55,714 bases of DNA from positions 1 to 55,714 of the IMG/VR virus record IMGVR_UViG_3300006169_000022. One strand, written 5' to 3'. Source of the DNA: a virus. Below are positions 1 to 55,714 of this stretch, piece after piece. Each line of letters begins with the position of its first letter. Positions within the stretch are counted from its first letter, which is position 1. The notes beneath the pieces are model-generated. The model was not told the DNA's origin. It made no database searches and saw only the letters and a list, made by a program, of their open reading frames with translations. The position numbers and the translations under genes were made by a program.

Positions 1-87
1 CGCCCACCCCGTCACCCTGCCGGCCAACACCTCGGCCGAGGGCGTCGTCGAGTCCGTTCTGCGGGCCCGCAAGCACTACAAGGGCAC
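1..87. repeat. Terminal assembly overlap, left copy (identical to 55628-55714)
   Basis: The 87-nt string cgcccaccccgtcaccctgccggccaac...cactacaagggcac occurs at both window ends and lies inside one continuous reading frame. Confidence 0.9.
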
Positions 88-661
88 CGGTCGCCCGTCC
101 TTCTTCACCACGGACGACATCCTGACCGACATGATCCTGCTCAAGGACAAGATGGGTCGCCGTCTGTACAACACCGAGGCCGACCTGGCCGCGGCGCTGC
201 GCGTGGCGGAGATCGTCGTCGTCGAGGTTCTGGAGAACACCCCGGACCTGCTCGGCGTCATCGTCAACATGGCGGACTACACCATCGGTGCGGACCGCGG
301 TGGCCAGCTGGCCATGTTCGACGACTTCGACATCGACTACAACCAGCAGAAGTACCTGCTGGAGACCCGGATCTCCGGTGCGCTGACCAAGGCGAAGTCC
401 GCCGTGGTCATCAAGCGGACCTCGGGCACCACGGTGACCCCGGCCGTTCCGGCCTTCGATGAGGAGACCAACACCCTGACGGTTCCGACCGTGGCGGGCG
501 TTTCCTACTACAACGTGACCAACCCGCTGGCGGAGACTGAGCTCACCGACGGCGCGAACGTGGTCATCACGGAGACGACCGACGTGGAGGCGCGTCCTGA
601 CTCGGGTTACAACTTCCCGCACAACCAGGACGCTGACTGGACCTTCGCCTACACGGCCTGA
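2..661 (+). CDS. Major capsid protein, C-terminal part of the 670-aa prohead-protease/capsid fusion (5-prime part at 54276..55714); ends in an Ig-like extension
   Basis: Frame open from nt 2 with no start. It is continuous with 54276..55714 through the 87-nt overlap. TGA at 659-661. Confidence 0.8.
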   Translation, partial: AHPVTLPANTSAEGVVESVLRARKHYKGTGRPSFFTTDDILTDMILLKDKMGRRLYNTEADLAAALRVAEIVVVEVLENTPDLLGVIVNMADYTIGADRGGQLAMFDDFDIDYNQQKYLLETRISGALTKAKSAVVIKRTSGTTVTPAVPAFDEETNTLTVPTVAGVSYYNVTNPLAETELTDGANVVITETTDVEARPDSGYNFPHNQDADWTFAYTA

Positions 662-675
662 TCTAAGGCCCCCTG

Positions 676-1032
676 ATGGCGAGCGGAAGGTTCCACGGCG
701 CTGTCGGGTACAACCACGGATCAATCGAGCAGAAGCCGGGTGTTTTCGTAGAAAGCATCGTCGAAAGAAACTACTACGGCGATATTGTGCGAAACACCCG
801 GCAACTGCGCGAGTCAGGCGAAAGCATCAACAACGACCTGACCGTGGGGAACTCGATCAGCATCCTCGCAGATGCGTACGCCGGCGAGCATTTTCACGCC
901 ATCAGATTCGTCGAGTGGGCGGGGACCTTGTGGGACGTTGAAGACGTTTCTGTTCAGGGCCCCCGCCTCATTCTCCGGTTGGGAGGTGTCTACAATGGCC
1001 GACGAGCCAACAATGACGAAGGGGCGAGCTAA
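676..1032 (+). CDS. Small virion protein, head-tail adaptor/closure type (putative), 118 aa
   Basis: ORF directly after the capsid gene; the size and position are typical of head-tail connector genes. Function is from weak motif memory only. Confidence 0.5.
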   Translation: MASGRFHGAVGYNHGSIEQKPGVFVESIVERNYYGDIVRNTRQLRESGESINNDLTVGNSISILADAYAGEHFHAIRFVEWAGTLWDVEDVSVQGPRLILRLGGVYNGRRANNDEGAS

Positions 1033-1312
1033 GAAGCACGCTTTCTTCAAGTCGTTGACTCCGAACGTCTACTTTCAGGCGCCTTCCAACACGGTGATGT
1101 CATATCCGTGCATTCGGTACGACATCGACGATGAGGCGAGAGAGTTCGCTGACAACACGCCTTACCGTCAGGAATGGCGGTATCAGGTGATAGTGATCGA
1201 CTCGGATCCAGATTCGCCGATTCGAGACGCTATCGCAGCTCTGCCAATGTGCCGCCTTTCGAGGAAGTACATAGCAGACGACCTCCACCACTTCGTGTTC
1301 AACCTCTTCTGA
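995..1312 (+). CDS. Small virion protein, head-tail joining/tail-completion type (putative), 105 aa
   Basis: ATG 995 lies 8 nt after GGGAGG (981-986); alternative ATG at 1013. The longer track ORF start (872) would overlap the upstream gene heavily. Confidence 0.5.
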   Translation: MADEPTMTKGRAKKHAFFKSLTPNVYFQAPSNTVMSYPCIRYDIDDEAREFADNTPYRQEWRYQVIVIDSDPDSPIRDAIAALPMCRLSRKYIADDLHHFVFNLF

Positions 1313-1325
1313 GAAAGGAAATCAC

Positions 1326-2030
1326 ATGCCGAAGCTTCTTTGGCACGCCCCCGGCAAGCGGACTTTCGAGACCGGTGTCGACCGTGGCGTCCTGTACATC
1401 CCGGATGCAACCGGGGTCTACGCGTCGGGTGTTCCGTGGAACGGTCTCACGACCGTCACGGAGAGCCCTTCGGGAGCCGAATCCAACAAGCAGTACGCCG
1501 ACAACCAGGTGTACCTCAACCTCGTCAGCGCGGAGGAGTTCAACGCCACGCTCGAGGCCCTGACCTACCCGGACGAGTTCGAGCAGTTCGACGGTTCGGC
1601 GGAGCTGGAGCCTGGCCTGCACATCGGCCAGCAGTCCCGCAAGCCGTTCGGTCTCTCGTACCGTTCGCTGCTCGGCAACGAGCTCGAGGGTCAGGACTAC
1701 GCCTACAAGCTCCACCTCGTGTACGGTGCCCTGGCGGCCCCGTCCGAGCGGGCTCGCACCACGGTGAACGAGAACCCCGAGGCCATGGGTCTCAGCTGGG
1801 AGCTCTCGACCACCCCCGTGGGTGTCGGCGTCATCGCCGGCAAGGAGTACAAGCCGACCGCGCATCTGACGGTCAACTCCGCCACCGCCGACGCAGGCGC
1901 TCTGGCCGAGCTCGAGGGCATCCTGTACGGAACGAACGCCGACGCCGGGGCCACCCCGCCCGTCGAGGACGCTCCGGCCCGGCTGCCGCTTCCGTCGGAG
2001 GTCTACGAGATCTTCTCGGCGGTCGTCTGA
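1326..2030 (+). CDS. Major tail (tube) protein, paralog 1, 234 aa
   Basis: AAAGGAA RBS. Position after the head-tail genes. Clearly homologous to 2618..3289 and 3983..4702 (W-x-PG-x-R-x-FE-x-GV...VLY...WNGL...YPDEF...KPFGLSYR...YKLHLVY). Confidence 0.6.
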   Translation: MPKLLWHAPGKRTFETGVDRGVLYIPDATGVYASGVPWNGLTTVTESPSGAESNKQYADNQVYLNLVSAEEFNATLEALTYPDEFEQFDGSAELEPGLHIGQQSRKPFGLSYRSLLGNELEGQDYAYKLHLVYGALAAPSERARTTVNENPEAMGLSWELSTTPVGVGVIAGKEYKPTAHLTVNSATADAGALAELEGILYGTNADAGATPPVEDAPARLPLPSEVYEIFSAVV

Positions 2031-2055
2031 TCTACATCTGAAAGGGGGCCAGAGA

Positions 2056-2601
2056 GTGCTCATCATCACTGTACAGGGAGAGGAATACTGGGACGTCGAG
2101 TCCGAGAAGTTCGTCCATCCCGAAGCTTTCGAGCTGCAGCTCGAGCACTCTCTGGTCTCCCTTTCAAAATGGGAGTCAGAATTCAAGAAACCGTTCCTCG
2201 GACCGGCAGACAAGACCTCGGAAGAGGCTCTTGCCTACATCCACGCCATGATTCTCACCCCCGATATTTCCAAGGAGGTCCTGAATCTCCTGTCGGAAGA
2301 GAATGTCGACGAGATTCGAGAGTACATGGCTACCGATCAAACCGCCACGTGGTTCTCTGAGGAGCGACCCGAGGCGAAGTCAGGAGAGCTCATCACCAAT
2401 GAGCTGATCTACTTCTGGCTGGCGCACTTCAACATCCCGTTCCACCCCGCCGAAACCTGGCATCTCAGCCGACTCTTCACGCTTATTCGAGTGGCCAACG
2501 CCAAGAACTCGAAGCCCAAGAAGATGAGCCAGGCGGAGATCTACGAGCGCAACAAGCGTCTCAACGCCCAGCGCCGAAAGGAACTCGGCCACAACGGATA
2601 G
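2056..2601 (+). CDS. Tail assembly chaperone-like protein (putative), 181 aa, GTG start
   Basis: ORF just downstream of the tube gene; acidic N-terminal half, basic C-terminus. Function is inferred from position and weak resemblance only. Confidence 0.4.
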   Translation: MLIITVQGEEYWDVESEKFVHPEAFELQLEHSLVSLSKWESEFKKPFLGPADKTSEEALAYIHAMILTPDISKEVLNLLSEENVDEIREYMATDQTATWFSEERPEAKSGELITNELIYFWLAHFNIPFHPAETWHLSRLFTLIRVANAKNSKPKKMSQAEIYERNKRLNAQRRKELGHNG

Positions 2602-2617
2602 AAAGGAGGACGTTTCA

Positions 2618-3289
2618 GTGAGCAGACTTGAGTGGAATCTCCCGGGACAGCGACTCTTCGAGACCGGTGTCAGCCACGGCGTCCTCTTCCCTCGCACGGG
2701 ACCCGGCGTCGCATGGAACGGCCTCATCTCCGTGAACGAAGCCGTATCTGGAGGAGACGTCGAGTCCCTCTACTTCGACGGTGTCAAGTACCTCGACATT
2801 GTCGCCAACGAAGACTTTCAGGCAACCATCGAGGCATATTCTGCCCCGAAGGAGTTCGCCGCAAGCGATGGCAGTAAGGCCCTTTCTCCGGGTCTGTATG
2901 CCACACAGCAGCCCCGCAAGCCATTCAGCTTCTCCTATCGGACTCTGATCGGGAACGATCTCAAGGATGTTGACTTCGGTTACAAGCTGCACATCGTCTA
3001 CAACTGCATGGCCTCGCCGGCAGCCCGGACGAACCAGAGCCTTGGCGGAGGAACTCCGTCTCCCGGGACTAGATCCTGGACGGTCAATGCTGTTCCACCG
3101 GAGGCCACCACATTCAAGCCAACCGCGCACTTTGTCATTGACTCGACGATCGTCAACCCCTACATGTTGGCAGATCTTGAGTCATATTTGTACGGAAGAG
3201 AGGGGTTTGAGCCCGCTCTTCCCACGCAGGATGAAGTGATCGCGTTCCTGGCAAACGTCATCGAAGAGCCTCTGGGCGACTTCATCTAG
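2618..3289 (+). CDS. Tail-tube-like protein, paralog 2, 223 aa
   Basis: GTG 2618 lies 8 nt after GAAAGGAGG. Alignable over its full length with 1326..2030. Confidence 0.6.
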   Translation: MSRLEWNLPGQRLFETGVSHGVLFPRTGPGVAWNGLISVNEAVSGGDVESLYFDGVKYLDIVANEDFQATIEAYSAPKEFAASDGSKALSPGLYATQQPRKPFSFSYRTLIGNDLKDVDFGYKLHIVYNCMASPAARTNQSLGGGTPSPGTRSWTVNAVPPEATTFKPTAHFVIDSTIVNPYMLADLESYLYGREGFEPALPTQDEVIAFLANVIEEPLGDFI

Positions 3290-3302
3290 AAGGAGATATT
3301 TC

Positions 3303-3983
3303 ATGACTTTGGTTCCTGTCTCCTCTGGAGACCCGCACGTCGCAGCCCACAACGAGGAGCGCGACGCCATCAACGAGCTCCAGACAGACGTTGCCGGAAA
3401 GATCGATCTCCCGACGGTCCCGCAGGTTGGCGATATTCTTCGCTACAACGGGACCAAGTGGGTCTCATCCGCCAGCCGCCTCTTCGAGGGAACCGGTCAG
3501 CCGGAAGGCACCGTCGCTGCTCCTGTCGGATCAACCTACGTTCAGCTGGATGGCGCTACGGGTGCTGTTCGCTGGCTCAAGGTCGCCGGCGTGGACGAGA
3601 ACGACAACACCGGCTGGATGCTGGAGCACGCCGACACTAAGTGGCGGAACGTCCTCGCGCAGGTCAACCTGAACGCGGGAGCACAGAAGTTCACTGCGCA
3701 TCTGCGACGTCTCAACAACCTGGTGGAGGTATATTTCGACCTCGAAACCCCGACGGCATCTGGTTCCTGGGACTTCTACACGCTTCCCGTCGGCTTCCGC
3801 CCGCACATGAGTCGGTACGGTCTCTTGACCGACAACAAGGAGAATGCGTCGACTTCGACGTATATTTCCTCGGCTGGTCTCTGTCGGCTGACTGTGATCA
3901 AGGGAAGCTGGCGAGACCGGTGGAATGGGATCTGGCACACGGATGACCCGTGGCCGGCATCTCTTCCGGGAACGGCTGTCTGA
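3303..3983 (+). CDS. Minor tail / receptor-binding-type protein, 226 aa
   Basis: N-terminal GDPHVAAHNEERDAINELQ motif typical of actinophage minor tail proteins. The C-terminal LPVGFRP block is shared with 4716..7247. Confidence 0.6.
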   Translation: MTLVPVSSGDPHVAAHNEERDAINELQTDVAGKIDLPTVPQVGDILRYNGTKWVSSASRLFEGTGQPEGTVAAPVGSTYVQLDGATGAVRWLKVAGVDENDNTGWMLEHADTKWRNVLAQVNLNAGAQKFTAHLRRLNNLVEVYFDLETPTASGSWDFYTLPVGFRPHMSRYGLLTDNKENASTSTYISSAGLCRLTVIKGSWRDRWNGIWHTDDPWPASLPGTAV

Positions 3984-4702
3984 TGACTAGGCTGGACTGG
4001 GCTGGCGCCCCCCGCGGTTATGAGATCGGTGTGAGCAATGCCGTTCTATATTCCGATGGCGTGGGCGCCGCCTGGAACGGCCTGTTGGAGGTTTCGGAGG
4101 GGGCCTCTGGCACACAGACTCTGGATCACTTCTACGACGGCCGCCGACTCACCATTCTGCAAGAGATCGGCGACTTCGAAGCAGCTCTTCAGGTGTTCAC
4201 ATATCCTGACGAGCTCGAGGACCCAGGGATCCAGAGATTCGGACTCTCCTACAGGACCCAGCACAACGCCGGAGACAAGATCCACATCGTCTACAACGCG
4301 CTCGTGAAGAAGCCAGATCGTCAACTATCCACGGTCGCAGCAAATGTTAGCCCCTCTATATTTTCGTGGAATCTTCAAGCCTCCGCGATCAACATTCCAG
4401 GGGCAAGACCGTCCTCGCACCTGATCGTCGACACGGCTGACTCGAGCCCAGAGCTCGTCGCCATTGTCGAGGGATGGCTGTACGGCACAGTCTCCACAGA
4501 GCCGCGCCTTCCCGATCCTGAGGAGTTCGTCGATATTTTCGAGGCGGCAACAACTCTTCGGATTCGAAACAACGGCGACGGAACTTGGACGGCAACAGGT
4601 CCAGATGACGTTGTTGTTGATAACGGTGACGGAAGCTTCACCATCCACGCCCCGACTCTCCATTTTCTGGATGAGGGCCTGTTCGTAGTCGACTCGTTCT
4701 GA
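3983..4702 (+). CDS. Tail-tube-like protein, paralog 3 with extra C-terminal domain, 239 aa
   Basis: ATG overlaps the upstream TGA (TGATG). Homologous to 1326..2030 and 2618..3289. Confidence 0.6.
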   Translation: MTRLDWAGAPRGYEIGVSNAVLYSDGVGAAWNGLLEVSEGASGTQTLDHFYDGRRLTILQEIGDFEAALQVFTYPDELEDPGIQRFGLSYRTQHNAGDKIHIVYNALVKKPDRQLSTVAANVSPSIFSWNLQASAINIPGARPSSHLIVDTADSSPELVAIVEGWLYGTVSTEPRLPDPEEFVDIFEAATTLRIRNNGDGTWTATGPDDVVVDNGDGSFTIHAPTLHFLDEGLFVVDSF

Positions 4703-4715
4703 GAAAGGAGAACCC

Positions 4716-7247
4716 ATGGCCACCGCAACCAGCTTGACGCAGGAGACGATCATCGAGCTGATGGCTGGGTGGGAAAGCGTCGCAGTAAGCCAAGAAGGCA
4801 TCAACGCTGAGATCAGCGATATTCGTCTCAACTTGGCGACCAATGACGCTCGGGTGACTGAGTTCAACGACATCATCCTCCCTCAGCTTCGCGAAGATCT
4901 GGCCGCGGGCTCTCTCCGAATCGACGAGCTCAATGACACGGTCATCCCGGATCACCAGCTGCTTTTGGATGCTCACACACAGGACCTGACGAACCTCAAC
5001 ACGGTGAGCATCCCTGGGCTTCAGTCTCAGATCGACTCGAACTGGGGTTGGATCGATGAGCTCAACACAACCACGCTTCCGGATCTTCAGACTCGACTTT
5101 CGACGCTTGAGGCAAGTGGTGGTGGCTTCGACCCCACGGCCCTTCAGGCTGAGATCGATGCTCTCGAGGCTCGGTTCCCCATCACGGGGCCCGATATTTC
5201 GGCAGATGCGGTCACGGCGAACCACATCGCCTCGGAGACGATCACGGCGGCTGAGATCGCCGCGGGAACCATCACGGCCCTGCAGATCGCGGCTGACACC
5301 ATCACTGCGAACGAGATCGCTGCCGGTACGATTACGGCTGACGAGATCGCTGCAGCGACGATCACCTCTGCCGAGATATTTGCGGGCGGCATCACTTCCG
5401 ACAGCCTGGCTGTTGGCGCCGTTACGGCTACGGCTCTGGCTGCTGGGTCGGTTACCGCAGAGAGCCTCTCGACCGAGGCTGTGACCTCGACTCACCTTTC
5501 GGGTAAGTTCATCGAAGGTGTCACGCTCGACATCGAGGATTCCATATTTGCAGAACCAGGGTTCCTCGACATCAAGGCCAACTTGATGGAGGCCGAGTCG
5601 GCGATCTTCCACAACAACGTCACTCGACGAGGTACGAACAACTACATCGAGGGTCGCGAGACGGCTTCCTCTGGTGTGACGGACCCGGGAACTCCGCCGA
5701 CGGTTGTCAACCACTGGCCTGAGGTCCAACTGAGTTCGCCATATTGGGGTAGCGAGTACCCTGTGAGCGGTTCGGTCGGAATGACCTACGGCAACAACGG
5801 TGAGTACGTTTCGGTGACTGGCGGTGGATCTCTCATCGCATTCAACCCCACCACGGGTGTTGGTCGTCTGATTTATGACGCGGGGTATTTGAGTTCGGCA
5901 TATGGTATTACCCGAATCGGGGATTGGTACTATGTGCTGGTTTCTTCCTTCATGGGCGACAAGTACACGGTCGTTCGATACAGCGCTCTCACGGCCAACG
6001 AGGGGACTCTCGACGGAACTTACTCGATGAACGTGGTGAACTTGTACAACACCACCGCAAATCCGCAGTCCATTGCTCTAGGTCGAGAAGCAGCCGACGA
6101 CAGTAACCCGAATGGTGTTCTATGGGTTGTTCGGATCGACTCGACCACGGGTAACTACCACTATCGGACGATCGACCCGGTAACGAAGACGAGCATCAAG
6201 CCTTGGACGGAGATCACGAGTGGCCCGAATCCTGGCTTCTCTCGAAACATCGCGGGAGTCGAGATCGGTGGTCTCTTGGAGACGACCCTGACCATCTGGC
6301 CGGACAACGGAAACTCGATTGTGTACCACGACACGTTCATGGGGTCTAGTGAGCTTCTTCACGACAGCTCCATGAGTGGTCGCGTCCGACCTTACGGGAA
6401 GACGATCTCGGCCGCAGTCGGGAACTACTCTCTGGACACAGACGGGAAGCTCTACACCCATGGCTGGGAGTGGGATGATGAGGGGGCGGGCGAGTTCAAG
6501 TACACCTGGTACGACTCGGACACGGGTGGTGCTGGTGTGGCGGAGTCTCTTCCGAGCCCGCCGAGAACATTCACGCCCAGCAAGGGGGCTATGGTCCTCT
6601 TCAAGACACCTCTTCCGCCAGATGATGGATCTGTCGACGCGCCAAACACGGTGCGGGCCTACTACAAGAACAAGCAGAGCACTCGTTCGGTGTTCCCTTA
6701 TGTCGCCGAGTTTCAGGCAGACGAATTGGCCGCCGGTCGAGTCATGCAGGTGCCGCCAACGGGTGCGGCTGCTCCGGTCACATCGGGGTTTGCGAGCCGA
6801 ATCACCCTTCTTCCAGGTGGCTACAAGTCCAACAACGGAGACGTAACGGGCCCCTTCTGGTGGCTCTATGGCGATGGAGACTGGCGTCTGGGAGACATGA
6901 AGCGGTCTGGAGCTCTTGGGCGTTTCACATTCCCGTCAGCCACAGCAGCCCCTTCGGGAGTCTACACAGGGCTGGTTACGTTCGTCCGAACGGGCCAGCT
7001 CGTGACTGCCACTGGGTACATCGACCGAGCAAGCGGATCGAACTCGTCTATGCATGATTCCGGGCTGCGAATCCCGGTCGGGTTCCGCCCAGCATCGAAC
7101 GTCACCGCGTCGGCTCGTACAGCCTGGAACTCAACAGCAACTTACCGGTACAGGTTCAACGCTGACGGGATTGTCGAGGTCCAGCAAAGTGCCGCAATCA
7201 CCGTCTTCCAAGCGTTTAGCGAGTCCTGGGTCACGGCAGACGCCTAA
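4716..7247 (+). CDS. Minor tail / tail fibre protein, 843 aa
   Basis: AAAGGAG RBS. Coiled-coil N-terminus, ITAxEIAAGT-type octad repeats, a large Gly/Tyr/Trp-rich domain, and a C-terminal RIPVGFRP block like 3303..3983. Confidence 0.7.
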   Translation: MATATSLTQETIIELMAGWESVAVSQEGINAEISDIRLNLATNDARVTEFNDIILPQLREDLAAGSLRIDELNDTVIPDHQLLLDAHTQDLTNLNTVSIPGLQSQIDSNWGWIDELNTTTLPDLQTRLSTLEASGGGFDPTALQAEIDALEARFPITGPDISADAVTANHIASETITAAEIAAGTITALQIAADTITANEIAAGTITADEIAAATITSAEIFAGGITSDSLAVGAVTATALAAGSVTAESLSTEAVTSTHLSGKFIEGVTLDIEDSIFAEPGFLDIKANLMEAESAIFHNNVTRRGTNNYIEGRETASSGVTDPGTPPTVVNHWPEVQLSSPYWGSEYPVSGSVGMTYGNNGEYVSVTGGGSLIAFNPTTGVGRLIYDAGYLSSAYGITRIGDWYYVLVSSFMGDKYTVVRYSALTANEGTLDGTYSMNVVNLYNTTANPQSIALGREAADDSNPNGVLWVVRIDSTTGNYHYRTIDPVTKTSIKPWTEITSGPNPGFSRNIAGVEIGGLLETTLTIWPDNGNSIVYHDTFMGSSELLHDSSMSGRVRPYGKTISAAVGNYSLDTDGKLYTHGWEWDDEGAGEFKYTWYDSDTGGAGVAESLPSPPRTFTPSKGAMVLFKTPLPPDDGSVDAPNTVRAYYKNKQSTRSVFPYVAEFQADELAAGRVMQVPPTGAAAPVTSGFASRITLLPGGYKSNNGDVTGPFWWLYGDGDWRLGDMKRSGALGRFTFPSATAAPSGVYTGLVTFVRTGQLVTATGYIDRASGSNSSMHDSGLRIPVGFRPASNVTASARTAWNSTATYRYRFNADGIVEVQQSAAITVFQAFSESWVTADA
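5208..5497 (+). repeat. Tandem ~24-nt (8-aa) repeats inside the fibre gene
   Basis: AVTANHIA SETITAAE IAAGTITA LQIAADTI TANEIAAG TITADEIA AATITSAE IFAGGITS DSLAVGAV TATALAAG SVTAESLS TEAVTSTH. Confidence 0.8.
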
Positions 7248-7259
7248 GAAAGGAGCGAC

Positions 7260-7472
7260 ATGCCCAACCTTCCAACCATCAGCATCAACGATCAGGCCAA
7301 GTTCGATCGCGTTGTGGCAGCTTTCGGCACCGCCGAGAACTACCGAACCTGGTTGCGCAACCAGATCATCGCGGAGGTTGGGCGTGTCGAGTCCAAGATC
7401 ATTCTGGACCAGCGAGACGCCGAAGCCGAAGCCAAGATTCGAGAGGTCTCAGCGGCCCTCAACACAATGTGA
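7260..7472 (+). CDS. Hypothetical protein, 70 aa
   Basis: AAAGGAG RBS 5 nt upstream; compact spacing. Confidence 0.55.
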   Translation: MPNLPTISINDQAKFDRVVAAFGTAENYRTWLRNQIIAEVGRVESKIILDQRDAEAEAKIREVSAALNTM

Positions 7473-7486
7473 AAGAAAGGTTCAAA

Positions 7487-7726
7487 ATGGGAGCAGTTTC
7501 GCAAGAAAAGTTCAAGGTCGACCATCTCCGCAAGAGAATCGCCCAAGTCACGGTCGAGTACGAAGACCGTCTGGCCGACGAAGCAGTCAAAGTCCAGGTC
7601 CTTCTCCAGCAGAGGGATGAGGCGCGTGAGCACGCTCGCGTCCTTGCGGATCGCGTCGCCGAACTCGAGGCTCAGTATGAGCCAACAGAGGAGTCTGACT
7701 CCCAGGATGAACCCAACCCCGAGTAG
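7487..7726 (+). CDS. Hypothetical coiled-coil protein with acidic tail, 79 aa
   Basis: ATG 7487 lies 6 nt after AAAGG. The GTG 7469 start in the track overlaps the upstream stop and lacks an RBS. Confidence 0.55.
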   Translation: MGAVSQEKFKVDHLRKRIAQVTVEYEDRLADEAVKVQVLLQQRDEAREHARVLADRVAELEAQYEPTEESDSQDEPNPE

Positions 7727-7744
7727 CCTCTGAAAGGAGGAGCC

Positions 7745-8128
7745 ATGAGCATGGGCCTCTCATCGAGTGGTTCCTTCGATCAGACAGAGGCCTTCCTTCG
7801 GAAGATGGCCGCTGGACCAAGCATATTTGACCAGCTGAGCCGATTCGGGGAGATGGGTGTAGCAGCACTTGCATCAGCAACGCCGGTGGATAGCGGTGAG
7901 ACGGCCAACTCGTGGTACTGCGAGGTTGTCCAAGACGGGACGTCCTGGAGCATCATCTGGGGCAATAGTCACGTTGAGGACGGTCGTCCCATCGCTGTCC
8001 TGCTGCAGTACGGGCATGGGACCCGGAACGGCGGATGGGTAGAGGGCCTGGATTACATCAATCCAGCTCTCGCCCCCATATTTGACATGATGGCTAGCGA
8101 GGGTTGGAAGGTGGTGACCACGGCATGA
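7745..8128 (+). CDS. HK97 gp10-like neck/tail-completion protein, 127 aa
   Basis: GAAAGGAGG RBS. Contains the PVDSGETANSW motif (VDTGxL-type) characteristic of the gp10 family. Confidence 0.6.
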   Translation: MSMGLSSSGSFDQTEAFLRKMAAGPSIFDQLSRFGEMGVAALASATPVDSGETANSWYCEVVQDGTSWSIIWGNSHVEDGRPIAVLLQYGHGTRNGGWVEGLDYINPALAPIFDMMASEGWKVVTTA

Positions 8129-11100
8129 GCAGTGTTGACAGCAGAATCGTCACAATGAAGTTCGACAACGCGCAGTTCCAGCAAGGGGCGGCAACGACCC
8201 TTAGCACCTTGGACCGACTGAAGCAGAGCATGAACTTCGGCACTGCAAGCTCCGCGGCAACCAAGGGTCTGGGCGCAATCCAGACTGTCCTTGGCAAGTT
8301 CGGCATCAAGAACCCCTTCGCTTCGACAACCCAGGGTCTGTCCGAGGTTCAGAAGGGCGCACAGCAGCTCGCAGGCCCCGGCGGAGTTGGGGCCATTGAA
8401 GGTGGTATTACCCATATTTCTGGGAAGTTCGTGGCCATGTCCACGATCGCCATCACAGCACTCTCGAACATCACGACCAAGGCCATGCAGGCCGGAACTC
8501 AACTGGTCAAGTCCCTGACAACAGACCCCCTCACGGGCGGCCTGCAGGAGTACGAGACCAACCTCAACTCGATCCAGACGATTCTGGCGAACACCAAGGT
8601 GTCCGGAGCCGGACTGGATGACGTCAACAAGGCGTTGGACGAGCTGAACCATTACTCGGACAAGACGATCTACAACTTCTCCGAGATGGCCAGGAACATC
8701 GGTACCTTCACGGCCGCCGGTGTGGATCTGGACACGGCTACGTCCTCCATCAAGGGTATCGCCAACCTGGCGGCCCTGTCCGGCTCGAACTCTCAGCAGG
8801 CTTCGACCGCTATGTACCAGCTCTCTCAGGAGATCGCAGCCGGTCGCGTCAGCCTGATGGGATGGAACTCAGTGGTCAACGCTGGTATGGGTGGTTCCAC
8901 CTTCCAGCGAGCATTGGTCCAGACGGCCCAGAACATGGGTACCCTTGAGGGTCACACCGTCAAGTTCACGGGCAAGATGAAGAACGCCACCATCGATGGT
9001 CAGTCCTTCCGTGACTCGATCATGGCCAAGCCTGGCGAGGTTTCCTGGCTGTCCAAGGAGGTTCTGACCGGAACGCTGGAGCAGTTCACCGGCGACATGT
9101 CAGACGCCGAGCTGGCGGCTCAGGGCTTCAGCAAGGCCCAGATCAAGGCCATTCAGGATCAGGCCAAGACGGCTGTTGACGCAGCCACCAAGGTCAAGAC
9201 CTTGAGCGGTGTGCTTGACACGGCCAAGGAGGTCGCGGGATCGGGCTGGGCCAAGACCTGGCAGATCATTTTCGGTGACTTCAAGGAGGCTCGCACCCTC
9301 TTCACTGGCGTCAGCAACAGCGTGAACGACTTCATTGGCGGGATCGCCGACGCTCGCAACGAGCTGCTTGGCGGGTGGAAGGATGCCGGCGGCCGAACCA
9401 TGCTCATCCGTAACTTGGGTGAGGTCTTCCAGAGTCTTGGAGAGATATTTGGAACGGTGGCTGACGCATGGCGGGATGTGTTCCCCGCCGCATCGGTCAA
9501 CACCCTGATGAACCTCACGGGCGCCGTCGGACGGTTCGCTGCTGCGATCCGTCCCAGTGCCGAAACGTCGGAAAACCTCCGGCGGACATTTGCTGGGCTC
9601 TTTGCGATTCTGCACATCGGCTGGACGATCATCAAGCAGGTCGTTGGCACCATATTTGAGCTGGTCGGGGTTCTCGGCGAAGGCTCAGGCGGACTCCTCG
9701 AGTTCACTGGCGGCATCGGCGACTTCCTAGTCGCCCTCGACAAGGCTATATCCTCGGGCGAAGGCTTGGGGCAGGTGTTCGACATGCTGAGCACCGTCCT
9801 TCAGATTCCGATTCGTCTGCTTCAGGCAATCGGCGGTCTGCTGGGCGGCATATTTGCCGGCTTCGACTCGTCTGCGGGCGAGGACGCTGCGGGGACGCTC
9901 ACAAAGGTCGGCGACGCCATGTCTCCCCTGGAGGCTCTGGCCGAGCGGCTCAATCAGGTGTTCGGCGGTCTTGGCGATATTCTCTCCAGTCTTGGTGAGA
10001 GGATCGGCGAGGCTCTTTCGGGCATCGGTGGCGCAGTCGCTGAGGCCATGAGTGGTCAGGGATTCGATCAAGCTCTGGATCTGGTCAACACGGGTTTGCT
10101 GGGCGGCATCGCCCTCCTTCTCCGCAACTTCATGAAGAACGGGCTCAGCCTGAATCTCGGAGTTGGCGGCAGCGAGGGCATGTTCAGCTCCATCACGGAG
10201 GGCTTCAAGAGCCTGACCGGGACGATGGAGGCCATGCAGACGCAGATCAAGGCGGACGCTCTGATGAAGATCGCGATCGCGATCGGAATCCTCACGGCCT
10301 CGGTCGTGGCGTTGTCGCTCATCGATTCAGGCGCGCTCACCAAGGCACTCACGGCTATGGCGGTCGGGTTCGGTCTTCTGATCGGCTCGATGACTGCCAT
10401 CGAGAAGCTCACTGGATTCTTCGGTGGAGCCAAGTTCGCCATCATCTCCGGGGGCTTCATCGCCCTCGCCACTTCCATCCTTATTCTGTCGGGTGCCGTC
10501 AAGGTTCTCTCGACGATGTCGTGGGAGGAGTTGGCCAAGGGTCTGGGTGGTGTCGCGGCTCTGCTTGTCATGATCTCGGCTGCTTCGGTTCCGCTGTCGG
10601 CGAATGCTGGAGGCATGATCCGTGCTGGTGTGGGTATCACTGCTCTGTCTGTGGGTATCGCAATCCTGGCTGGTGCGGTGAAGATCTTCGCCACCATGTC
10701 TTGGGAGGAGCTGCTCAAGGGTCTCGCTGGTTTGGCGGGCGTTCTGGTCGCAATCGCGGCCGGCGTCAACCTGATTCCGGCTAGCATATTCATCATCGGT
10801 CCTGGTCTGATCGCCTTTGCGGCGGGTGTAGCCATCCTCGCAGGGGCCATGAAGATCATGGGCTCAATGTCATGGGAAGAGATCGCCAAGGGCCTAGTCG
10901 CAATGGCCGGCGGGCTCGTCATCATCGCTGCAGCGGTTGCTCTTATTCCGGCCTCGATCGTTCTGATCGGTCCGGGGTTGCTTGTTGTAGCCGCCGCAAT
11001 CACTGTGATGGCTGGTGCGCTGCTCGTCATGGGCGGCATGTCGTGGGAAGAGATCGGGAAGAGCATGGTCGTTCTGGCAGGCTCACTCCTTATTCTCGCG

Positions 11101-12510
11101 GGCGGTCTGACACTGATGGTCGCAGCGCTTCCCGGCGCGGCGGCTCTGGTCGTAGCAGCGGCAGCACTTGCTGTCCTGACCCCCGTTCTCGCGGCTCTGG
11201 GCGCTATGTCTTGGGGAGCAATCCTCACAGGTCTCGGCGCCCTCGCAGGGATATTTGCCGTGCTGGGTGTGGCGTCGCTTCTGTTGGCGCCCGTCATCCC
11301 GGCCATGCTTGGTCTGAGTGCCGCGGTTCTCCTTGTGGGAGCCGGTCTTGCACTCGCAGGTGCCGGCATATTCTTGTTCGCATCGGCAATCGCGGTTCTG
11401 GCTGCGGCATGGACGGCCGGTAGTGTCGTCATCCTTGGCGCTATATCTGCCCTTCTGGGCAAGCTTCCCGAGGTTGGTCGTGCTCTTGCACGAATGATGA
11501 TCTCGTTCGCCAACGCAATCGCCAAGAACGCACCCAAGTTCGCCAACGCAATGGTCAGGGTTCTCGAGACTCTCATCGACGCGGTTATTCGGATAACACC
11601 GAAGATCGCCAAGATGCTCGAGGTTCTGATCGACACCGGGATTCGAGTTCTGACGCACGCAGTTCCGCAGTTCGCCACAGCCGGTATGAGGATTCTGATC
11701 GGGATCCTAGACGGTATTGCCAAGAACATGGCGAAGGTTGTCCAAAAGGCGACCGATATTGTGGTGAACTTCCTCCGAGCAATCGGTAGGCAGTCGGGAC
11801 GCGTCGCTGATGCCGGATTCCGGATGATCATCGATTTCCTCAATGGTTTGACTCGTGCCATTAACAACAACTCTGGCGACCTTCGGGAAGCTGGCGGGGA
11901 TTTGGCGATGGCTATTGTCAACGGCATGACGGGTGGTCTTCTGAACGAGGGCCTGGCCGCGGTTCGCAGCGCAGTCAACGCACTGTCTGGCGCAATCCCC
12001 GGATGGGTGAAGGACAAGCTGGGAATCAACTCCCCGGCTAAGGTCATGATCCCGTTGGGTGAAGGTGTCGGAGAGGGTATGGCTGTGGGTGTGGACAACA
12101 GCGCGCACCTTGTCGAGAGGTCGACCGATCAGATGGGACGGCGAGCAGTCATCACAATGGGTAAGGCGATGCGCGGCATATCTGACGCCCTGGCACTGGA
12201 CCCGAACATGAATCCGACGGTAACGCCGGTTCTGGATCTGTCCGAGCTCACCCGCGAAGCAAACAAGATGAGCGGGATCCTGGAGACAGCACCCATCAAT
12301 GCGGGTGCGACTTACGCTCTTGCCTCCGATATTTCAGCTGAAACCCAGGCCTCGCAAGAGGCTGCTTGGGAGCTGGCGATGTTGGCACGAGAGCCCAAGG
12401 AGATCAAGTTCGAGCAGAACAACCATTCACCCAAGGCGATTGACTCTGTCACGCAGTATCGGCAGACGAAGTCGCTTCTCTCACTTGCGAAGGAGGCGCT
12501 GGACGCATGA
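8125..12510 (+). CDS. Tape measure protein, 1461 aa
   Basis: ATGA overlap with the upstream gene. Largest ORF of the tail module. N-terminal VTMKFDNAQFQQG motif, long Ala/Gly/Leu-rich helical body, followed by a Dit-like gene. Confidence 0.85.
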   Translation: MSSVDSRIVTMKFDNAQFQQGAATTLSTLDRLKQSMNFGTASSAATKGLGAIQTVLGKFGIKNPFASTTQGLSEVQKGAQQLAGPGGVGAIEGGITHISGKFVAMSTIAITALSNITTKAMQAGTQLVKSLTTDPLTGGLQEYETNLNSIQTILANTKVSGAGLDDVNKALDELNHYSDKTIYNFSEMARNIGTFTAAGVDLDTATSSIKGIANLAALSGSNSQQASTAMYQLSQEIAAGRVSLMGWNSVVNAGMGGSTFQRALVQTAQNMGTLEGHTVKFTGKMKNATIDGQSFRDSIMAKPGEVSWLSKEVLTGTLEQFTGDMSDAELAAQGFSKAQIKAIQDQAKTAVDAATKVKTLSGVLDTAKEVAGSGWAKTWQIIFGDFKEARTLFTGVSNSVNDFIGGIADARNELLGGWKDAGGRTMLIRNLGEVFQSLGEIFGTVADAWRDVFPAASVNTLMNLTGAVGRFAAAIRPSAETSENLRRTFAGLFAILHIGWTIIKQVVGTIFELVGVLGEGSGGLLEFTGGIGDFLVALDKAISSGEGLGQVFDMLSTVLQIPIRLLQAIGGLLGGIFAGFDSSAGEDAAGTLTKVGDAMSPLEALAERLNQVFGGLGDILSSLGERIGEALSGIGGAVAEAMSGQGFDQALDLVNTGLLGGIALLLRNFMKNGLSLNLGVGGSEGMFSSITEGFKSLTGTMEAMQTQIKADALMKIAIAIGILTASVVALSLIDSGALTKALTAMAVGFGLLIGSMTAIEKLTGFFGGAKFAIISGGFIALATSILILSGAVKVLSTMSWEELAKGLGGVAALLVMISAASVPLSANAGGMIRAGVGITALSVGIAILAGAVKIFATMSWEELLKGLAGLAGVLVAIAAGVNLIPASIFIIGPGLIAFAAGVAILAGAMKIMGSMSWEEIAKGLVAMAGGLVIIAAAVALIPASIVLIGPGLLVVAAAITVMAGALLVMGGMSWEEIGKSMVVLAGSLLILAGGLTLMVAALPGAAALVVAAAALAVLTPVLAALGAMSWGAILTGLGALAGIFAVLGVASLLLAPVIPAMLGLSAAVLLVGAGLALAGAGIFLFASAIAVLAAAWTAGSVVILGAISALLGKLPEVGRALARMMISFANAIAKNAPKFANAMVRVLETLIDAVIRITPKIAKMLEVLIDTGIRVLTHAVPQFATAGMRILIGILDGIAKNMAKVVQKATDIVVNFLRAIGRQSGRVADAGFRMIIDFLNGLTRAINNNSGDLREAGGDLAMAIVNGMTGGLLNEGLAAVRSAVNALSGAIPGWVKDKLGINSPAKVMIPLGEGVGEGMAVGVDNSAHLVERSTDQMGRRAVITMGKAMRGISDALALDPNMNPTVTPVLDLSELTREANKMSGILETAPINAGATYALASDISAETQASQEAAWELAMLAREPKEIKFEQNNHSPKAIDSVTQYRQTKSLLSLAKEALDA
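10450..11410 (+). repeat. Five tandem ~57-60-aa hydrophobic repeats inside the tape measure gene
   Basis: The MSWEE(L/I) (last copy MSWGA) codons recur at 10516, 10696, 10867, 11038 and 11206, each flanked by (I/V)LAGA(V/M)K... and Ala/Gly/Leu/Val-rich TM-like stretches. Confidence 0.8.
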
Positions 12511-13349
12511 AATTCAACAAGATCAGGCTCCTCGGAGTCACCAACGTCGACCTTCCGATCGTGGGAGCCGATCCGTCGGGACCATATGTGCTGAAGAGCG
12601 CAGACGGTCTCGGCCCAACCGAACGCGACGTCTTCCGGGCGCGCACTACTCAAGAGGGTGGTGTGCGCCAGGGGACGCGTGCTCACGACCGTTCTGCGGT
12701 CATGCTCGTCGGGCTGCAGCCCGACTGGGACACTGGTCAGACGGCGGACGAGTTGAGGGATGAGCTTTACGGCCTCCTCACCCCGCCCTACGGCCTCCCG
12801 GTCGGGCTGCAGCTCATGTTGGGGACCACAGTTCAGGCTGTCGCGCAGGGCGATATTTCCCGGATGGAGACTGCGATCTTCACCGCGGACCCTGCTGTTC
12901 AGATCACACTGGACTGTGATTACCCATATTTCCTCGCGCCGGCAATCCACTACCAGTTCCCCACCAAGACCCTGGTGAGTGGTAAGACGGCCATCGATGT
13001 CGAGAATGATGGCTCGGCTCCGGCGGGCTTCTGGATGAAGCTCGTCCTTCAGGCCACAGTCGCCGGCTCTCTCAAGCTCTCGGACAACTCCCCGGTCGGT
13101 CAGACCATGGAGATCGGAGGTCCATGGGAGGCTGGCGATATTTTCGAGATCGACACACGTGCCGGGCAGAGGGGTATCTGGCGGATCGCATCCGGTCAGA
13201 CTGCTCGAGTTAGCAAGTTGAATGACTTGACGCCGAACTCGCCCTGGCTCCAACTTCACAAGGGTCCCAACCGGCTCTTGCTCAACCGTACGGCATTCGA
13301 CTGGGAGGATGAGGGCTTCGGCCACACTCCCGCATATTCGGGGGTGTGA
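12507..13349 (+). CDS. Distal tail protein (Dit-like minor tail protein), 280 aa
   Basis: ATGA overlap with the tape measure stop; canonical position and size. Confidence 0.6.
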   Translation: MKFNKIRLLGVTNVDLPIVGADPSGPYVLKSADGLGPTERDVFRARTTQEGGVRQGTRAHDRSAVMLVGLQPDWDTGQTADELRDELYGLLTPPYGLPVGLQLMLGTTVQAVAQGDISRMETAIFTADPAVQITLDCDYPYFLAPAIHYQFPTKTLVSGKTAIDVENDGSAPAGFWMKLVLQATVAGSLKLSDNSPVGQTMEIGGPWEAGDIFEIDTRAGQRGIWRIASGQTARVSKLNDLTPNSPWLQLHKGPNRLLLNRTAFDWEDEGFGHTPAYSGV

Positions 13350-13350
13350 C

Positions 13351-14700
13351 ATGGCCGTTGTTCGTTTGGGGGAGCGCTACACCACGCAGTACGTCCCCGA
13401 CGAGCTCATCGAGGGATATTCATCCTGCATCTGGACGGAGCGCTGCCGCACCCCCGGTCAGTTCGAGATCAAGACGCCTCACATCGACAAGATGAAGGCG
13501 CTGCTGCCTGAGGACACGCTTATTTCTCACCTCGATACCGAGGAAGTGATGATGGTGGAGAATCATGCCATCGCTGTCAACGAGGAAGGTGTTCCGGAGC
13601 TGGTCATCACTGGCCAGGACCTCAAGACCATGCTGGACCATCGCTACGTCGAGTCCCGGTACCAGAAGAAACGGAAGATGCGACGCAACTACACCGCTTC
13701 AGCGGGCCTTGGCGTGCTGCTCTACCAAGCCTTCGACAACGGATCGGGCAAGGACGTCACTCGAGGAGACCCAAATCCTTGGGATGAGAATGACACCTCG
13801 GACACGGACTACAGCTGGAACACTCTGGACAAGATCCCGAACATCTCGATCACCGACAGCGTGACCGACGATGGTTCTGCTGTGGCCAAGCGCTGGTGGC
13901 TGGAGGAAGGGCTTCTAGGCCCGCAGTTCCTTATTCTCATGAACAAGCACAAGGTCTGGCTTCGGACGATTCGTCCGTCTTCGGGATCGAGCGCGAAGGT
14001 CATGACGGTCAAGGCCACACCGCTTGCTGATCGTGGCGAGGTCGTGCGGACGCAGACCAGTGGGATCACCTCCCTTCGGTTCGACCTCTACAAGGGAATG
14101 AACCGCAGCCACAGTCAGAGCACGAATCCGAAGGTGGCATTCAGCGTCCTTCAGGGAGACCTGGGGCAGCCGCAGTACCTGTGGTCCCGCAAGGACTACA
14201 AGACCATTGTCGAGATCATATCCTCAATCGGGATCAATGATCAGGCTCGAGCCGGGGAGGCAGACTTCTCGGGTTGGAAGAGGCGGGTGGATCAGCTCGA
14301 TGCTGGAGCTCCCGATATTCCGGATGAGCCGCAGCGTCCCAAGGACCCGCGAAAGAACGCCACCCAGGCTGAGCGTCAGGCGTTCCAGGATGACCTGGAC
14401 AAGTGGCGCGACAGGCACGACAAGTGGGTGAACCGGAAGAACAGCATCATCGCGGAGTTCAAAGAGGACACTAGGGACGATGCCGACAACCTTCTGGACA
14501 TGAAGCGACGCGTAGTCATGCTCTCGGGCGACGTTTCTACCCACACACCATTCCAATTCAAGACCCACTACGACCTCGGTGACCGAGTTTCTATCCACGG
14601 AGACTACGGCATGGAGGAAGAGATGATCGTCGAAGAGTACGTCCGAACGGAGGACTCTGAGAATGGTGATCGTGGGTACCCCGGGCTGGTTGCGCCCTAG
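13351..14700 (+). CDS. Minor tail protein, siphovirus Gp37-like (tail tip/Tal position), 449 aa
   Basis: ATG 13351 lies 1 nt after the upstream stop. The N-terminal IWTER...GQFEIKTP and C-terminal GDRVSIHGDYG...IVEEY blocks resemble ReqiPepy6 Gp37-type proteins (from memory). Confidence 0.55.
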   Translation: MAVVRLGERYTTQYVPDELIEGYSSCIWTERCRTPGQFEIKTPHIDKMKALLPEDTLISHLDTEEVMMVENHAIAVNEEGVPELVITGQDLKTMLDHRYVESRYQKKRKMRRNYTASAGLGVLLYQAFDNGSGKDVTRGDPNPWDENDTSDTDYSWNTLDKIPNISITDSVTDDGSAVAKRWWLEEGLLGPQFLILMNKHKVWLRTIRPSSGSSAKVMTVKATPLADRGEVVRTQTSGITSLRFDLYKGMNRSHSQSTNPKVAFSVLQGDLGQPQYLWSRKDYKTIVEIISSIGINDQARAGEADFSGWKRRVDQLDAGAPDIPDEPQRPKDPRKNATQAERQAFQDDLDKWRDRHDKWVNRKNSIIAEFKEDTRDDADNLLDMKRRVVMLSGDVSTHTPFQFKTHYDLGDRVSIHGDYGMEEEMIVEEYVRTEDSENGDRGYPGLVAP

Positions 14701-14715
14701 AAAGGAGGCCTAAAC

Positions 14716-15012
14716 ATGATTGAAGGAATCCCCATCGTTGGCCTCACCGCACCTACGCTTCTCGGGATTGCCATTCTCATGATCTTGCTGGGTAAGTTGC
14801 ACACGAACCCGGCATATATGGAGAAGGCCCAGGAGGCCAAAGACTGGAAGGCCGCCTACGAGAAAGAAAGAGACGCTCGTGAGCTATCTGACCAACAGAC
14901 AGTCGAGCTTCTCGAAGTGTCAAAGACCAACCATTCCGTCACGGTTGCGATGTTTGAACTCATCCGCCGTGGACGGGAGCCGGGAGGCCCCGATGATCTT
15001 CCACCGGAGTAA
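14716..15012 (+). CDS. Membrane protein (one N-terminal TM), holin-region, 98 aa
   Basis: AAAGGAGG RBS. Hydrophobic IPIVGLTAPTLLGIAILMILLG segment, then a charged tail. Confidence 0.55.
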   Translation: MIEGIPIVGLTAPTLLGIAILMILLGKLHTNPAYMEKAQEAKDWKAAYEKERDARELSDQQTVELLEVSKTNHSVTVAMFELIRRGREPGGPDDLPPE

Positions 15013-15199
15013 GAAAGCTGACCCCGCAGCGAAGAGAGCGTTGGAGCAAGCGGACGAACATTTGAAGCAAGTACAGAGTAGGAGCGAGGAGGTACACCAC
15101 ATCGCTGAGGCTTCCAGGGAGTTTCGGCGTCGGAATCACTTCGCTGAGGATCTATATCCGATTCTGTACGGGCGCAAGCTACGAAAGGACACAAAGTGA
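14993..15199 (+). CDS. Small basic protein, 68 aa
   Basis: ATG 14993 lies 5 nt after GGGAGG. It fills the otherwise empty 184-nt gap, and its stop overlaps the next start (GTGATG). Confidence 0.45.
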   Translation: MIFHRSKKADPAAKRALEQADEHLKQVQSRSEEVHHIAEASREFRRRNHFAEDLYPILYGRKLRKDTK

Positions 15200-15561
15200 T
15201 GTCACTCGACGTCGAAGTTCTGGAGTTGTGGGTTCTCGGGTGCGTTGTTCTCGCATCGTTCTTCACAACGCTCTTCCCTGCTATGTACCTATTTTCTGCC
15301 TGGACCTCGACCCCTCTGGGTCGGATCCTCATGCTTCAGGGCATTGCCTTTGCTCTGGCAATCGACCTGACTCTGACGTTTGCGTTCTGGCGACCGGACA
15401 ACATCCACGTTGTTCTGTTCGTGAATGCATTCGTATTCACATTCATCGCCGCATCTACAGGCGCCCTGTGCGTCATGCTCTGGCGGGCTAACTATTCCAA
15501 GAAGGCCCGCCGAAAGTACAAGAACGGCGAGACCAACCAAGATGAGAAGGAGAAAGTGTGA
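15199..15561 (+). CDS. Four-TM membrane protein (holin-like), 120 aa
   Basis: ATG 15199 (or GTG 15196). Four hydrophobic segments and a Lys/Arg-rich C-terminus. Confidence 0.55.
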   Translation: MSLDVEVLELWVLGCVVLASFFTTLFPAMYLFSAWTSTPLGRILMLQGIAFALAIDLTLTFAFWRPDNIHVVLFVNAFVFTFIAASTGALCVMLWRANYSKKARRKYKNGETNQDEKEKV

Positions 15562-15980
15562 ACGACCAGGATTACACCCCCGAGAACCCGGGGGAACCCG
15601 AAGAGGGTAACGAGCCCGTCGTGGGTGACGCGCCTCCGAAGGCGCCGACTCTCTTCAGCAACCGGGCCTACGATCTGCTCAAGCAGCTCGTTCAGGTCGT
15701 GCTTCCGGGCGTGGGAGCTCTATATTTCACGCTCGCCAGCATCTGGGGTTTCCCCGCAGCCGAGCAGGTGGTCGGAACCATCGCGGCTGTCACGGTGTTC
15801 TTGGGTCTCCTGCTGGGACTCAGCACCAAGCAGTACAACAACAGCGACGCAGCGTTCGACGGTTCGGTCAACCTGGCACCGGACTACGAGAACGAAGTCA
15901 CCAACGTGGGCGTGTCCATCGCGCCGGCCGCGTTGGAGTCTGGTCAGAAGACGGTTCGGCTCCGCGTGCGTCATCAGTGA
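15558..15980 (+). CDS. Holin-like protein, Dp-1-family type, 140 aa, GTG start
   Basis: GTGA overlap. YDLLKQLVQVVLPGVGALYFTLASIWGFPAAEQVVGTIAAVTVFLGLLLGLS matches the Dp-1 holin signature as I remember it. Confidence 0.55.
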   Translation: MNDQDYTPENPGEPEEGNEPVVGDAPPKAPTLFSNRAYDLLKQLVQVVLPGVGALYFTLASIWGFPAAEQVVGTIAAVTVFLGLLLGLSTKQYNNSDAAFDGSVNLAPDYENEVTNVGVSIAPAALESGQKTVRLRVRHQ

Positions 15981-15995
15981 CGCATATTCGTAGAC

Positions 15996-16044
15996 TCGCG
16001 AGGCAAACACGCCTCATAGTGAGACCACTACGAAAGGAACCAGC
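15996..16044 (+). promoter_or_regulatory. Promoter/leader module, copy 0
   Basis: tcgcga-ggcaaacacgcctca-tagtgagaccactacgaaaggaaccagc-ATG; fixed 15-nt spacing between TCGCGA and TAGTGA. Confidence 0.6.
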
Positions 16045-16311
16045 ATGAAGAACTTCAACCAGGACGACCCAGACCTGACTGAGGCGATTGCCGATGCCTT
16101 TCGGAACTTGAAAGGCTTCGATGCTCATGACGAGGAGTACCAGAAGACGATCGAGCAGTTGACGGCTCTGCACGCAATGAAGAAGAAGCGTGTGGATCCG
16201 AATACTGCCCTGACCGTCGCTGGCAACCTCGCCATCGGCCTCGCTGTCGTCAAGTACGAAAGGACGGCAGTCGTCACATCAAAGGTTTGGTCCTTCCTCA
16301 CGAAGAAGTGA
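16045..16311 (+). CDS. Hypothetical protein with C-terminal TM-like segment, 88 aa
   Basis: Start follows module copy 0; followed by a strong terminator. Confidence 0.6.
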   Translation: MKNFNQDDPDLTEAIADAFRNLKGFDAHDEEYQKTIEQLTALHAMKKKRVDPNTALTVAGNLAIGLAVVKYERTAVVTSKVWSFLTKK

Positions 16312-16339
16312 ACCACCTGACCTGACACAGAACCTCGAG

Positions 16340-16381
16340 ATGAGAGGGCTTGTAGCTAACACCTACAGGCCCTCTCATTTT
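16340..16381 (+). terminator. Intrinsic terminator (GAGAGGGC-type)
   Basis: 16-bp stem atgagagggcttgtag / ctacaggccctctcat with a 7-nt loop, followed by TTT; near-duplicate at 19634. Confidence 0.75.
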
Positions 16382-16424
16382 CACTGCCCCCTCTAAATTT
16401 TCCAAAGTTAATACCATAAGTATG

Positions 16425-16476
16425 TCGCGAGGAATACATGGCCTTTAATGAGACCCCGACTATCAAGGAGAAACCC
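16425..16476 (+). promoter_or_regulatory. Promoter/leader module, copy 1
   Basis: tcgcga-ggaatacatggcctt-taatgagaccccgactatcaaggagaaaccc-ATG. Confidence 0.6.
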
Positions 16477-16707
16477 ATGAACATCAAGCGCGAGCTGATT
16501 GCCCTTGCCGTCCGAGTCCTCGCAGACAACACGAACCTTGTTCGCAAGCCCGAGCCCTTCGAAGAGCTTATCACCAACCTGTTTGGTGGAGAGACCTACG
16601 ACCAGCGCACGGCTCGCGTCATTGACGAAGAGTCCGCGAAGGCACTCGAGGCTGCCAAGCGCTTCAACACGAACCGGAAGTTCAAGAAGATCACCAAGAA
16701 CGTCTGA
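16477..16707 (+). CDS. Hypothetical protein, 76 aa
   Basis: ATG lies 6 nt after AAGGAG. The in-frame ATG 16438 used by the track lies inside the module and is not conserved among copies. Confidence 0.6.
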   Translation: MNIKRELIALAVRVLADNTNLVRKPEPFEELITNLFGGETYDQRTARVIDEESAKALEAAKRFNTNRKFKKITKNV

Positions 16708-16711
16708 TCCG

Positions 16712-16746
16712 AACCAAGAGCCCCTAACACGGGCTCACGGTTTTCG
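16712..16746 (+). terminator. Terminator hairpin (AACC..GAGCCC-loop-GGGCTC..GGTTTTCGCG family)
   Basis: gagccc/gggctc stem plus an outer aacc/ggtt pairing, then TTTT. Confidence 0.6.
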
Positions 16747-16792
16747 CGGGTGATACATGCCCCATAATGAGACCCCTACAAAAGGAGACATC
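16744..16792 (+). promoter_or_regulatory. Promoter/leader module, copy 2
   Basis: tcgcgg-gtgatacatgcccca-taatgagacccctacaaaaggagacatc-ATG. Confidence 0.6.
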
Positions 16793-17023
16793 ATGTTGAG
16801 AACTTCTACCTGGACCCGTTCAATCGGACGAGGAGACGTGCTTCACGCCGAAACCCTGATGCAGGACTTCGAAAAGGAAGAGACCCTGGCTCCCATCCCC
16901 GCAAGGGGACTGCAGCCGCCGTCGCTTCCCGAGAGGCCCTATATTCACGGAGCAAGCAAGAAGGCCGCCGACCTCCTCCGAGAGACCTGGAACCGGCAGA
17001 ACCCGCACAACCCGATGCCCTGA
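16793..17023 (+). CDS. Hypothetical protein, 76 aa
   Basis: ATG after AAAGGAG in module copy 2; terminator downstream. Confidence 0.6.
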   Translation: MLRTSTWTRSIGRGDVLHAETLMQDFEKEETLAPIPARGLQPPSLPERPYIHGASKKAADLLRETWNRQNPHNPMP

Positions 17024-17037
17024 GCACCAGTTTCAAG

Positions 17038-17067
17038 ACCAAGAGTCCTACACGGACTTTTGGTTTT
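17038..17067 (+). terminator. Terminator hairpin (same family)
   Basis: accaagagtcc-tacac-ggacttttggt (11-bp stem including one G-U pair), then TTT. Confidence 0.65.
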
Positions 17068-17115
17068 CGCGAAGAATACACGGCCTTTAATGAGACCCTA
17101 CGAAAGGAAACGCCC
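17067..17115 (+). promoter_or_regulatory. Promoter/leader module, copy 3
   Basis: tcgcga-agaatacacggcctt-taatgagaccctacgaaaggaaacgccc-ATG. Confidence 0.6.
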
Positions 17116-17340
17116 ATGTTCAAGAACCGTGAACTTCGCGTCCAGGTTGCCAAGACCGCACCTCAGGACTCCACCCAGCCCCAGCGCGACCGCACTGGCG
17201 AAATCCTACTGATCCACGCGATCGTCAAGGAAGACGTCAAGAAGCTCGCAATGATCGCTGGCGCTGGATACGCCATGAAGCGCGCCTTCGACCTCGGAAG
17301 CGAGATCGCTGTCATTGCCGCAAAGGCCAACATCAAGTAG
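17116..17340 (+). CDS. Hypothetical protein, 74 aa
   Basis: Start set by module copy 3; terminator downstream. Confidence 0.6.
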   Translation: MFKNRELRVQVAKTAPQDSTQPQRDRTGEILLIHAIVKEDVKKLAMIAGAGYAMKRAFDLGSEIAVIAAKANIK

Positions 17341-17346
17341 ATCCCA

Positions 17347-17386
17347 AACCAAGACCACGACTAATACTCGTGGTCACGGTTTTCGC
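17347..17386 (+). terminator. Terminator hairpin, 40-nt unit duplicated exactly at 17660-17699
   Basis: aaccaa-gaccacga-ctaatac-tcgtggtc-acggttttcgc; 8-bp perfect stem plus an outer aacc/ggtt pairing. Confidence 0.7.
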
Positions 17387-17438
17387 GAATGGAACATTCC
17401 TCCTAATGAGACCCCAATCCAACTACCAAGGAGCAGCA
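17383..17438 (+). promoter_or_regulatory. Promoter/leader module, copy 4
   Basis: tcgcga-atggaacattcctcc-taatgagaccccaatccaactaccaaggagcagca-ATG. Confidence 0.55.
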
Positions 17439-17654
17439 ATGTTCGTCATTACCCTCAGCAACATGTTTGCAACGACCACCGGCCTTGCTGGCCCCGCAAG
17501 CACATGGCTTAGGTGGGACACGCTCGAAGACGCCCGCAAGGCCGCCGTCGAGCTCAATGCCCACTATGGCCTACACGCGTATATCCACCCGGCCGATCGT
17601 ACAGACATCACTCTGGAGATGATCGACACCCATTCCTTCGGCTACGCCGATTGA
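17439..17654 (+). CDS. Hypothetical protein, 71 aa
   Basis: ATG lies 6 nt after AAGGAG of module copy 4. The upstream in-frame start in the track (17370) lies inside the terminator/module. Confidence 0.6.
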   Translation: MFVITLSNMFATTTGLAGPASTWLRWDTLEDARKAAVELNAHYGLHAYIHPADRTDITLEMIDTHSFGYAD

Positions 17655-17659
17655 CCCCC

Positions 17660-17699
17660 AACCAAGACCACGACTAATACTCGTGGTCACGGTTTTCGC
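17660..17699 (+). terminator. Terminator hairpin, exact copy of 17347-17386
   Basis: Identical 40-nt sequence. Confidence 0.7.
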
Positions 17700-17715
17700 T
17701 TTGTAAGGACGTGTC

Positions 17716-18027
17716 ATGGAACATCGCTTTCAGCACGCTTCAGCCACAGCACGCCTGGCCATATTCCCCGATGGCACGGCGCTTCTGTCCAGTCTTCGCT
17801 CACAGGCCCGCTGGAGAGGACACGCTAGCGGCCTGATGCGCGACATCACAAGCTACGCCGATGAGCATGGGCTCACCATATTTCTGACCGTGCAGGCGTA
17901 CGGTCACCCGACCAATGGGCTCAACAACCGTGAGCTCGAGAAGTTCTACGAGAGGTTCGGCTTCGTCAGGGACGCCCGATTCCCTAAGCCACCTTTCCGC
18001 ATGATCCGATATTTGAAGGAGGGGTAA
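17716..18027 (+). CDS. Minimal GNAT-type acetyltransferase domain protein (putative), 103 aa
   Basis: R-W-R-G-H-A-S (Q/RxxGxG/A acetyl-CoA loop) followed by ...LEKFYERFGF, the usual GNAT C-terminal motif. Confidence 0.5.
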   Translation: MEHRFQHASATARLAIFPDGTALLSSLRSQARWRGHASGLMRDITSYADEHGLTIFLTVQAYGHPTNGLNNRELEKFYERFGFVRDARFPKPPFRMIRYLKEG

Positions 18028-18239
18028 TGCCCGAAGTGAAGCACTACGTCGTCACTCAGACCCGGAAGGTTCGAGTCACGGCGAACAGCGCTGCCGACGC
18101 AGCAGAGATCGCCTCATCCGCCTTCGGCGGGAAGGACGGTGAGGGGTCTGTTGCCTACGGTCGTGGGCCTCACGGCATCTGGGGCAACACCACCGGCCGA
18201 ATCGAGGAGACTCGCCTGGAGGTCGACAGGGAGAAGTAG
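18027..18239 (+). CDS. Hypothetical protein, 70 aa
   Basis: GAAGGAGG RBS; TAATG stop-start overlap. Confidence 0.6.
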   Translation: MPEVKHYVVTQTRKVRVTANSAADAAEIASSAFGGKDGEGSVAYGRGPHGIWGNTTGRIEETRLEVDREK

Positions 18240-18240
18240 C

Positions 18241-18270
18241 TCGCAAGAAAAACATGCCCCCTAATGAGAG
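18241..18270 (+). promoter_or_regulatory. Promoter module, copy 5 (upstream half only; followed by a ~100-nt divergent leader)
   Basis: tcgcaa-gaaaaacatgccccc-taatgagag, then divergence; the same 15-nt spacing. Confidence 0.5.
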
Positions 18271-18367
18271 GAACGTCATCATCGACGATTGCTTCCCCCA
18301 CAATTGCGTGGGAGACGCATCCTCTCACTTTTATGCCCACCATCTATATTTCAGCAAGGAGAACATC

Positions 18368-18496
18368 ATGGTCAGGGCCATCGTCATCATCGCACTGTTC
18401 TTTCTCGCAGTGCACTGGCTTACCGGAGGCCAGCAAGAGATCATCGACCGGACGTACGACCCCAGCAAGAACCCAACAATGAGGAGTAATCCGTGA
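18368..18496 (+). CDS. Small membrane protein, 42 aa
   Basis: ATG lies 5 nt after AAGGAG; MVRAIVIIALFFLAVHWL TM segment. The longer track ORF starts at an ATG inside module copy 5. Confidence 0.5.
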   Translation: MVRAIVIIALFFLAVHWLTGGQQEIIDRTYDPSKNPTMRSNP

Positions 18497-19281
18497 AGAT
18501 TCCGCAGTTCGTGTACGTCGTCCGTAAGGTTGCGAACGACAACGCACCCGCGATTCTCACTGGTGTCGGTATCACCGGCACCGTGGCAACCGCATATCTG
18601 ACTGGCAAGGCCTCGTACCAGGCAGCCGGCATCATCCACGACGCCAAGGTCGAGCGTGTCGAAGGGACCATTCCGGTCCTGGTGCCGGTCGAGCTGACGA
18701 CGAAGGAGAAGGTCGAGCTGACCTGGAAGCTCTATATTCCCGCCGCTGGAGCAGGCGTTGGGACCATCGGAGCGATCTACTTCGCCAACCGGATCAGCTC
18801 GAAGAGGCTCGCCGCCATGGCCGCCGCCTACACCATCTCGGAGAAGGCATATTCCGAGTACAAGGACAAGGTCGTCGAGCTCATGGGCAAGGAGAAGGAG
18901 GAGAAGGTCCGTGCCTCCGTCCAGCAGGATCGAGTCAACCGTGACGCCGACAACGGCTTCATCGACGACAACCTGGAAGACGGGCTCGTGCGTTGTAAGG
19001 ACGCATGGTCCGGGCAGTACTTCCGTAGCACCATGGAGGACATCAAGACCGCCCAGAACGACCTGAACTACCAGATCCTGCACCACGGGTCTGCCTCACT
19101 GACCGACCTCTACTGCCAGCTCGGCATCGACAAGACGAAGGAGAGTGACGAGATCGGCTGGAACAGCGACAAGTTGCTCGAGATCGTGTTCGTGACGACC
19201 ATGGACAACAAGAAGCGGCCGGTGCTCGTGATGGATTTCGCAGTGGACCCCATTCGAAAGTACTGGAAAAGCAACGTCTGA
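18493..19281 (+). CDS. Membrane-anchored protein, paralog of 23013..23894, 262 aa, GTG start
   Basis: GTGA overlap; GAGGAG RBS. Two N-terminal hydrophobic segments and a shared L(T/N)(D/E)(L/V)Y.QLG...GW block. Confidence 0.6.
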   Translation: MKIPQFVYVVRKVANDNAPAILTGVGITGTVATAYLTGKASYQAAGIIHDAKVERVEGTIPVLVPVELTTKEKVELTWKLYIPAAGAGVGTIGAIYFANRISSKRLAAMAAAYTISEKAYSEYKDKVVELMGKEKEEKVRASVQQDRVNRDADNGFIDDNLEDGLVRCKDAWSGQYFRSTMEDIKTAQNDLNYQILHHGSASLTDLYCQLGIDKTKESDEIGWNSDKLLEIVFVTTMDNKKRPVLVMDFAVDPIRKYWKSNV

Positions 19282-19311
19282 ATGGGGTCTCCCATGTGAG
19301 ATCTCTACTTG

Positions 19312-19341
19312 AGGGGGATTGGCCTTACGGCTGATCCCCCT
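19312..19341 (+). terminator. Hairpin after 18493..19281
   Basis: agggggat / atccccct 8-bp stem with a 14-nt loop; no clear T-run. Confidence 0.4.
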
Positions 19342-19352
19342 TAGGTATTTCC

Positions 19353-19403
19353 TCGCGAGAAAAACATGTCTCTTAATGAGACCACTACCCGAAAGGAAAC
19401 CTC
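19353..19403 (+). promoter_or_regulatory. Promoter/leader module, copy 6
   Basis: tcgcga-gaaaaacatgtctct-taatgagaccactacccgaaaggaaacctc-ATG. Confidence 0.6.
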
Positions 19404-19610
19404 ATGAACAACGAGAACAACGAGACCCCGGAGACCCCCAACACCGCCGAGGCCACCGCCCGCAAGTTCTTCACCAAGAAGAACGTGATCCGCACCGCCG
19501 TTGCTGCCACCGCAGTGACCGCCGTCGTGGTGATCGTCGTCAAGACGAAGAACAGCGAGCTGGCCCAGGAGGCTGTCGAGGCCGCCGAGTCCGTCGCCAC
19601 CGCTGCCTGA
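19404..19610 (+). CDS. Small membrane protein, 68 aa
   Basis: Start set by module copy 6; TAVAATAVTAVVVIVV TM-like core; terminator downstream. Confidence 0.6.
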   Translation: MNNENNETPETPNTAEATARKFFTKKNVIRTAVAATAVTAVVVIVVKTKNSELAQEAVEAAESVATAA

Positions 19611-19633
19611 GACCCCATCAGGTCCCCCTCAAG

Positions 19634-19675
19634 ATGAGAGGGCTTGTAGCAATCGCTACAGGCCCTTTCATTTTC
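19634..19675 (+). terminator. Intrinsic terminator (GAGAGGGC-type), near-copy of 16340-16381
   Basis: atgagagggcttgtagc-aatc-gctacaggccctttcat followed by TTT. Confidence 0.75.
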
Positions 19676-19696
19676 TCTCAACAAGGAGACCCCTGC

Positions 19697-20074
19697 ATGA
19701 CTGAAGAACGAGATGGAAACCTCGGTGAGGTGATCGACCGTCGAGTACAGGTCTACGGTGACCCAACCGTGACATATCCTCGGATCGCACAGATCTGGTC
19801 CGGGGTGCTCGGCGTCGAGGTGTCAGCCACCGACGTCTGCCTCTGCATCATCGGGCTGAAGATGGTGCGCGCTCACGAGATGCCGGACTACTCCGACAAC
19901 TCGGATGATATCGAGGGCTACCTCGATATTTTCCGGACGCTCGTGGGCGATGACATGATCGCTGCTCGTACGGTCGCCGACTTCATCGCACAGAAGTGGC
20001 CGGCCGAGCCGGACCCACAGCAGATGTCGATATTCGACGACTTCGACCCGCACCACAACCGCGTCACCATCTGA
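19697..20074 (+). CDS. Hypothetical protein, 125 aa
   Basis: ATG lies 7 nt after AAGGAG. The 251-aa track ORF (19319) would run through the terminator, module copy 6 and another gene. Confidence 0.6.
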   Translation: MTEERDGNLGEVIDRRVQVYGDPTVTYPRIAQIWSGVLGVEVSATDVCLCIIGLKMVRAHEMPDYSDNSDDIEGYLDIFRTLVGDDMIAARTVADFIAQKWPAEPDPQQMSIFDDFDPHHNRVTI

Positions 20075-20084
20075 AAGGAACCAC

Positions 20085-20744
20085 ATGCTCAAGAAGACCA
20101 TCACCTTCGAGGATTACTCGGAGCCGCCTCGGGAGATCAGCCGCGACTTCTACTTCAACTTCACCAAGCTGGAGGTGATCGAGATGCTCGAGGTCGAGGA
20201 CCTCGAGGGAACGCTCAAGACCCTGCAGGAGACGCAGGACGGCCCCAAGGCCTACGAGATGTTCAAGAAGCTGATCCTCCGTGCCTACGGTGAGAAGACC
20301 CCCGAGGGCGGTTTCACCAAGGAAGACGAGAACGGACGCCCGCTCTCCAAGAAGTTCGAGACCCTGCCGGCCTGCTCGGAGCTCATCATCGAGTTCCTGC
20401 AGAACCCCCTGCTCGGTGCCGACTTCATCGAGAAGTGCCTCCCGGCCAAGATGGTCGCCGAGGCCAAGGAGGCCCAGAAGAACAACCCCAGCAAGGCCGA
20501 GCTCGAGAAGATGGTCGCCGAGGCCGCCGAGCGTCAGGAGAACCCTGAGACCCGCATCGAGCCTGGCACCCCGCCGGCAGAGCTGCGCGTCGTCGAGGAG
20601 GACACCAAGACGTTCGACGACTTCTCCAAGGAGGAGCTGCTCGAGATGTCGCAGGAGCAGTTCCAGAGCCTCGTGCCGAGGGACCCGAAGTCGATGACCC
20701 AGGCCCAGCTCCTGGTCGCCTTCGAGCGCAAGAACAAGCAGTAA
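20085..20744 (+). CDS. Hypothetical acidic protein, 219 aa
   Basis: GAAAGGAA RBS; good coding look. Confidence 0.6.
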   Translation: MLKKTITFEDYSEPPREISRDFYFNFTKLEVIEMLEVEDLEGTLKTLQETQDGPKAYEMFKKLILRAYGEKTPEGGFTKEDENGRPLSKKFETLPACSELIIEFLQNPLLGADFIEKCLPAKMVAEAKEAQKNNPSKAELEKMVAEAAERQENPETRIEPGTPPAELRVVEEDTKTFDDFSKEELLEMSQEQFQSLVPRDPKSMTQAQLLVAFERKNKQ

Positions 20745-20749
20745 CCCAT

Positions 20750-20876
20750 ATTCGTGAGAAAGGGCGGCAGGCGAGGGCCCTCCGGGGAAGGTAGGGGTCT
20801 CACCCTATTCCGGACGCCTGCAGACGAAACGACCGCCGACAGACAGGGACTGAAAAAGGTGCCCCGGCTCACGAAT
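20750..20876 (+). other. Structured intergenic element (~127 nt, multi-stem)
   Basis: Closed by a perfect 9-bp pairing attcgtgag (20750-58) / ctcacgaat (20868-76). Inner pairings gcaggcg/cgcctgc and tccgg/ccgga, plus a GGTAGGG...CCCTA hairpin. Confidence 0.35.
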
Positions 20877-20915
20877 GCAGTACACCATATTTGAGAACAA
20901 CAACCAAGGAGGTTC

Positions 20916-21329
20916 ATGCAGATGAACATCGACAAGATTGCCAAGAAGGACGCGTTCAACTGGGCTCGCGCAGAGATGTTCTTCGGTACCGGAGCAGGTA
21001 CCCGAAGGAAGCTGCTCGAGGCTGAGATCGCACACAAGGTGGAGACCATCTCCGGCTACCACGAGTCGTTCAACAAGTGGTACTCGAAGCAGAACTTCGC
21101 CGACCACGCCATCGCTGCCGCCAAGGAGCGGAAGCACATCGACCGCGTGAGCATGCTCAAGCGGAACGGCAGGGGTCTGCTGACGGGGAACCGCCGGCAG
21201 CTCACAGGCACGGTCCTCACGGGTGTTCTCGTGTGGGGTGTCCTGGTCGAGACGGGCTACGACAAGCCGATCAAGGCCGAGGTCAAGAAGCGCTACGAGC
21301 AGGTCAAGGCGAAGGTCAAGGAGCTCTGA
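20916..21329 (+). CDS. Hypothetical protein with C-terminal TM-like segment, 137 aa (start 20916 or 20922)
   Basis: AGGAGG at 20907-12; two in-frame ATGs 3 and 9 nt downstream. Confidence 0.55.
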   Translation: MQMNIDKIAKKDAFNWARAEMFFGTGAGTRRKLLEAEIAHKVETISGYHESFNKWYSKQNFADHAIAAAKERKHIDRVSMLKRNGRGLLTGNRRQLTGTVLTGVLVWGVLVETGYDKPIKAEVKKRYEQVKAKVKEL

Positions 21330-21523
21330 TGGCCAGGACCCACGTTCCTCCGGCTCGGCCGATCGACCCGCAGTTCACCCCAGAGCAGATCCTCGAGCAG
21401 GTACACAACCTGCTCGTTCGGGTCAACGGAGACAGCGACAAGTCAACGGACGAAGAGAGCGTGACCTACTACCAGGGTGCGATCGATATCCTGGAGGAAC
21501 TGGAGGCCGTTCTCACCGTGTAA
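21329..21523 (+). CDS. Hypothetical protein, 64 aa
   Basis: TGATG stop-start overlap. Confidence 0.5.
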   Translation: MARTHVPPARPIDPQFTPEQILEQVHNLLVRVNGDSDKSTDEESVTYYQGAIDILEELEAVLTV

Positions 21524-21524
21524 C

Positions 21525-21579
21525 TCGCAAGATTTACACGCCTCATAATGAGACCCCAACTACGAAAAGGAACACAATC
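21525..21579 (+). promoter_or_regulatory. Promoter/leader module, copy 7
   Basis: tcgcaa-gatttacacgcctca-taatgagaccccaactacgaaaaggaacacaatc-ATG. Confidence 0.6.
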
Positions 21580-21819
21580 ATGTCCAAGCTGACCACCGCC
21601 AAGATTGTCGTCCGCACCGTCGTCGGTATGAGCACCAGCTTCACCGTCGCCAACGCACTCCGCAACAACGTCCCCACCGAGACCAAGTCCCAGAAGACCC
21701 AGGTCGCGATCGGGAGCGTTGCTGTGGGCGCCATGGCTTCGGAGGCTGCTGGGCAGTACACCGACCGGCTGTTCGACGACATCGCCGCTGCGTTCAACTC
21801 CGGCAAGAAGACCGCCTGA
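21580..21819 (+). CDS. Small membrane protein, 79 aa
   Basis: Start set by module copy 7; two hydrophobic stretches; strong terminator downstream. Confidence 0.6.
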   Translation: MSKLTTAKIVVRTVVGMSTSFTVANALRNNVPTETKSQKTQVAIGSVAVGAMASEAAGQYTDRLFDDIAAAFNSGKKTA

Positions 21820-21836
21820 CCCGTACTACCACCTCG

Positions 21837-21874
21837 AAAGGGAGGGCGCCTAATACGCGCCCTTTCCTTTTTTT
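21837..21874 (+). terminator. Intrinsic terminator
   Basis: aaagggagggcgc-ctaatac-gcgccctttccttt hairpin followed by a T7 run (21868-74). Confidence 0.75.
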
Positions 21875-21897
21875 CTCTACTACCCAAAGGATGAATT

Positions 21898-22566
21898 ATG
21901 GAGAACCAGTTCCCCGGCAACAGCCACCAGGACAAGGAGAAGCCCACCGCGAAGAAGGCTGCGCCGGAGAAGAAGGTCGAGAAGATCGTCACCGGCGAAG
22001 TCGTCCAGCGGAAGAAGCCTCTCGGCAAGAAGTTCAAGGAGTTCATCGTTGGCGATGACTCCAAGAGCGTGATTCACTGGATCTGGGGCGATGTGCTCGT
22101 TCCAGGTGCGAAGGACGTCGTCTACGACGCTCTCACCGGAGGGCTCGAGAAGAGGATGTTCGGCGAGGCTCGTGGCCGTCGTCGTGGCGGCATCGCGAAC
22201 AGCGCCGTTCAGCAGATCTTCGGTAACGCGGCCTACAACCCGTACAACCGATATTCTGCGAGCAGCACCTCGCTGAGGCAGGACAACCGAGGCGGTCTTC
22301 CCAACCGCCGTGGTCGCGCTCAGATGCGTGACCTGGGTGAGATCCTGTTCACCACTCGCGCCGAGGCCACAGAGGTTCTCGACGCCATGATCGCCATCAT
22401 CGCGCAGTATCAGTCGGTCACCGTGGCCGATTTCTGGGAGCTCCTTGGCAAGACTGGAGAGCCCACGGACGAGAACTTCGGATGGACCGAGCTGCTCGGT
22501 GCCGACGTGATCTCCACCGGAGGTGTCTACCTCCTGGAACTGCCCAACCCGCACAAGCTCGACTGA
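21898..22566 (+). CDS. Hypothetical protein, 222 aa (Lys-rich N-terminus)
   Basis: AAAGGA RBS; ORF in track. Confidence 0.6.
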   Translation: MENQFPGNSHQDKEKPTAKKAAPEKKVEKIVTGEVVQRKKPLGKKFKEFIVGDDSKSVIHWIWGDVLVPGAKDVVYDALTGGLEKRMFGEARGRRRGGIANSAVQQIFGNAAYNPYNRYSASSTSLRQDNRGGLPNRRGRAQMRDLGEILFTTRAEATEVLDAMIAIIAQYQSVTVADFWELLGKTGEPTDENFGWTELLGADVISTGGVYLLELPNPHKLD

Positions 22567-22603
22567 CCCCCAACAACAGCTCTACCAAACAGGAGATATT
22601 TCG

Positions 22604-22846
22604 ATGCAGAACCGCACCACCACTCCCGAAAAGCCCACCACCGAGCTGTTCATGGATGCAGTCATGAGGCGGAAGCCGTGCAAGAGGCACCAGGCCGGCC
22701 TCGATTTCCCCTGCTGGGAGATCATCCCGATCGAGGGGCTGCCCAAGAAGGGCGTCTGCAACCGCCGTGCGAGGAACGCCGGGTTCAACCACCCGATCGA
22801 CCCGCGCTCGCTCCGTCTCCACCGGAACAAGACCGACAAGAAGTAG
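22604..22846 (+). CDS. Hypothetical basic protein, 80 aa
   Basis: ATG lies 8 nt after AGGAG (22591-95). Confidence 0.5.
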   Translation: MQNRTTTPEKPTTELFMDAVMRRKPCKRHQAGLDFPCWEIIPIEGLPKKGVCNRRARNAGFNHPIDPRSLRLHRNKTDKK

Positions 22847-22852
22847 GGAGTC

Positions 22853-23002
22853 ATGGCCACCAACAAGGAACGCGAGCTGCTCAAGTCCGCCTACAAGGTT
22901 GGCGGCAAACCCTCCCCAAAGTGGGCCGCGAAGGTCGACAGAATGTCGGACTCGCAAGTCATCGCCGTCCTTCGACGGCTCCAGTCGCAGAACAAGATCT
23001 GA
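22853..23002 (+). CDS. Small conserved-looking phage protein, 49 aa
   Basis: Not in the track (<60 aa). GGGAG RBS. MATNKERELLKSAYKVGGKPSPKWAAKVDRMSDSQVIAVLRRL resembles a common small phage protein (KV.KMSD.QV.A.Y.RL). Confidence 0.45.
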   Translation: MATNKERELLKSAYKVGGKPSPKWAAKVDRMSDSQVIAVLRRLQSQNKI

Positions 23003-23012
23003 AGGAGAAGCA

Positions 23013-23894
23013 ATGAAGTTCAACCTGCCCAGTGCAGTCACGACTCGGCTCGGAGTAGCCTCGGTCAAGCTGCAGCAAAACTCCCCGCATATCCTCTTCG
23101 GTGCCGGCATCGTTCTGATGGGCGCCACCGTTGTCACGGCGTGCCGGGCAACGCTGAAGGTGGAGACGACGCTCGACGCCCACAAGCAGCACATCGAGTG
23201 GACGAACGAGCACGTTGCGCCTGAGGGTCAGGCCAAGGAGAAGGCCATCGCCTACGCGGTGACCGCCCGCAAGCTCACCCGTCTGTACGGCCCGTCGGTC
23301 GTGCTGGGTGTCGGCTCGGTCGCCTGCCTCACGCAGTCGCACCGCATCATGACGCAGCGGAACGTGGCTCTGACCGCGTCGTACGCTGCTCTGGACAAGG
23401 CCTTCAAGCAGTACCGTGGCCGCGTCGTCAACGAGCTCGGCGAGGACCGCGAGCGCGAGATCTTCCGTGCCGTCGAGACCGAGAAGGTCAAGGGCGAGGA
23501 CGGGAAGAAGGTCGAGGTCAAGAAGAGCAATGGTGGTGGCTCCGGCTACGCCCGGCTCTTCGACGAGCACAACATCAACTGGGACACGAACCCGGACTAT
23601 CGGGTCGGGTTCCTGCGTCTCTCGCAGAACCAGCTCAACGATCAGCTCAACGCCAAGGGCGTGCTGTTCCTGAACGAGGTCTACGACCAGCTGGGGCTGG
23701 AGCGGACCGAGGCCGGGCAGCATGTCGGCTGGGTCTCCTCGAAGTTCTCGGAGTCGAAGGACGGCTTCGTGGACTTCGGCGTCTTCACCGACCGCACCGC
23801 GGACGAGTACTACAACTTCGCGGTTCACGGTGAGGGCATCTGGCTCGACTTCAACGTCGACGGCATCGTCGCCGACCTCTTGAAGAAGATCTGA
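23013..23894 (+). CDS. Membrane-anchored protein, paralog of 18493..19281, 293 aa
   Basis: ATG lies 5 nt after GAAGGAG. The track ORF start (22767) is far upstream, overlapping two genes. Confidence 0.6.
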   Translation: MKFNLPSAVTTRLGVASVKLQQNSPHILFGAGIVLMGATVVTACRATLKVETTLDAHKQHIEWTNEHVAPEGQAKEKAIAYAVTARKLTRLYGPSVVLGVGSVACLTQSHRIMTQRNVALTASYAALDKAFKQYRGRVVNELGEDREREIFRAVETEKVKGEDGKKVEVKKSNGGGSGYARLFDEHNINWDTNPDYRVGFLRLSQNQLNDQLNAKGVLFLNEVYDQLGLERTEAGQHVGWVSSKFSESKDGFVDFGVFTDRTADEYYNFAVHGEGIWLDFNVDGIVADLLKKI

Positions 23895-23905
23895 GGCGGT
23901 GACAC

Positions 23906-24769
23906 ATGGATACACAGAAGCTGAGCTCGATCGTCTCCGATCGACGTGTGATCCTTATCGCGGCCTCTGCCAGCTCCCTCGCGGCGGGTTGTGTCTCCGG
24001 ATACTTCCTTGCCCACTCGAAGCTGCAGAAGCAGTTCGACGAGAGGCTGGAGAAGGAGATCGCGGAGACGCGGAAGTACTACAGCGAGGCCCGACTGGTG
24101 CAGGTGGAGAAGCCGTCGCCCCAGGAAGTTCTTGCTGACAGCATCATCGAGGAGGAGGGATATTCCGGCAAGGACTTTGCTCCGCCGGCTGTTACCGGGG
24201 ACACCCTCGTGTCGTCTGACGGCACGATCATGACCACCCAGGTGCAGGGAGACCCGATCAGCGAGCAGCTGATCGATGACTCTGATCCCGAAACCGCGGC
24301 GGCTCTGCAGGAAGATGTCGAAGGGCGTGTTCGTCAGAACGTGTTCGACGGCAGGGAGCCGGCTGAGGAGGAGTGGGACTACGAAGCGGAACTTCGCATC
24401 CGTGCGGAGAACCCGGACAAGCCCTATATTCTCCACCACGACGAGTACTACGAGAACGAGACCGAGTTCGAGCAGGCCACGCTCACCTACTACGAAGGCG
24501 ATGACACACTCGTCGACGAGAAGGACGTGCCTGTTCCGGACGAGGACGCAACCGTGGGTGAAGATGCCCTCACCGCGTTCGGTCACGGCTCGAAGGACAA
24601 GAACGTCGTGTTCGTCCGCAACGACAAGCTGGAGATGGACTTCGAGATCGTCCGCTCCAATGGCAAGTTCTCTGTCGAGGTTCTGGGGTTCGATGACCAG
24701 GAGGAGAGCGAGCTGCGTCACTCATATTCGCGTCCCGGCCGGAAGTTTCGGATGGGACACGATGACTGA
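23906..24769 (+). CDS. Membrane-anchored acidic protein, 287 aa
   Basis: N-terminal TM (VILIAASASSLAAGCVSGYFLA), then a Glu/Asp-rich body. Confidence 0.6.
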   Translation: MDTQKLSSIVSDRRVILIAASASSLAAGCVSGYFLAHSKLQKQFDERLEKEIAETRKYYSEARLVQVEKPSPQEVLADSIIEEEGYSGKDFAPPAVTGDTLVSSDGTIMTTQVQGDPISEQLIDDSDPETAAALQEDVEGRVRQNVFDGREPAEEEWDYEAELRIRAENPDKPYILHHDEYYENETEFEQATLTYYEGDDTLVDEKDVPVPDEDATVGEDALTAFGHGSKDKNVVFVRNDKLEMDFEIVRSNGKFSVEVLGFDDQEESELRHSYSRPGRKFRMGHDD

Positions 24770-25299
24770 TGAGCGCCCTACTTGACGAGGAGTATCTGAT
24801 TTGGCTGTATAGCCAGATCGGAGCCGTCAAGCTCAGGAATCGCTCAAAGTCGCACTGGTCCCTGGCCAGGCAGCTCTTCAAGACAGAGTTCGTCTGGTTC
24901 ATCCCGAATGACGACAACAGAGTCGAGGACGGAAGGGACCTGCGGTTTGAGTTCCTCGACGCTAGCGGGCTCGACGCAACCGAGGAGTGGCTCGCAATGG
25001 GCTGCTCCATGCTTGAGCTCTTGATCGGACTGGCGCGGCGGCTCTCCTTCGAAACTGAGGGGGAGCCCCGCGTCTGGTTCTGGCACATGATCGAGATGCT
25101 CGACCTACGACAGTACAACGACCGGGTGTATGACGCCCAGGCCGAAGAGAAGATCGAAGAGGCTCTAAACCGTGTCATATTTCGGACCTACGCACCGAAT
25201 GGGCAAGGAGGACTCTTCCCCCTCCGGCACCCAAGGACAGATCAAAGAGAGGTGGAACTCTGGTATCAGCTTAGTGCATATCTGCTGGAACTCGTGTAG
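24769..25299 (+). CDS. Hypothetical protein, 176 aa
   Basis: TGATG overlap; ORF in track. Confidence 0.6.
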   Translation: MSALLDEEYLIWLYSQIGAVKLRNRSKSHWSLARQLFKTEFVWFIPNDDNRVEDGRDLRFEFLDASGLDATEEWLAMGCSMLELLIGLARRLSFETEGEPRVWFWHMIEMLDLRQYNDRVYDAQAEEKIEEALNRVIFRTYAPNGQGGLFPLRHPRTDQREVELWYQLSAYLLELV

Positions 25300-25315
25300 C
25301 CCGAGAGGAGGGTAG

Positions 25316-28300
25316 ATGGATTTCTATCGGTTGCGTACGAAAGAGAACAAGAACGGTACGACCGAGCTATATCCCGGCTTCACAGTCGGACGATCTACCG
25401 ACCTCATGGTTCGGGGAGGCGCGTTCTACGCAGTATGGGACGAGAAGGCAGGGCTGTGGTCCACCGATGAGTACAGGGTAGCCGAGCTTGTTGACGATGA
25501 GCTCAAGGAGTACGCCGCCAAGAGCCAGGTGCCCTACATCATCAAGGACATGCTGAACTTCGAGACCGGGACGTGGTCCACGTTCCAGCGATATTTGTCG
25601 CAGGTCTCGGACAACAGCGTTCAGCTCGACCAGAACCTCACGTTTGCAAATTCGGAGGTGAAGAAGAGTGACTACGCTTCTAAGCGTCTGCCCTATTCAC
25701 TTGCTCCTGGTCCGATTGAGGCTTGGGACGAGCTGGTTGGGACCCTCTACTCGGTAGAGGAAAGGGAGAAGATCGAGTGGCTCATTGGCTCGGTTATTTC
25801 CGGAGACTCGAAGAGGATCCAGAAGTTCGGGGTCTTCTACGGTCCGCCTGGTAGTGGTAAGGGCACCATCCTCGAGATCATCGAGCGTCTGTTCGTTGGG
25901 TACACGACGTCTTTCGAGGCCAAGCAGCTGGGTAGCAACAACGCCCAGTTCGCGACGGAGGTGTTCAAGAACAATCCTCTGGTGGCTATCCAGGGCGACG
26001 GAGATCTCTCGAAGATCGAGGACAATGCACGTCTGAACTCGATCATTTCTCACGAGAACATGACCATGAACGAGAAGTTCAAGAGCAGCTACACCGCGAA
26101 GATCCACGCGCTTCTCCTCATGGGCACGAACAAGCCGGTCAAGATCTCGGACGCCAAGTCCGGAATCATCCGTCGACTGATCGATATTCACCCCACGGGT
26201 GTGCAGATTCCGATCAACCACTACAACACCCTCATGTCGCAGTGTGACTTCGAGTTGGGTGCGATTGCGTCTCACTGCCTGGATGTGTACCTGCGTCTGG
26301 GTAAGAACCACTACAACGCATACCGCCCGTTGGAGATGATGTTGCAGACTGACGTCTTCTTCAACTTCATCGAGGCATATTACGACGTCTTCAAGGAGCA
26401 GGACGGTGCGTCTCTCACACAGGCGTACATGCTGTACAAGGAATACTGCTCTGATTCGGGAATCGAATGGACGTTGCCGAAGTACAAGTTCCGAGAGGAG
26501 CTTCGCAACTACTTCGACGACTTCAAGGACCGAGCGGAGGTTGATGGTCATCTTGTACGGTCATATTACTCGGGCTTCAACGCCAACAAGTTCAAGGCGC
26601 CGAGTAAGGACGCGCCGACGTTCTCAGTCGTGGTAGACGACACGGAATCACTGCTGGATATTGAGTGGGCTGACATGCCTGCCCAGTACGCCAGCAACTG
26701 GGAGACGCCAAAGCGCAAGTGGGGCGAGGTAGAAACCACGCTCAAGGACATCGACACGGGCCAGCTACATTTCGTGAAAGTGCCCGAAGGACACATCATC
26801 ATCGACTTCGATCTCAAGGGAGACGATGGTGAGAAGTCTCTGGAACGAAACCTGCAGGCGGCAAGCAACTGGCCAGCCACCTACACGGAGCTCAGCAAGA
26901 GTGGTGCGGGTGTTCACCTGCACTATATCTATGACGGCGACACCTCACTCCTCCGGACGGATTACTCGGAGGGCATTGAGGTCAAGGTATATCCTGGGGA
27001 CTCTTCTCTCAGGCGATTGCTGTCGAAGTGCAACCACGTCCCAATCGCCACGATTTCAAGCGGGCTTCCGCTGAAGGAGAAGAAGCCGATGCACGATCAG
27101 CGTGTCATCCGGAGCGAGCAGGGCCTTCGGGCCATGATCGACCGGTGTATGCAGAAGGAGTTCCACCCAGGGACATATTCCAACGTGGACTTCATCAAGA
27201 AGCTTCTTGATGAGGCTCACGACGCCGGCTACACGTACAACGTGACCGACATGCGGAGTCAGATCCTGGCGTTCGCTCAGGGGAGTAGCAACTCCTCGAT
27301 CCGCGCACTGAAGCTGGTGCAGGAGATGAAGTTCGCGTCCAAGGACGCAGATCCACTGTTCGGAGAGGACCCCATATCTCCGGACGAGCCAACGGTTCTC
27401 GCTGTTTCGGAGCAGGAGCAGCGGTTGGTCTTCTTCGACATCGAGGTTTACCCGAACCTCTTCGTCATCTGCTGGAAGTTCCAAGGCGATGCCAACATGG
27501 TGAAGATGATCAACCCGAGCCGTCACGACATCGAGTACCTGCTCAAGATGAAGTTGGTCGGATTCAACAACCGCCGATACGACAACCATATCGTGTACGC
27601 CGCTTACTCGGGCTACACGAACGAGCAGCTCTACAAGCTGTCTCAGAGGATGATCTCGCAGAAGGACAGGAACGCGATGTTTGCGATGGCCTATGGGCTG
27701 TCGTACGCAGACATCTACGACTTCGCGGCGATCAAGCAGAGCCTCAAGCTCTGGGAGATCCAGCTCGGACTGAACCACCTCGAGATGGATATTCCTTGGG
27801 ACGAGCCTGTCCCCGAGGAGCTCTGGGACAAGGTCGTGGACTACTGCTGCAACGACGTTCTCGCAACGGAGGCTGTATTCGAGCACCTGAAGCAGGACTT
27901 CGTGGCTCGTCAGATCTTGGCGGACCTCAGTGGTCTGAGCGTGAACGACACCACCCAGAAGCACACCGCACGGATCATATTTGGTGAAGACCGGACGCCG
28001 GCGCAGAGCTTCGAGTACACCGATCTGTCTCGGGACTTCCCGGGATACGAGTTCGACCTGGGCAAGTCGCACTACCGCGGCGAGCTGGTTGGTGAGGGTG
28101 GCTACGTGGATGCCGAGCCAGGCATGTACGAGAACGTTGAGGTTTGGGATGTCGCATCGATGCACCCGACCTCGATTGTTCAGCTCAACCTGTTCGGGCC
28201 ATATACGCCGAACTTCAAGGCGCTGCTGGACGCGCGAATCGCCATCAAACACAAGGACTACGACGCAGCTCGCAAGATGCTGGGTGGGAAGCTGGCGCCT

Positions 28301-29101
28301 CACCTTGGGAACGTGGCCGATGCGGACGCGCTCTCCTATGCTCTGAAGATCGTGATCAACATCGTATACGGTCTGACGAGTGCAAAGTTCGACAACCCGT
28401 TCCGTGACCTGAGGAACAAGGACAACATCGTCGCCAAGCGCGGTGCTCTGTTCATGATCGATCTCAAGAACTTCGTGGCTGACATGGGGTTCAAGGCGAT
28501 CCACATCAAGACCGATTCGATCAAGATCTCGAATCCGACCGACGAACTCAGAGAAGCCGTCTTTGAGTTCGGACGCAAGTGGGGCTACGACTTCGAGCAC
28601 GAGGCTACCTACGACAGGTTCTGCCTTGTGAACGACGCCGTCTATATTGCCCACGTCGGCTGGGCCGAGAAGGAGAAGAAGATCGGTACGTGGGAGGCAG
28701 TGGGTGCGCAGTTCCAGCACCCGTTCGTCTACAAGTCGCTGTTCACGGGAGAGCCCGTGGTGTTCGAGGACCTGTGCGAGACCAAGCAGGTTCAGAAGGG
28801 CGCCATGTACCTGGACTTCGAGCACGACACTCCGATGGTCACGGCCAAGGAGGGTCTGAAGTTCGTGGGTCGTACTGGACGTTTCGTTCCTGTCAAGGAG
28901 GGGAACAACGGTGCGATGCTCTACAGGATCGATGACGACGGCAAGACACACGCCGTTCAAGGCACGAAGGGATATCTCTGGCAGGAGGCCTCGATGGTCG
29001 GCCCAGAGGTTGAGATCGACATGTCGTACTTCGAGGCTCTGGCCGACAAGGCGGCAAACACGATCTGGAAGTTCGGGGACTTCGACAAGTTCCACGTTTA
29101 A
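25316..29101 (+). CDS. Replicase fusion: D5/P4-type SF3 helicase NTPase + AEP primase-polymerase + family-B DNA polymerase, 1261 aa
   Basis: Walker A GPPGSGKGT (aa 176-). AEP IIIDFDLKGDDG (D497/D499) and SGAGVHLHY. PolB ExoI FFDIEVYPN (D708/E710), motif A DVASMHPTS (aa 945-), motif B KIVINIVYG, motif C IKTDS (D1067). Confidence 0.85.
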   Translation: MDFYRLRTKENKNGTTELYPGFTVGRSTDLMVRGGAFYAVWDEKAGLWSTDEYRVAELVDDELKEYAAKSQVPYIIKDMLNFETGTWSTFQRYLSQVSDNSVQLDQNLTFANSEVKKSDYASKRLPYSLAPGPIEAWDELVGTLYSVEEREKIEWLIGSVISGDSKRIQKFGVFYGPPGSGKGTILEIIERLFVGYTTSFEAKQLGSNNAQFATEVFKNNPLVAIQGDGDLSKIEDNARLNSIISHENMTMNEKFKSSYTAKIHALLLMGTNKPVKISDAKSGIIRRLIDIHPTGVQIPINHYNTLMSQCDFELGAIASHCLDVYLRLGKNHYNAYRPLEMMLQTDVFFNFIEAYYDVFKEQDGASLTQAYMLYKEYCSDSGIEWTLPKYKFREELRNYFDDFKDRAEVDGHLVRSYYSGFNANKFKAPSKDAPTFSVVVDDTESLLDIEWADMPAQYASNWETPKRKWGEVETTLKDIDTGQLHFVKVPEGHIIIDFDLKGDDGEKSLERNLQAASNWPATYTELSKSGAGVHLHYIYDGDTSLLRTDYSEGIEVKVYPGDSSLRRLLSKCNHVPIATISSGLPLKEKKPMHDQRVIRSEQGLRAMIDRCMQKEFHPGTYSNVDFIKKLLDEAHDAGYTYNVTDMRSQILAFAQGSSNSSIRALKLVQEMKFASKDADPLFGEDPISPDEPTVLAVSEQEQRLVFFDIEVYPNLFVICWKFQGDANMVKMINPSRHDIEYLLKMKLVGFNNRRYDNHIVYAAYSGYTNEQLYKLSQRMISQKDRNAMFAMAYGLSYADIYDFAAIKQSLKLWEIQLGLNHLEMDIPWDEPVPEELWDKVVDYCCNDVLATEAVFEHLKQDFVARQILADLSGLSVNDTTQKHTARIIFGEDRTPAQSFEYTDLSRDFPGYEFDLGKSHYRGELVGEGGYVDAEPGMYENVEVWDVASMHPTSIVQLNLFGPYTPNFKALLDARIAIKHKDYDAARKMLGGKLAPHLGNVADADALSYALKIVINIVYGLTSAKFDNPFRDLRNKDNIVAKRGALFMIDLKNFVADMGFKAIHIKTDSIKISNPTDELREAVFEFGRKWGYDFEHEATYDRFCLVNDAVYIAHVGWAEKEKKIGTWEAVGAQFQHPFVYKSLFTGEPVVFEDLCETKQVQKGAMYLDFEHDTPMVTAKEGLKFVGRTGRFVPVKEGNNGAMLYRIDDDGKTHAVQGTKGYLWQEASMVGPEVEIDMSYFEALADKAANTIWKFGDFDKFHV

Positions 29102-29107
29102 CCCACT

Positions 29108-29139
29108 GGAGAGGGCCTTCGGGCCCTCTCCCTATATTT
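29108..29139 (+). terminator. Intrinsic terminator after the replicase gene
   Basis: Perfect 10-bp stem ggagagggcc-ttcg-ggccctctcc, then ctatatttc. Confidence 0.7.
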
Positions 29140-29151
29140 CTAGGAGTCATC

Positions 29152-29301
29152 ATGGCTGACGGAACACTGTGGTTGCAGGTCAAGGCCTTCTATGAGGGTC
29201 GCACGAAGGAAGGCTGTCGGACGTTCGATCCGGCAGGGAATCGAATCGGTTGCTGCTGCGAGCACTCAGGCTGCTGCGGGACCACGGAGGAGGAAAAGTG
29301 A
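29152..29301 (+). CDS. Cys-rich small protein, 49 aa
   Basis: Not in the track. TAGGAG RBS 5 nt upstream. MADGTLWLQVKAFYEGRTKEGCRTFDPAGNRIGCCCEHSGCCGTTEEEK. Its stop overlaps the next GTG. Confidence 0.4.
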   Translation: MADGTLWLQVKAFYEGRTKEGCRTFDPAGNRIGCCCEHSGCCGTTEEEK

Positions 29302-29408
29302 AGAAACAGTACGGTCTGGGGAGCTTCCTTCTGGATGTCATCCTCGTGACCCTCACCGGAGGTCTCTGGCTGATCTGGATTTTCGTCCGAGAGATGAGGT
29401 CCCGATGA
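29298..29408 (+). CDS. Tiny membrane protein, 36 aa, GTG start
   Basis: Not in the track. GSFLLDVILVTLTGGLWLIWIFV TM segment; GTGA and ATGA overlaps on both sides. Confidence 0.4.
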   Translation: MKKQYGLGSFLLDVILVTLTGGLWLIWIFVREMRSR

Positions 29409-29527
29409 TCAGTCCCAGGCGCTGGCTGGAGGGGACTTTCGCAGGTTGGGAGTTCAAGCTCCGGCGCAACGGTCATCTACGCCTCGCGAACCTTCTGGGT
29501 TGGCGAGCACGGAGAGGGGTGAAGTGA
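29405..29527 (+). CDS. Small basic protein, 40 aa
   Basis: ATGA overlap upstream and TGATG overlap downstream; C-terminal part of track ORF 29192..29527. Confidence 0.35.
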   Translation: MISPRRWLEGTFAGWEFKLRRNGHLRLANLLGWRARRGVK

Positions 29528-29820
29528 TGCAGTCAATGCCTACTCGGCACGCTCAGCCATATCGCCACAAGGTCCGACCGATCGAGATCGAAGCTGCGCT
29601 CCTCACGGAGGACAACGCATCCGAGGTCTCGAACTGGGCCGGAGGTGCTCAGGTCGTGGAGGAGAGTAACGCTCTCACCCACGCCAAGCAGGAGGGTCTG
29701 AATGTGATGACGCCTTCCGGCAAGAAGCGCGCAAGCGTTGGCATGTACGTCATCAAGTTCGAAGACAACTTCTACGTCTCCCAACCGGGAGCATTTGCGG
29801 CATCATATCTGCCGCTCTGA
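29527..29820 (+). CDS. Hypothetical protein, 97 aa
   Basis: Overlapping start; C-terminal part of track ORF 29446..29820. Confidence 0.55.
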   Translation: MQSMPTRHAQPYRHKVRPIEIEAALLTEDNASEVSNWAGGAQVVEESNALTHAKQEGLNVMTPSGKKRASVGMYVIKFEDNFYVSQPGAFAASYLPL

Positions 29821-29830
29821 AGGAGAGAGC

Positions 29831-30211
29831 ATGCTGCTCGATGCATTCGGGGAGAAAGTGTGGGTGCCCGAAGAGGACACTCCATGTCTGAGCTACCCCG
29901 ACGCGTGGGCCGACCGAACGGTCTACGGAGACAGGAGAACACGGGAAGTGGTGAAGGCGCAGTGTCAGAACGACTGCTACTTCGTCAACCAGTGTCTCAC
30001 AGCAATTCTGATCGCAGAGCGGGGATATTCCCGAGTGGAGCGCCGAGACAACGGCATCCGCGGAGGACTCACCCCCGACGAGCGATACGAGCTGGTCAAG
30101 TCCCATTCAAAGTCCAAGAAGATCAAGGAGAACCAAGATGGCAACGAAGAAGGCGAAGCGAGCAGCAGCACTGGCGAAGCGCGAGGCGTTCATGGAGGAG
30201 AGGCGGCTTAG
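29831..30211 (+). CDS. WhiB-like Fe-S transcription factor, 126 aa
   Basis: AGGAGAG RBS. C-x(24)-C-x3-C-x5-C pattern (PCLSYPDAW...AQCQNDCYFVNQC) followed by GIRGGLTPDER, the WhiB G(V/I)WGG-turn equivalent. Confidence 0.65.
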   Translation: MLLDAFGEKVWVPEEDTPCLSYPDAWADRTVYGDRRTREVVKAQCQNDCYFVNQCLTAILIAERGYSRVERRDNGIRGGLTPDERYELVKSHSKSKKIKENQDGNEEGEASSSTGEARGVHGGEAA

Positions 30212-30434
30212 CGGCCTGGCCGCACAGCGTGCCGATCAGCAAAACCGGGCGTCCAAGCTCCGTCAGAGCTGGCAGAAGCAGCACGACCAGAAGCACTCCT
30301 GGAAGAAGCGGATCAAGGAGTGCCCGCTCTGTCAGGACGAGCTGCGCAACATCAAGGCAGACCAGAAGCGCCTGGAGGAGGCAACTGCGGCCGACCTCGA
30401 GGACGGCGCCAGCCTGGAGATGGAGTGCATCTGA
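30138..30434 (+). CDS. Hypothetical basic coiled-coil protein with CPLC motif, 98 aa
   Basis: ATG lies 8 nt after AAGGAG; overlaps the WhiB-like gene tail by 74 nt. Confidence 0.55.
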   Translation: MATKKAKRAAALAKREAFMEERRLSGLAAQRADQQNRASKLRQSWQKQHDQKHSWKKRIKECPLCQDELRNIKADQKRLEEATAADLEDGASLEMECI

Positions 30435-30592
30435 TGGCAGAGCGAAAGCTGAAGCTGGTCAAGCACTCCATTTTCTACACCAACACCGTGGGGGATCTTG
30501 ACTTCTACAGTCACGACGAGCCCTGCGACTGCGCCATTGGTGAGAACCACTGGGCAGACGACTCACGCCTGGAGGCATTCAGTGTCCGTTGA
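30434..30592 (+). CDS. Hypothetical protein, 52 aa
   Basis: TGATG overlap; C-terminal part of track ORF 30320..30592. Confidence 0.4.
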   Translation: MAERKLKLVKHSIFYTNTVGDLDFYSHDEPCDCAIGENHWADDSRLEAFSVR

Positions 30593-30722
30593 ACAACTCA
30601 GCGAGAAGCTCCCCCCGACCTACGAGTCGGAGGAGCAGATTCGTAAGGACGCTCCGGCGGCCTTGCGGGTTCTCAAGCAGAAGGGTGCTGAGGACCTGGC
30701 CGAGATGTTGGGTGTCAGCTGA
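30582..30722 (+). CDS. Hypothetical protein, 46 aa, GTG start
   Basis: GTG lies 6 nt after GGAGG; fills the gap up to the ATG at 30722. Confidence 0.35.
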   Translation: MSVEQLSEKLPPTYESEEQIRKDAPAALRVLKQKGAEDLAEMLGVS

Positions 30723-30964
30723 TGCCGAAGTCGAAGGTCACCAAGCGAGCCAAGGCGAAGAAGAACGCCCGCCGCAAGCAGAAGGAGTCGCGGGTCAGGG
30801 TTCAGGACCTCGCCGACATGATCAACATCCTCGAGAAGTACGAGGATGACGTATTCGAGCCTCTGCTCGAGACCGAGGACGGTCTATATCTGACGCCCGC
30901 TCAGGCGGCGTTGGTCGAGGAGCTGAAGGCCAAGGAAGCAAAGGAGAACAAGGATGGCGGGTAA
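30722..30964 (+). CDS. Hypothetical Lys-rich/acidic protein, 80 aa
   Basis: TGATG overlap; ORF in track. Confidence 0.55.
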   Translation: MPKSKVTKRAKAKKNARRKQKESRVRVQDLADMINILEKYEDDVFEPLLETEDGLYLTPAQAALVEELKAKEAKENKDGG

Positions 30965-31577
30965 GGAGATCGAGCGGCCGTACGGTCCAGGATTCCTCAA
31001 GCTCGAGGACGAGAACAACCAGCTGCTGGTGGAGGACGCGAAGATCGTCTTCCGCAACTTCGCCGGCAAGGAGGGTCAGTACAACAGGGAGGGTGACCGC
31101 AACTTCTGCATCATTCTCCCGCCCGACATCGCGGAGATGATGCTCGCGGATCAGTGGAACGTGAAGAAGCTGAAGGACCGTCCCGACGGAACCCCCGGCG
31201 ACTTCTACATCCAGGTCTCCGTCGGCTTCAAGGGCCGGCCGCCCAACCTGTTCCTCATTTCCTCCAAGGGCCGCACCCGACTGGGTCAGCACGAGGTGGA
31301 GATTCTGGACTGGGTCGACATCGCCAAGGCAGACGTCCTCATCAACCCATATCGCTGGGTGATGCGGGAGGGCACCTCGCAGGAGATGCGCGGGGTGAAG
31401 GCCTACGTCAAGTCTCTCGCTGTCACGCTCAGCGAGGACTACCTGGAGCGCAAGTACCAGGACGTGCCGGAGGCGGCGCAGGACGGTCCGCTGGAGATCG
31501 AGCAGGGCAACCAGGAGGCTGCTGTCGAGTACGACGAGGACGGCAACGAGGTCTTCGTCGGCGAGCTGGTGGACTAA
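30954..31577 (+). CDS. ssDNA-binding/annealing protein, T7 gp2.5-like (putative), 207 aa
   Basis: The ...DVLINPYRWVMREG...GVKAYVKSLAVTL block resembles the gp2.5 LVPYKW...G.SVKLQL core; acidic C-terminal tail EYDEDGNEVFVGELVD. Confidence 0.45.
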   Translation: MAGKEIERPYGPGFLKLEDENNQLLVEDAKIVFRNFAGKEGQYNREGDRNFCIILPPDIAEMMLADQWNVKKLKDRPDGTPGDFYIQVSVGFKGRPPNLFLISSKGRTRLGQHEVEILDWVDIAKADVLINPYRWVMREGTSQEMRGVKAYVKSLAVTLSEDYLERKYQDVPEAAQDGPLEIEQGNQEAAVEYDEDGNEVFVGELVD

Positions 31578-31771
31578 TGGCCCAGGTCAGATCCGTCCGT
31601 CTGAAGGTGGAGGTCGACAAGGAGAAGCTGCACGAGCTGGAGCTCGCTGAGGACCATTTCCGTGAGGCGGCCGCAGAGATGCGGAAGGCCACGGACGAGG
31701 TTCTGACCGCGATGAAGGCTCTTCAGGACTCCCTCAATGTCCGCCAGGTCCGCGAGGACGCGGAAGAGTGA
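31577..31771 (+). CDS. Hypothetical coiled-coil protein, 64 aa
   Basis: TAATG overlap. Confidence 0.5.
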   Translation: MAQVRSVRLKVEVDKEKLHELELAEDHFREAAAEMRKATDEVLTAMKALQDSLNVRQVREDAEE

Positions 31772-32136
31772 ACGACCAGTATTGGGGCTGGCTACTCTCC
31801 TTCGTGGGGGTAGCCGGCTTCCTGCTGGCCGGTAGGGTTATTTGGTGGGCGTGGTACGTCAACATCGCCTGCCAGGTGCTCTGGTTCACCTACGCCATCG
31901 TTACCCATCAGTTCGGGTTCTTCGTAGGCGCCATTTTCTACAGCTGTGTGTTCTGCTGGAACGCATACAAGTGGACGAAGGCGCACTTCAAGGGACTCGA
32001 TCCTGCTCGTAGCAACCGCTACTACATGTCCAACCACATCCCTCGCGGGGAGTTCGTCCAGGGCGATATCTGGATCAATCCCCAAAACAACAACCGGGTT
32101 CGCCAGTGGACTGGCGAGTCCTGGGTCGACGTCTGA
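31768..32136 (+). CDS. Membrane protein (3 TM) with soluble C-terminal domain, 122 aa, GTG start
   Basis: GTGA overlap; Trp-rich hydrophobic N-terminal half. Confidence 0.55.
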   Translation: MNDQYWGWLLSFVGVAGFLLAGRVIWWAWYVNIACQVLWFTYAIVTHQFGFFVGAIFYSCVFCWNAYKWTKAHFKGLDPARSNRYYMSNHIPRGEFVQGDIWINPQNNNRVRQWTGESWVDV

Positions 32137-32160
32137 CCCTCATCATCAGAAAGAGAGAAC

Positions 32161-32550
32161 ATGACCCTCCAGACCGAAAAGTACGCCCGCAAGCCCTTCT
32201 ACGTGGACGCCGTCCAGGTGACCGAGGGGAACATGCAGGACGTCGCCAAGTGGTGTCAGGGGTCCGTGCAGAGTACGGACGCTGGCGAGAACTTCATCAA
32301 GGTGCGCGTCCACCGTCCGCTCAACGAGCGTCAGACCAAGGCCTTCGTCAACGACTGGATCTTGTTCGCCGGCACCGGCTACAAGGTGTACACCCCCAAG
32401 GCGTTCAACCAGTCCTTCGAGCCGGCCGCTGAGTACAAGACCGAGACCGGAATCAAGGAGCTCGACGAGCCGGAGTCGTCCGCGGACATCAGTGCCGCGC
32501 AGGCTGCCTGGGCTGCCGGCGTCGGACTCGACCCGCGTCAGGAGCGGTAA
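32161..32550 (+). CDS. Hypothetical protein, 129 aa
   Basis: ORF in track; last gene before a 250-nt regulatory gap. Confidence 0.55.
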   Translation: MTLQTEKYARKPFYVDAVQVTEGNMQDVAKWCQGSVQSTDAGENFIKVRVHRPLNERQTKAFVNDWILFAGTGYKVYTPKAFNQSFEPAAEYKTETGIKELDEPESSADISAAQAAWAAGVGLDPRQER

Positions 32551-32607
32551 CGACTGCATGACGGATTAGTAACGACTATAGTCGGAGCTATTTGACGCCA
32601 ACGTCAA
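32547..32607. repeat. Cluster of short repeats/palindromes in an intergenic region
   Basis: Direct repeat gtaacgact at 32547 and 32569. A 12-bp palindrome cgactatagtcg (32573-84). Inverted repeat ttgacg-ccaa-cgtcaa (32592-607). Confidence 0.6.
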
Positions 32608-32624
32608 GTCGATCCCTGAAGGTT

Positions 32625-32652
32625 AGAGACAGGCTAATTTTAGTCTGTCTCT
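32625..32652 (+). terminator. Intrinsic terminator
   Basis: agagacaggcta-attt-tagtctgtctct (about 12-bp stem) followed by ttcctt. Confidence 0.65.
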
Positions 32653-32698
32653 TTCCTTGAGGGCCTATGAGCCCCTTAGTGGAAAGGAGGTGAGAACA

Positions 32699-32746
32699 AT
32701 GCAACCGGCGCTAAAGACGCCATTCGGGGGAACATGGATCATCTAA
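32699..32746 (+). CDS. Tiny ORF (15 aa, MQPALKTPFGGTWII) behind a near-perfect SD; possible leader peptide
   Basis: AAGGAGGTGA (32684-93) lies 5 nt before the ATG, the best SD match I saw in the window. The coding status of so short an ORF is uncertain. Confidence 0.25.
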   Translation: MQPALKTPFGGTWII

Positions 32747-32803
32747 CAAGATGGAATCCACCCCCACTCCCATATTCCTAATCAACTGCAGAGAGGAGGA
32801 ACT

Positions 32804-33085
32804 ATGAGCGAGAACCAGAGCGAGCGCGAGGTTTGGGACACCGGTGAGCCGGAGGCCCGAAGCCACGAGCAGTACCGTGCACCGGAGCAGGAGGAGGTCC
32901 AGCCCACTGAGGTGGGTCCGGGCAACCCCCCACTGGTCTCGGAGGAGGAGCCCGACAAGTCGGACGACTCTTCGGAGACCCCTGCCGCCAGTGACGCGGA
33001 CAATTCGCAGGACGCCACCAGCGACCAGGTCGCCGGCGAGGAGCCTTCGGGCTCCGACTCTTCGGAGGACAGCTCCCCGAGCTGA
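32804..33085 (+). CDS. Highly acidic, low-complexity protein, 93 aa
   Basis: GAGAGGAGGA RBS. 27 Asp/Glu versus 4 Arg/Lys (counted by eye), Ser/Pro-rich. Confidence 0.6.
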   Translation: MSENQSEREVWDTGEPEARSHEQYRAPEQEEVQPTEVGPGNPPLVSEEEPDKSDDSSETPAASDADNSQDATSDQVAGEEPSGSDSSEDSSPS

Positions 33086-33097
33086 CGTCTGAGGGTG

Positions 33098-33129
33098 GGG
33101 GAAGGGGGAATCTCACGACCCTCTTCCCC
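33098..33129 (+). terminator. GC-rich hairpin after the acidic-protein gene
   Basis: ggggaaggggg-aatctcacga-ccctcttcccc (11-bp stem including one G-U pair); no T-run. Confidence 0.45.
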
Positions 33130-33481
33130 TGCTCTGAGGCGGTTCATATCCTGGGGTGGAACCCGGGATCGCCTCTGTCTGGGGAACAATGAGTACCCAG
33201 GCAAACAACACACTACGAACCCGTAGTTGGTGCTGTTTGTGCTTCATGACAATTGGTGAACAAGAGAGCAAAGCTTCCCCGCTTTAGCCTGGGTGTATTC
33301 CCAGACTTCGCTCTCTTCAGCTTGAAGGTTGGACACGGGTCGTAGACTCCGCTAATCAGGTCGCAGAGCGTAAAAGGGAGAAGCCAGACCTGAGCCTCCC
33401 GTGTCCTTCCTTGAGGTATATCCTCACCAGACCTCTCCTGCCCTCGGGGACCCGAGACCCTGGGGGTGGGAGAGCTTCAAC

Positions 33482-33535
33482 TCGCAAGTTGTACATGCCC
33501 TTTAATGAGACCCCAACTACGAAAAGGAAACCACC
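33482..33535 (+). promoter_or_regulatory. Promoter/leader module, copy 8
   Basis: tcgcaa-gttgtacatgccctt-taatgagaccccaactacgaaaaggaaaccacc-ATG. Shares 27 identical nt from TAATGA onward with copy 7. Confidence 0.6.
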
Positions 33536-33805
33536 ATGTACAACATCAAGACCGTCGCCACCGCCGCTGCCGCTGTCGTTGCTGTTGCCGGTGCAACCGT
33601 CTACACCATCAACCACCGCCGCGAAAGCGCGAAGACCGATGTCGAGAAAGCTGTCGAAAGCTTCTACTCGGCTGAGTTCCTCGCCTTCAACGCGGCCCAG
33701 GATGAGGTGTCCAGGCGGATGCTCGCCGGCTACTACGACGACAAGCCCGACAGCGACTACCTCGACGACACGATCGTCCTGTACGTCAACTTCCTCAAGA
33801 AGTAA
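33536..33805 (+). CDS. Small membrane-anchored protein, 89 aa
   Basis: Start set by module copy 8; VATAAAAVVAVAGATVYTI hydrophobic segment; terminator downstream. Confidence 0.6.
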   Translation: MYNIKTVATAAAAVVAVAGATVYTINHRRESAKTDVEKAVESFYSAEFLAFNAAQDEVSRRMLAGYYDDKPDSDYLDDTIVLYVNFLKK

Positions 33806-33812
33806 GACCTCC

Positions 33813-33847
33813 AACCGAGAGCCCCGTAACACGGGCTCAAGGTTTTC
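33813..33847 (+). terminator. Terminator hairpin (GAGCCC family)
   Basis: aaccgagagccccgtaacacgggctcaaggtttt. Confidence 0.6.
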
Positions 33848-33924
33848 TCGAAGGGGCCCTAGCGCTACTCGCGCAGTATCGCTCAGGTATAAAAGACAGC
33901 TTCCCCACCCTCTTGCGCCCTGAC

Positions 33925-33976
33925 TCGCAAGTCATACATGGCCTTTAGTGAGACCCCATCTATGAAAGGAACCACA
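33925..33976 (+). promoter_or_regulatory. Promoter/leader module, copy 9
   Basis: tcgcaa-gtcatacatggcctt-tagtgagaccccatctatgaaaggaaccaca-ATG. Confidence 0.6.
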
Positions 33977-34159
33977 ATGAAGACCATCGCCAAGAACACC
34001 CTTGCCAACGTGCTGTTCGTTGTCATCCTGCTTTGCCTCGCGGCGGGCCTGCTCCTCATCGGAGTGGAGCCCTTCGTGACCGCACTGCTGGTTGCCATCG
34101 CAGCCGTCGCCATCAAGTTCGACGACCACCGCATCCGTCGCGCCCGTCAGAAGATCTGA
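33977..34159 (+). CDS. Small two-TM membrane protein, 60 aa
   Basis: Start set by module copy 9. The track start (33938) is the non-conserved ATG inside the module. Confidence 0.6.
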   Translation: MKTIAKNTLANVLFVVILLCLAAGLLLIGVEPFVTALLVAIAAVAIKFDDHRIRRARQKI

Positions 34160-34163
34160 TCTC

Positions 34164-34199
34164 AAGCCTTGAGCCCCGTAACACGGGCTCACGGTTTTC
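34164..34199 (+). terminator. Terminator hairpin (GAGCCC family)
   Basis: aagccttgagccccgtaacacgggctcacggttttc. Confidence 0.6.
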
Positions 34200-34233
34200 T
34201 TCACCCAACCAATTGTTCCTGAAAGGACACGTC

Positions 34234-34542
34234 ATGAAGCAGCGAGAGCGAATCACCCTCGAGGTCGAGATCGACCTGGACCCCATGCCGGGCAACATGC
34301 ACACGCCCGAGAGCGCCGAGCGCGCGATCTACGGCCTTCTCCACATGCGAGCAGGTCACTACAACCCCGAGGTTCGAGTCGCCCGACGAGAGCCGCAGGA
34401 GGATCTGAGCTTCCTGGATCCCGAGCAGAGGATCAACCACCTGGCGATGAAGATGGCCATGGAGCACTACCCCGCGGCCGACCGGTTCGCTCTGGCCCGC
34501 TACGCTCGGCACATGGCCGACGGCATCAAGCGAGGCTTCTGA
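34234..34542 (+). CDS. Hypothetical protein, 102 aa
   Basis: ATG lies 6 nt after GAAAGGA; C-terminal part of track ORF 34033..34542. Confidence 0.55.
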   Translation: MKQRERITLEVEIDLDPMPGNMHTPESAERAIYGLLHMRAGHYNPEVRVARREPQEDLSFLDPEQRINHLAMKMAMEHYPAADRFALARYARHMADGIKRGF

Positions 34543-34820
34543 TGGCTGAGCCGGCGATCTGGAAGTTCTGCCACACCTGTCGGGACTACGCCGAGAAGAG
34601 GCGAGAGGCTATTGCACTTCCGCTGGCCGCCAGGGCCAAGCAGCAGGGCCGACACATCACAGTCGTGGTTGACGAGTACATGATGCAGGCTCACGCCAGG
34701 CACATGATCACTGGCCAGCCGCTTCTCCCGGGTGGGCCCACTGGGCTCATCAATCCAGCAACCCGCCGTCTCGTAGCGACGATGGCAGCTCTTCGTGAGC
34801 GCGATCAGAGAGAGAGCTGA
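34542..34820 (+). CDS. Hypothetical protein, 92 aa
   Basis: TGATG overlap. Confidence 0.55.
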   Translation: MAEPAIWKFCHTCRDYAEKRREAIALPLAARAKQQGRHITVVVDEYMMQAHARHMITGQPLLPGGPTGLINPATRRLVATMAALRERDQRES

Positions 34821-35089
34821 TGTTCGAGGCAACAAAGAACCTTCCCCCGCAGACCAAGATCAACATCCTCAAGGGGGTCGTTGTTGGTCAGTCGCTGTAC
34901 TACACCACCCTGATGTTCCTGCAGTACAAGCAGATCAAGGGGATGGCGAAGGACTACTGGCGGCTGAACCAGCAGTACGAGATCTTGGCGAAGTACACCA
35001 ACTGGGAGGACCCACAGGTTCGCCATGAAATCGAGACTCTCCTGGCGTTCCGTGAGATGACGGATCCTCAGGAGGAAGACAAGGAGTAA
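34820..35089 (+). CDS. Hypothetical protein, 89 aa
   Basis: TGATG overlap. Confidence 0.55.
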   Translation: MFEATKNLPPQTKINILKGVVVGQSLYYTTLMFLQYKQIKGMAKDYWRLNQQYEILAKYTNWEDPQVRHEIETLLAFREMTDPQEEDKE

Positions 35090-35100
35090 AGCTGCTGAGA

Positions 35101-35131
35101 GTGAGGGGGGGCTACACGCCCTCTCACTTTT
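35101..35131 (+). terminator. Intrinsic terminator
   Basis: gtgaggggggg-ctaca-cgccctctcac followed by TTTT. Confidence 0.7.
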
Positions 35132-35158
35132 AGCGACTAAATACCATAAGGAGGTGTC

Positions 35159-35521
35159 ATGTTTGACTGGAATGAGAACGACCTACAGCGTGGTAAGCCA
35201 GCACTCATGGACACACCAACGCTGATCGAGTGGATCCAACGGCAACTGGAGACGGTAGAGGAAACAGAAGCGCGCATTCACGAACTTCGAGCTCAGGATA
35301 TTGGGTCTCGAGTGATCATCAGTGGAGCAATCACTGCGAATGAGGTGCGCAACCTTAAAGCGGAGTGGGTCGAGAGCGCCATGACTGGAAAGCCGATGGT
35401 TCTTCCAGACGACGTCGAGGTCACCTCTGTCTACGCCGACAACATCCGATACATGGATCTGGTGGAGGCCCGTTACACAAACGCACTGAGCTCTATGAGG
35501 CGCTATGTTGACGGGAGCTAA
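35159..35521 (+). CDS. Hypothetical protein, 120 aa
   Basis: AAGGAGG RBS 5 nt upstream. Confidence 0.6.
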   Translation: MFDWNENDLQRGKPALMDTPTLIEWIQRQLETVEETEARIHELRAQDIGSRVIISGAITANEVRNLKAEWVESAMTGKPMVLPDDVEVTSVYADNIRYMDLVEARYTNALSSMRRYVDGS

Positions 35522-35663
35522 AGTCCTCTGGATCCACTGGAAGCACTTTCTCGACGGCTTCCCCATCTGCTGGCCCAACGGTCAGACAGGTCCGTTCGAG
35601 GGAACACGAAACGAAGCAGAAGTCACATGCCCTGAGTGCATCAAATTTTTGGAGGAATCATGA
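35505..35663 (+). CDS. Small Cys-containing (zinc-ribbon-like) protein, 52 aa
   Basis: Not in the track. It fills the 35522-35659 gap. ...PICWPNG...TCPEC...; its TGA overlaps the next ATG (ATGA). Confidence 0.4.
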   Translation: MLTGAKVLWIHWKHFLDGFPICWPNGQTGPFEGTRNEAEVTCPECIKFLEES

Positions 35664-36028
35664 GGAAAGTTATCTGCGTCGAGGGCAAGGAGTTCCAGGG
35701 GCGCAAGACCATCATCGTGCCGGGGGCCATCTACATGGAGGACGACGACCGAGTTCCGATTACCACCGGAGCGGGACACGACAGGATCATCGGATACGCC
35801 AAGAACCTTCAGCGCGACATCAGCACTGGAGAGGTGTCGATGGACTTGTTCATCAACCCCCAGTTCCACGTCAACCTGGACGAGTTCGAGGCAACCGTAT
35901 CCCTCCATCCATTCATGGCTGCGAAGGGTAAGGACGACGAAGAGCTCACACTCATCAATGCCGGCCGCCTTCGGGAGGTCTTTCTCACTTGGGATCGCCC
36001 ACCCGCGGTCCCGGAAGGAACGACATGA
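35660..36028 (+). CDS. Hypothetical protein, 122 aa
   Basis: ATG lies 4 nt after GGAGG. Confidence 0.55.
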   Translation: MRKVICVEGKEFQGRKTIIVPGAIYMEDDDRVPITTGAGHDRIIGYAKNLQRDISTGEVSMDLFINPQFHVNLDEFEATVSLHPFMAAKGKDDEELTLINAGRLREVFLTWDRPPAVPEGTT

Positions 36029-36282
36029 GCTACCACACCAATCAGACCCTGTACGACGAAGTCAACAGGACTCTGATCGAGATCGATATGCAGATCAAGC
36101 ACATCAAGAACGACATCGCGCGGGAGTATCCGGAGGAGCAGCGTGACAAGATCAACGTCTGGTACTGGACCCGCAACGTCGACGGCAGCTACGTGCTGGC
36201 TGATCTGCTTGTTGCTCGGGCTCAGTGCATCACGGCCATGGCGACACTTCAGGCCAATCGTGCCCGCATCCGAAATGGGTGA
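36025..36282 (+). CDS. Hypothetical protein, 85 aa
   Basis: ATGA overlap; GGAAGGA RBS. Confidence 0.55.
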   Translation: MSYHTNQTLYDEVNRTLIEIDMQIKHIKNDIAREYPEEQRDKINVWYWTRNVDGSYVLADLLVARAQCITAMATLQANRARIRNG

Positions 36283-36505
36283 GATGATCCGGCTGACCAA
36301 GGAGTTCGAGGTCGGCACGGACCAGATGCGGGAAGGCGACATGCGCGAGATCGCTCGGCAGAAGATCGCCGAGTGGACTCAGGAGCTCTACTCACAGGGC
36401 TACACCAAGATCGAGCAGGGCATTGACCTCGAGATCAAGACGCCGAAGGACTTCGATCCGAGGTACGTCATATTCGAAGCAACACTCACTGCAAGCAAGG
36501 AGTAA
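36275..36505 (+). CDS. Hypothetical protein, 76 aa (start 36275 or 36284)
   Basis: C-terminal part of track ORF 36143..36505; two candidate ATGs around the upstream stop. Confidence 0.5.
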   Translation: MGEMIRLTKEFEVGTDQMREGDMREIARQKIAEWTQELYSQGYTKIEQGIDLEIKTPKDFDPRYVIFEATLTASKE

Positions 36506-36510
36506 ATCAG

Positions 36511-36675
36511 ATGGGTAAGCGTAGGTGGGTCAACCGCCCACAGAAGAGGTCGCTTCCGGGTCCGCACTCGGATGCAGCACACAAAGCCATCACAGCAGAG
36601 CTGATTCGCCTGTCTTTGGGTGGTCGCCCGCACCGCCCGGAGCTTCACCAAAACCGGAGGTGGAAGCAGGTATGA
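36511..36675 (+). CDS. Small basic protein, 54 aa
   Basis: Not in the track. ATG lies 8 nt after AAGGAG; its TGA overlaps the next ATG (ATGA). Confidence 0.4.
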   Translation: MGKRRWVNRPQKRSLPGPHSDAAHKAITAELIRLSLGGRPHRPELHQNRRWKQV

Positions 36676-36845
36676 AGCGCTATCTGTTCGGCGAGCGATT
36701 CAACATGGTGGATGTCATCGGCGTCCTGTTTCTCGCAGATGCAATCGACAACTTCAAGGACGGTGACGCACAGATGATGTTCGTTACCGCTCTCATGTCG
36801 CTGGTCTGTCTTCTGCTCAGCGTGCACTTCGGGAGGGAGGCGTGA
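36672..36845 (+). CDS. Small membrane protein, 57 aa
   Basis: C-terminal part of track ORF 36525..36845; two hydrophobic segments. Confidence 0.45.
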   Translation: MKRYLFGERFNMVDVIGVLFLADAIDNFKDGDAQMMFVTALMSLVCLLLSVHFGREA

Positions 36846-37297
36846 GACTCAAGTTCATCCTCCCAGGATGCGAGAAGCAGGATGCAGACGGTCTTCCGAT
36901 CAAGTACCACGGCAAGGAGATCGGCCAGATTCTGGATGTCGAGGAGACGGGTGAAGGTCTGATTGTAACAGGGGAGATCTTCGACCTGGGCCCCGACTTC
37001 GAGGGCCTGTTCAAGCCGCCACTGGACGTGTTCAGTCTCGGTCCGCTCTTCTCGCTTCCGGAGCCAACCAAGTCGATCACAGAAGCCCTGGAGAAGGGTG
37101 TCGACCCCTTCCCGTCTGATCATGGTCTGATGCCGGCTTACGCAAAGGCAGACGTCAAGGCGACCATGTCTCTCTACGGAATCGAGCACAAGGAGAAGAA
37201 GATGGGATCAGCCAAGTGGGTGCTCTACGGGATCGTGGCCTTCATGGCCATATTCATCGTGGGGCTCGCTGTCTATCTCGGCTTTGTTCGTGGGTAG
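36842..37297 (+). CDS. Protein with C-terminal TM anchor, 151 aa, GTG start
   Basis: GTGA overlap; WVLYGIVAFMAIFIVGLAVYLGF anchor. Confidence 0.55.
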   Translation: MRLKFILPGCEKQDADGLPIKYHGKEIGQILDVEETGEGLIVTGEIFDLGPDFEGLFKPPLDVFSLGPLFSLPEPTKSITEALEKGVDPFPSDHGLMPAYAKADVKATMSLYGIEHKEKKMGSAKWVLYGIVAFMAIFIVGLAVYLGFVRG

Positions 37298-37652
37298 ATT
37301 CAAACTCACAAAGGAACAGGAGAGGCGTCTCGTCGTTGACTATAGCGACGGGATTGCCTCTCCTCGGCTAGTCGAGAAGTATGGGGTGAGCGAGTCGACA
37401 GTGTGGCGCATATTGGCGGATCATGGGGTCCCAAAGCGTCACGGTGTAAGGACGAAACGCAAGCCTCTACGCAAGAGATCAACCAAGAAACTCAAGCCCT
37501 GCGGAACCAATGCTGCGTACGCGCGTCATATTCGACGGAAGGAACTTCCCTGCCTTCCGTGTTCTGATGCTCATGCGCGAGAACAGAAAGGATGGAGTGA
37601 TGGACGGAGAGATCCAAAAGCTCCCAGAACATCTGCAGCCGAACAAGCTTGA
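37284..37652 (+). CDS. HTH DNA-binding protein with CGT..Y..H....C..C motif, ~122 aa (TTG 37284 or GTG 37290 start)
   Basis: LVEKYGVSESTVWRILADHGV helix-turn-helix; KPCGTNAAYARHIRRKELPCLPC motif common in actinophage DNA-binding proteins. Confidence 0.5.
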   Translation: MFVGRFKLTKEQERRLVVDYSDGIASPRLVEKYGVSESTVWRILADHGVPKRHGVRTKRKPLRKRSTKKLKPCGTNAAYARHIRRKELPCLPCSDAHAREQKGWSDGRRDPKAPRTSAAEQA

Positions 37653-38016
37653 TCGGGGGATCATGATCCATCAGGCGAAGATCCACTCGATCTCGCTTGA
37701 CCCGCAACCCAACGCATTTGGCTACGGGATCACCGTGCTGAGCCGGCCCGGCCAGGAGCTGGATACGAGGTGGGAGAACATCTACGCCTACATCGGCCCG
37801 AGTCAATGTCACGACATCGTGGCGCCGAAGGAGAAGCCGGGATATTTCGATGTCTTTCTCGAGATCGAGTATTCCGACGCCATCTTCAACTTCCACCGTC
37901 TCCTCACCATGGAGCAGGTGGAGCGAGACCCCGACCTGCCCTACCGGACGCTCGACCGTGCTGTCAAGAACATGGACGAGTGGCTGGACGAAGACGACGC
38001 GGAGGAGCGTGACTGA
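37600..38016 (+). CDS. Hypothetical protein, 138 aa (start uncertain)
   Basis: Internal ATG after AAAGGA. The full track ORF (37510) would overlap the HTH gene by 143 nt. Confidence 0.45.
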   Translation: MDGEIQKLPEHLQPNKLDRGIMIHQAKIHSISLDPQPNAFGYGITVLSRPGQELDTRWENIYAYIGPSQCHDIVAPKEKPGYFDVFLEIEYSDAIFNFHRLLTMEQVERDPDLPYRTLDRAVKNMDEWLDEDDAEERD

Positions 38017-38210
38017 TGGATGAAGAGAAGAAGCCCGACGTTGAGCTCGCAGAGCACTTCGAGAAGGAGACCTGTCTCTACCAGTTCGAGCAGCTTCGGC
38101 TCAGGGAGTCATCCCTTACCAAGCCGGAGCGAGGACTGATGGAGCACCTGCGGTGGCACATCGTCGAAGGCGATATTCGTTGCAACTGCTGGAAGCCACC
38201 CAATGGCTGA
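38016..38210 (+). CDS. Hypothetical protein, 64 aa
   Basis: TGATG overlap. Confidence 0.5.
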   Translation: MDEEKKPDVELAEHFEKETCLYQFEQLRLRESSLTKPERGLMEHLRWHIVEGDIRCNCWKPPNG

Positions 38211-38340
38211 GCGAGACGAGATCTGGCTGTCCAACATGAGGAAGTTCCTCGAGGAAGCCGGACACACGCCTGAGTTCATCGAAAGGAAGATGGCTGAGTA
38301 TGAAGGCAACTCTGAAGCCGCATCAGAGGAAAGCGGTTGA
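38203..38340 (+). CDS. Small acidic protein, 45 aa
   Basis: Not in the track. The ATG overlaps the end of the upstream gene; the ORF overlaps the helicase start by 41 nt. Confidence 0.3.
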   Translation: MAERDEIWLSNMRKFLEEAGHTPEFIERKMAEYEGNSEAASEESG

Positions 38341-39682
38341 GGAGCTCGCTAACGGAAAGATTCTGCACGGAGGGACGGGAGTAGGCAAGGGCATCACCGC
38401 TCTTGCCTACTTCTACGAGAAAGTGTGCGGGGGTGACCTCGCGCATATTCCGAGCATGAAGAAGCCGAGAGACCTCTACATCCTCACAACCAAGAAGAAG
38501 CGCGACGAGAAGGACTGGGAGGCTGACGCTGTGAAGCTCGGCCTCGGCACCCACGACGACAGTCTGGACGGCATCAAGGTAACCGTCGACACGTGGAACA
38601 ACATCAAGAAGTACGCAGGAGTCAAGGATGCCTTCTTCATATTTGATGAACAACGAGTTGTGGGTAGTGGAGCCTGGAGCCGTACGTTCATCTCGCTTGC
38701 CAAGCATAACCAGTGGCTTCTCCTCAGTGCCACGCCGGGCGATACGTGGCTTGACTACATCCCGGTATTCGTTGCCAATGGTTGGTATAAGAATCGCACT
38801 GAATTCAAGCAGCGCCATGTTGTATATAACACTTTCAGTAAGTTCCCGAAAGTCGATCGATACATCGAAACTGGCACGCTTGTGCGTCACCGGAACAATG
38901 TACTCGTCCACATGCCGTACGAACGACACACCAAGCGGATCCTCCACACCCGCATCGTCCAGTACGACACCGAGCTCTTCGAGCTAGTAAAGGAGAAGAG
39001 ATGGCATCCGTACGAGGAGAGGCCGATTCGGGACGTAGCCGAGCTGTTCGCTGTGATGAGGAAGGTTGTCAATTCAGACGAGTCGAGGCTGGACTCTGTC
39101 CGGATGCTCATGCAGGAACACCCGAGACTGATTGTCTTCTACAACTTCAACTACGAGCTCGAGATGCTCAGGAAGCTCGGCTCTTCCTCGTCAAAGAGCG
39201 ATCCGTGGTCGGGGACGATATTCGAGCAGAACTACCCGTTCGAGAGTCCCGCATCAACGATCACGATGACCAAGGCGAAGTACGAGTTCGAAAAGGCGCA
39301 AAGAAGCTCGAGTGCTTCTGTGTCGGCGGGCCCCACGGCGGATACACCTGCGACAATTGTCGCTGAATGGAACGGGCATAAGCACGATCCTGTACCCGAT
39401 TCGGATCGCTGGGTCTACCTTGTGCAGTACACCGCGGGGTCTGAAGGGTGGAATTGCATAGATACGGACGCCACCTGCTTCTACAGCCTGACATATTCGT
39501 ACAAGCATTGGCACCAGGCGCATGGCCGAATCGACCGGATGAACACCCGGTTTACGGATCTGCACTACTACAAGCTGATGAGCAACTCCTTCATCGATCA
39601 GGCCGTTTGGAGGTCTTTGAAGGTCAAAAGGAGCTTCAACGAGTCCTCGCAGGGCCTCTGGGTGCCTGAAATGGCCGCTTAG
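38300..39682 (+). CDS. SF2 (SNF2/DEAD-like) DNA helicase, 460 aa
   Basis: LKPHQRKAVEEL...GGTGVGKGITAL (motifs Q/I), IFDEQR (motif II, DExx), LLLSATPG (motif III), and a C-terminal helicase domain ending QAHGRIDR (motif VI-like). Confidence 0.7.
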   Translation: MKATLKPHQRKAVEELANGKILHGGTGVGKGITALAYFYEKVCGGDLAHIPSMKKPRDLYILTTKKKRDEKDWEADAVKLGLGTHDDSLDGIKVTVDTWNNIKKYAGVKDAFFIFDEQRVVGSGAWSRTFISLAKHNQWLLLSATPGDTWLDYIPVFVANGWYKNRTEFKQRHVVYNTFSKFPKVDRYIETGTLVRHRNNVLVHMPYERHTKRILHTRIVQYDTELFELVKEKRWHPYEERPIRDVAELFAVMRKVVNSDESRLDSVRMLMQEHPRLIVFYNFNYELEMLRKLGSSSSKSDPWSGTIFEQNYPFESPASTITMTKAKYEFEKAQRSSSASVSAGPTADTPATIVAEWNGHKHDPVPDSDRWVYLVQYTAGSEGWNCIDTDATCFYSLTYSYKHWHQAHGRIDRMNTRFTDLHYYKLMSNSFIDQAVWRSLKVKRSFNESSQGLWVPEMAA

Positions 39683-39701
39683 AGGCCCTGTATGGGCTGT
39701 T

Positions 39702-39730
39702 TTGCCAAAACTGAAGCTCTAAACTACTTT
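39702..39730 (+). promoter_or_regulatory. Sigma-A/sigma70-like promoter candidate
   Basis: TTGCCA (39702-07), a 17-nt spacer, then TACTTT (39725-30), in the gap after the helicase gene. Confidence 0.35.
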
Positions 39731-39745
39731 CACGCGACCTAATTT

Positions 39746-39759
39746 AATACCATGGTATT
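39746..39759. promoter_or_regulatory. Perfect 14-bp palindrome (operator-like)
   Basis: AATACCATGGTATT, about 15 nt downstream of the candidate -10. The half-site AATACCAT recurs at 16410 and 35140. Confidence 0.4.
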
Positions 39760-39828
39760 TAGTTAGGTGTAGTAAGAGTAGTTTCCCCGCGAAATCTTGG
39801 CAAACCAAAAACCAACCCTCAGGAAGGG

Positions 39829-40344
39829 GTGAGAAAGACAGTGAGAGTCCAGTGGCATGAGCTCGAGGACTTCCCCGACTATGCCGTCAGTGACGAGGGC
39901 GATATTACCAACATCAAGACCGGTCTCCCTCGAAAGCTGTCCATCAACCAGCAGGGAGTTGCGAAGATCTCCCTGTACAACCGTCGAGGTCAGCTGATCA
40001 CACGTTCGGTTGCTCGACTGGTGGCAGAAGCGTTCGTACCCAGTCCAGACCCGGAGACATTCGACACACCTATCCACATGGATGGCGAGCAGCTCAACTG
40101 TCGTGCCGACAATCTGGTCTGGCGTCCCCGATGGTTCGCCATCAAGTTCCACAAACAGTTTCGCTACCCTGAGTTCCATATAGCTCGAGGTACGTTCATC
40201 GACATCGACAGTGAGGAGGTGTATGACAGCATCAAGGACATCTGCGTCCGCAACGGTCTGTACTGGCAAGACGTAGTGAAGTCCGTGACGGAGGAGACAT
40301 TCGTCTTCCCGACATGGCAGAATTTCCGACTCTTCGAGCAGTGA
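39829..40344 (+). CDS. HNH homing-endonuclease-like protein (NUMOD4 + HNH_3 type), ~171 aa (GTG 39829 or 39841)
   Basis: WHELEDFPDYAVSDEGDI (NUMOD4-like W..i..f..Y.VS..G) and RLVAEAF...HMDGEQLNCRADNLVW (HNH_3-like H..g...Nn...NL.W). Confidence 0.6.
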   Translation: MRKTVRVQWHELEDFPDYAVSDEGDITNIKTGLPRKLSINQQGVAKISLYNRRGQLITRSVARLVAEAFVPSPDPETFDTPIHMDGEQLNCRADNLVWRPRWFAIKFHKQFRYPEFHIARGTFIDIDSEEVYDSIKDICVRNGLYWQDVVKSVTEETFVFPTWQNFRLFEQ

Positions 40345-40387
40345 TGTGGTATTATCACGCGTCATATTCGCGCCTTATAATAGAAGG

Positions 40388-40423
40388 AGTAGGTATAACC
40401 AACCTACTTTCCCTCTCTTTTTT
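40388..40423 (+). terminator. Intrinsic terminator after the HNH gene
   Basis: agtaggt-ataacca-acctact 7-bp stem followed by ttccctctctttttt. Confidence 0.55.
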
Positions 40424-40440
40424 CGCGCGAGGAGGCCGTG

Positions 40441-40743
40441 ATGTTGGAATCGAGATACCAAGCATTGCTCATCAAGCGCCTTCGCGTCATGTTCCCGGGA
40501 TGCATCATCCTGAAGAACGACACTGACTACCTGCAGGGATTCCCTGATCTGACGATCCTGTGGCAACGCTACTGGGCCGTACTGGAAGTCAAACCAAGCG
40601 AGGACGCCCACTTCGAACCAAACCAAGAGTGGTACATCAGAACGCTGGACAACATGTCGTTCAGCGCCATGATCTGCCCCGAGAATGAAGAGGAAGTCCT
40701 GCATGACCTTGAACAGGCCTTTCGTTCTCAACACGCATCGTAA
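40441..40743 (+). CDS. VRR-NUC-type PD-(D/E)xK nuclease (resolvase-like), 100 aa
   Basis: ATG lies 5 nt after GAGGAGG (GTG 40438 also possible). GFPDLTILW...WAVLEVKPSE...NQEWYIRTL matches the G.PD...E.K...Q..w signature. Confidence 0.55.
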   Translation: MLESRYQALLIKRLRVMFPGCIILKNDTDYLQGFPDLTILWQRYWAVLEVKPSEDAHFEPNQEWYIRTLDNMSFSAMICPENEEEVLHDLEQAFRSQHAS

Positions 40744-41287
40744 CCTCGAGGGGTTGCATGCGCGTTTGAGTCCGAGCCAACACGCATGGGTGAATTACGA
40801 CGAGGACAAGTTCCTTCGAGTGCTCACTTCGCAAGAAGCTGCCGCCAAGGGAGATCGTCTCCATGAGCTGGCCATGCGTCTGATCCGAGACGGCGTCAAG
40901 CTGCCTCGGACACCCAAGACGCTCAACATGTACGTGAACGATGCCATCGGCTATCGGATGACCCCCGAGCAGACTCTGTTCTACTCGCCCGAGTTCTTCG
41001 GAACCGCCGACGCGCTGAAGTTCACCCCATCCAAGAGGCACCTTCGAGTCCACGACCTGAAGACCGGTGTCACGCCGGCCAAAGTCACACAGCTCGAGTG
41101 CTACTGCGCGCTCTTCTGTCTGGAGTACGGCTTCTCGCCGTTTGATCTGGACATGGAGGCCCGCATCTACCAATCCGACGAGGTGGCGGTCTTTGAGGTT
41201 GACCCCGACGTGGTGTTCCGCATCATGGAGAAGGCCAAGTTCTTTGATCTGCTGATCCGCCAGCGCAGGGAGGAAGCACTGTCTTGA
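40703..41287 (+). CDS. PD-(D/E)xK (RecB/Cas4-like) exonuclease, 194 aa
   Basis: ATG lies 6 nt after GAGGAAG. LSPSQHAW near the N-terminus, VHDLKTG (D-x-K) and QLECYCALF (Q...Y) motifs. Confidence 0.45.
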   Translation: MTLNRPFVLNTHRNLEGLHARLSPSQHAWVNYDEDKFLRVLTSQEAAAKGDRLHELAMRLIRDGVKLPRTPKTLNMYVNDAIGYRMTPEQTLFYSPEFFGTADALKFTPSKRHLRVHDLKTGVTPAKVTQLECYCALFCLEYGFSPFDLDMEARIYQSDEVAVFEVDPDVVFRIMEKAKFFDLLIRQRREEALS

Positions 41288-44037
41288 GTCCTATTCTCAA
41301 CGAAGACGACTACCTGGCACACTACGGCGTCCTCCGTCGTTCTGGACGGTTCCCGTGGGGGTCAGGCGGAAAGTGGGGTAGCGCCGGCACTGTCGACGCT
41401 GCTCAGCGAAGCAAGTCCTTCATGGACCAGGTGGCTCTGCTCCGGCAGGAGGGTATGTCTGATCCCGATATCGCTCGGGGTTTCGGGATGACTACCAAGG
41501 AGCTTCGAGAGACCAACACCATCGCAGTCAACGCCAAGCGTGCGGCTGACGTTGGTCAAGCAGTCAAGCTGAAAGAGAAGGGATATTCCAACGTCGCCAT
41601 CGGCGAGCGGATGGGTATCAACGAGTCCTCTGTGAGGTCTCTTCTCAATCGGCATCTGCAGGACAAGCAGGACATTCTGACCGAGACCGCCAACATCCTT
41701 CGGGATCAGGTGGATACCGGATCCTTCATCGACATCGGAAAGGGTGTCGCTACCACGCGCGGAATCTCGAACGAGAAGCTCAACTCTGCCGTGGCGCTGC
41801 TCAAGGATGAGGGATATTCAGTCCAGAAGGTCCAGGTGCAGCAGCAGGGCACCTCAGCGGGGAACAAGACCACGATCAAGGTCCTCTGTCCTCCTGGTAC
41901 GACCTACCGTGATGTCAAGATGAACATGGACAACATTCGCCAGATCGAACAGAAGACGAATGATGGAGGTCGGACTTTCTTCGGCATCCTACCGCCCAAG
42001 TCCATTGATGGCTCGCGCATTCAGGTCCGCTACGTCGAAGACGGCGGTGCGGAAGCGGATGGTGTCATGTACATCCGTCCTGGAGTCGAGGATCTCTCTT
42101 TGGGAGGCTCTCGATACGCGCAGGTCCGAATCATGGTGTCGGATTCGCACTACGCCAAAGGCATGGCTGTCTACCGGGATGATCTTCCGGATGGCGTGGA
42201 CATGGTTGTCAACAGCAACAAGAAGCGCGGCACTCCGATGCTTGGAGACAAGGACAACTCTGTCCTGAAGCCGTTGCAGACCGATGCAGATGGAAACATC
42301 GACAAGGACAACCCCTTCGGAGCCCAGATTGCCAGTCAGATCGGCAAGACGGATGCAACCGGTCGTGTGGTGGAGCTCACCTCCGCTGTAAATATCCTGA
42401 ACAAGGAAGGCGACTGGGAAGGCTGGAAGAAGAGCATTGCCTCACAGGTTCTGTCAAAGCAGAGCCCCAAGCTTGCTGAAGCTCAACTGAAGCAGGCCTA
42501 TGACAGGAAGCGTGAAGAGCTGGATGAGATCCTCGCTCTGAACAATCCTGCTGTGAAGGCGAAGCTGCTGGCCTCGTACTCTGAGGGTGCGGATTCTGCT
42601 GCGGTTCACCTCAAGGCTGCGGCCCTGCCAAGGCAGGCGTCACATGCCATCCTTCCGGTCAAGTCTCTGAAGGATACGGAAGTCTACGCCCCCAACTACA
42701 ACGACGGGGAACGTGTGGCTCTCATCCGCTATCCACATGGCGGAACCTTCGAGATCCCGGAACTCACGGTCAACAACCGTAACCGTGAGGCAACGGCCAT
42801 GATTGGCAAGCAGGCAAGGGACGCAATCGGCATCAACCACAAGGTCGCTGAGCGGCTGTCTGGTGCTGACTTCGATGGGGACTCTGTTCTCGTCATCCCG
42901 AACAATCGGGGCGCGCTCAAGTCCACGCCTGCACTGGAGGGTCTGAAAACGTTCGATGCTAAGGCTGAGTACCCGGCGTATGAGGGCATGCCCCGTATGA
43001 CGCCTCGTGCAAAGCAGCAGCAGATGGGGTTGGTCTCTAACCTCATTACGGACATGACCATTCAGAAGGCCAGCACTGATGAGCTGGCCCGTGCTGTTCG
43101 CCATTCGATGGTGGTCATCGATGCAGAGAAGCACAACCTGGATTACCGTCGTTCCGCTAGGGACAATGGGATCCTGGCTCTGCAGAAGAAGTACCAGCCT
43201 CGAGATGATGGCCGTGCTGGTGGTGCTGCGACCCTGATCTCTAGGGCTACGTCACGCACAGAAGTCCGGGCTAGGAAGCCTAGGTCCATGGCTAAGGGTG
43301 GTCCTATTGACCCTGCCACAGGAAGGCGAGTCTACGAGAAGACTGGAGAGTCTTGGGTAGACCCCAACACAGGTAAGACTGTCTACAAGACCCAGCGTTC
43401 TGTGAAGCTTCGGGAGACCGATGATGCACACACTCTGGTGTCTAAGGATGGTGGCACTCTGATTGAAAGGGTCTATGCCGATCATTCGAACAGGATGAAG
43501 GCTCTGGCTAACGAGGCACGTAAGGCCTATGTCGCACAGCCTTCGGTTCAGAGGTCACCCTCTGCAGCCAAGGCATACGAGGCACAGGTCAAGTCACTTG
43601 ATGCAAAGCTTAGCAATGCATTGAGGAACAGTCCTCGTGAACGTCAGGCCCAGGTCTTTGCCGATACTGTGGTGTCAGCCAAGAGGGATGCCAATCCCAA
43701 CATGGACAACACTCAGATCAAGAGAGCACAAGCACAAGCATTGGCTGAAGCACGTGCTCGCTTTGGTGCAAAGAAGGAACTGGTGGACATCACACCAGAT
43801 GAGTGGAATGCAATCCAGGGTGGAGCTATCAGTAACCACAAGCTCAAGCAGATCCTGGACAACACCGACATCGACAAGGTGAAGGCGTTGGCTACACCAC
43901 GTACACCAAGGCTCATGAGTGGTGGCAACCTGGCACGGGCCAAGCAGATGCAGGCACAGGGCAAGACACAGGCAGAGATCGCTGCTGCCCTTGGCATCAG
44001 TGTTACTACAGTGAAGGAGGGGTTGAACAGTGGATGA
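41284..44037 (+). CDS. Single-subunit two-barrel RNA polymerase candidate (YonO/QDE-1-like) with HTH segments, 917 aa, TTG start
   Basis: Beta-like SHYAKGMAVYRDDLPDGVDMVVNSN (aa 288-). Beta-prime-like RYPHGG (aa 482-) ... INHKVAERLSGADFDGDSVLVIP (ADFDGD at nt 42865-82). HTH-like GYSNVAIGERMGINESSVRSLLNR and GKTQAEIAAALGISVTTVKEGL. GGGAGG lies 10 nt before the TTG. Confidence 0.65.
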   Translation: MSPILNEDDYLAHYGVLRRSGRFPWGSGGKWGSAGTVDAAQRSKSFMDQVALLRQEGMSDPDIARGFGMTTKELRETNTIAVNAKRAADVGQAVKLKEKGYSNVAIGERMGINESSVRSLLNRHLQDKQDILTETANILRDQVDTGSFIDIGKGVATTRGISNEKLNSAVALLKDEGYSVQKVQVQQQGTSAGNKTTIKVLCPPGTTYRDVKMNMDNIRQIEQKTNDGGRTFFGILPPKSIDGSRIQVRYVEDGGAEADGVMYIRPGVEDLSLGGSRYAQVRIMVSDSHYAKGMAVYRDDLPDGVDMVVNSNKKRGTPMLGDKDNSVLKPLQTDADGNIDKDNPFGAQIASQIGKTDATGRVVELTSAVNILNKEGDWEGWKKSIASQVLSKQSPKLAEAQLKQAYDRKREELDEILALNNPAVKAKLLASYSEGADSAAVHLKAAALPRQASHAILPVKSLKDTEVYAPNYNDGERVALIRYPHGGTFEIPELTVNNRNREATAMIGKQARDAIGINHKVAERLSGADFDGDSVLVIPNNRGALKSTPALEGLKTFDAKAEYPAYEGMPRMTPRAKQQQMGLVSNLITDMTIQKASTDELARAVRHSMVVIDAEKHNLDYRRSARDNGILALQKKYQPRDDGRAGGAATLISRATSRTEVRARKPRSMAKGGPIDPATGRRVYEKTGESWVDPNTGKTVYKTQRSVKLRETDDAHTLVSKDGGTLIERVYADHSNRMKALANEARKAYVAQPSVQRSPSAAKAYEAQVKSLDAKLSNALRNSPRERQAQVFADTVVSAKRDANPNMDNTQIKRAQAQALAEARARFGAKKELVDITPDEWNAIQGGAISNHKLKQILDNTDIDKVKALATPRTPRLMSGGNLARAKQMQAQGKTQAEIAAALGISVTTVKEGLNSG

Positions 44038-44275
44038 GTACATGCTGTCCACATCGGACAACCCTTACTCACCCGTGACACAGTACCAAGAGTGGAAGGT
44101 GTGGGATCAACAGCATGGCTATCACACCGAAGCTTACCTTGCAAGAGTTACAACAACGAGTGATGAGCTGAGCGACGCCGACCAGGCGGCCGCGGTAGAT
44201 TCAGCAATGAACGACATCATCGAAGCTCATGCAGGTGGTCTGTATGTCAAGGTGAAAGTCCCGAGCTCCGGCTGA
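44030..44275 (+). CDS. Hypothetical protein, 81 aa, GTG start
   Basis: GTG lies 9 nt after AAGGAGG. Confidence 0.55.
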   Translation: MDEYMLSTSDNPYSPVTQYQEWKVWDQQHGYHTEAYLARVTTTSDELSDADQAAAVDSAMNDIIEAHAGGLYVKVKVPSSG

Positions 44276-44288
44276 TTTTCAAATGGGG

Positions 44289-44320
44289 AGGGGGGTGCCG
44301 CAAATGGTACCCCCCTTCTT
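44289..44320 (+). terminator. Terminator-like hairpin
   Basis: aggggggtgcc-gcaaat-ggtaccccccT (about 11-bp stem), followed by tcttcat (weak T-tract). Confidence 0.5.
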
Positions 44321-44328
44321 CATCGCCG

Positions 44329-44365
44329 CTCTCCTAAAAATTTCCCCGGAGGGATTTTTGGAGAG
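44329..44365 (+). other. Second long hairpin in the 160-nt gap before 44437
   Basis: ctctcc-t-aaaaa-tttccccggaggga-ttttt-ggagag. Confidence 0.4.
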
Positions 44366-44436
44366 ACTAAAGCGGTTTGAACCCGCTGGGAACTGCATCG
44401 AAAGTCCCGTAAAGGGCACGACAAGAAGGAGAAACC

Positions 44437-45276
44437 ATGCGAGTTCGCACTGCGCACGTCAGCCTCGAGGTGTTCGACAACGACAGGCAGCACACACAGG
44501 ACGTGGAGAAGATTTTCAACCGGGCGGTCGAGCGTCGTTACGCTTGGATCACCGGAACTGAAGCTGGCGACGCCAGCAACCTGGGCAAGGAGCTTGTCCG
44601 AGTCGGCCCCGAGGCCGGCTACAAGATGTGGGTCCCCGCTCGACAGGAGCACCGGGGCGAGGTCAGCAACACCGACGGCTGGATCGCCGTTCGAGAAGAC
44701 CTCATCACCGGGAACTGGGCACCGGACTACACGCCGTGTATTCCAGGAGCTGGCGCTCTCTACCGAGAGCAGGGTCTCGACAACGCTGACAAGCTTCGTC
44801 CCCGCTGGGCCCCGAAGGGCCTCGTGCATCTCGGCTTCGACTGTGCCAAGCTGCAGGGTCGAGTCAACCTCGGTGTCACCCACCACCTGACCAGCGGTCG
44901 TGTTGACGGCAAGGAGTCCGTTATTCACGGGGTCGACCACTACGAGTGGAACCAGAAGCTGGACCGCACCGTCACTCAGTGGGCGCGTGAGGTAGCCAAG
45001 GGCCCGGCCCTGGCGTTCTTCAACACCGACCGAAACCTCTCGGACCGAAGGAGCGATCCCGATGAGATCAAGGGCCTGACGACCCTGGCCGACGAGCTGC
45101 GTGACTGGCAGCCCACTGGCCACGGCGACATCGACTGGATGATGTCCTACAACAAGGACGGTCGGGTCAGCGCTCGCAGCTTCGTCGTTCTCGACGACAG
45201 GGAGTTCTTCCTCCACGGAGATCACTTCTTCTGCGAGGGCACCTACAACGTGGAGGCACGCGACACCAAGCGCTGA
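44437..45276 (+). CDS. Endonuclease/exonuclease/phosphatase (EEP)-fold protein (putative), 279 aa
   Basis: GAAGGAG RBS. The ordered motifs ITGTEAG, FNTDRN, DIDWMM and GDHFF resemble the EEP catalytic motifs (E, D.N, D, DH). The antisense 437-aa ORF is rejected. Confidence 0.45.
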   Translation: MRVRTAHVSLEVFDNDRQHTQDVEKIFNRAVERRYAWITGTEAGDASNLGKELVRVGPEAGYKMWVPARQEHRGEVSNTDGWIAVREDLITGNWAPDYTPCIPGAGALYREQGLDNADKLRPRWAPKGLVHLGFDCAKLQGRVNLGVTHHLTSGRVDGKESVIHGVDHYEWNQKLDRTVTQWAREVAKGPALAFFNTDRNLSDRRSDPDEIKGLTTLADELRDWQPTGHGDIDWMMSYNKDGRVSARSFVVLDDREFFLHGDHFFCEGTYNVEARDTKR

Positions 45277-45288
45277 AAGGAGTGAGTC

Positions 45289-45642
45289 ATGGCGTCCACG
45301 CGCAAGAACCCGGGCAACGACCCGGCGAACCGTAAGCCGCGTCGGCCGCCTGCCACGACTCCCGAAGCGCGCGAGAACCAACTCATCAACAAGGCGCTCA
45401 ATGAGATTGAGCGTCAAATCGATGCCGGCGAAGCGTCGGCCCAAATTCTGTCGCACTACGCGAAGCTTGGGTCGACGCGGGAACGGCTCGAACAGGAGCG
45501 CCTCCTTCGCGAGGTCGACCTTCTTGAGCGCAAGGCTCAGGCTATGGACTCGGCTAAGCGGATCGAGGAGCTCTACGACGAGGCCATCGCAGCGATGCGT
45601 TCCTATGGTGGCGACGCTCCGGAGCACCGTCATGATGACTAG
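45289..45642 (+). CDS. Basic N-terminus + coiled-coil protein, small-terminase-like (tentative), 117 aa
   Basis: AAAGGAG RBS. The ...ENQLINKALNEIERQIDAGEASAQILSHYAKLGSTRERLEQERL block recalls small-terminase-type proteins (memory only). Confidence 0.4.
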   Translation: MASTRKNPGNDPANRKPRRPPATTPEARENQLINKALNEIERQIDAGEASAQILSHYAKLGSTRERLEQERLLREVDLLERKAQAMDSAKRIEELYDEAIAAMRSYGGDAPEHRHDD

Positions 45643-46042
45643 GTGTTATTCAGAGCTTCGCCACCTGGGGACGCTCCAGGAGAGGTATGACTACCTCAAG
45701 CTTCGGGGCCAGGTAGGCGATCCGACCTTTGGTCACGACCGCTGGCTGAATCAGGATTTTTACGCCTCCAGAGAGTGGCGACGCATTCGACACTTCGTGA
45801 TCGCTCGAGACAACGGGTGTGATCTAGGGGTCGATGGCTACGAGATCTACGACCGGATCTATATCCACCACATGAACCCAATCACGGTCGAGGACATCCA
45901 GCATGGAGACGAGGACATCATCAACCCTGAGTTCCTCATTTCCTGCACCCATTCAACCCACAATGCCATTCACTATGGCGATGAGAGGCAACTTCCCCGG
46001 CAGCTCATCGAACGTAGGCCTGGCGACACCAGACTCTGGTGA
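45632..46042 (+). CDS. HNH endonuclease, 136 aa
   Basis: YASREWRRIRHFVIARDNGCDLG...IYIHHMNPIT...CTHSTHNAIH (the classic phage HNH pattern: W...R..v..RD.g.C...HH..P....H..iH). Confidence 0.65.
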   Translation: MMTRCYSELRHLGTLQERYDYLKLRGQVGDPTFGHDRWLNQDFYASREWRRIRHFVIARDNGCDLGVDGYEIYDRIYIHHMNPITVEDIQHGDEDIINPEFLISCTHSTHNAIHYGDERQLPRQLIERRPGDTRLW

Positions 46043-46053
46043 AAGGAGGAACC

Positions 46054-46632
46054 ATGGTACGCAATCGTGAAGAAGCTGCTCGGGCGGCAGAGGCAACCAA
46101 GACCAACGCCGTCGGCATGTGTCAGGCGGTCACGCGAGGATACTTCCTCGCCCCTTCGGTAGGAGACTTCGATGGTGACAGTGCAGCTGACGCTGAGGAC
46201 GGGTGGAAGCGAGAGCCGGCATGGGCCAAGCACAGCGACCGACGTCCTCCTCGCGGAACTCCCGTTTCTTTCCTTGGAGGTTCTCGGGACAACGGGCATC
46301 GTGCGATCAGTCTCGGCGACGGCGTCATCCGTTCGACGGACTTCGACAGCCGCACTAAGCGTTTTCGCGCTGGTGTTGTCGGGAACGGGACGATCGAAGA
46401 GGTAGCTCGCGCCATGGGCGTGACCTACGCCGGCTGGTCCGAGACCATCAGCGGGGTCAAGATCCCCGTTCCGCCGAAGCCCGAGATGACTCGGGGCGGC
46501 AAGGTCGACGAGGCCCTGGAGCGTTTGGCCAAGGCTGAGCGCCGGGCCAAGGAGGGAACCGAAAGGGACACTCTCCTCGACCGATCCATCCGCGTTCTCA
46601 AGCGCATCCAGCCCTGGAGGAAGAAGTCATGA
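46054..46632 (+). CDS. Endolysin 1: Cys-His peptidase (NlpC/P60- or CHAP-like), 192 aa
   Basis: ATG lies 4 nt after GAAAGGAGG. GMCQAVTRGYF (Cys nucleophile context) and GHRAISLGDG (His). The C-terminal 40 aa are shared with endolysin 2. Confidence 0.55.
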   Translation: MVRNREEAARAAEATKTNAVGMCQAVTRGYFLAPSVGDFDGDSAADAEDGWKREPAWAKHSDRRPPRGTPVSFLGGSRDNGHRAISLGDGVIRSTDFDSRTKRFRAGVVGNGTIEEVARAMGVTYAGWSETISGVKIPVPPKPEMTRGGKVDEALERLAKAERRAKEGTERDTLLDRSIRVLKRIQPWRKKS

Positions 46633-47390
46633 CCAACCCTCGCAAGGTGCATGGTGTTGACATCAGCCATCACCAGAACGGCACCATCGGCTGGGCTGCT
46701 CTTCGACGTGCCGGAGTCCAGTTCATGTACCACAAGGCCACGGAGGGAACCAGCTTCGTGGACCAGAACTACGAGAAGCGACGCAAGGAGGCCCGAGCTG
46801 CAGCTGTGCCGTTCGGGGCCTACCACTTCGCTCGGCCGGAGAGCGGCGACGCTCGCCAGGAGGCCAGGTTCTTCATCAAGGTAGCCAAGCCGGTTCCCGG
46901 CGACCTGGCGCCCTGTCTGGATCTGGAGACCAAGGAGCATCTTGCCGGCGCGGCTCTTGTCGAGTGGGCGGACAACTTCTGTGACGAGGTGGAGAAGCTG
47001 ACTGGGGTGACCCCCGTCGTATACACGCCCTATGATTTGTCTTTTGCCTTGGAGCGGAAGGCGATCTTCTGGGTGCCTCGTTACAACAACTCCAACACCC
47101 CTCCGGCTCGGCAGTGGGACATCTGGCAGTTCTCGAACGGCCAGTTCGGGGTCCCCAACCAGGTCCCCGGCCTCGGTCATGTCGACCTCAACACCTTCAA
47201 CACCGGTGTCAGCTTGGCCGACATCCTGATTCCCGTCAGGGCTCAGGTCAAGACCAGCAAGGGGGAGAACGTCGATGCCGCAGAGAAGCTTCTCACGACT
47301 GCCGAGAAAAGGGCGAAGGAGGGTTCTGAGAGGGACACCCTCCTGGATCGGGCTCGTCGCGTCCTCAAGAAGATCAAGCCGATCAAGTAG
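46629..47390 (+). CDS. Endolysin 2: GH25 muramidase, 253 aa
   Basis: HGVDISHHQG..IGW, FMYHKATEGTSFVD, GAYHFARP, CLDLE: a canonical GH25 motif series. ATGA overlap with endolysin 1. Confidence 0.75.
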   Translation: MTNPRKVHGVDISHHQNGTIGWAALRRAGVQFMYHKATEGTSFVDQNYEKRRKEARAAAVPFGAYHFARPESGDARQEARFFIKVAKPVPGDLAPCLDLETKEHLAGAALVEWADNFCDEVEKLTGVTPVVYTPYDLSFALERKAIFWVPRYNNSNTPPARQWDIWQFSNGQFGVPNQVPGLGHVDLNTFNTGVSLADILIPVRAQVKTSKGENVDAAEKLLTTAEKRAKEGSERDTLLDRARRVLKKIKPIK

Positions 47391-47435
47391 ACGGCTTCAG
47401 TTCAAAATGGAACCAATTCGAAGGAGGTGACCACC

Positions 47436-47855
47436 ATGGACAGCAGCATTCTGACCAGTGTCAAGAAGATCCTGGGGATCGACGACAGCTACGAAGCGTT
47501 TGACGTCGATATCCTCATGCACATCAACAGCGTGTTCCTGATCCTGCAGCAGCTGGGGATCGGTCCATCGACCGGTTTCTTCATCGAAGACAAGACCGCC
47601 AAGTGGTCTGACTTCCTCGGGGTGGATCCGAACTTGAACGCTGTCAAGACCTACGTCTATCTGCGGGTTCGACTTCTGTTTGACCCGCCACAGACGACGT
47701 TCCACATCAATGCCATCAACGAGCAGATCAAGGAGCTCGAGTGGCGCTTGAACGTCCATCGTGAAGGACTGTCGTGGGTTCCCCCTGAGGGACCAAATCT
47801 TCCTGGAAGCAACAACTTCGGGGATCCGACAGTTCTTGACGGCGGCCTTCCCTAG
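47436..47855 (+). CDS. Head-tail connector (gp6/gp15-like) protein (tentative), 139 aa
   Basis: ATG lies 8 nt after AAGGAGG. N-terminal SVKKILGIDDSYEAFDVDILMHIN resembles connector-family N-termini. Confidence 0.45.
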   Translation: MDSSILTSVKKILGIDDSYEAFDVDILMHINSVFLILQQLGIGPSTGFFIEDKTAKWSDFLGVDPNLNAVKTYVYLRVRLLFDPPQTTFHINAINEQIKELEWRLNVHREGLSWVPPEGPNLPGSNNFGDPTVLDGGLP

Positions 47856-47863
47856 GAGGCTCA

Positions 47864-48136
47864 ATGGCTTTCTCATTCAAGCTCCGTCGAGGCACCTCGG
47901 TTGAGTGGGCCGCGAAGGATCCTGTCCTGGAGGCGGGAGAACCTGGAATCGAAACAGACACACACCGACTCAAGGTCGGTGACGGACTAACCCGATGGGT
48001 GGCTCTGCCATATTATGGCTCGAGTGAGGGCGACGCACAGCCCTTGCTTGATGAGCACATCAACTCGGAAACTCCGCACCCTGTTTACGACGAAGGCGTC
48101 TCCCTTCTTCTCATCTACCAGAACGCAAAGGTGTGA
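47864..48136 (+). CDS. Minor tail protein with fibre N-terminal RRGT...W...GE.G.ETDT...K(V/I)GDG.T.W motif, 90 aa
   Basis: KLRRGTSVEWAAKDPVLEAGEPGIETDTHRLKVGDGLTRWVALPY. Confidence 0.55.
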   Translation: MAFSFKLRRGTSVEWAAKDPVLEAGEPGIETDTHRLKVGDGLTRWVALPYYGSSEGDAQPLLDEHINSETPHPVYDEGVSLLLIYQNAKV

Positions 48137-48139
48137 TTC

Positions 48140-48706
48140 ATGTCTCTTCAGACTCGCCTCAGTGATCTGATCACCGCGATCGGCACTGACTACAAGCAGC
48201 TCAGGACCTGGATCTCCGGGTCCTCGTCAGGAGACCTCACCGGTCTCACCACCACCGCCAAGACCAGCCTGGTTGCGGCCATCAACGAAGTGCAGTCCGA
48301 GGTCGGCGCCGGCGGAACTCAGCCGGATGCCTCCGTCACCACCAAGGGCATCGTCGAGCTGGCGACTCTCACCGAGGTTGCTACCGGCACCGACACTGTT
48401 CGTGCCGTGACCCCGGAGGGCGTTCGTCAGGAGCGGGTTGCGCTCAAGGCTGAGATCCTTGGCGCCGGCGTCCCGGCAGCTCTCGACACCCTCGACGAGC
48501 TCGCAGCGGCTCTCGGTGATGACGCGAACTTCGCTTCGACGGTCACCACCGGTCTGGCCAACCGTGTTCGCACGGACACCGCGGCACAGGGTCTCACGAC
48601 CACTCAGCAGTCGAATGCTCGCACCAACATCGCGGCCGTGGGGTCTGCGGAGATCGGGAACCCGGAGACGGACCTGGTCGCCCTCTACACCACGGCTAAG
48701 GCGTGA
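48140..48706 (+). CDS. Tail fibre protein, 188 aa
   Basis: TTKGIVELATLTEVATGTDTVRAVTPEGV and PAALDTLDELAAALGDDANFA are standard phage fibre motifs. Confidence 0.65.
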   Translation: MSLQTRLSDLITAIGTDYKQLRTWISGSSSGDLTGLTTTAKTSLVAAINEVQSEVGAGGTQPDASVTTKGIVELATLTEVATGTDTVRAVTPEGVRQERVALKAEILGAGVPAALDTLDELAAALGDDANFASTVTTGLANRVRTDTAAQGLTTTQQSNARTNIAAVGSAEIGNPETDLVALYTTAKA

Positions 48707-48852
48707 GCCTTCAGACCCGACTCACTGACCTGATCAACGCCATTGGCGCTGACATGAAGACCAAGGTCGCGGGGTCGGGCACCACCAAGATCACGGTCTC
48801 CACCACACAGCCCGCAACTGGGCCGGATGGCGAGATCTGGATTCAGAAGTAG
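48703..48852 (+). CDS. Small fibre-related protein, 49 aa, GTG start
   Basis: Not in the track. GTGA overlap. The N-terminus SLQTRLTDLINAIGADMK repeats the N-terminus of 48140..48706. Confidence 0.45.
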   Translation: MSLQTRLTDLINAIGADMKTKVAGSGTTKITVSTTQPATGPDGEIWIQK

Positions 48853-48858
48853 GCGACG

Positions 48859-49485
48859 ATGGCAGCCACCGCTGTCCTGAGAGCGTCAACTTCCATATCC
48901 ATTGGTAGTGGGTTCTCGGGCCCCACCAATGCGTACGGCGATCCGAACTCCACATATTCTCTGTGGACATCCGCAGTTGGTGGTGCTACGGCTGCCGCTG
49001 GGTGGGATGGCTTCGGGGCACAGGCAGCGATTGGGTCGCAACCTCAGAGTATCGATTCGATCGATATTACTGTAGTTGCGCATGTCAACAACGCTACCCG
49101 AATCAGCAGCTTGACAGTTCAACTTCTCGATGGGACTACGCGGATCGGTTCACCGATCGCTCTGACCAGGTCCACTACGGTCGGATTTTCTCAGACAGTC
49201 ACCTTCACAGGCCCATTCACGTGGGCTCAGTTGGCAAATCTGGGCGTGGCTATCGATGCAGGAAAGAACTCCCAGAACCAATCCACTACTCTGAGTGTGG
49301 ATGCGTTCGGAATGGTGGTCAACTACACCCCCGTCCCGCCGCCTGGCGTGTTCGTCAAAGTCAGGAACGGCGCCAATGGCGCATTTTCTGACAAGCAAGT
49401 GTTCGTCCGTAATGGGGTCAATGGCCCCTTCGTTGCTGCGACCTCGATCAAGAAGCGTAGCGGCATCAACGGGTCATTCGTCTAA
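48859..49485 (+). CDS. Hypothetical virion-type protein, 208 aa
   Basis: Beta-rich Ser/Thr/Gly composition. C-terminal V(K/F)VRNG(A/V)NG(A/P)F repeats. Confidence 0.55.
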   Translation: MAATAVLRASTSISIGSGFSGPTNAYGDPNSTYSLWTSAVGGATAAAGWDGFGAQAAIGSQPQSIDSIDITVVAHVNNATRISSLTVQLLDGTTRIGSPIALTRSTTVGFSQTVTFTGPFTWAQLANLGVAIDAGKNSQNQSTTLSVDAFGMVVNYTPVPPPGVFVKVRNGANGAFSDKQVFVRNGVNGPFVAATSIKKRSGINGSFV

Positions 49486-49506
49486 CCAGAAAGGAGGAAC
49501 CGCTCT

Positions 49507-49977
49507 ATGGGAACTGAAACTGAGAACCAGCCATGGCAGGAGCAGGTTGACACCGCTCTCGCCCACTACGGGGTGAAGGGCATGCGCTGGGGCTTTCGGA
49601 AGTCTGAGCATGAGGGAGGAACCACCGCCAAGCGGGCCAAGGTTCCCGACTCGATCTCCCCGGACAAGCAGGCGGCGAATGCCGCGGCAGCTCGGATCAC
49701 TCAAAAGGGTGACACTTCGGCCCTGTCCAACAAGGAGCTCCAGCAGGTCGTCCAGCGGATGAACTTGGAGCAGCAGTACTCCCGACTGGCCGACAGCCCC
49801 GGGAAACTCAAGTCCGGCAGCAAGAAGGCCAAGGAGATCGTCGACGCCGTCAACACCGGCAAGACGGTCTACAGCATGACGCCCACCCCTGTCAAGACCA
49901 AGATCGGGAAGGCCCTTCGCGGGGCCCTCATCTCGACGGCGGTTCTGGCGGGCAAGGCGTACTACCGCAACAAGTAA
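49507..49977 (+). CDS. HYGVKGMRWG-motif protein 1 (paralog of 51762..52295), 156 aa
   Basis: GAAAGGAGG RBS. N-terminal ALAHYGVKGMRWG, a Lys-rich middle and a hydrophobic C-terminal helix. It sits where a small terminase would be expected, but I recognise no DNA-binding motif. Confidence 0.6.
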   Translation: MGTETENQPWQEQVDTALAHYGVKGMRWGFRKSEHEGGTTAKRAKVPDSISPDKQAANAAAARITQKGDTSALSNKELQQVVQRMNLEQQYSRLADSPGKLKSGSKKAKEIVDAVNTGKTVYSMTPTPVKTKIGKALRGALISTAVLAGKAYYRNK

Positions 49978-49995
49978 CAGAGAGGAGGGTTGGCG

Positions 49996-51765
49996 ATGGC
50001 TACCATCGTTGTCGACGGACACACTCTGTCCAACGACACGGTTCCGATCTACTACGGTCAGTTCCGTGATGCAGTAGTCCGTGGCGACATTCCGGTGAAC
50101 CGGGAGATCGCGGCGGAGATGAACCGCATCGACGCACTCATCGCCAACCCGAACATCTGGTACGACGCGGGCGCAATCGAGGGCTTCATCCGGTTCTGCG
50201 AGAAAGAGTGCACGCTCACCGACGGCAGTGATCTCCACATGCTGCCGATCTTCAAGGTGTGGGCTGAGCAGATCTTCAGCTGGTTCTACTTCGTCGAGAG
50301 ACAGGTCTACGAGCCAGGAGAGGACAACCATGGGGGCCGCTACGTCAACAAGACGGTCAAGAAGCGGCTGACCAACAAGCAATACCTGATCGTGGCCCGA
50401 GGTGCCGCCAAGTCGATGTATGTCTCTCTCATCCAGAACTACTTCCTCAACATCGACACCTCGACCACTCACCAGATCACGACTGCCCCTACCATGAAGC
50501 AGGCAGACGAGGTCATGTCCCCAATCCGGACCGCCATCACGCGGGCCAGGGGACCACTCTTCAAGTTCCTTACCGAGGGTTCGCTCCAGAACACCACTGG
50601 ATCTCGAGCCCTCCGGCAGAAGCTGGTGGCCACCAAGAAGGGCATCGAGAACTTCCTCACTGGATCGTTGCTCGAAGTCCGACCGATGACCATCAACAAG
50701 CTTCAGTCGCTGCGCACCAAGATCAACTCCGTCGATGAGTGGCTGTCGGGTGACATCCGAGAGGACGTCATCGGTGCTATCGAGCAGGGAGCGTCGAAGG
50801 TTGACGACTACCTGATCATCGCTGTCAGCTCCGAGGGAACGGTCCGAGCCGGTGCCGGCGACACAATCAAAATGGAACTGCATTCGATCCTCAAGGGCGA
50901 GTACAACGCGCCGCACATCTCGATCTGGCACTACAAGCTGGACGACTTGGAGGAGGTTGCGGATCCTGCCATGTGGCTGAAGGCGAACCCGAACTTGGGT
51001 AAGACTGTCAGTTACGAGACCTACCACTTGGACGTGGAACGAGCCGAGAAAGCACCTGCTTCCCGGAACGACATCCTCGCCAAGAGGTTTGGCATCCCCA
51101 TGGAGGGCTACACCTACTTCTTCACCTACGAAGAGACTGTGCCTCACCGTCCTCAGAAGTACTGGCAGATGCCCTGCTCCATGGGCGTGGACTTGTCGAT
51201 GGGTGACGACTTCTGTGCGTTCACTTTCCTCTTCCCTCTTGGGCGGGGGCGCTTCGGAATCAAGACCCGGAGCTATATTTCTTCGCTGACGCTGATGAAG
51301 CTCCCCGGGGCTATGCGTCAGAAGTACGACGAGTTCATCGCCGAAGGCAGCCTTCACGTTCTCGAGGGAACCATCCTCGACATGATGGAGGTGTACGACG
51401 ACCTCGATGCCTATATTCAGCAAGAAGAGTACGAGGTCAGTGCTGTGGGCTACGACCCCTACAACGCCAAGGAGTTCATCGAGAGATGGACAACTGAGAA
51501 CGGTGAATGGGGTGTCATGAAGGTCATCCAGGGGGCGAGGACTGAGTCTGTTCCTCTCGGCGAGCTGAAGAAGCTTTCCGAAGAGCGCATGCTCATATTC
51601 GACCAGATCCTGATGTCCTTCACCATGGGCCATGCCATCACGATCGAAGACACAAACGGCAACCGCAAGCTCTACAAGAAGCGCCAGGAAGAGAAGATCG
51701 ACAACGTCGCTGCTCTCATGGATGCTTTCGTCGCGTACAAGGCCAACAAGGAGGCTTTCGAATGA
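49996..51765 (+). CDS. Terminase large subunit, 589 aa
   Basis: ATG lies 6 nt after GAGGAGGG. YLIVARGAAKS (Walker A-like) and SVDEWLSG (Walker B-like). Nuclease half with GVDLSMGDDFCAF and DNVAALMDAF, Terminase_1-like organisation. Confidence 0.8.
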   Translation: MATIVVDGHTLSNDTVPIYYGQFRDAVVRGDIPVNREIAAEMNRIDALIANPNIWYDAGAIEGFIRFCEKECTLTDGSDLHMLPIFKVWAEQIFSWFYFVERQVYEPGEDNHGGRYVNKTVKKRLTNKQYLIVARGAAKSMYVSLIQNYFLNIDTSTTHQITTAPTMKQADEVMSPIRTAITRARGPLFKFLTEGSLQNTTGSRALRQKLVATKKGIENFLTGSLLEVRPMTINKLQSLRTKINSVDEWLSGDIREDVIGAIEQGASKVDDYLIIAVSSEGTVRAGAGDTIKMELHSILKGEYNAPHISIWHYKLDDLEEVADPAMWLKANPNLGKTVSYETYHLDVERAEKAPASRNDILAKRFGIPMEGYTYFFTYEETVPHRPQKYWQMPCSMGVDLSMGDDFCAFTFLFPLGRGRFGIKTRSYISSLTLMKLPGAMRQKYDEFIAEGSLHVLEGTILDMMEVYDDLDAYIQQEEYEVSAVGYDPYNAKEFIERWTTENGEWGVMKVIQGARTESVPLGELKKLSEERMLIFDQILMSFTMGHAITIEDTNGNRKLYKKRQEEKIDNVAALMDAFVAYKANKEAFE

Positions 51766-52295
51766 CACAGGAAAACTTCTCGACTCCCCAAGAGGCTCTG
51801 GCGCACTACGGCGTCAAGGGCATGCGCTGGGGTGTGACGACCAAGTCTGATTCCGGAGGGAAGTCCTCCAGCATCGGCAAGAACCCCGTTCGTGCGGCCT
51901 ACAAGTCGCAGAAGCAGGAGGGCAAGCGTCTCGACGAGAACGCAGCCAACAAGTCCGTTGGCCAGGCTCGCAAGGAGGTCCGTGAGGTCGGCAAGACCGC
52001 TCGGAGCATCATCAGTGAGTCGAAGCGTGCGCAGACCGAGGCCGGCCGTCAGGCTGCCGCCAAGCGCTACCAGAAGGAGGTCCTGAACACGATCAAGTCA
52101 GACGAGTTCAAGTCCACCTACCGCAAGGCCAGCACCATGGGCAAGGGCGAGATGGCAGCTCACGCCGTTGCTTTCGGGCCTCTCGCTCTGGTCACCATCC
52201 CCGCCGTCCGGTCCGGCTACAAGAAGATGTCCGAAGCCGGCTACGAGCTCGAGGTCGACATGGCCCACGACATTCTGCGTGAGATGCGCTCCTAG
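51762..52295 (+). CDS. HYGVKGMRWG-motif protein 2, 177 aa
   Basis: ATGA overlap with the terminase gene. N-terminal ALAHYGVKGMRWG, a Lys-rich middle and a hydrophobic C-terminal helix. Confidence 0.6.
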   Translation: MTQENFSTPQEALAHYGVKGMRWGVTTKSDSGGKSSSIGKNPVRAAYKSQKQEGKRLDENAANKSVGQARKEVREVGKTARSIISESKRAQTEAGRQAAAKRYQKEVLNTIKSDEFKSTYRKASTMGKGEMAAHAVAFGPLALVTIPAVRSGYKKMSEAGYELEVDMAHDILREMRS

Positions 52296-52328
52296 TCATC
52301 TCCTACGATCCAAGAAAGGAGGTGACCT

Positions 52329-53663
52329 ATGAGCGTCTTTGGACAGCTGAAGCACGCATGGAACGCATTTTTGGACCAGAACGAGACCTACCGAACTCGC
52401 CCCTATGACATGGGGACGAGCTACGGAACTCGACCTGATCGCGTTCGACTGCATGTCTCGAACGAGCGGTCGATCATCTCAGCCATCTACCTTCGGCTGG
52501 CCTTGGATCTGGCTTCGATCGATATTCGTCACGTTCGTCTCGACGAAGAGGGGCGCTTCACGGAAGACATCAACAGCGGCCTGCAGAACTGTCTGCAGGT
52601 CGAGGGTAACGTCGACCAGGCGGCTCAAGCATTTTTCATCGATGCCTATCTCACGATGTTCGACGAGGGCTGTATTGCCATCGTGCCTGTGGACACCGAC
52701 CTGGACCCGGAGGGCAACGGCAGCATCAACGTTCTGACGTGGCGCGTCGGAAGAATCGTTCAGTGGTTCCCGCGGCATGTCCGTCTCGATATTTACAACG
52801 ATCAGACGGGCCGTCGTGAGCAGGTGACCATGGCGAAGTCTGCCGTGGCCATCGTGGAGAACCCTCTCTACACCGTGATGAACGAGCCGAACTCGACTCT
52901 TCAGCGGCTTATTCGGAAGCTCGGGCTTCTGGACATGGTCGACGAGCAGTCGGGCTCGGGCAAGCTGGACATGATCGTTCAGCTTCCGTACGTCATCAAG
53001 TCGGAGAGCCGGCGAAAGCAGGCTGAGCAGCGCAGGCAGGACCTCGAGATCCAGCTGAGTGGTAGCAAGTACGGAATCGCCTACACGGATGGCTCCGAGA
53101 AGATCACTCAGCTCAACCGACCTGTCGAGAACAACCTCCTGAAGCAGATCGAGGTTCTCACCGACCTGCTCTACAGCCAGATGGGGCTCACCCCAGAGGT
53201 CATGCTCGGTACGGCGGAGGAAGCCGCCATGCTGAACTACATGAACAGGACCATCAATCCTCTTGTCACCGCCATGGTGCAGGAGCTCAAGCGGAAGTTC
53301 CTCAGCAAGACCGCACGGACTCAGCGCCAGTCGGTCGAGTACTTCCAGGACCTGTTCAAGCTGGTTCCGATGTCGGTTCTCGCCGAGATCGCCGACAAGT
53401 TCATCCGGAACGAGATCGCTACCTCGAACGAGTTCCGAGGATTCATCGGACTGAAGCCAGTCAAGGACAAGAAGGCCGACGAGCTGCGCAATCCCAACAT
53501 GCCAGCTCCACTCGACCAACCTGCCGCATCGGCAGCCACTGCTCCGGCTTCCGAGGGGCAGGAAGGAACGGACGACTTCGATCCGTTTGAAGGAATCAAT
53601 GCTGCGTTGGACGACGCATTCAAGAGTCTGGAGGGCCTGACCAATGGCGCAGGGCCAAGCTGA
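52329..53663 (+). CDS. Portal protein, 444 aa
   Basis: AAAGGAGGTGA RBS. Position after the large terminase; size; acidic C-terminal tail. Confidence 0.65.
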   Translation: MSVFGQLKHAWNAFLDQNETYRTRPYDMGTSYGTRPDRVRLHVSNERSIISAIYLRLALDLASIDIRHVRLDEEGRFTEDINSGLQNCLQVEGNVDQAAQAFFIDAYLTMFDEGCIAIVPVDTDLDPEGNGSINVLTWRVGRIVQWFPRHVRLDIYNDQTGRREQVTMAKSAVAIVENPLYTVMNEPNSTLQRLIRKLGLLDMVDEQSGSGKLDMIVQLPYVIKSESRRKQAEQRRQDLEIQLSGSKYGIAYTDGSEKITQLNRPVENNLLKQIEVLTDLLYSQMGLTPEVMLGTAEEAAMLNYMNRTINPLVTAMVQELKRKFLSKTARTQRQSVEYFQDLFKLVPMSVLAEIADKFIRNEIATSNEFRGFIGLKPVKDKKADELRNPNMPAPLDQPAASAATAPASEGQEGTDDFDPFEGINAALDDAFKSLEGLTNGAGPS

Positions 53664-54249
53664 CATGGACTCCCTGATCGAGTCCGGGATGGAAGCTGCG
53701 GAGGAGATTCTCCACCGAGCTGCCTACGATCCGGTCAAGGCCAGGGAGTACTACCTCAGAACCAGACAACTCAAAGGTCGTCGTCCAGCCGCTCAAGTCC
53801 AACCCTCTGGTCGTCGACCCGGGGGCGGCACGTCCAATGCCGGAATGCGTCCATCCAGGCGCAAGCAGCTGGAAGCTGAGAAGGCAAAACTCGAAAAGCG
53901 AATCGAAGAGCTGAAGCACGCCCTTGAGCTCCTTGTCGAAGCCGCTAAGAAGCGGGCCGGGGTCAAACCCGAGAAGGATGACAAGGATCCCAAGGAGACG
54001 GCTGACCGAAACTCGAAAGAGAAGAAAGGAAAGCCTCTCACCGAGAAGCAGAAGCGTGAGAAGCGTGAAGCAGCTCGGGAGCAGTACGAGAAAGAGAAGG
54101 GGATGACCCTTTCCGTGGAAGTCAGTCAACTGCGAGAGCAGGCGCAAGACATCCGCGCTCAACTGCAGGCTGCCATCGCCGATGCTCGGCAGAGGAAGCC
54201 TCATCCCAGTTCCAGTCAACCACACCAAACGGCATCGAACGGCCGTTGA
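53644..54249 (+). CDS. Scaffold-like coiled-coil, Lys/Glu-rich protein, 201 aa
   Basis: ATG lies 8 nt after GGAGGG. Located between the portal and capsid genes. Confidence 0.5.
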   Translation: MAQGQADMDSLIESGMEAAEEILHRAAYDPVKAREYYLRTRQLKGRRPAAQVQPSGRRPGGGTSNAGMRPSRRKQLEAEKAKLEKRIEELKHALELLVEAAKKRAGVKPEKDDKDPKETADRNSKEKKGKPLTEKQKREKREAAREQYEKEKGMTLSVEVSQLREQAQDIRAQLQAAIADARQRKPHPSSSQPHQTASNGR

Positions 54250-54275
54250 CACTCAACTGAAAGGAGACCGTCAAA

Positions 54276-55714
54276 ATGGAACCCGATTTCAGCGGGTACG
54301 CCACCAAGGCGGGTCTGAAGTGCTCAGACGGCCGAACGATTACTCGTGACGCCTTCGCGCACCAGGACAAGGTCAAGGTGCCGCTCGTGTGGCAGCACGC
54401 TCACAACGAGCCCACCAATGTGCTCGGCTACGCAATCCTGGAGCACCGTGACGAGACCCACCCCGACGGGGCTGGCGTCTACTGCAACGGCTACTTCAAC
54501 GAGAGCGAAGCCGGCAAGAGCGCGAAGATGCTGGTGACGCACGGTGACATCACCGCGCTGAGCATCTACGCCAACAACCTCGTGGAGAAGGCCAAGCAGG
54601 TCCTCCACGGGGCCATCCGAGAGGTTTCCCTGGTGCTTTCCGGTGCCAATCCTGGGGCCCTCATCGACAACGTTCGGATTGCCCACTCGGCAGACCCGAA
54701 TGACATCGAGACGCTGGAGGACGAGGCCGTGATCTACACGGGTCTCACCCTTCAGCACTCCGAAACCGCACCCGAGCCCGAGCCCGTCGTGGAGCCCGAG
54801 CCCGAGCCGGAGCCGGAGCCCGAGCCGGAGCCGGAGCCCGTCGTGGAGCACGCGGACCCCGACAACGAGACGGTGCAGGACGTCTACAACAGCCTGTCGC
54901 CGAAGCAGAAGGACGTTGTCCACTTCATGCTCGGAACTGCCATGGAGGGTACCGCCGACGGCGCTGCCCAGCACTCCGACACCATCACCGAGGACCACCT
55001 CACCCACCAGGAAGGAACTGACCACATGTCCCGCAACGTGTTCGACCAGAACGGCGTCAAGGCCGAAGGTCCCACGCTCAGCCACGCGCAGATCAAGTCG
55101 ATCTTCGACGACGCCCAGAAGAGGGGCTCCTTCAAGGAGGCCTTCCTCGCGCACGCCGAGGCCAACGACTACGGCATCACCGACATCGATCTGCTGTTCC
55201 CCGACGCCAAGAACGTCACCTCCACCCCGGAGTTCATCAGCCGGCGCATGGAGTGGGTTGCGAAGGTGCTCGACGGCGCCAAGCACTCCCCCTTCTCCCG
55301 GATCAAGTCGGTGCACGCCGACATCACCGCCGAGGAGGCCCGAGCCCGGGGTTACGTCAAGGGCAACCTCAAGAAGGACGAGGTCATCAAGCTGCTCAAG
55401 CGCGTGACCACGCCCACCACCGTCTACAAGAAGCAGAAGCTGGACCGCGATGACATCGTGGACATCACCGACTTCGACGTTGTCGTGTGGCTGAAGGGCG
55501 AGATGCGCCTCATGCTGGAGGAGGAGCTCGCGCGTGCGATCCTCATCGGCGATGGCCGCGAGCCTGACGACGAGGACAAGATCGACGAGGAGAAGATCCG
55601 CCCGATCGCGTGGGACAACGAGATGTACGCCCACCCCGTCACCCTGCCGGCCAACACCTCGGCCGAGGGCGTCGTCGAGTCCGTTCTGCGGGCCCGCAAG
55701 CACTACAAGGGCAC
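54276..55714 (+). CDS. Prohead protease (HK97 S78-type) fused through a (PE)n linker to the major capsid protein; 5-prime part, continues at nt 2..661
   Basis: ATG lies 9 nt after AAGGAG. Protease motifs VPLVWQHAH and REVSLVLSGANPGA. No stop before the window end. Not listed in the track because it is open-ended. Confidence 0.8.
   Translation, partial: MEPDFSGYATKAGLKCSDGRTITRDAFAHQDKVKVPLVWQHAHNEPTNVLGYAILEHRDETHPDGAGVYCNGYFNESEAGKSAKMLVTHGDITALSIYANNLVEKAKQVLHGAIREVSLVLSGANPGALIDNVRIAHSADPNDIETLEDEAVIYTGLTLQHSETAPEPEPVVEPEPEPEPEPEPEPEPVVEHADPDNETVQDVYNSLSPKQKDVVHFMLGTAMEGTADGAAQHSDTITEDHLTHQEGTDHMSRNVFDQNGVKAEGPTLSHAQIKSIFDDAQKRGSFKEAFLAHAEANDYGITDIDLLFPDAKNVTSTPEFISRRMEWVAKVLDGAKHSPFSRIKSVHADITAEEARARGYVKGNLKKDEVIKLLKRVTTPTTVYKKQKLDRDDIVDITDFDVVVWLKGEMRLMLEEELARAILIGDGREPDDEDKIDEEKIRPIAWDNEMYAHPVTLPANTSAEGVVESVLRARKHYKG
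54771..54848 (+). repeat. Pro-Glu dipeptide repeat linker (ccc/ccg-gag)n
   Basis: PEPEPVVEPEPEPEPEPEPEPEPVVE; gagcccgtcgtggagc occurs twice. Confidence 0.85.
55628..55714. repeat. Terminal assembly overlap, right copy (identical to 1-87)
   Basis: Exact 87-nt identity with the window start. Confidence 0.9.

Follow-up and report, generated by a model that had tools for sequence, protein, structure and literature searches.

Analysis of the window, by which we mean the whole 55,714-nt stretch of viral DNA studied here, revealed a dispersed five-letter word, ATATT, that lies almost exclusively on one strand. The forward word is selected for and its reverse form, AATAT, is selected against, irrespective of reading frame and gene boundaries. 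We propose that ATATT(C/T) is a selected one-way DNA site bound by a machine that the phage encodes and that covers about 50-75 bp; the likeliest candidate is the single-chain two-barrel RNA polymerase of the phage, perhaps together with the neighbouring SF2 helicase. Our preferred reading, that the sites are auxiliary one-way loading or start sites for this polymerase, has a probability of roughly one in three; that the polymerase reads the word in any mode (start, stop or pulling) falls a little short of even odds.

The phage and its genes

The window represents a complete siphophage genome, which belongs to the AM/AU/AW/BI/CC/DJ/EL group. The assembly is circular with an 87-bp terminal overlap, and the physical cos end is at about 44332/44333, in a region that matches the ends of cultured relatives and sits within the largest ATATT-free gap. 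The features used below are as follows.

782..52793, + strand: 88 dispersed ATATT sites, 76 of them followed by C or T (exact counts)
42391..42395, - strand: sole reverse copy (AATAT on the + strand), within the RNA polymerase gene
41284..44037, + strand: single-chain two-barrel RNA polymerase-like gene, 917 aa, catalytic GADFDGD at 527-533, HTH matches at both ends
25316..29101, + strand: helicase-primase-polymerase (four-in-one replicase), orthologue of phage 1706 GP55; rival candidate reader
38300..39682, + strand: SF2 helicase, core gene; possible cofactor or rival motor
44271..44360, + strand: cos region; a G/C hairpin (-29.8 kcal/mol for 44271-44332) is followed by CATCGCCGCTCT and the left-end sequence
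15996..18270, + strand: six copies (15996, 16425, 16744, 17067, 17383, 18241) of a 29-bp promoter-like motif, consensus TCGCAngAAtTACAcGcCcTATAATGAGA
19353..19382, + strand: promoter-like motif copy
21525..21554, + strand: promoter-like motif copy
33482..33954, + strand: two promoter-like motif copies, at 33482 and 33925, inside the 32772-35298 gap between ATATT sites
40357..40386, + strand: variant of the promoter-like motif, with the genes for VRR-Nuc, Cas4-like exonuclease and RNA polymerase downstream of it

The variant motif at 40357 contains an ATATT, at 40364. ESM Atlas searches with the core unknowns at 23906-24769 and 21898-22566 matched hypothetical proteins only, and no methyltransferase was identified among the core genes examined.

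Strand asymmetry of ATATT

Exact counts on the + strand gave 88 ATATT, 36 ATATTT, 40 ATATTC and 128 ATAT, while AATAT occurred once, at 42391, and GAATAT was absent. These numbers agree with the initial annotation, which had estimated about 85-90, 36 and 40 forward copies by eye and had reported one AATAT and no GAATAT. A pyrimidine follows ATAT in 120 of 128 cases (more than 90% had been claimed) and A precedes it in one case in 128 (claimed as almost never); the examples given for the three frames, at 2263, 3182 and 8075, were all correct. The chance level of about 18 copies was too high, the order-2 Markov expectation being 7.9. The extended consensus reads not-A, not-A, ATATT, C/T, not-A, and the base before the word is C in 37, G in 38, T in 13 and A in none of the copies.

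Genes were called with a simple purpose-written caller, and all well-supported ones lie on the + strand, so that the 88:1 ratio is oriented with the direction of phage transcription. Seventy-five of the 88 copies are inside genes, in all three frames (ATA-TT 20, xAT-ATT 31, xxA-TAT-T 24). Within-gene synonymous-codon shuffles (n = 60) gave an expectation of 10.9 +/- 3.0 and a maximum of 18 (z = 18), and for AATAT 8.9 against the single copy observed. The codon-aware count that had been proposed as a check thus confirmed the asymmetry, and the null fails to reproduce the ATATT excess.

Conservation among related phages

ATATT was enriched in 111 of 137 related loci, some of them redundant. Cultured, independently sequenced phages showed the same polarity (Tanis 129:1, Pepy6 176:6, DrGrey 102:1), while Circum (101:112) and the Lactococcus phages 1706 (184:237) and P092 (224:208) did not. 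The non-polar genomes represent only two events, the Lactococcus outgroup and the AM/AU/AW clade; no gene tracked polarity by presence or absence, and no replacement word was found in Circum, 1706 or P092. TGACC in 1706 (50 vs 19) was considered as a replacement and dropped, being unranked among frame-independent words. In the genes of nine genomes the reverse word numbered 12 against about 102 expected; since the genomes are related, pooled P values overstate independence. The hosts of the ATATT-bearing group comprise Streptomyces, Gordonia, Rhodococcus, Microbacterium and gut Bacillota.

Conservation at orthologous positions, compared in two pairs of genomes, was found as the initial annotation had proposed to look for it: where the amino acids were unchanged, 17 of 22 ATATT sites were kept, whereas the same rare codons, when outside the motif, were retained in 27% of cases. 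Sites also turn over, 18 of 48 being kept versus a relative with 88% replicase identity.

Orientation of the word follows the direction of the genome rather than the mRNA. The reverse-strand serine integrase of one relative (G007) carries 10 ATATT in genome direction against 3.2 expected (P = 0.0002), and its sense strand has no ATATT and 10 AATAT, so the copies are on the template strand; homologues of this integrase in other phages carry 0-2 copies and serve only as control. Five reverse-strand integrases pooled gave 33 forward words against 25.5 expected and 8 reverse words against 14.3, and the four tyrosine integrases, taken alone, gave no significant excess. Because gene orientation does not reverse the word, a transcript-level signal, which had been offered beside a DNA-level one, is unlikely. 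The DNA-level directional signal was borne out, as the codon-aware null fails and orthologous sites are conserved; taken as a whole, the initial annotation is partly supported.

Spacing and distribution

Gaps between sites in the window have a minimum of 73 bp and a median of 334 bp. The site-free gaps described earlier were recovered at 5741-7823, 49064-51275 and 52789-782 across the junction; the one placed at 42.4-45.85 kb is real but larger, 41814-48010. Gaps at 30025-32772 and 32772-35298 and a dense stretch at 37-42 kb had been missed. The largest gap is 6.2 kb in the window and 13.5 kb in HotFries. Spacing is even at 100-300 bp. Inter-site gaps below 50 bp numbered 8 against 67 expected, and by 75-100 bp the frequency had recovered fully; there is mutual exclusion over about 50-75 bp, and a second copy within about 50 bp brings no extra benefit.

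Use of available positions was flat along genes. Sites were neither enriched upstream of gene starts nor concentrated before start codons or near the 3' ends of long genes, no clear start-site purine was seen at a fixed distance from them, and neither hairpin nor U-run accompanied them, the folding energy being near that around unused positions. Enrichment was weakest in the left arm, which holds the late genes (O/E 1.9-3.5), and both physical genome ends are poor in sites. The profile differs by lineage, rising rightwards in Pepy6 and Tanis and falling in HotFries and in genomes G003 and G008. Because O/E is 5-8 in every codon-bias class of genes, the empty capsid gene largely reflects codon bias and position; a direct cost in all highly expressed genes was rejected on the same ground.

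Forward enrichment is lost just downstream of the strong promoter-like motifs, with a drop of about threefold. Within 300 bp downstream of the 29-bp motif O/E was 2.0 against 5.7 elsewhere (ratio 0.35), while 11 of 12 control words gave ratios of 0.81-1.17 and CTATT gave 0.51. The small genes that come first after a promoter held 16 ATATT against 36.9 expected, and none of 5000 permutations was as low. Upstream of the motif ATATT was not depleted (41/137 vs 691/2521).

The RNA polymerase as candidate reader

The polymerase is predicted to fold like QDE-1 (Foldseek E = 1.5e-9) and the non-virion polymerases P74-26 gp62 and P23-45 gp64 (E about 4e-8, TM-score about 0.3), and it keeps the DxDGD motif, GADFDGD being invariant in 49 homologues. 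Forward enrichment is absent within the polymerase gene across relatives, with 5 ATATT against 7.3 expected over ten genomes and ordinary codon bias; the genome decile before this gene has an O/E of 11.

On the preferred reading ATATT would be a minimal auxiliary loading or start site, by which the polymerase keeps entering from left to right in stretches beyond the reach of the long promoters. Reverse copies would be purged because transcription from them would run antisense or head-on, and forward copies would not be worth keeping just after the firing of a strong promoter or in the final gene ahead of the right-end hairpin. The minimal promoters of other phage two-barrel polymerases, 5'-TATG-3' for phiKZ late genes, a precedent for a four-base core, and AACA-N6-UA/G for AR9 late genes (PMC7598289), are likewise very short and orientation-specific with an A/T-rich core, as are the P23-45 gp64/gp96 promoters (PMC10770324). 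Those of phiKZ, AR9 and P23-45, however, mark mapped starts upstream of genes, while most ATATT copies are intragenic and unrelated to where genes begin. Of the features that define such promoters, an intact polymerase and orientation in the transcription direction were found; upstream placement and presence wherever the polymerase occurs were not.

Several observations speak against this reading. Circum, 1706 and P092 keep the polymerase and have neither the word nor a replacement, and none of 216 invariant polymerase columns is changed in the weakly polar AU/AW phages. The sites are not concentrated near gene starts or towards the 3' ends of long genes, where promoters would be of use, and enrichment is weakest where the late genes lie. 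Any protein bound to DNA might burden strongly transcribed genes, and the promoter shadow could also reflect a cost of this kind.

Alternative explanations

The best placed alternative, though unlikely, is that the four-in-one replicase prefers the word for priming on the lagging-strand template (the + strand, for a fork moving with the genes). It accounts for independence from frame and gene orientation and for the even spacing at 100-300 bp; the 1706 orthologue GP55 has a sequence-selective but loose primase (PMC12205980), and the pyrimidine conserved just behind the word could serve as template for an initial purine. The GP55 site is short and asymmetric as ATATT is, but its sequence differs, 5'-CCAAC-3' with a GTP start being preferred (PMC12205980), and 1706 has neither polar ATATT nor polar CCAAC. 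CCAAC showed no one-way enrichment over Markov expectation across the group (window 93 vs 98; 1706 43 vs 33). The primase domain of GP55 differs from that of polar phages at 3 of 44 invariant columns and that of Circum at none, yet both phages lack the word, and some relatives keep both polymerase and replicase without it. Gaps of 6.2 and 13.5 kb leave the strand incompletely covered, and neither reverse avoidance nor the promoter shadow is explained. A lead in the replicase helicase domain (Walker B QHDGD to DPDGD; G270A) was dropped, since QHDGD persists in 11 of the 16 loci without enrichment, the remaining five being unreadable.

Rather improbable is a polar stop, in which AATAT on the transcribed strand ends transcription by the phage polymerase and is purged in sense and spread in antisense to shorten stray antisense RNA. 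One rule would then yield both the enrichment and the genome-wide reverse avoidance; several loci (L319, L351, L428) avoid the reverse word without forward excess, and the only reverse copy of the window and several of those in relatives fall in the polymerase gene. Within 50 bp, nevertheless, a second copy is about as frequent as under neutrality, a pattern closer to occlusion than to terminators that act additively, the hairpin or U-run of an intrinsic terminator is absent from the sites, and a 2.7-kb gene free of forward copies is not readily explained.

We also regard as quite improbable that the sites are directional loading points for a genome-pulling or head-packaging motor (terminase, SF2 helicase or polymerase), as KOPS are for FtsK. 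The word is oriented with the genome, sites are scarce at both physical ends, and HotFries has 23 of its 25 sites to the left of its last promoter-like motif, as though the task passed to strong promoters. The differing profiles between lineages oppose this, packaging would not respond to promoters, and neither a sign of polymerase or helicase in the virion nor literature on virion proteomics of the group was found.

Programmed single-strand nicks, or one-strand base modification, by a phage enzyme (HNH, VRR-Nuc, Cas4-like or an unannotated core protein) are very unlikely. Such nicks have a precedent in T5, would explain reverse avoidance and might not be tolerated in strongly transcribed stretches; to our knowledge, however, nicked genomes carry far fewer than the 88-176 sites found here, no gene tracks polarity, and the core genes examined yielded no methyltransferase. 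Both the primase and nick readings fit the site distribution poorly.

There is little probability that a conserved host machine reads the word (sigma -10 recognition, NusG pausing, type III restriction evasion or Chi). Chi (RecBCD/AddAB) and KOPS (FtsK) are 5-8-mers of host chromosomes, read by host enzymes and differing between phyla. Frame-independent over-representation with strong polarity was found here as well, and like them ATATT is short, dispersed, strongly oriented and selected inside genes; unlike them it belongs to phages, consists of A and T only, obeys a spacing rule, shows a promoter shadow and is unchanged across hosts. This constancy across host phyla argues against a translocating host enzyme, for restriction and Chi sequences differ among those hosts. 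The A and T four bases apart recall a -10 box, as the initial annotation had pointed out, but T precedes only 13 of the 88 sites, TATAAT occurs once in the window, and other A/T-only A-n-n-n-T words show nothing comparable (ATAAT 3:3). T7 keeps 36 EcoP15 sites in one orientation along its whole genome (PMC3874151), as ATATT is kept; evasion of a host enzyme that needs inverted sites explains these and predicts one-orientation avoidance, with no enrichment, let alone five- to tenfold, or even spacing.

Mutational bias, a codon by-product or a sequencing artefact is extremely improbable: site turnover would suit it, but the base-calling signature once suggested is not supported because independently sequenced cultured phages carry the signal, a purely mutational origin is unlikely because the exclusion zone and a promoter shadow absent from control words exist, the codon null fails, the word falls in all three frames, and rare codons are kept inside sites. 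Neither an artefact nor codon usage nor a sigma-70 -10 box accounts for the signal.

Significance

This strong selective signature is family-wide, and we found no published explanation for it. Searches of the literature on ATATT with phage primase recognition and on polar pentamers in actinophages returned no description of the signal, nor was anything found on the promoter or biochemistry of this polymerase; Koert et al. (bioRxiv 10.1101/842583), Klyczek et al. (PMC5513430) and PMC13313380, in the portions of their text available, treat the phage group without the word. Phages that carry it (clusters DJ, BI, CC and EL) are cultured and easy to handle, and it offers a concrete sequence to try on two enzymes, an RNA polymerase for which no biochemical study was found and a replicase studied only in a member without the word. 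Synonymous recoding or segment inversion in these phages may not be neutral. It is possible, if doubtful, that a large phage family with hosts in Actinomycetota and Bacillota has a five-letter polarity code written along the entire genome, and that its polymerase reads this code as a hundred or more dispersed loading points within genes, whether to transcribe one way or to draw DNA into the cell by transcription, rather than a few promoters before genes. If the polymerase does read ATATT, this would be a new way of organising phage transcription or DNA entry.

Genome organization

The assembly is circular with an overlap of 87 bp and represents a siphophage in which every well-supported gene is on the + strand. 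Among the proteins it encodes are a terminase, a portal protein, a capsid-protease and a tape measure protein, along with a 1261-aa helicase-primase-polymerase (the replicase) and a 917-aa RNA polymerase-like protein. Because of the terminase-to-polymerase protein set, the phage groups with actinophage clusters AM, AU, AW, BI, CC, DJ and EL as well as with the Lactococcus 1706 / FP_oengus group (bioRxiv 10.1101/842583). Two DUF6353 paralogues (18493-19281 and 23013-23894) belong to a family present in 25 of 25 genomes compared. The cos end maps to about 44332, and the end sequences are kept from Lactococcus through Streptomyces phages; in several phages ATATT occupies left-end position 22, within the cos inverted repeat.

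44271-44360, cos junction, strong G/C hairpin directly ahead of the right end

A polar, conserved word

Exact counting in the window gave 88 copies of ATATT on the + strand and one of its reverse complement, at 42391, in agreement with the strong one-strand excess reported in the initial annotation. Genes, called with a simple script of our own, carried 75 copies vs 10.9 +/- 3.0 expected after shuffling synonymous codons gene by gene, and one reverse copy vs 8.9 under the same shuffles. All three reading frames were used, as claimed earlier; the excess withstood this codon-aware null and is not a by-product of coding. Flanking bases extend the consensus to not-A, not-A, ATATT, C/T, not-A. Neither a hairpin at the sites nor a preferred location along genes was found. 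The ATATT-free stretch 5741-7823, which spans the 3' portion of an 843-aa tail-fibre-like gene (4716-7247), is possibly a recently exchanged receptor-binding module.

A relative at 88% replicase identity shared 18 of 48 sites. Where amino acids were unchanged, 17 of 22 sites were retained vs 27% of the same rare codons outside sites, so that the orthologous positions are indeed conserved, a check the initial annotation had proposed. Whole-genome ATATT:AATAT counts were 176:6 in Pepy6, 129:1 in Tanis, 116:2 in Secretariat, 102:1 in DrGrey, 80:3 in Camille, 25:2 in HotFries, 297:93 in Paella and 197:48 in the temperate relative G007; Gordon, Uzumaki and Stayer showed weak polarity, and Circum, 1706 and P092 showed none. 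Among 137 loci around the replicase gene, some redundant and with GC from 28 to 61%, ATATT was enriched at z>=3 in 111 and the reverse word was under expectation in 117. In intergenic DNA, the forward:reverse ratio was 256:14. The signal is real, selected and family-wide.

The non-polar genomes represent two events on the tree, and presence/absence and residue comparisons revealed no gene or residue accounting for them. The replicase alignment showed that in the AM/AU/AW clade the helicase Walker B DPDGD replaces QHDGD (window residues 226-229), together with G270A; these changes were rejected as the cause of word loss, as the wider set showed no link. No convincing substitute word was found at any locus compared.

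Other words were also biased. Arthrobacter phage Stayer (L053-L055) is enriched in ATAT words on both strands (ATATT 66 vs 27, AATAT 48 vs 33) and nearly lacks CCWGG (CCTGG 0 vs 63), as do Uzumaki and genome G004, likely through restriction avoidance. Gordonia phage Tanis (L050-L052) carries GGATCC 61 times vs 18 expected, in all frames; HotFries and genome G008 have none. Lactococcus phage 1706 (L093-L095) has 50 TGACC vs 19 expected (reverse 23 vs 42), which falls outside the frame-independent words.

Orientation, position and spacing

The reverse-strand serine integrase of G007 carries 10 copies on the genome + strand vs 3.2 expected (P=0.0002) and no reversed copies. Four tyrosine integrases showed no significant excess singly and flipped in none of the four; pooled with G007, they gave 33 forward copies vs 25.5 expected and 8 reverse vs 14.3. 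Word orientation tracks the genome and not the mRNA, G007 supplying most of the weight. A "DNA- or transcript-level signal" had been suggested; the DNA-level part stands, and the transcript-level part is unlikely since reverse-strand integrases show no flip.

Observed/expected (O/E) values by genome tenth from the left end were 1.9, 3.5, 5.8, 6.9, 6.5, 19, 13, 11, 11 and 3.3. The polymerase gene held 5 copies vs 7.3 expected over ten genomes (pooled genomes are related to one another), with unexceptional codon bias. Avoidance of the reverse word extends throughout (12 vs about 102 expected).

15996-40386, + strand, 11 copies of the 29-bp motif TCGCAngAAtTACAcGcCcTATAATGAGA, preceding small genes and the polymerase operon

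The TATAAT core and position of this motif suggest a promoter, and it may need a phage factor because its TCGCA and TATAAT lie closer together than the two elements of a standard sigma-70 promoter do. It is common to actinophage relatives; the exact pattern CGCA-N15-17-TAATGA was not found in 1706, FP_oengus or Yotsuba. Within 300 bp downstream, ATATT O/E was 2.0, compared with 5.7 elsewhere, a depletion seen in 0 of 5000 permutations; 11 of 12 control words were unaltered, the reverse word was still avoided (3 vs 11.4) and no depletion was found upstream. HotFries has 23 of its 25 sites to the left of the final motif copy.

When sites were permuted over usable positions inside 3-kb blocks, gaps below 50 bp numbered 8 vs 67 predicted, with full recovery at 75-100 bp. 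As this ratio of 0.12 approximates the neutral level (about 1/5.7), a second copy inside the zone would bring no benefit; we infer that a large bound complex occludes neighbouring sites.

Candidate readers

The depletion after the promoter-like motif and the positional results link the word to transcription. The RNA polymerase-like protein (41284..44037, + strand) has an invariant GADFDGD loop and a fold resembling QDE-1 and the P23-45/P74-26 non-virion polymerases, and phage two-barrel polymerases are able to use four-base cores (PMC7598289). Taken together, these points favour, with a probability of roughly 0.33, ATATT as dispersed loading or start sites of this polymerase, auxiliary to other starts; selection would remove reverse copies because they would fire against genes. 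Against this, relatives retain the enzyme without the word, and the sites disregard gene starts and are scarcest in late genes. Relatives lacking the word can have the polymerase and the replicase alike, and ATATT is at no more than chance frequency over large regions.

A recognition site for the primase of the replicase (25316..29101, + strand) is the next candidate, although an unlikely one: the orthologue GP55 of phage 1706 prefers CCAAC as measured (PMC12205980), membership tests placed ATATT outside that site, the primase domain is nearly identical in phages without the word, and long ATATT-free gaps occur. A stop for antisense transcription is slightly less probable, and a site for an entry or packaging motor a little less again. 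Nicks or modification are improbable, and the primase, packaging and nick models predict no tie to transcription. A host reader is marginally less probable still, mutation or artefact is very improbable, and the remaining probability falls to another DNA-binding protein outside the named candidates. The word was initially noted to carry the core of a -10 element; a sigma-70 -10 reading fails on the base preceding the word and on related words, and ATATT did not test as a conventional promoter.

Chi and KOPS are polar, over-represented signals; ATATT behaves similarly but was not a member of that family on any test run. EcoP15 sites in T7 are all co-oriented (PMC3874151), which accounts for one-way presence but not for enrichment. 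No publication on polar ATATT was found in a search largely confined to freely accessible literature.

Curtobacterium phage Yotsuba (L071-L073) has the word loosened to ATAT(C/T), with CATAT 61 vs 13 and ATATCT 33 vs 6. Yotsuba is a natural specificity variant, helpful in the search for the reader.

Follow-up and report, generated by a model that had tools for sequence, protein, structure and literature searches.

Ten copies of a conserved module in the window

The window (the whole stretch of DNA analysed, 55,714 nucleotides) is a circularly permuted phage genome related to Streptomyces cluster BI phages. The pentamer ATATT has an 88:1 strand asymmetry in it. A search of the window for TCGCR-N6-ACAY-N6-TARTGAGA, allowing 3 mismatches, gave 10 matches, all without a mismatch, all on the + strand and each between ORFs (Table 1); 0.62 matches are expected by chance and none of 100 shuffled sequences reached 10. 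When the ten were made into a weight matrix they scored 40-51 bits with it, while no other site on either strand exceeded 2.8 bits, so that the window holds exactly ten. The original prediction, made from the sequence alone, had listed eight intergenic copies on the coding strand and proposed such a weight-matrix scan; all eight were recovered, together with two more (33482 and 33925) outside the range that it covered.

Table 1. Modules, polymerase gene and hairpins of the window
Feature	Position	Strand	Details
Module 1	15996..16026	+	TCGCGAGGCAAACACGCCTCATAGTGAGACC; 43.9 bits; heads ORF 16045-16311, 88 aa, TM-like
Module 2	16425..16455	+	50.9 bits; heads ORF 16477-16707, 76 aa
Module 3	16744..16774	+	47.3 bits; heads ORF 16793-17023, 76 aa
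Module 4	17067..17097	+	45.6 bits; heads ORF 17116-17340, 74 aa
Module 5	17383..17413	+	43.2 bits; heads ORF 17439-17654, 71 aa
Module 6, GAGAGG variant	18241..18271	+	40.3 bits; heads 100-nt structured leader
Module 7	19353..19383	+	48.9 bits; heads ORF 19404-19610, 68 aa, TM
Module 8	21525..21555	+	46.4 bits; heads ORF 21580-21819, 79 aa
Module 9	33482..33512	+	50.1 bits; heads ORF 33536-33805, 89 aa, TM
Module 10	33925..33955	+	48.3 bits; heads ORF 33977-34159, 60 aa, two TM-like stretches
Leader hairpin after module 6	18262..18335	+	GAGAGGA pairs with UCCUCUC, then UUUU
Terminator-like hairpin, CCAAGA..stem-loop..CACGGTTTT family	16714..16744	+	Hairpin and T-run
Terminator-like hairpin, second family (GATGAGAGGGCTTGTAGC..CTACAGGCCCTYTCATTTTC)	16337..16382	+	Second copy 19632-19677
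Strong hairpin and T7 run	21840..21876	+	10 pairs, 7 G-C; tail CTTTTTTTCT
Best sigma-70-like site in window, TTATCA-18-TATAAT	40352..40381	+	About 900 nt upstream of RNAP gene
Single-chain two-barrel RNAP, 917 aa, proposed module reader	41284..44037	+	Catalytic motif, predicted fold
N-terminal HTH, Pfam HTH_23, residues 90-126	41551..41661	+	42.1 bits (cut-off 24.6); conserved across clades
GADFDGD codons, catalytic loop, residues 527-533	42862..42882	+	Invariant in 42 homologues and in 6 phage clades
C-terminal HTH, Pfam Sigma70_r4_2, residues 891-911	43954..44016	+	36.8 bits (cut-off 25.7)

The fixed geometry claimed for the module holds from TCGCR through GAGACC(CC), about 31-33 nt, but not for the CTAY-GAAAGGA block, which is in register with the ATG rather than with the putative promoter and is joined to it by a linker of 0-9 nt. 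What had been called a standardised 5' UTR is better divided, with GAGACC(CC) assigned to the promoter block and the rest being an ordinary ribosome-binding region behind a variable linker. In nine of the ten copies a Shine-Dalgarno-like GAAAGGA/AAGGAG is followed by ATG 22-29 nt after TARTGA, and the conserved block itself runs from about -50 to 22-29 nt short of the ATG; at 18241 GAGACC is replaced by GAGAGG. Module 7 is conserved in L118, the closest relative compared, and at module 8 there are 41 consecutive columns identical with L118 between visibly diverged flanks, which on this alignment indicates that the motif is under selection.

ORFs downstream of the modules match only PHROG families of unknown function, and the TM-like stretches predicted in them are visible in the translations. 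Placement directly after a hairpin terminator, said to hold for most copies, applies to six or seven modules (module 3 shares its first T with the end of the T-run of the terminator before it), but those at 15996, 18241 and 21525 lie 1-15 nt after an upstream stop codon with no hairpin before them (15 nt after ORF 15558-15980, 1 nt after ORF 18027-18239 and 1 nt after the upstream ORF respectively). Further hairpins of the CCAAGA..CACGGTTTT family lie at about 17039-17067, 17349-17383, 17662-17696, 33819-33848 and 34170-34201, with folding energies of -21 to -24 kcal/mol for the family (79-nt upstream stretches); the two second-family hairpins are near-identical in sequence, and the strong hairpin closes the last cassette, ahead of the replication genes. 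The picture of a string of autonomous one-gene units needs amending, since the module at 18241 heads two genes, 18368-18496 (42 aa, TM) and 18493-19281 (DUF6353), and promoterless genes at 17716-18239 and 19697-21523 follow terminators. A point against the reading proposed below is that there are only 10 modules for about 80 genes and none ahead of the structural genes, so that there must be either extensive read-through or another class of promoter. The hairpin in the module 6 leader (MFE -30.6 kcal/mol, z -3.3, 1 of 200 shuffles equally stable), which includes a terminator-like site at 18308-18328, is a candidate attenuator or small RNA of roughly 65 nt.

A single-chain polymerase encoded by the same genome

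By its catalytic motif and predicted fold the 917-aa protein is a two-barrel RNAP, although there are no experimental data for DNA-dependent activity. With the AF2 model (pLDDT 78.7) Foldseek retrieved QDE-1 (E 3e-6), Thermus phage P74-26 gp62 (E 3.7e-6) and RDR2, then beta-prime and Rpb1; several homologues are labelled 'RNA-dependent RNA polymerase' in RefSeq. Matches to the terminal HTH domains were found in homologues from all six clades compared, some of them below the Pfam cut-off. In those relatives whose linear genome is defined, the gene is found at its far right end. The sigma-70-like site upstream of it is, by inference only, a candidate host-RNAP promoter for its early expression.

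Distribution of the module and the polymerase gene

Among 50,697 phage records, tblastn with the RNAP matched 250 and blastn with a 45-nt motif consensus matched 233. Both searches gave Arthrobacter 95, Gordonia 55 and Streptomyces 54, so that RNAP and motif counts are identical in these genera, and both gave Siphovirus 12, Rhodococcus 4 and Microbacterium 4; the other counts were Lactococcus 13, Curtobacterium 7 and Faecalibacterium 2 for the RNAP and Lactococcus 4 and Curtobacterium 4 for the motif. With the terminase-portal region there were matches in 78 Mycobacterium phages and another 35 Gordonia phages as well, and none of these is among the RNAP or motif counts. The same signal goes with the RNAP gene in hundreds of related phages, whose bacterial hosts differ widely. 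This co-distribution is confounded with descent as all the motif-bearing phages belong to one supercluster sharing many genes, and any other lineage-specific protein could therefore be the reader.

TCGCR-N6-ACAY-N6-TARTGAGA is present in at least 119 IMG/VR stretches; in the 52 with several copies these are never on both strands, and 190 of 226 copies have a start codon 19-31 nt downstream of TARTGA (mode 22). In 185,579 bacterial genomes there were 14 matches, 13 of them single (about chance level) and the other in a 4.1-kb piece of phage DNA, wrongly binned, that has 5 copies. The motif is neither a signal of the hosts nor one of their promoter classes.

The geometry persists across phylum-level changes of host while the sequence drifts by clade. 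Variants read TCGCAAGAATTACACGCCCTATAATGAGACC in Streptomyces phage TaidaOne and TCGCxxxAATTACA..TATAAT in Arthrobacter phages Gordon and Dynamite, and in Lactococcus phage P162 (TTTTACATACCCTATAATGAAAGG) and Faecalibacterium phage FP_oengus (ACGCGAAAAATACAG..CCTTTATGGA) small genes are preceded by diverged forms that keep the geometry. The family-wide consensus has a perfect TATAAT, with TA at the two critical positions in 246 of 316 copies; in a sub-lineage that includes the window the two bases that would complete TATAAT vary freely and TAATGAGACC is kept. A 12-nt identity between the TaidaOne variant (CCCTATAGTGAG) and the reverse complement of the T7 promoter is on the wrong strand and was taken as coincidence.

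The modules are most likely promoters for the phage polymerase

The ten near-identical 31-base signals before small genes are most likely promoters for the phage's own single-protein RNA polymerase. That they are specific to the 917-aa enzyme we regard as probable in the absence of transcript, binding or in vitro data; its role as reader is plausible. We found no transcript mapping, binding or in vitro transcription data for the window phage or any relative, and no published description of the motif. The original suggestion of a phage-specific, non-sigma-A promoter possibly read by this RNAP has been supported by every computational test run (fold and catalytic motif of the RNAP, co-distribution, persistence of the geometry in phages of Firmicutes, absence from host promoter classes and lack of TAnnnT in the window copies), with function, start site and reader still inferred.

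An unlikely alternative, though the best of those considered, is that the TATAAT-like block serves sigma-A holoenzyme as a -10 element with no -35, while TCGCRA, ACAYG and GAGACC bind a phage regulator or tune promoter strength and the phage RNAP serves other genes, such as a late operon like that of YonO. Most actinophage clades and the Lactococcus phages have a consensus with a perfect TATAAT or TATAGT, many actinobacterial promoters lack a -35, and for actinobacterial sigma-A a -10 element alone is often enough, so that host RNAP could initiate in many relatives; the cassettes also resemble genes for early host takeover, and such genes are transcribed by host RNAP in most phages. Against this, TAnnnT occurs in none of the ten window copies and a sigma-70 scan gave no match at the modules; FP_oengus copies, which read TTTATGGA, also lack TAnnnT; the bases that would give T-12 and A-11 vary in several lineages whereas bases downstream of the hexamer are invariant; and host genomes lack the full motif. 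Firmicute sigma-A normally requires either a -35 or a TG extension, and the Lactococcus version has neither; lysogens of the temperate FP_oengus would, by inference, express about 12 cassettes constitutively if host RNAP were enough by itself.

We give rather less weight to a host core RNAP re-targeted by a phage sigma-like factor or activator, with the HTH domains of the 917-aa protein, or a small HTH protein such as 37284-37652, as candidates. The HTH_23 and Sigma70_r4_2-type domains of the large protein, a weak HTH_23 match in a small ORF and the bipartite layout (upstream block, 15 nt, AT-rich block), which recalls ECF-type promoters, are consistent with this, but sigma region 2, the domain that opens the -10 element and binds core RNAP, was found in none of 30 ORFs scanned, and the complete catalytic two-barrel core would be superfluous in a mere specificity factor. 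Least credible is that the modules are not promoters but operators (compare the stoperators of cluster A mycobacteriophages, which single orientation and intergenic position also suit) or RNA-level elements such as a processing site, translation enhancer or 'start-associated sequence' (suited by the fixed start-codon distance and adjoining strong Shine-Dalgarno), as only CTAY-GAAAGGA, downstream of the long conserved block, keeps register with the ATG, copy 6 retains the upstream block despite its leader, several copies begin directly at a terminator T-run so that little upstream transcription would carry them as RNA, inspection found no consistent RNA pairing within the module, and a non-exhaustive scan of window ORFs found no repressor or integrase.

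If the modules are promoters for the 917-aa RNAP, the enzyme would work without a host sigma factor because it has its own DNA-binding helix-turn-helix domains, one or two N-terminal and one sigma-70 region-4-like C-terminal; these may bind at TCGCRA and (T)ACAYG, the upstream blocks. The AT-rich TAAT(G) block would melt and RNA synthesis begin in or just after the invariant GAGACC, giving transcripts that would have some 20-30 nt of leader, contain GAAAGGA as a strong ribosome-binding site and encode small proteins, often membrane-targeted. Initiation at the motif, the reading enzyme, the contacts between protein parts and blocks, and the start site are all inferred. Most units are followed by a hairpin and T-run; as there are promoterless genes further on, among them the whole replication module, the terminators would have to let some transcription through. 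The RNAP gene itself would probably first be expressed by host RNAP, for which the site at 40352 is a candidate.

Comparison with known systems

Among the closest known systems is Thermus phage P23-45; a separate conserved motif goes with each of its two two-barrel RNAPs, AT-rich for the virion RNAP gp96 and GC-rich for the non-virion RNAP gp64, an assignment that rested partly on co-occurrence in relatives (PMC10770324). Like the window phage it is a siphovirus with a single-chain two-barrel RNAP and a conserved, non-host-like motif repeated before many small pre-early or early genes, present in relatives with the enzyme and absent from those without, and the gp64 homologue P74-26 gp62 (8f5m) is the second-best structural match to the window RNAP. 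However, there is no relation between the motif sequences, the terminal HTH and sigma-4-like domains of the window RNAP are missing from the P23-45 enzymes, and start sites and polymerase occupancy were measured there by ONT-cappable-seq and ChIP-seq (PMC10770324) whereas our assignment is inferred.

YonO of Bacillus prophage SPbeta resembles the window RNAP as a single-chain, sigma-independent enzyme of about 100 kDa with a DxDGD catalytic loop (PMC5467207) and as distant kin of multisubunit RNAPs; Koert et al. likened the protein family of the window ORF to YonO and crAss-like RNAPs (bioRxiv 10.1101/842583). The target of YonO is one late operon with a single start site and an undefined promoter sequence, not many early cassettes (a further point for reading by host RNAP; PMC5467207), whereas the window phage family has ten or more reiterated promoters, as we infer, before small non-structural genes.

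The class II/III promoters of T7, T3 and SP6 are, like the modules as we read them, long (about 20-30 bp), contiguous and nearly invariant, with an AT-rich block that melts and, after it, conserved sequence at the start of the transcript; they are reiterated along a unidirectionally transcribed genome with terminator read-through, and their clade-specific sequence co-evolves with the polymerase. The T7-type enzymes, unlike the window RNAP, belong to the unrelated Pol-A-like single-subunit family, and the modules have the extra upstream block TCGCRA at a -35-like distance. Sigma-70/sigma-A promoters, including the ECF type, share the bipartite form and AT-rich downstream block (TATAAT in most relatives), and one window RNAP domain is homologous to sigma region 4, the reader of -35 elements; the modules differ in a spacing from TCGCRA to the -10-like block of only 13-15 nt instead of 16-19 nt, as well as in the hexamer, invariant downstream bases and absence from host genomes discussed above. 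Early promoters of Streptomyces phage phiC31 and start-associated sequences of cluster K mycobacteriophages are likewise repeated before many early or small actinophage genes. We know of no two-barrel RNAP gene in phiC31, unlike the window phage, and start-associated sequences lie directly at the ribosome-binding site while the module ends well upstream of the ATG.

A repeated 31-nt motif in front of small genes

With up to three mismatches permitted, the pattern TCGCR-N6-ACAY-N6-TARTGAGA (31 nt, referred to here as the module) was matched ten times in the window, each time without mismatch, compared with 0.62 matches expected by chance, and none of 100 dinucleotide-preserving shuffles of the window reached ten copies. 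The original prediction had described eight copies of a repeated promoter/leader block between 15996 and 21582 and had suggested a weight-matrix scan. All eight were recovered as exact pattern matches, but the count fell short by two, as modules 9 and 10 lie outside that range, and the matrix built from the ten copies separated them cleanly (40–51 bits for its own copies, 2.8 bits for the runner-up site on either strand). All ten modules are on the + strand and lie between ORFs. In nine of them a ribosome-binding site (GAAAGGA/AAGGAG) follows and the ATG lies 22–29 nt past TARTGA; module 6 carries GAGAGG in place of GAGACC and has a leader of 100 nt. The fixed geometry claimed for the whole block holds from TCGCR through GAGACC(CC) and no further: the CTAY-GAAAGGA block is instead in register with the start codon, and a linker of 0–9 nt connects it to the promoter block. 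The conserved CTAC was therefore rejected as a start site, its spacing being fixed to the Shine-Dalgarno sequence and variable to the promoter block. The statement that most copies follow a hairpin terminator stands for six or seven modules, in three of which the T-run adjoins the module, but three others begin 1–15 nt past the upstream stop codon without any hairpin. We also rejected the idea that TCGC is merely the tail of a preceding terminator (TTTTCGC also occurs after one hairpin that has no module, at 17662-17696), since at modules 1, 6 and 8 TCGCRA occurs with no terminator in front of it, and since relatives, as well as the Faecalibacterium phage FP_oengus (ACGCGA), conserve the block. 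The ORFs downstream of the modules encode 42–89 aa, several with TM-like stretches, and their only PHROG matches are to families of unknown function. Neither Rfam at gathering thresholds nor a tRNA scan gave any match in the window; modules and leaders fit no described RNA family.

Table. Positions of modules and other features in the window
Feature	Position	Remarks
Module 1	15996	
Module 2	16425	
Module 3	16744	
Module 4	17067	
Module 5	17383	
Module 6	18241-18271	
Module 7	19353	
Module 8	21525	
Module 9	33482	
Module 10	33925	
Terminator-like hairpin	16714-16744	CCAAGA..CACGGTTTT family
Terminator-like hairpin	17039-17067	CCAAGA..CACGGTTTT family
Terminator-like hairpin	17349-17383	CCAAGA..CACGGTTTT family
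Terminator-like hairpin	17662-17696	CCAAGA..CACGGTTTT family
Terminator-like hairpin	33819-33848	CCAAGA..CACGGTTTT family
Terminator-like hairpin	34170-34201	CCAAGA..CACGGTTTT family
Terminator-like hairpin	16337-16382	GATGAGAGGGCTTGTAGC..CTACAGGCCCTYTCATTTTC family
Terminator-like hairpin	19632-19677	GATGAGAGGGCTTGTAGC..CTACAGGCCCTYTCATTTTC family
Leader fold past module 6	18262-18335	MFE −30.6 kcal/mol, z −3.3
DUF6353 gene, cassette array	18493-19281	Pfam E 1e-76
DUF6353 gene, replication module	23013-23894	Pfam E 3.5e-71
Non-coding gap within inverted repeat	20745-20915	171 nt, CATATTCGTGAG...CTCACGAATG
Primase-helicase, replication module	25316-29101	DUF5906 + D5
ssDNA-binding protein, replication module		
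Helicase, replication module		
Stretch without convincing ORF	32551-32803	about 250 nt, upstream of module 9
Stretch without convincing ORF	33086-33481	about 400 nt, upstream of module 9
AT-rich gap	39683-39828	146 nt
Best sigma-70-like site in the window	40352-40381	TTATCA-18-TATAAT, about 900 nt upstream of RNAP gene
Gene for the 917-aa protein	41284-44037	+ strand

Variants of the motif and its conservation

Each clade of relatives has its own version of the motif, and promoters of T7, T3 and SP6 differ clade by clade in the same manner. The Streptomyces phage TaidaOne has about 14 copies of TCGCA(A/T)-N5-ACA(C/A)G-NCC-TATA(A/G)TGAGACC before genes 31–45 and 51. Arthrobacter phages have TCGCAAGAATTACAC-N3-TTATAATGA(C/G)A (Gordon) and TCGCGTAAATTACA(A/C)GGG(C/G)TATAAT(G/A)(A/G)A (Dynamite). 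About 12 copies of TTTTACAT(A)CCCTATAATGAAAGGATATAGGTA follow T-rich terminators in the Lactococcus phage P162 (33% G+C, RNAP 40% identical), all without the CGCRA block, and the temperate FP_oengus, whose RNAP is 42% identical, carries about 12 copies of (G/A)ACGCGAAAAAT(A/T)CA-N6-C(T)TTATGGA. The skeleton common to the clades is CGCRA, about 5 nt, (T)ACA, about 6–7 nt and T(A/T)(T/A)AT(G). In a logo built from 213 unique copies, T (187) and A (179) prevail at positions 19 and 20, which were unforced, giving TATAAT; in the window's sub-lineage, represented by at least 11 metagenomic stretches, they vary (TG, CA, TT, TC, AG) and TAATGAGACC is kept. Between module 8 and the closest relative compared (73–83% identical overall) there are 41 consecutive identical columns, with visibly diverged flanks. 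Downstream the copies fall into two classes, GAGACC(CC) with short leaders and GAGA(A/G)G with long leaders, the latter comprising module 6, Gordon, P162 and several metagenomic stretches.

In TaidaOne the modules at 26580-34253 form two covarying subtypes, TCGCAAGAATTACAC..TATAATGAGACC and TCGCATATTTTACA..TATAGTGAGACC, the second of which carries the pentamer ATATT. A link to the T7 promoter (CCCTATAGTGAG, a 12-nt identity with its reverse complement) was rejected, as the strand is wrong and the enzyme family unrelated; the 12 nt that a TaidaOne variant, TATAGTGAG, has in common with that reverse complement are, we assume, coincidental.

Genome setting and co-distribution with the RNAP gene

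All plausible genes of the window are on the + strand and its G+C content is about 58%. No close nucleotide relative was found among 50,697 phage genomes (megablast of 15000-22000 gave no match); only protein searches and sensitive nucleotide searches brought up relatives. In the terminase-portal region the identity to Streptomyces cluster BI phages such as TaidaOne is about 70–72%, and the gene order (terminase, portal, capsid-protease, tail, holin, small-gene array, replication module, gene for the 917-aa protein) is that of TaidaOne, circularly permuted. The window begins inside an ORF (1-151), and the capsid-protease region runs off its other end (54324-55714), which fits a complete, circularly permuted genome. 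The gene for the 917-aa protein lies at the extreme right end in isolates; their physical ends would correspond to the 399-nt gap (44038-44436) just past it.

The exact motif was found in at least 119 IMG/VR stretches, many with 2–8 copies. Among the IMG/VR matches listed, the carriers include the Gordonia phages Tanis (8 copies in 14.7 kb), Kenosha and Secretariat and the Streptomyces phage DrGrey, none of 52 multi-copy stretches has the motif on both strands, and 190 of 226 copies have a start codon 19–31 nt downstream (mode 22). Searches of the 50,697 phage genomes with a 45-nt consensus of the motif and with the RNAP protein returned closely similar sets of hosts (see the table of record counts), the shortfall of the motif search in the most divergent clades reflecting the loss of sensitivity of a 45-nt BLAST query. 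The terminase-portal region additionally matches 78 Mycobacterium and 90 Gordonia phages; the 78 Mycobacterium and 35 extra Gordonia records are absent from both the RNAP and the motif counts. A promoter belonging to the enzyme should be present with its gene and absent without it, and in these counts this is so, but the pattern is confounded with common descent.

Table. Records found among 50,697 phage genomes
Host or record name	Motif (blastn, 45-nt consensus)	RNAP (tblastn)
All records	233 (1,265 places)	250
Arthrobacter	95	95
Gordonia	55	55
Streptomyces	54	54
Siphovirus	12	12
Rhodococcus	4	4
Microbacterium	4	4
Curtobacterium	4	7
Lactococcus	4	13
Faecalibacterium	0	2

Across 185,579 bacterial and archaeal genomes the full motif is essentially absent, occurring in 14 stretches, 13 of them singletons; for a 35-bit pattern about 35 chance matches were estimated in 2 x 596 Gb. 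The remaining stretch is a soil contig of 4.1 kb (QHXL01000552.1), a phage fragment with five modules that was mis-binned in an Acidobacteria MAG. Similarly, an RNAP homologue with 87% identity to that of the window bears the name of a Saprospiraceae MAG. As phage fragments of this lineage sit in unrelated MAGs, host assignments from such bins are unreliable. The motif numbers ten copies in the window and thousands across the supercluster.

The 917-aa protein as a two-barrel RNA polymerase

The proposed reader of the modules contains the sequence GADFDGD, the counterpart of the catalytic loop of beta-prime; this stretch shows no variation among 42 homologues or across six phage clades with identities down to 43%. 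Pfam matches were obtained at both ends of the protein, to HTH_23 (residues 90–126, 42.1 bits, cut-off 24.6) and to Sigma70_r4_2 (residues 891–911, 36.8 bits, cut-off 25.7), and a weak one to RdRP (16.7 bits, under cut-off); the terminal HTH matches recur in five other clades, some under cut-off. Sequence searches of the PDB, whether by single sequence or by profile, matched the C-terminal HTH and nothing else, so that a comparison of folds was needed. An AlphaFold2 model (mean pLDDT 78.7, pTM 0.64) matched QDE-1 (E 3e-6), gp62 of Thermus phage P74-26 (E 3.7e-6) and plant RDR2, and more weakly Rpb1 and bacterial beta-prime; against a viral structure library the matches were named RNA-dependent RNA polymerase. 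TM-scores were low (0.26–0.38), as expected for multi-domain models, and all significant matches belong to the two-barrel superfamily. Judged by its sequence and by the model, the window thus encodes a phage two-barrel RNAP with a DxDGD catalytic loop. Homologues number at least 8,000 in metagenomes and about 250 in sequenced isolates.

Koert et al. (bioRxiv 10.1101/842583) proposed, on HHpred and DxDGD, that the family belongs to YonO/crAss-like RNAPs with HTHs at both ends and described it as a signature gene of a supercluster spanning phages of Actinobacteria and Firmicutes; no promoter was described. YonO is the closest named enzyme type, and its promoter is undefined, the promoter and any factor requirement being stated as unknown (PMC5467207). 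The closest functional analogue of the pair of module and RNAP is Thermus phage P23-45, which has two two-barrel RNAPs, each with a conserved motif; the assignments there rest on mapped start sites, on ChIP-seq and on whether relatives have or lack the motif (PMC10770324). Small membrane-protein gene arrays have been reported in Arthrobacter phages of clusters AM and AU and in the Rhodococcus phages Pepy6/Poco6, in a paper that never mentions 'promoter'. In the literature searched we found neither a description of the motif (the literal strings TAATGAGACC and TATAATGAGA included) nor transcriptome, ChIP or biochemical data on the modules or the enzyme; papers on phage 1706 and on Pepy6/Poco6 (Summer 2011) were outside this scope and a mention there cannot be excluded.

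Comparison with other promoters and repeated elements

The modules form a repeated coding-strand motif upstream of several phage genes that is unlike host promoters, as would be required of a phage-specific promoter. Host RNAP might nevertheless also fire at them in most isolates, as these have a perfect TATAAT block; TATAAT is present in 246 of 316 copies, and in many relatives the −10 requirement is met. Promoters for sigma-70/sigma-A have a −10 hexamer TAnnnT, in which A-11 and T-7 are essential, and a TTGACA-like −35 hexamer 16–19 nt upstream. None of the ten modules of the window has TAnnnT within 40 nt, and it is also absent from the modules of FP_oengus. TAATGA ends in A, and if the hexamer is read as NNTAAT instead, an A stands at the '−11' place in only three of ten. 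TCGCRA lies 15 nt from TAATGA and 13 nt from NNTAAT, the positions at −35 distance hold about 0.1 bit of information or less, and the modules of P162 have neither a −35 nor a TG extension. GAGACC, which lies downstream of the would-be hexamer, is invariant in the window's clade. A sigma-70 consensus scan found no site at any module and one in 15000-34900, against 3.9 expected. The window modules thus do not meet the −10, −35 or host-genome-use requirements of a housekeeping sigma-A promoter. Nor was a separate sigma-like ORF found among 30 ORFs scanned, the lone sigma-domain match lying within the RNAP.

Start-associated sequences of cluster K mycobacteriophages are conserved blocks immediately at the ribosome-binding site or start codon; the present block ends 22–29 nt before the ATG with a linker of 0–9 nt, and in one copy lies 100 nt upstream, so it does not meet this description. 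Stoperators of cluster A mycobacteriophages are 13–14-bp asymmetric sites inside transcription units that go with a cognate repressor and a temperate lifestyle. The module has 31 nt and is tied to gene starts, and no repressor or integrase was seen among about 30 window ORFs scanned (not exhaustively) or annotated in the closest isolates. A T7-type RNAP was not found among the large ORFs (not every ORF was scanned), the only polymerase-like ones being the primase-helicase and the two-barrel enzyme and the other ORFs over 800 aa lying in a tail region syntenic with the TaidaOne tail genes.

Comparative evidence supports the original prediction that the modules are phage-specific, non-sigma-A promoters, possibly read by the 917-aa RNAP candidate, although this is unproven experimentally. 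On our reading they are promoters specific to a phage RNAP whose two-barrel lineage is uncharacterised and has HTH domains fused to it.

Possible mechanism and implications

The phage RNAP would bind the module through its own HTH domains, melt the TAAT block and start in or just past GAGACC. The recognition helix of the N-terminal HTH is (N/S)ESS(V/I)R in four of the five CGCRA-bearing clades and PESTFR in the fifth, TaidaOne, and SPGSVT in P162, which lacks CGCRA. This hints that an N-terminal HTH may read CGCRA but, as a single contrast between sequences, is only a lead. More tentatively, and with rather more doubt than conviction, we suggest that the 917-aa enzyme is a self-sufficient single-chain RNAP, a two-barrel core fused to sigma-like HTHs that needs no host factor, with a bipartite promoter read by the HTHs (TCGCRA, ACAYG) and the core (TAAT-GAGACC), the pair having been kept throughout the history of the supercluster across Actinobacteria and Firmicutes.

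The RNAP gene itself may be expressed early by the host enzyme, which the best sigma-70-like site of the window, about 900 nt upstream of the gene, would fit. In lambda the right genome end enters first, and if the linear relatives are lambda-like the RNAP gene at their right end would also enter first, which would likewise fit early host-driven expression. Directly past the best sigma-70-like site there is a 9-bp hairpin with a T-rich run (40352-40410), and a TTGCCA-17-TACTTT site was noted by eye in the AT-rich gap. Delivery of an RNAP in the virion is known from P23-45, crAss-like phages and N4 and is not excluded here; nor is the bolder variant in which the enzyme is packaged and injected and the membrane-protein cassettes are then immediate-early genes.

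The terminators must leak, because promoterless genes follow at 17716-18239 and 19697-21523 and in the replication module past 21840-21876. In the leader of module 6, GAGAGGA at the predicted start of the transcript pairs with UCCUCUC 55 nt further on, with UUUU after it; this hairpin is a possible attenuator or small RNA (about 65 nt). TaidaOne has a terminator family of its own, CCCCGCAAGGGGTTTGGGTTT.

Promoter recognition by single-chain two-barrel RNAPs is an open question, for which a large family now has a sharply defined candidate promoter and for which the built-in HTH domains could provide an explanation. Given this candidate, its clade-specific variants and the HTHs, the question is directly testable with one purified protein and 31-bp DNA, and many of the about 250 sequenced isolates are culturable SEA-PHAGES phages. 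If the proposal is true, this would be the first defined promoter for the YonO-like lineage and would account for the expression of the puzzling small membrane-protein gene arrays in these phages. High-GC Gram-positive hosts would also gain an orthogonal system that is compact, consisting of one protein and a 31-bp promoter, and orthogonal expression in Streptomyces, Gordonia, Arthrobacter or Lactococcus could be built on it.

Other sequence features

The window has two paralogous DUF6353 genes, one in the cassette array and one in the replication module. The two stretches without convincing ORF upstream of module 9 have no Rfam or tRNA match, and the longer one has at its end a strong hairpin that is rich in G+C and lacks a T-run (−39.4 kcal/mol for a 79-nt stretch). 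The gap within the inverted repeat folds no more stably than shuffles (z −1.1).

ATATT is the most strand-asymmetric 5-mer of the window, occurring 88 times on the + strand against once for its complement AATAT (about 23 each expected), for example at 782, 15984, 17761, 29134 and 40364, and not at all between 41814 and 48010. Its context is S-(not A)-ATATT-Y; each of the three codon phases is represented (21/29/22), and so are rare codons, ATA for example. The asymmetry recurs in TaidaOne (106:2), Tanis (47:0) and the closest relative compared (23:0) and is absent from Gordon, Dynamite and P162; the 119 IMG/VR stretches listed include 39 in which it is strong and 18 in which it is not. Within a block of 83% identity the two sequences share 8 of 13/15 sites, and lost sites are replaced nearby (10 nt off, for example), suggesting selection for site density on one strand. 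The pentamer might be a primase start, a site of nicking or a polar signal that counters antisense transcription; the function is unknown. TCTACA (31:0) and CTACA (93:8) are also asymmetric between the strands of the whole window, perhaps for reasons of codon use (as in TTC-TAC-AAG); CTAC also belongs to the conserved block before the Shine-Dalgarno sequence.

What the first reader, a model, noticed from the sequence alone, without database searches (positions are those of the whole stretch)
41284..44037. Single-chain two-barrel RNA polymerase candidate (YonO/QDE-1-like) carrying its own HTH modules
Seen: the 917-aa ORF reads ...S-H289-YAKGMAVYRDDLPDGVDMVVNSN... About 190 aa later it reads R482-YPHGGTFEIPELTV...IGINHKVAERLSG-ADFDGD-SVLVIP, with ADFDGD at nt 42865-42882. 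HTH-looking segments lie near both ends (MSDPDIARGFGMTTKELRE, GYSNVAIGERMGINESSVRSLLNR, GKTQAEIAAALGISVTTVKEGL). Established: in bacterial RNAP the beta-subunit barrel carries RHGNKG...DMP...VDIVLNP. The beta-prime barrel carries RAPTLH...IQLHPLV...NADFDGD, the catalytic Mg loop. Both barrels occur in a single chain in SPbeta YonO, in the virion RNAP gp66 of a crAss-like phage and in QDE-1-type RdRPs. Inference: this is a phage-encoded non-canonical RNAP whose own HTH modules might substitute for sigma. It is the obvious candidate reader of the ten non-sigma70-like promoter modules in this genome. The sequence alone does not show whether it is DNA- or RNA-templated, or whether it acts early or late.
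Basis: partly seen in the sequence, partly recalled or inferred. Interest (0 to 1): 0.88.

Follow-up and report, generated by a model that had tools for sequence, protein, structure and literature searches.

The report
Phage single-chain two-barrel RNA polymerase
This 917-residue phage gene very probably encodes a single-chain RNA polymerase of the cellular "two-barrel" type flanked by DNA-binding helix-turn-helix modules; the family was already predicted in the literature but has never been tested, and here it travels with a conserved 32-bp promoter-like motif that it may read.

Summary
ORF 41284-44037 (+, 917 aa) carries every quoted motif at the stated coordinates. In 152 diverse homologues K292, R482, P484 and D529/D531/D533 are invariant; H289 is not (82%). 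AlphaFold models hit QDE-1, the Thermus-phage non-virion RNAP (P74-26 gp62), RDR2, AR9 and crAss RNAPs, beta-prime subunits and classic double-psi barrels. The YonO PHROG matches the DFDGD barrel.

It is not new as a prediction. PHROG 4291 matches full length, and Koert et al. 2021 described this HTH-flanked putative RNAP as the signature gene of an actinophage/Lactococcus phage supercluster. I found no experiment.

The ten modules are real (10 against 0.05 expected). They recur, with the same spacing, in Gordonia, Streptomyces, Arthrobacter and Lactococcus relatives. Family-wide they contain TATAAT, but none of the ten here keeps TAnnnT. The window's one canonical host-type promoter lies just upstream of the RNAP operon.

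Best model (about 50%): host RNAP makes the enzyme, which then transcribes the non-structural half from the modules. Main rival (about 30%): the host reads the modules and the enzyme drives late genes, as YonO does.

By-products: portal-fused relatives of the core, and an N-terminal peptide shared with two packaging-module proteins.

The parts
41284..44037 (+). Gene for the 917-aa single-chain two-barrel RNA polymerase candidate (phrog_4291 family)
   Evidence: ORF; PHROG full-length E=0; Foldseek; invariant residues
41305..41370 (+). N-terminal conserved, predicted-disordered peptide DDYLAHYGVLRRSGRFPWGSGG (aa 8-29), related to the DUF7211 N-terminal motif
   Evidence: pLDDT below 50 for aa 1-37; H13, G15, S20, G21, R22, P24, G26, S27, G28 invariant in A1; LAHYGV...WG shared with ORFs 49507 and 51762
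41422..41661 (+). N-terminal pair of helix-turn-helix modules (aa 47-126)
   Evidence: Pfam HTH_23, E 6.7e-11, two stretches; weak HTH_68 at aa 49-69; NCBIfam Cbp1-like at aa 47-140
42016..42408 (+). First (beta-subunit-type) double-psi beta-barrel, aa about 245-375, with invariant D259, R282, K292-G293, P302, D306, K329
   Evidence: Beta-rich, pLDDT above 90; conservation; DPBB hits
42631..42903 (+). Second (beta-prime-type) double-psi beta-barrel, aa about 450-540, with R482-Y-P484-H485 and the metal loop
   Evidence: phrog_8308 (YonO family) match at aa 458-541, E 6.9e-6; Pfam RdRP at aa 520-618, E 0.003
42865..42882 (+). ADFDGD catalytic Mg2+ loop (A528-D533)
   Evidence: Translation; D529, D531, D533 are 152/152
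43930..44025 (+). C-terminal helix-turn-helix of sigma-70 region 4 / LuxR / resolvase type (aa 883-914)
   Evidence: Pfam Sigma70_r4_2 at 36.8 bits (cut-off 25.7), HTH_28, HTH_7, GerE
40347..40381 (+). Best host-type (sigma-70/sigma-A) promoter candidate in the genome. TTATCA-18-TATAAT overlaps an extended -10 TGGTATTAT, in the 93-nt gap upstream of the RNAP operon
   Evidence: 10/12 match, the top site in 33-50 kb; the only intergenic + strand TANAAT and TGnTAnnnT in the whole window; related TAT(A/G)ATAGAAGG or module-variant elements at the same place in relatives
40438..40743 (+). VRR-Nuc-like endonuclease gene, first gene of the RNAP operon
   Evidence: phrog_93; syntenic VRR-Nuc in HotFries, Hankly and Avazak
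40685..41287 (+). Cas4/RecB-family exonuclease gene; its stop overlaps the RNAP start
   Evidence: phrog_3953, E 4.6e-65; synteny
44030..44275 (+). Small conserved gene (phrog_4303) that always follows the RNAP gene; last gene before the genome end
   Evidence: synteny
44283..44365 (+). Conserved genome-end (cos) region. It has a stable hairpin at 44283-44323, a predicted end junction at 44332|44333 and a second A-tract/hairpin/T-tract element at 44329-44365
   Evidence: Match to the physical ends of four relatives, including Lactococcus P092; hairpin dG -29.8 kcal/mol, z -4.3
15996..16025 (+). Promoter-like module 1 (TCGCR-N6-ACAY-NN-C-NNN-TARTGAGAC)
16425..16454 (+). Module 2
16744..16773 (+). 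Module 3, directly after a terminator-like hairpin plus TTTT
17067..17096 (+). Module 4
17383..17412 (+). Module 5
18241..18270 (+). Module 6, the weakest copy: GAGAGG instead of GAGACC and no RBS after it
19353..19382 (+). Module 7
21525..21554 (+). Module 8, heading the unit that runs into the primase/polymerase gene
33482..33511 (+). Module 9
33925..33954 (+). Module 10, the last module upstream of the helicase and RNAP region
49507..49977 (+). Small protein just upstream of the large terminase gene, with N-terminal DUF7211 motif DTALAHYGVKGMRWG related to the RNAP N-terminus
51762..52295 (+). Small protein between the large terminase and portal genes, with N-terminal DUF7211 motif QEALAHYGVKGMRWG

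Best explanation
The gene encodes a catalytically competent, single-chain two-barrel nucleotidyl-transferase: an RNA polymerase of the QDE-1 / YonO / Thermus-phage gp64 kind. I put this at about 0.9.

It most likely works as a DNA-dependent, sigma-independent transcriptase of the phage (about 0.75). The catalytic core (aa about 245-640) has a beta-type barrel with D259 and K292. It also has a beta-prime-type barrel with R482-x-P484 and the D529/D531/D533 Mg2+ triad. The core is flanked by an N-terminal pair of HTH modules and a C-terminal sigma-region-4-like HTH. These would give it promoter specificity of its own.

Proposed programme (inferred, about 0.5):
1. Host RNA polymerase starts at the only canonical sigma-A-type promoter of the genome (40347-40381). 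It expresses the VRR-Nuc / exonuclease / RNAP operon at the right end of the linear genome.
2. The phage enzyme then initiates at the ten about 32-bp modules (TCGCR-N6-ACAY-N6-TARTGAGACC). These head every transcription unit of the non-structural half of the genome (15996 to about 44275).
3. The structural half has no module. It is transcribed by another route that I could not identify.

Shown: fold, invariant catalytic residues, HTH domains, the modules and their conservation, synteny. Inferred: DNA template, promoter specificity, timing.
For: Fold. Full-length and core AlphaFold2 models (pLDDT 77 and 79) retrieve QDE-1 (E 2.5e-7, TMq 0.41-0.45), P74-26 gp62 (3.6e-6), RDR2, AR9 nvRNAP, crAss gp66, Rpb1/beta-prime and classic DPBB proteins. 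BFVD hits are annotated RNA-dependent RNA polymerase.

Sequence. phrog_4291 E=0; phrog_8308 (the YonO family) E 6.9e-6 on aa 458-541; Pfam RdRP E 0.003.

Catalytic residues. K292, R482, P484, D529, D531, D533 are 152/152 and D259 is 149/152. They map by pattern and spacing onto seven of the eight residues universal to two-barrel RNAPs (PMC2919709).

DNA binding. Three HTH modules pass Pfam cut-offs. No other HTH or sigma protein was found among about 40 non-structural ORFs scanned.

Modules. There are exactly ten, all on the + strand. Their PWM scores are 39-58 bits and the next-best site scores -2. The count is 10 against 0.05 expected. They lack a -35 element, and 0/10 have TAnnnT at -12..-7. 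The sigma-70 scan does not flag them. The same architecture and spacing recur in Gordonia, Streptomyces, Arthrobacter and (ACAY-N6-TAATGA) Lactococcus relatives whose RNAPs are 40-55% identical. A 46-nt module query hits 189 of 50,697 phage records. By genus counts these are a subset of the 250 RNAP-bearing records.

Private host promoter. The only intergenic TANAAT and TGnTAnnnT of the genome lie just upstream of the RNAP operon.

Precedent. P23-45 gp64-type nvRNAP and the virion RNAPs read conserved phage-specific motifs that co-occur with the enzyme (10.1101/2022.12.01.518664).
Against: There is no experiment for any family member in the literature I could search.

Across 209 unique module instances from IMG/VR, the unconstrained -12 and -11 positions are T (88%) and A (84%). 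The ancestral module therefore contains a perfect TATAAT, which is what host sigma-A reads.

The co-occurrence of module and RNAP is confounded by common descent. The supercluster has no RNAP-less members: the full-length primase/polymerase is in 252 records and the RNAP in 250.

The only characterised bacterial-phage relative with in vivo data, YonO, transcribes a single late operon, not early genes (PMC5467207).

The eighth universal residue (the second basic residue of the beta barrel) could not be placed; position 298 is not conserved.

TM-scores are modest (up to 0.45).

I found no promoter for the structural half, so the programme is incomplete.
Confidence: 0.5

Rival explanations
1. YonO-like late polymerase. 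Host sigma-A RNA polymerase reads the ten modules, which would be strong early and middle promoters with a TATAAT-type -10. This transcribes the whole non-structural half, ending with the RNAP gene. The phage RNAP then transcribes the module-free structural and lysis half (44437, through the wrap-around, to 15980) from a promoter near the left genome end.
For: Family-wide the modules carry TATAAT (76% TAnnnT), perfect in Gordonia, Arthrobacter and Lactococcus relatives. The modules sit where phage early promoters usually sit, in front of small genes just after the tail genes. The RNAP gene is the second-last gene of the rightward array, next to the genome end. On a circularised or concatemeric genome the late genes follow immediately. 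YonO transcribes the SPbeta late operon from one promoter.
Against: In this phage 0/10 modules keep both T-12 and A-11, and only 3/10 keep A-11. By established knowledge, A-11 is the base most critical for sigma-70-family -10 recognition. No -35 element lies at 16-18 nt in any host lineage, including Lactococcus. Instead ACAY at -20..-17, TCGCR at -31..-27 and GAGACC at -6..-1 are conserved. I found no conserved candidate late promoter in 44333-44436 or in the left ends of relatives. In Arthrobacter phage Hankly the start of the late block carries a host-type extended -10, TGCTATAAT.
Confidence: 0.3
2. Replication helper. The enzyme makes primers or activates the origin by transcription, like T7 RNAP or host RNAP at some origins, rather than serving general gene expression.
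For: The gene lies in the replication and recombination module (helicase, HNH, VRR-Nuc, Cas4-type exonuclease). It is just downstream of an intergenic region that is AT-rich, iteron-rich and palindromic in relatives and looks like an origin. QDE-1 can use ssDNA templates (PMC9508822, abstract seen).
Against: The phage already encodes a 1261-aa primase/polymerase fusion (phrog_4210, E=0). Three sequence-specific-looking HTH modules and ten dispersed promoter-like modules fit transcription better. Portal-fused relatives point to a role immediately after DNA entry.
Confidence: 0.07
3. True RNA-dependent RNA polymerase, as annotated in PHROGs and GenBank, making dsRNA or amplifying a phage or host RNA.
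For: The nearest solved structures and the only Pfam hit are eukaryotic RdRPs (QDE-1, RDR2, PF05183). The PHROG and GenBank label is 'RNA-dependent RNA polymerase'.
Against: The label is inherited from the Pfam family name, not from a test. The Pfam hit is below the gathering score (16.7 against 23.8 bits). All characterised phage members of the superfamily (YonO, gp64/gp62, gp96, crAss gp66, AR9) are DNA-dependent. QDE-1 itself is also DNA-dependent. The protein carries dsDNA-type HTH modules.
Confidence: 0.03
4. A DNA-binding regulator that has lost catalysis. This is the common SEA-PHAGES annotation, 'helix-turn-helix DNA binding protein'.
For: Most GenBank relatives are annotated this way. 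The HTH domains are the only parts that pass curated Pfam thresholds.
Against: All catalytic residues are invariant in 152 members that are otherwise only about 32% identical per column. Such conservation is not expected for a dead enzyme.
Confidence: 0.02

Closest known systems
HTH-flanked 'putative RNA polymerase' of the actinophage supercluster and the Lactococcus/Faecalibacterium phage group (phrog_4291; Koert et al. 2021, bioRxiv 10.1101/842583)
   Same: Full-length homology (E=0; 40-55% identity to 250 GenBank phages). HTH at both ends and DxDGD. Same synteny: VRR-Nuc, Cas4 exonuclease, RNAP, small gene, genome end.
   Different: At most 55% identical to any deposited phage (no megablast hit); 88% to metagenomic proteins. 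Its promoter-like modules have lost the TA of TATAAT. The published work did not report the promoter motif, the private host-type promoter, the portal-fused relatives or the DUF7211-like N-terminus.
P23-45 gp64 / P74-26 gp62 non-virion RNAP (PDB 8f5m; Nat Commun 2024, PMC10770324)
   Same: Single-chain two-barrel phage RNAP and the best solved phage match to the core (E 3.6e-6, TMq 0.40). It reads a conserved phage-specific promoter motif without sigma and transcribes early and middle genes.
   Different: No detectable sequence similarity. gp64 is about 590 aa without HTH modules. In P23-45 its gene is expressed by a tape-measure-fused virion RNAP. Here a host-type promoter precedes the gene.
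YonO of Bacillus prophage SPbeta (phrog_8308; PMC5467207)
   Same: Single-chain two-barrel enzyme of a siphovirus. Its family profile matches the DFDGD barrel (E 6.9e-6). It is proven to be DNA-dependent.
   Different: No full-length homology: hhalign of the family profile against YonO finds nothing. YonO has no HTH modules and drives one late operon.
QDE-1 / RDR2 eukaryotic RNA-silencing polymerases (Pfam PF05183)
   Same: Best structural matches (E 2.5e-7 to 1e-3, probability 1.0). Same order of the two barrels in one chain. The RxP-to-DxDGD spacing is similar (47 against 45 residues).
   Different: 10-14% identity, and the Pfam score is below gathering. Those enzymes make dsRNA for silencing and lack HTH modules.
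Virion RNAPs fused to or packaged with structural proteins (crAss phi14:2 gp66, P23-45 gp96 tape-measure fusion, N4 vRNAP)
   Same: Weak fold match to gp66 (E 0.02). Relatives of this core are fused to the portal protein or encoded right after it (P0130, P0122).
   Different: The window's gene lies in the replication module, not in the structural module, and is not fused to a structural protein. Virion presence is untested.
T7 RNA polymerase system (functional analogue only)
   Same: Many near-identical long promoters, each followed by an RBS and a gene. The polymerase gene has host-type promoter(s). This is my recollection of textbook T7 biology.
   Different: Unrelated fold: a single-subunit right-hand polymerase.

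Membership tests
Two-barrel (double-psi beta-barrel) RNA polymerase superfamily | Two DPBB domains forming one active site | tested here: met
   Core model pLDDT 78.8. Foldseek top hits are QDE-1, gp62, RDR2, AR9, crAss gp66 and beta-prime. Single barrels hit p97-N, kiwellin and aspartate decarboxylase DPBBs (full length). This rests on a predicted structure, not a solved one.
Two-barrel (double-psi beta-barrel) RNA polymerase superfamily | DxDGD metal-binding triad in the beta-prime-type barrel, preceded by R-x-P | tested here: met
   D529, D531, D533, R482 and P484 are 152/152. They correspond to QDE-1 D1007/D1009/D1011 and R962/P964.
Two-barrel (double-psi beta-barrel) RNA polymerase superfamily | Acidic residue plus two basic residues in the beta-type barrel (QDE-1 D709, R738, K743) | tested here: inconclusive
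   D259 (149/152) and K292 (152/152) fit by spacing. The second basic residue is ambiguous: R282 and K329 are at least 97% conserved, and position 298 is not conserved. No residue-level structural superposition was available.
Two-barrel (double-psi beta-barrel) RNA polymerase superfamily | Template-dependent NTP polymerisation | not testable with these tools
   Needs biochemistry.
phrog_4291 / supercluster HTH-RNAP | Full-length profile match and conserved gene neighbourhood at the right genome end | tested here: met
   E=0, aa 6-915 against profile 7-906/909. Synteny with four relatives and conserved cos ends.
YonO family (phrog_8308) | Homology over the whole YonO chain | tested here: not met
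   Only an 84-residue local match. hhalign of the 53-sequence profile against YonO gives probability 0.7%.
Eukaryotic-type RdRP (Pfam PF05183) | Score at or above the Pfam gathering threshold | tested here: not met
   16.7 bits against a cut-off of 23.8. One relative, P0113, carries a precomputed PF05183 hit. Koert et al. report HHpred 95.7% with an alignment.
Eukaryotic-type RdRP (Pfam PF05183) | RNA-templated synthesis | not testable with these tools
   Needs biochemistry.
Sigma-70 family | Regions 2 and 4 present (a full sigma factor) | tested here: not met
   Only a region-4-type HTH is present (Sigma70_r4_2 at 36.8 bits, aa 891-911). TIGR02937 scores 23.5 against a cut-off of 42.9. The C-terminal module is a generic three-helix HTH that also matches GerE, HTH_7 and HTH_28.
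Virion-packaged phage RNAPs | Encoded in the structural module or fused to a structural protein, and present in virions | tested here: not met
   The gene lies in the replication module. Relatives P0130 and P0122 do meet the first criterion. Virion proteomics could not be checked; the ReqiPepy6 paper is not held.

The most novel reading that the evidence does not exclude
The enzyme is a fully self-sufficient, sigma-less two-barrel RNA polymerase. Its three built-in HTH modules read a tripartite promoter of about 32 bp (TCGCR / ACAY / TAATGAGACC) that has been conserved, spacing included, from Lactococcus phages to actinophages. In addition, its DUF7211-like N-terminal peptide (LAHYGV...WG) is shared with two small proteins that flank the large terminase gene. 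This peptide would dock the enzyme to the packaging or portal machinery, so that it is carried in the capsid and injected, as its portal-fused relatives evidently are. It would then be a virion RNAP of an ordinary-looking 55-kb siphovirus.
Probability: 0.15. Interest if true: 0.8.

Novelty: new member of a known kind. Interest (0 to 1): 0.5.

Why it matters
If the prediction holds, about 250 sequenced phages of Arthrobacter, Gordonia, Streptomyces, Rhodococcus, Microbacterium, Curtobacterium, Lactococcus and Faecalibacterium encode a minimal cellular-type RNA polymerase with promoter recognition built into the same chain. So do more than a thousand metagenomic protein clusters.

Most of these genes are still annotated as 'HTH DNA-binding protein' or, misleadingly, 'RNA-dependent RNA polymerase'.

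The work here turns that into a directly testable system. It gives a defined candidate promoter with ten copies in this genome and hundreds in relatives. It gives a candidate host-dependent promoter for the polymerase gene. It names cultivable relatives in SEA-PHAGES collections.

Such an enzyme would be useful as an orthogonal transcription tool for Actinobacteria. It would also serve as a simple model for how two-barrel polymerases find promoters without sigma. The portal-fused versions of the same core add a second example, after the P23-45 tape-measure fusion, of a two-barrel RNAP attached to a virion structural protein.

Tried and rejected
- Megablast of the gene against 50,697 phage records: no match, so only protein-level relatives exist there.
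- phmmer against PDB sequences: only a designed HTH repeat protein, nothing for the core.
- hhalign of the family profile against the single YonO sequence: nothing. The link to YonO rests on the PHROG profile only.
- A search for natural RNAP-less relatives, to run the P23-45-style 'motif present only with the enzyme' test: none exist. The full-length primase/polymerase is in 252 records and the RNAP in 250, so co-occurrence is uninformative about function.
- Sigma-70 consensus scan of AT-rich Lactococcus phage P092: 94 sites against 101 expected, useless.
- Check for loss of an HTH in P092, which lacks the TCGCR box: all three HTHs are retained, so no domain-to-box correlation emerged.
- Search for a conserved late promoter at the left genome ends: only cos-associated hairpins are conserved.
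- N-terminal peptide alone against PHROGs: only its own family. The relation to DUF7211 came from a regex over the window.
- The portal-fusion contigs L127 and L128 contain no modules, but they cover only head genes.
- Full-text search for the module sequences: no relevant paper.
- The Rhodococcus ReqiPepy6 paper, which may contain virion proteomics, is not held.
- No tRNA and no Rfam family in the window.
- I considered the modules to be operators or 'stoperators' of a repressor. I rejected this as the main reading: they are all co-oriented with the genes, sit at a fixed short distance upstream of the RBS and start codon, often follow terminators, and no repressor or integrase was found.

Full report
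**1. The observation**

The ORF is exactly as described. It runs 41284-44037 on the + strand and encodes 917 aa. It starts at a TTG that overlaps the stop of the upstream exonuclease gene, behind a GGGAGGAAG ribosome-binding site. An identical 917-aa product is on record as a JGI gene call on a contig of the window's own length (P0001). ADFDGD is encoded at 42865-42882.

The three HTH-looking stretches are backed by Pfam:
- HTH_23, E 6.7e-11, best stretch aa 90-126.
- A weak HTH_68 at aa 49-69.
- Sigma70_r4_2, HTH_28, HTH_7 and GerE at aa 883-911, all above their curated cut-offs.

The window is a circular assembly of a complete phage genome of about 55.6 kb, because bases 1-87 repeat at 55628-55714. 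All genes lie on one strand.

**2. What the protein is**

Three independent lines place it in the two-barrel RNA polymerase superfamily.

(a) Profiles.
- PHROG 4291, annotated 'RNA-dependent RNA polymerase', matches aa 6-915 with E=0.
- Pfam RdRP (PF05183) gives a sub-threshold hit at aa 520-618 (E 0.003).
- phrog_8308 matches aa 458-541 at E 6.9e-6. I showed this to be the YonO family by scanning YonO itself: E=0, full length.

(b) Structure. The full-length AlphaFold2 model has mean pLDDT 77. It retrieves QDE-1 (E 1.2e-5) and RDR2 (7e-4), followed by about 40 Rpb1 or beta-prime chains. A core-only model (aa 230-640; pLDDT 78.8, pTM 0.68) gives the following:

| Match | E-value |
|---|---|
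| QDE-1 (TMq 0.41-0.45) | 2.5e-7 |
| P74-26 gp62, the P23-45 gp64-type non-virion RNAP | 3.6e-6 |
| RDR2 | 4e-4 |
| AR9 nvRNAP | 6e-3 |
| crAss phi14:2 gp66 | 2e-2 |

Below these come textbook double-psi beta-barrel proteins (p97 N domain, kiwellin, aspartate decarboxylase) for the single barrels.

(c) Conservation. I aligned 152 members drawn from clusters at 50% identity. The family counts 1188 such clusters at E<=1e-3. K292, G293, P302, R482, P484, S526-G-A-D529, D531, G532 and D533 are invariant, and D259 is 149/152. By pattern and spacing these are seven of the eight residues that Ruprich-Robert and Thuriaux list as universal to two-barrel RNAPs: QDE-1 D709, R738, K743, R962, P964, D1007, D1009, D1011. 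The eighth, the second basic residue of the first barrel, I could not place. H289 is conserved in only 82% of members, and position 298 is mostly Ser.

**3. It is a known prediction, not a discovery**

Koert et al. (bioRxiv 10.1101/842583, 2021) describe this very protein family. They report HTH domains at both ends, an HHpred hit to PF05183 and the DxDGD loop. They call it a 'signature genetic element' of an actinophage supercluster plus a Lactococcus/Faecalibacterium phage group. The related phage 1706 protein was counted among 'YonO-like' proteins in 2010.

tblastn finds the gene in 250 phage records: Arthrobacter 95, Gordonia 55, Streptomyces 54, Lactococcus 13 and others. Identity is 40-55%. 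The gene is always at the right genome end and is mostly annotated 'HTH DNA-binding protein'. Papers from 2024 and 2026 still merely repeat the PHROG label, one of them taking it for an RNA-virus-type enzyme.

I found no biochemical or transcriptomic test of any member.

The family is not YonO proper: a 53-sequence profile against YonO gives nothing.

**4. Context**

The gene order is helicase (38300-39682), an HNH gene, VRR-Nuc-like endonuclease (40438-40743), Cas4-type exonuclease (40685-41287), RNAP, and a small phrog_4303 gene (44030-44275). The same order occurs in Streptomyces phage HotFries, Arthrobacter phage Hankly and Gordonia phage Avazak, where the physical genome end follows directly.

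The ends of those genomes, and of Lactococcus P092, align with window 44283-44365:

...GGTACCCCCCTTCTTCATCGCCGCTCT | CCTAAAAATTTCCCCGGAGGGATTTTT

So the cos junction of this phage is predicted at 44332|44333. It is preceded by a very stable hairpin (dG -29.8 kcal/mol, z -4.3). The RNAP gene is therefore the second-last gene at the right end of the linear genome. The lysis, terminase, portal, head and tail genes begin after the left end.

**5. The ten modules**

They are real. The pattern TCGCR-N6-ACAY-NN-C-NNN-TARTGAGAC occurs ten times, all on the + strand, against 0.05 expected. A weight matrix separates them cleanly, at 39-58 bits with the next-best site at -2.

Eight lie at 15996-21554 and two at 33482 and 33925. 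Each sits 10-25 nt before an RBS and start codon. Several sit directly after a terminator-like hairpin whose T-run overlaps the TCGC box. They head all transcription units of the non-structural half. The structural half has none.

New here: the module is conserved in distant relatives with identical spacing.
- Avazak has twelve copies, of the form TCGCR-N6-ACAY-GTCC-TATAATGAGACCCCTAYGAAAGGA.
- HotFries has six clear copies plus two weaker variants.
- Hankly has about nine, of the form TCGCGT-AAATT-ACAY-N6-TAATGA.
- Lactococcus P092 has about ten, of the form TTTT-ACAT-ACCCTA-TAATGA.

A 46-nt module query hits 189 of 50,697 phage records. The genus counts are a subset of the RNAP-positive set: Gordonia 55/55, Streptomyces 54/54, Rhodococcus 4/4, 'Siphovirus' 12/12, Arthrobacter 61/95. 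IMG/VR holds at least 119 further stretches.

This co-occurrence does not prove a functional link. The supercluster has no RNAP-less members: the full-length primase/polymerase is in 252 records.

**6. Who reads the modules?**

For the host:
- Among 209 unique IMG/VR instances, the positions I left free at -12 and -11 are T (88%) and A (84%). The ancestral module therefore contains TATAAT.

Against the host:
- No lineage has a -35 element at 16-18 nt.
- Instead ACAY (-20..-17), TCGCR (-31..-27) and GAGACC (-6..-1) are conserved across host phyla.
- In this phage none of the ten copies has TAnnnT, and only 3/10 keep A-11. That A-11 is the key base for sigma-70-family -10 recognition is established knowledge, not a result obtained here.
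- The consensus scan does not flag the modules as sigma-70-type.

In contrast, the only intergenic + strand TANAAT (TATAAT at 40376) and the only TGnTAnnnT (at 40347) of the whole genome lie in the 93-nt gap just upstream of the VRR-Nuc/exonuclease/RNAP operon. This gives the best sigma-70-like site of the region, TTATCA-18-TATAAT. Relatives carry a related TAT(A/G)ATAGAAGG or module-variant element at the same place.

No other HTH or sigma protein turned up among about 40 non-structural ORFs.

The structurally closest phage enzyme, the gp64/gp62 type, reads a conserved phage-specific motif without sigma and serves early and middle genes.

I therefore favour a two-step programme, at about 0.5. 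The host polymerase makes the enzyme from its private promoter, and the enzyme then fires the ten modules. The main rival, at about 0.3, is the YonO pattern: the host reads the modules and the enzyme drives the module-free late half. I could not find a conserved late promoter.

**7. By-products that bear on the mechanism**

(a) Portal-linked relatives. Two 50%-identity clusters carry the same core, 55% identical to window aa 131-873, without either HTH region.
- P0130 (1789 aa) is a portal protein (PF04860, E 3e-29) joined by an Ala/Lys/Pro-rich linker of about 600 aa to the RNAP core. Its gene lies between a terminase-like gene and the S78 protease and capsid genes.
- P0122 is a separate ORF immediately after the portal gene.

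A head-delivered version of this polymerase core therefore exists. It parallels the tape-measure fusion of P23-45. The polyvalent-protein survey mentions only N4/T7-type RNAP modules.

(b) A shared N-terminal peptide. The invariant, predicted-disordered N-terminus of the window protein is DDYLAHYGVLRRSGRFPWGSGG. It shares LAHYGV...WG with the N-termini of two small proteins that flank the large terminase gene, ORFs 49507-49977 and 51762-52295. Both are Pfam DUF7211 (E 2.5e-11 and 1.4e-10). One PHROG with this motif is labelled 'virion structural protein'. This raises the untested possibility that the stand-alone enzyme is also packaged. That would remove the need for a host-made first round.

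**8. Verdict**

The finding is correct in substance and well supported as a two-barrel RNA polymerase with built-in HTH modules. It is a new, divergent member of a family already predicted in the literature, and the family remains experimentally untouched. Template type, timing and promoter assignment are still inferences. The conserved module, the private host-type promoter and the portal-fused relatives make them directly testable.

Noticed in passing
L127 1866-7235 (P0130) and L128 229-5658 (P0122): Relatives of the RNAP core lack both HTH regions. One is fused to a portal protein (PF04860) through a low-complexity linker of about 600 aa. The other is encoded as a giant ORF right after the portal gene, in front of the S78 protease and capsid genes, on high-GC (0.69-0.71) Logan contigs. 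This looks like a head-delivered two-barrel RNAP. I found no report of it.
   Followed up: partly
window 41305-41370, 49540-49600, 51785-51850: The RNAP N-terminus shares the peptide LAHYGV...WG with the N-termini of two small proteins that flank the large terminase gene (Pfam DUF7211, function unknown). HotFries gp5 has it too. It may be a common docking peptide for the packaging or portal machinery.
   Followed up: partly
window 44283-44365: The cos / genome-end sequence is conserved from actinophages to Lactococcus P092 (...CTGCATCGCC... | CC-A-tract-CCCCGGGGG-T-tract). The predicted junction is 44332|44333. It is flanked by a very stable hairpin and an A-tract/hairpin/T-tract element.
   Followed up: yes
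window 1-87 and 55628-55714: An exact 87-bp terminal direct repeat of the contig. The window is a circularly closed assembly of a genome of about 55,627 bp, permuted relative to the physical ends.
   Followed up: yes
window 39683-39828; L004 45125-45390; L001 38710-39090; L002 44810-45175: The intergenic region between the helicase gene and the HNH/VRR-Nuc genes has palindromes and iteron-like repeats. In the window it reads TTTAATACCATGGTATT. Avazak has TTAATACACGG repeats, relatives have AAAAAGTTTTT-type blocks, and P092 has CCCGGA(A/T)TTTT repeats. It looks like an origin of replication.
   Followed up: no
window 16700-16745, 17024-17070, 17340-17386, 17653-17699, 33806-33848, 34158-34200: A family of repeated terminator-like hairpins (for example GAGCCCCGTAACACGGGCTC followed by GGTTTTC). 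Several are fused head-to-tail to a module, giving compact terminator-promoter-RBS-gene cassettes. The copy at 17653-17699 has the hairpin but no module after it.
   Followed up: partly
window 18241-18270: Module 6 is aberrant. It has GAGAGG instead of GAGACC, no RBS or start codon at the usual distance, and the lowest score (38.9 bits).
   Followed up: no
window 15996-16040: The proximal part of module 1 (CTCATAGTGAGACCAC) resembles the start region of the T7 phi10 promoter (CACTATAGGGAGACCAC, quoted from memory). This is probably coincidence, but it hints that initiation might occur at the G of GAGACC.
   Followed up: no
window 39829-40344 and 45401-46042: Two HNH endonuclease genes. The first sits between the helicase gene and the RNAP operon, at a spot where relatives also carry an HNH gene. 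The second is the phrog_4321 type near the lysis genes.
   Followed up: no
window 18493-19281 and 22767-23894: Two paralogous genes of the same unknown family (phrog_2152, E 1e-75 and 3e-73) in the module-driven region.
   Followed up: no
window 5202-5354, 10501-11068, 54766-54852: In-frame tandem repeats in structural genes: a 30-nt period in the 843-aa tail protein, a 171-180-nt period in the 1468-aa tape-measure gene, and Pro-Glu repeats near 54.8 kb.
   Followed up: no
L002 20002-20040 and 20390-20430 (Lactococcus phage P092): Two P092 modules are followed after about 9 nt by a tRNA-like 5' end (GACTTTAGCTCAGAGGTAGAGCG). This constrains the transcription start to the 9 nt after TATAAT.
   Followed up: no
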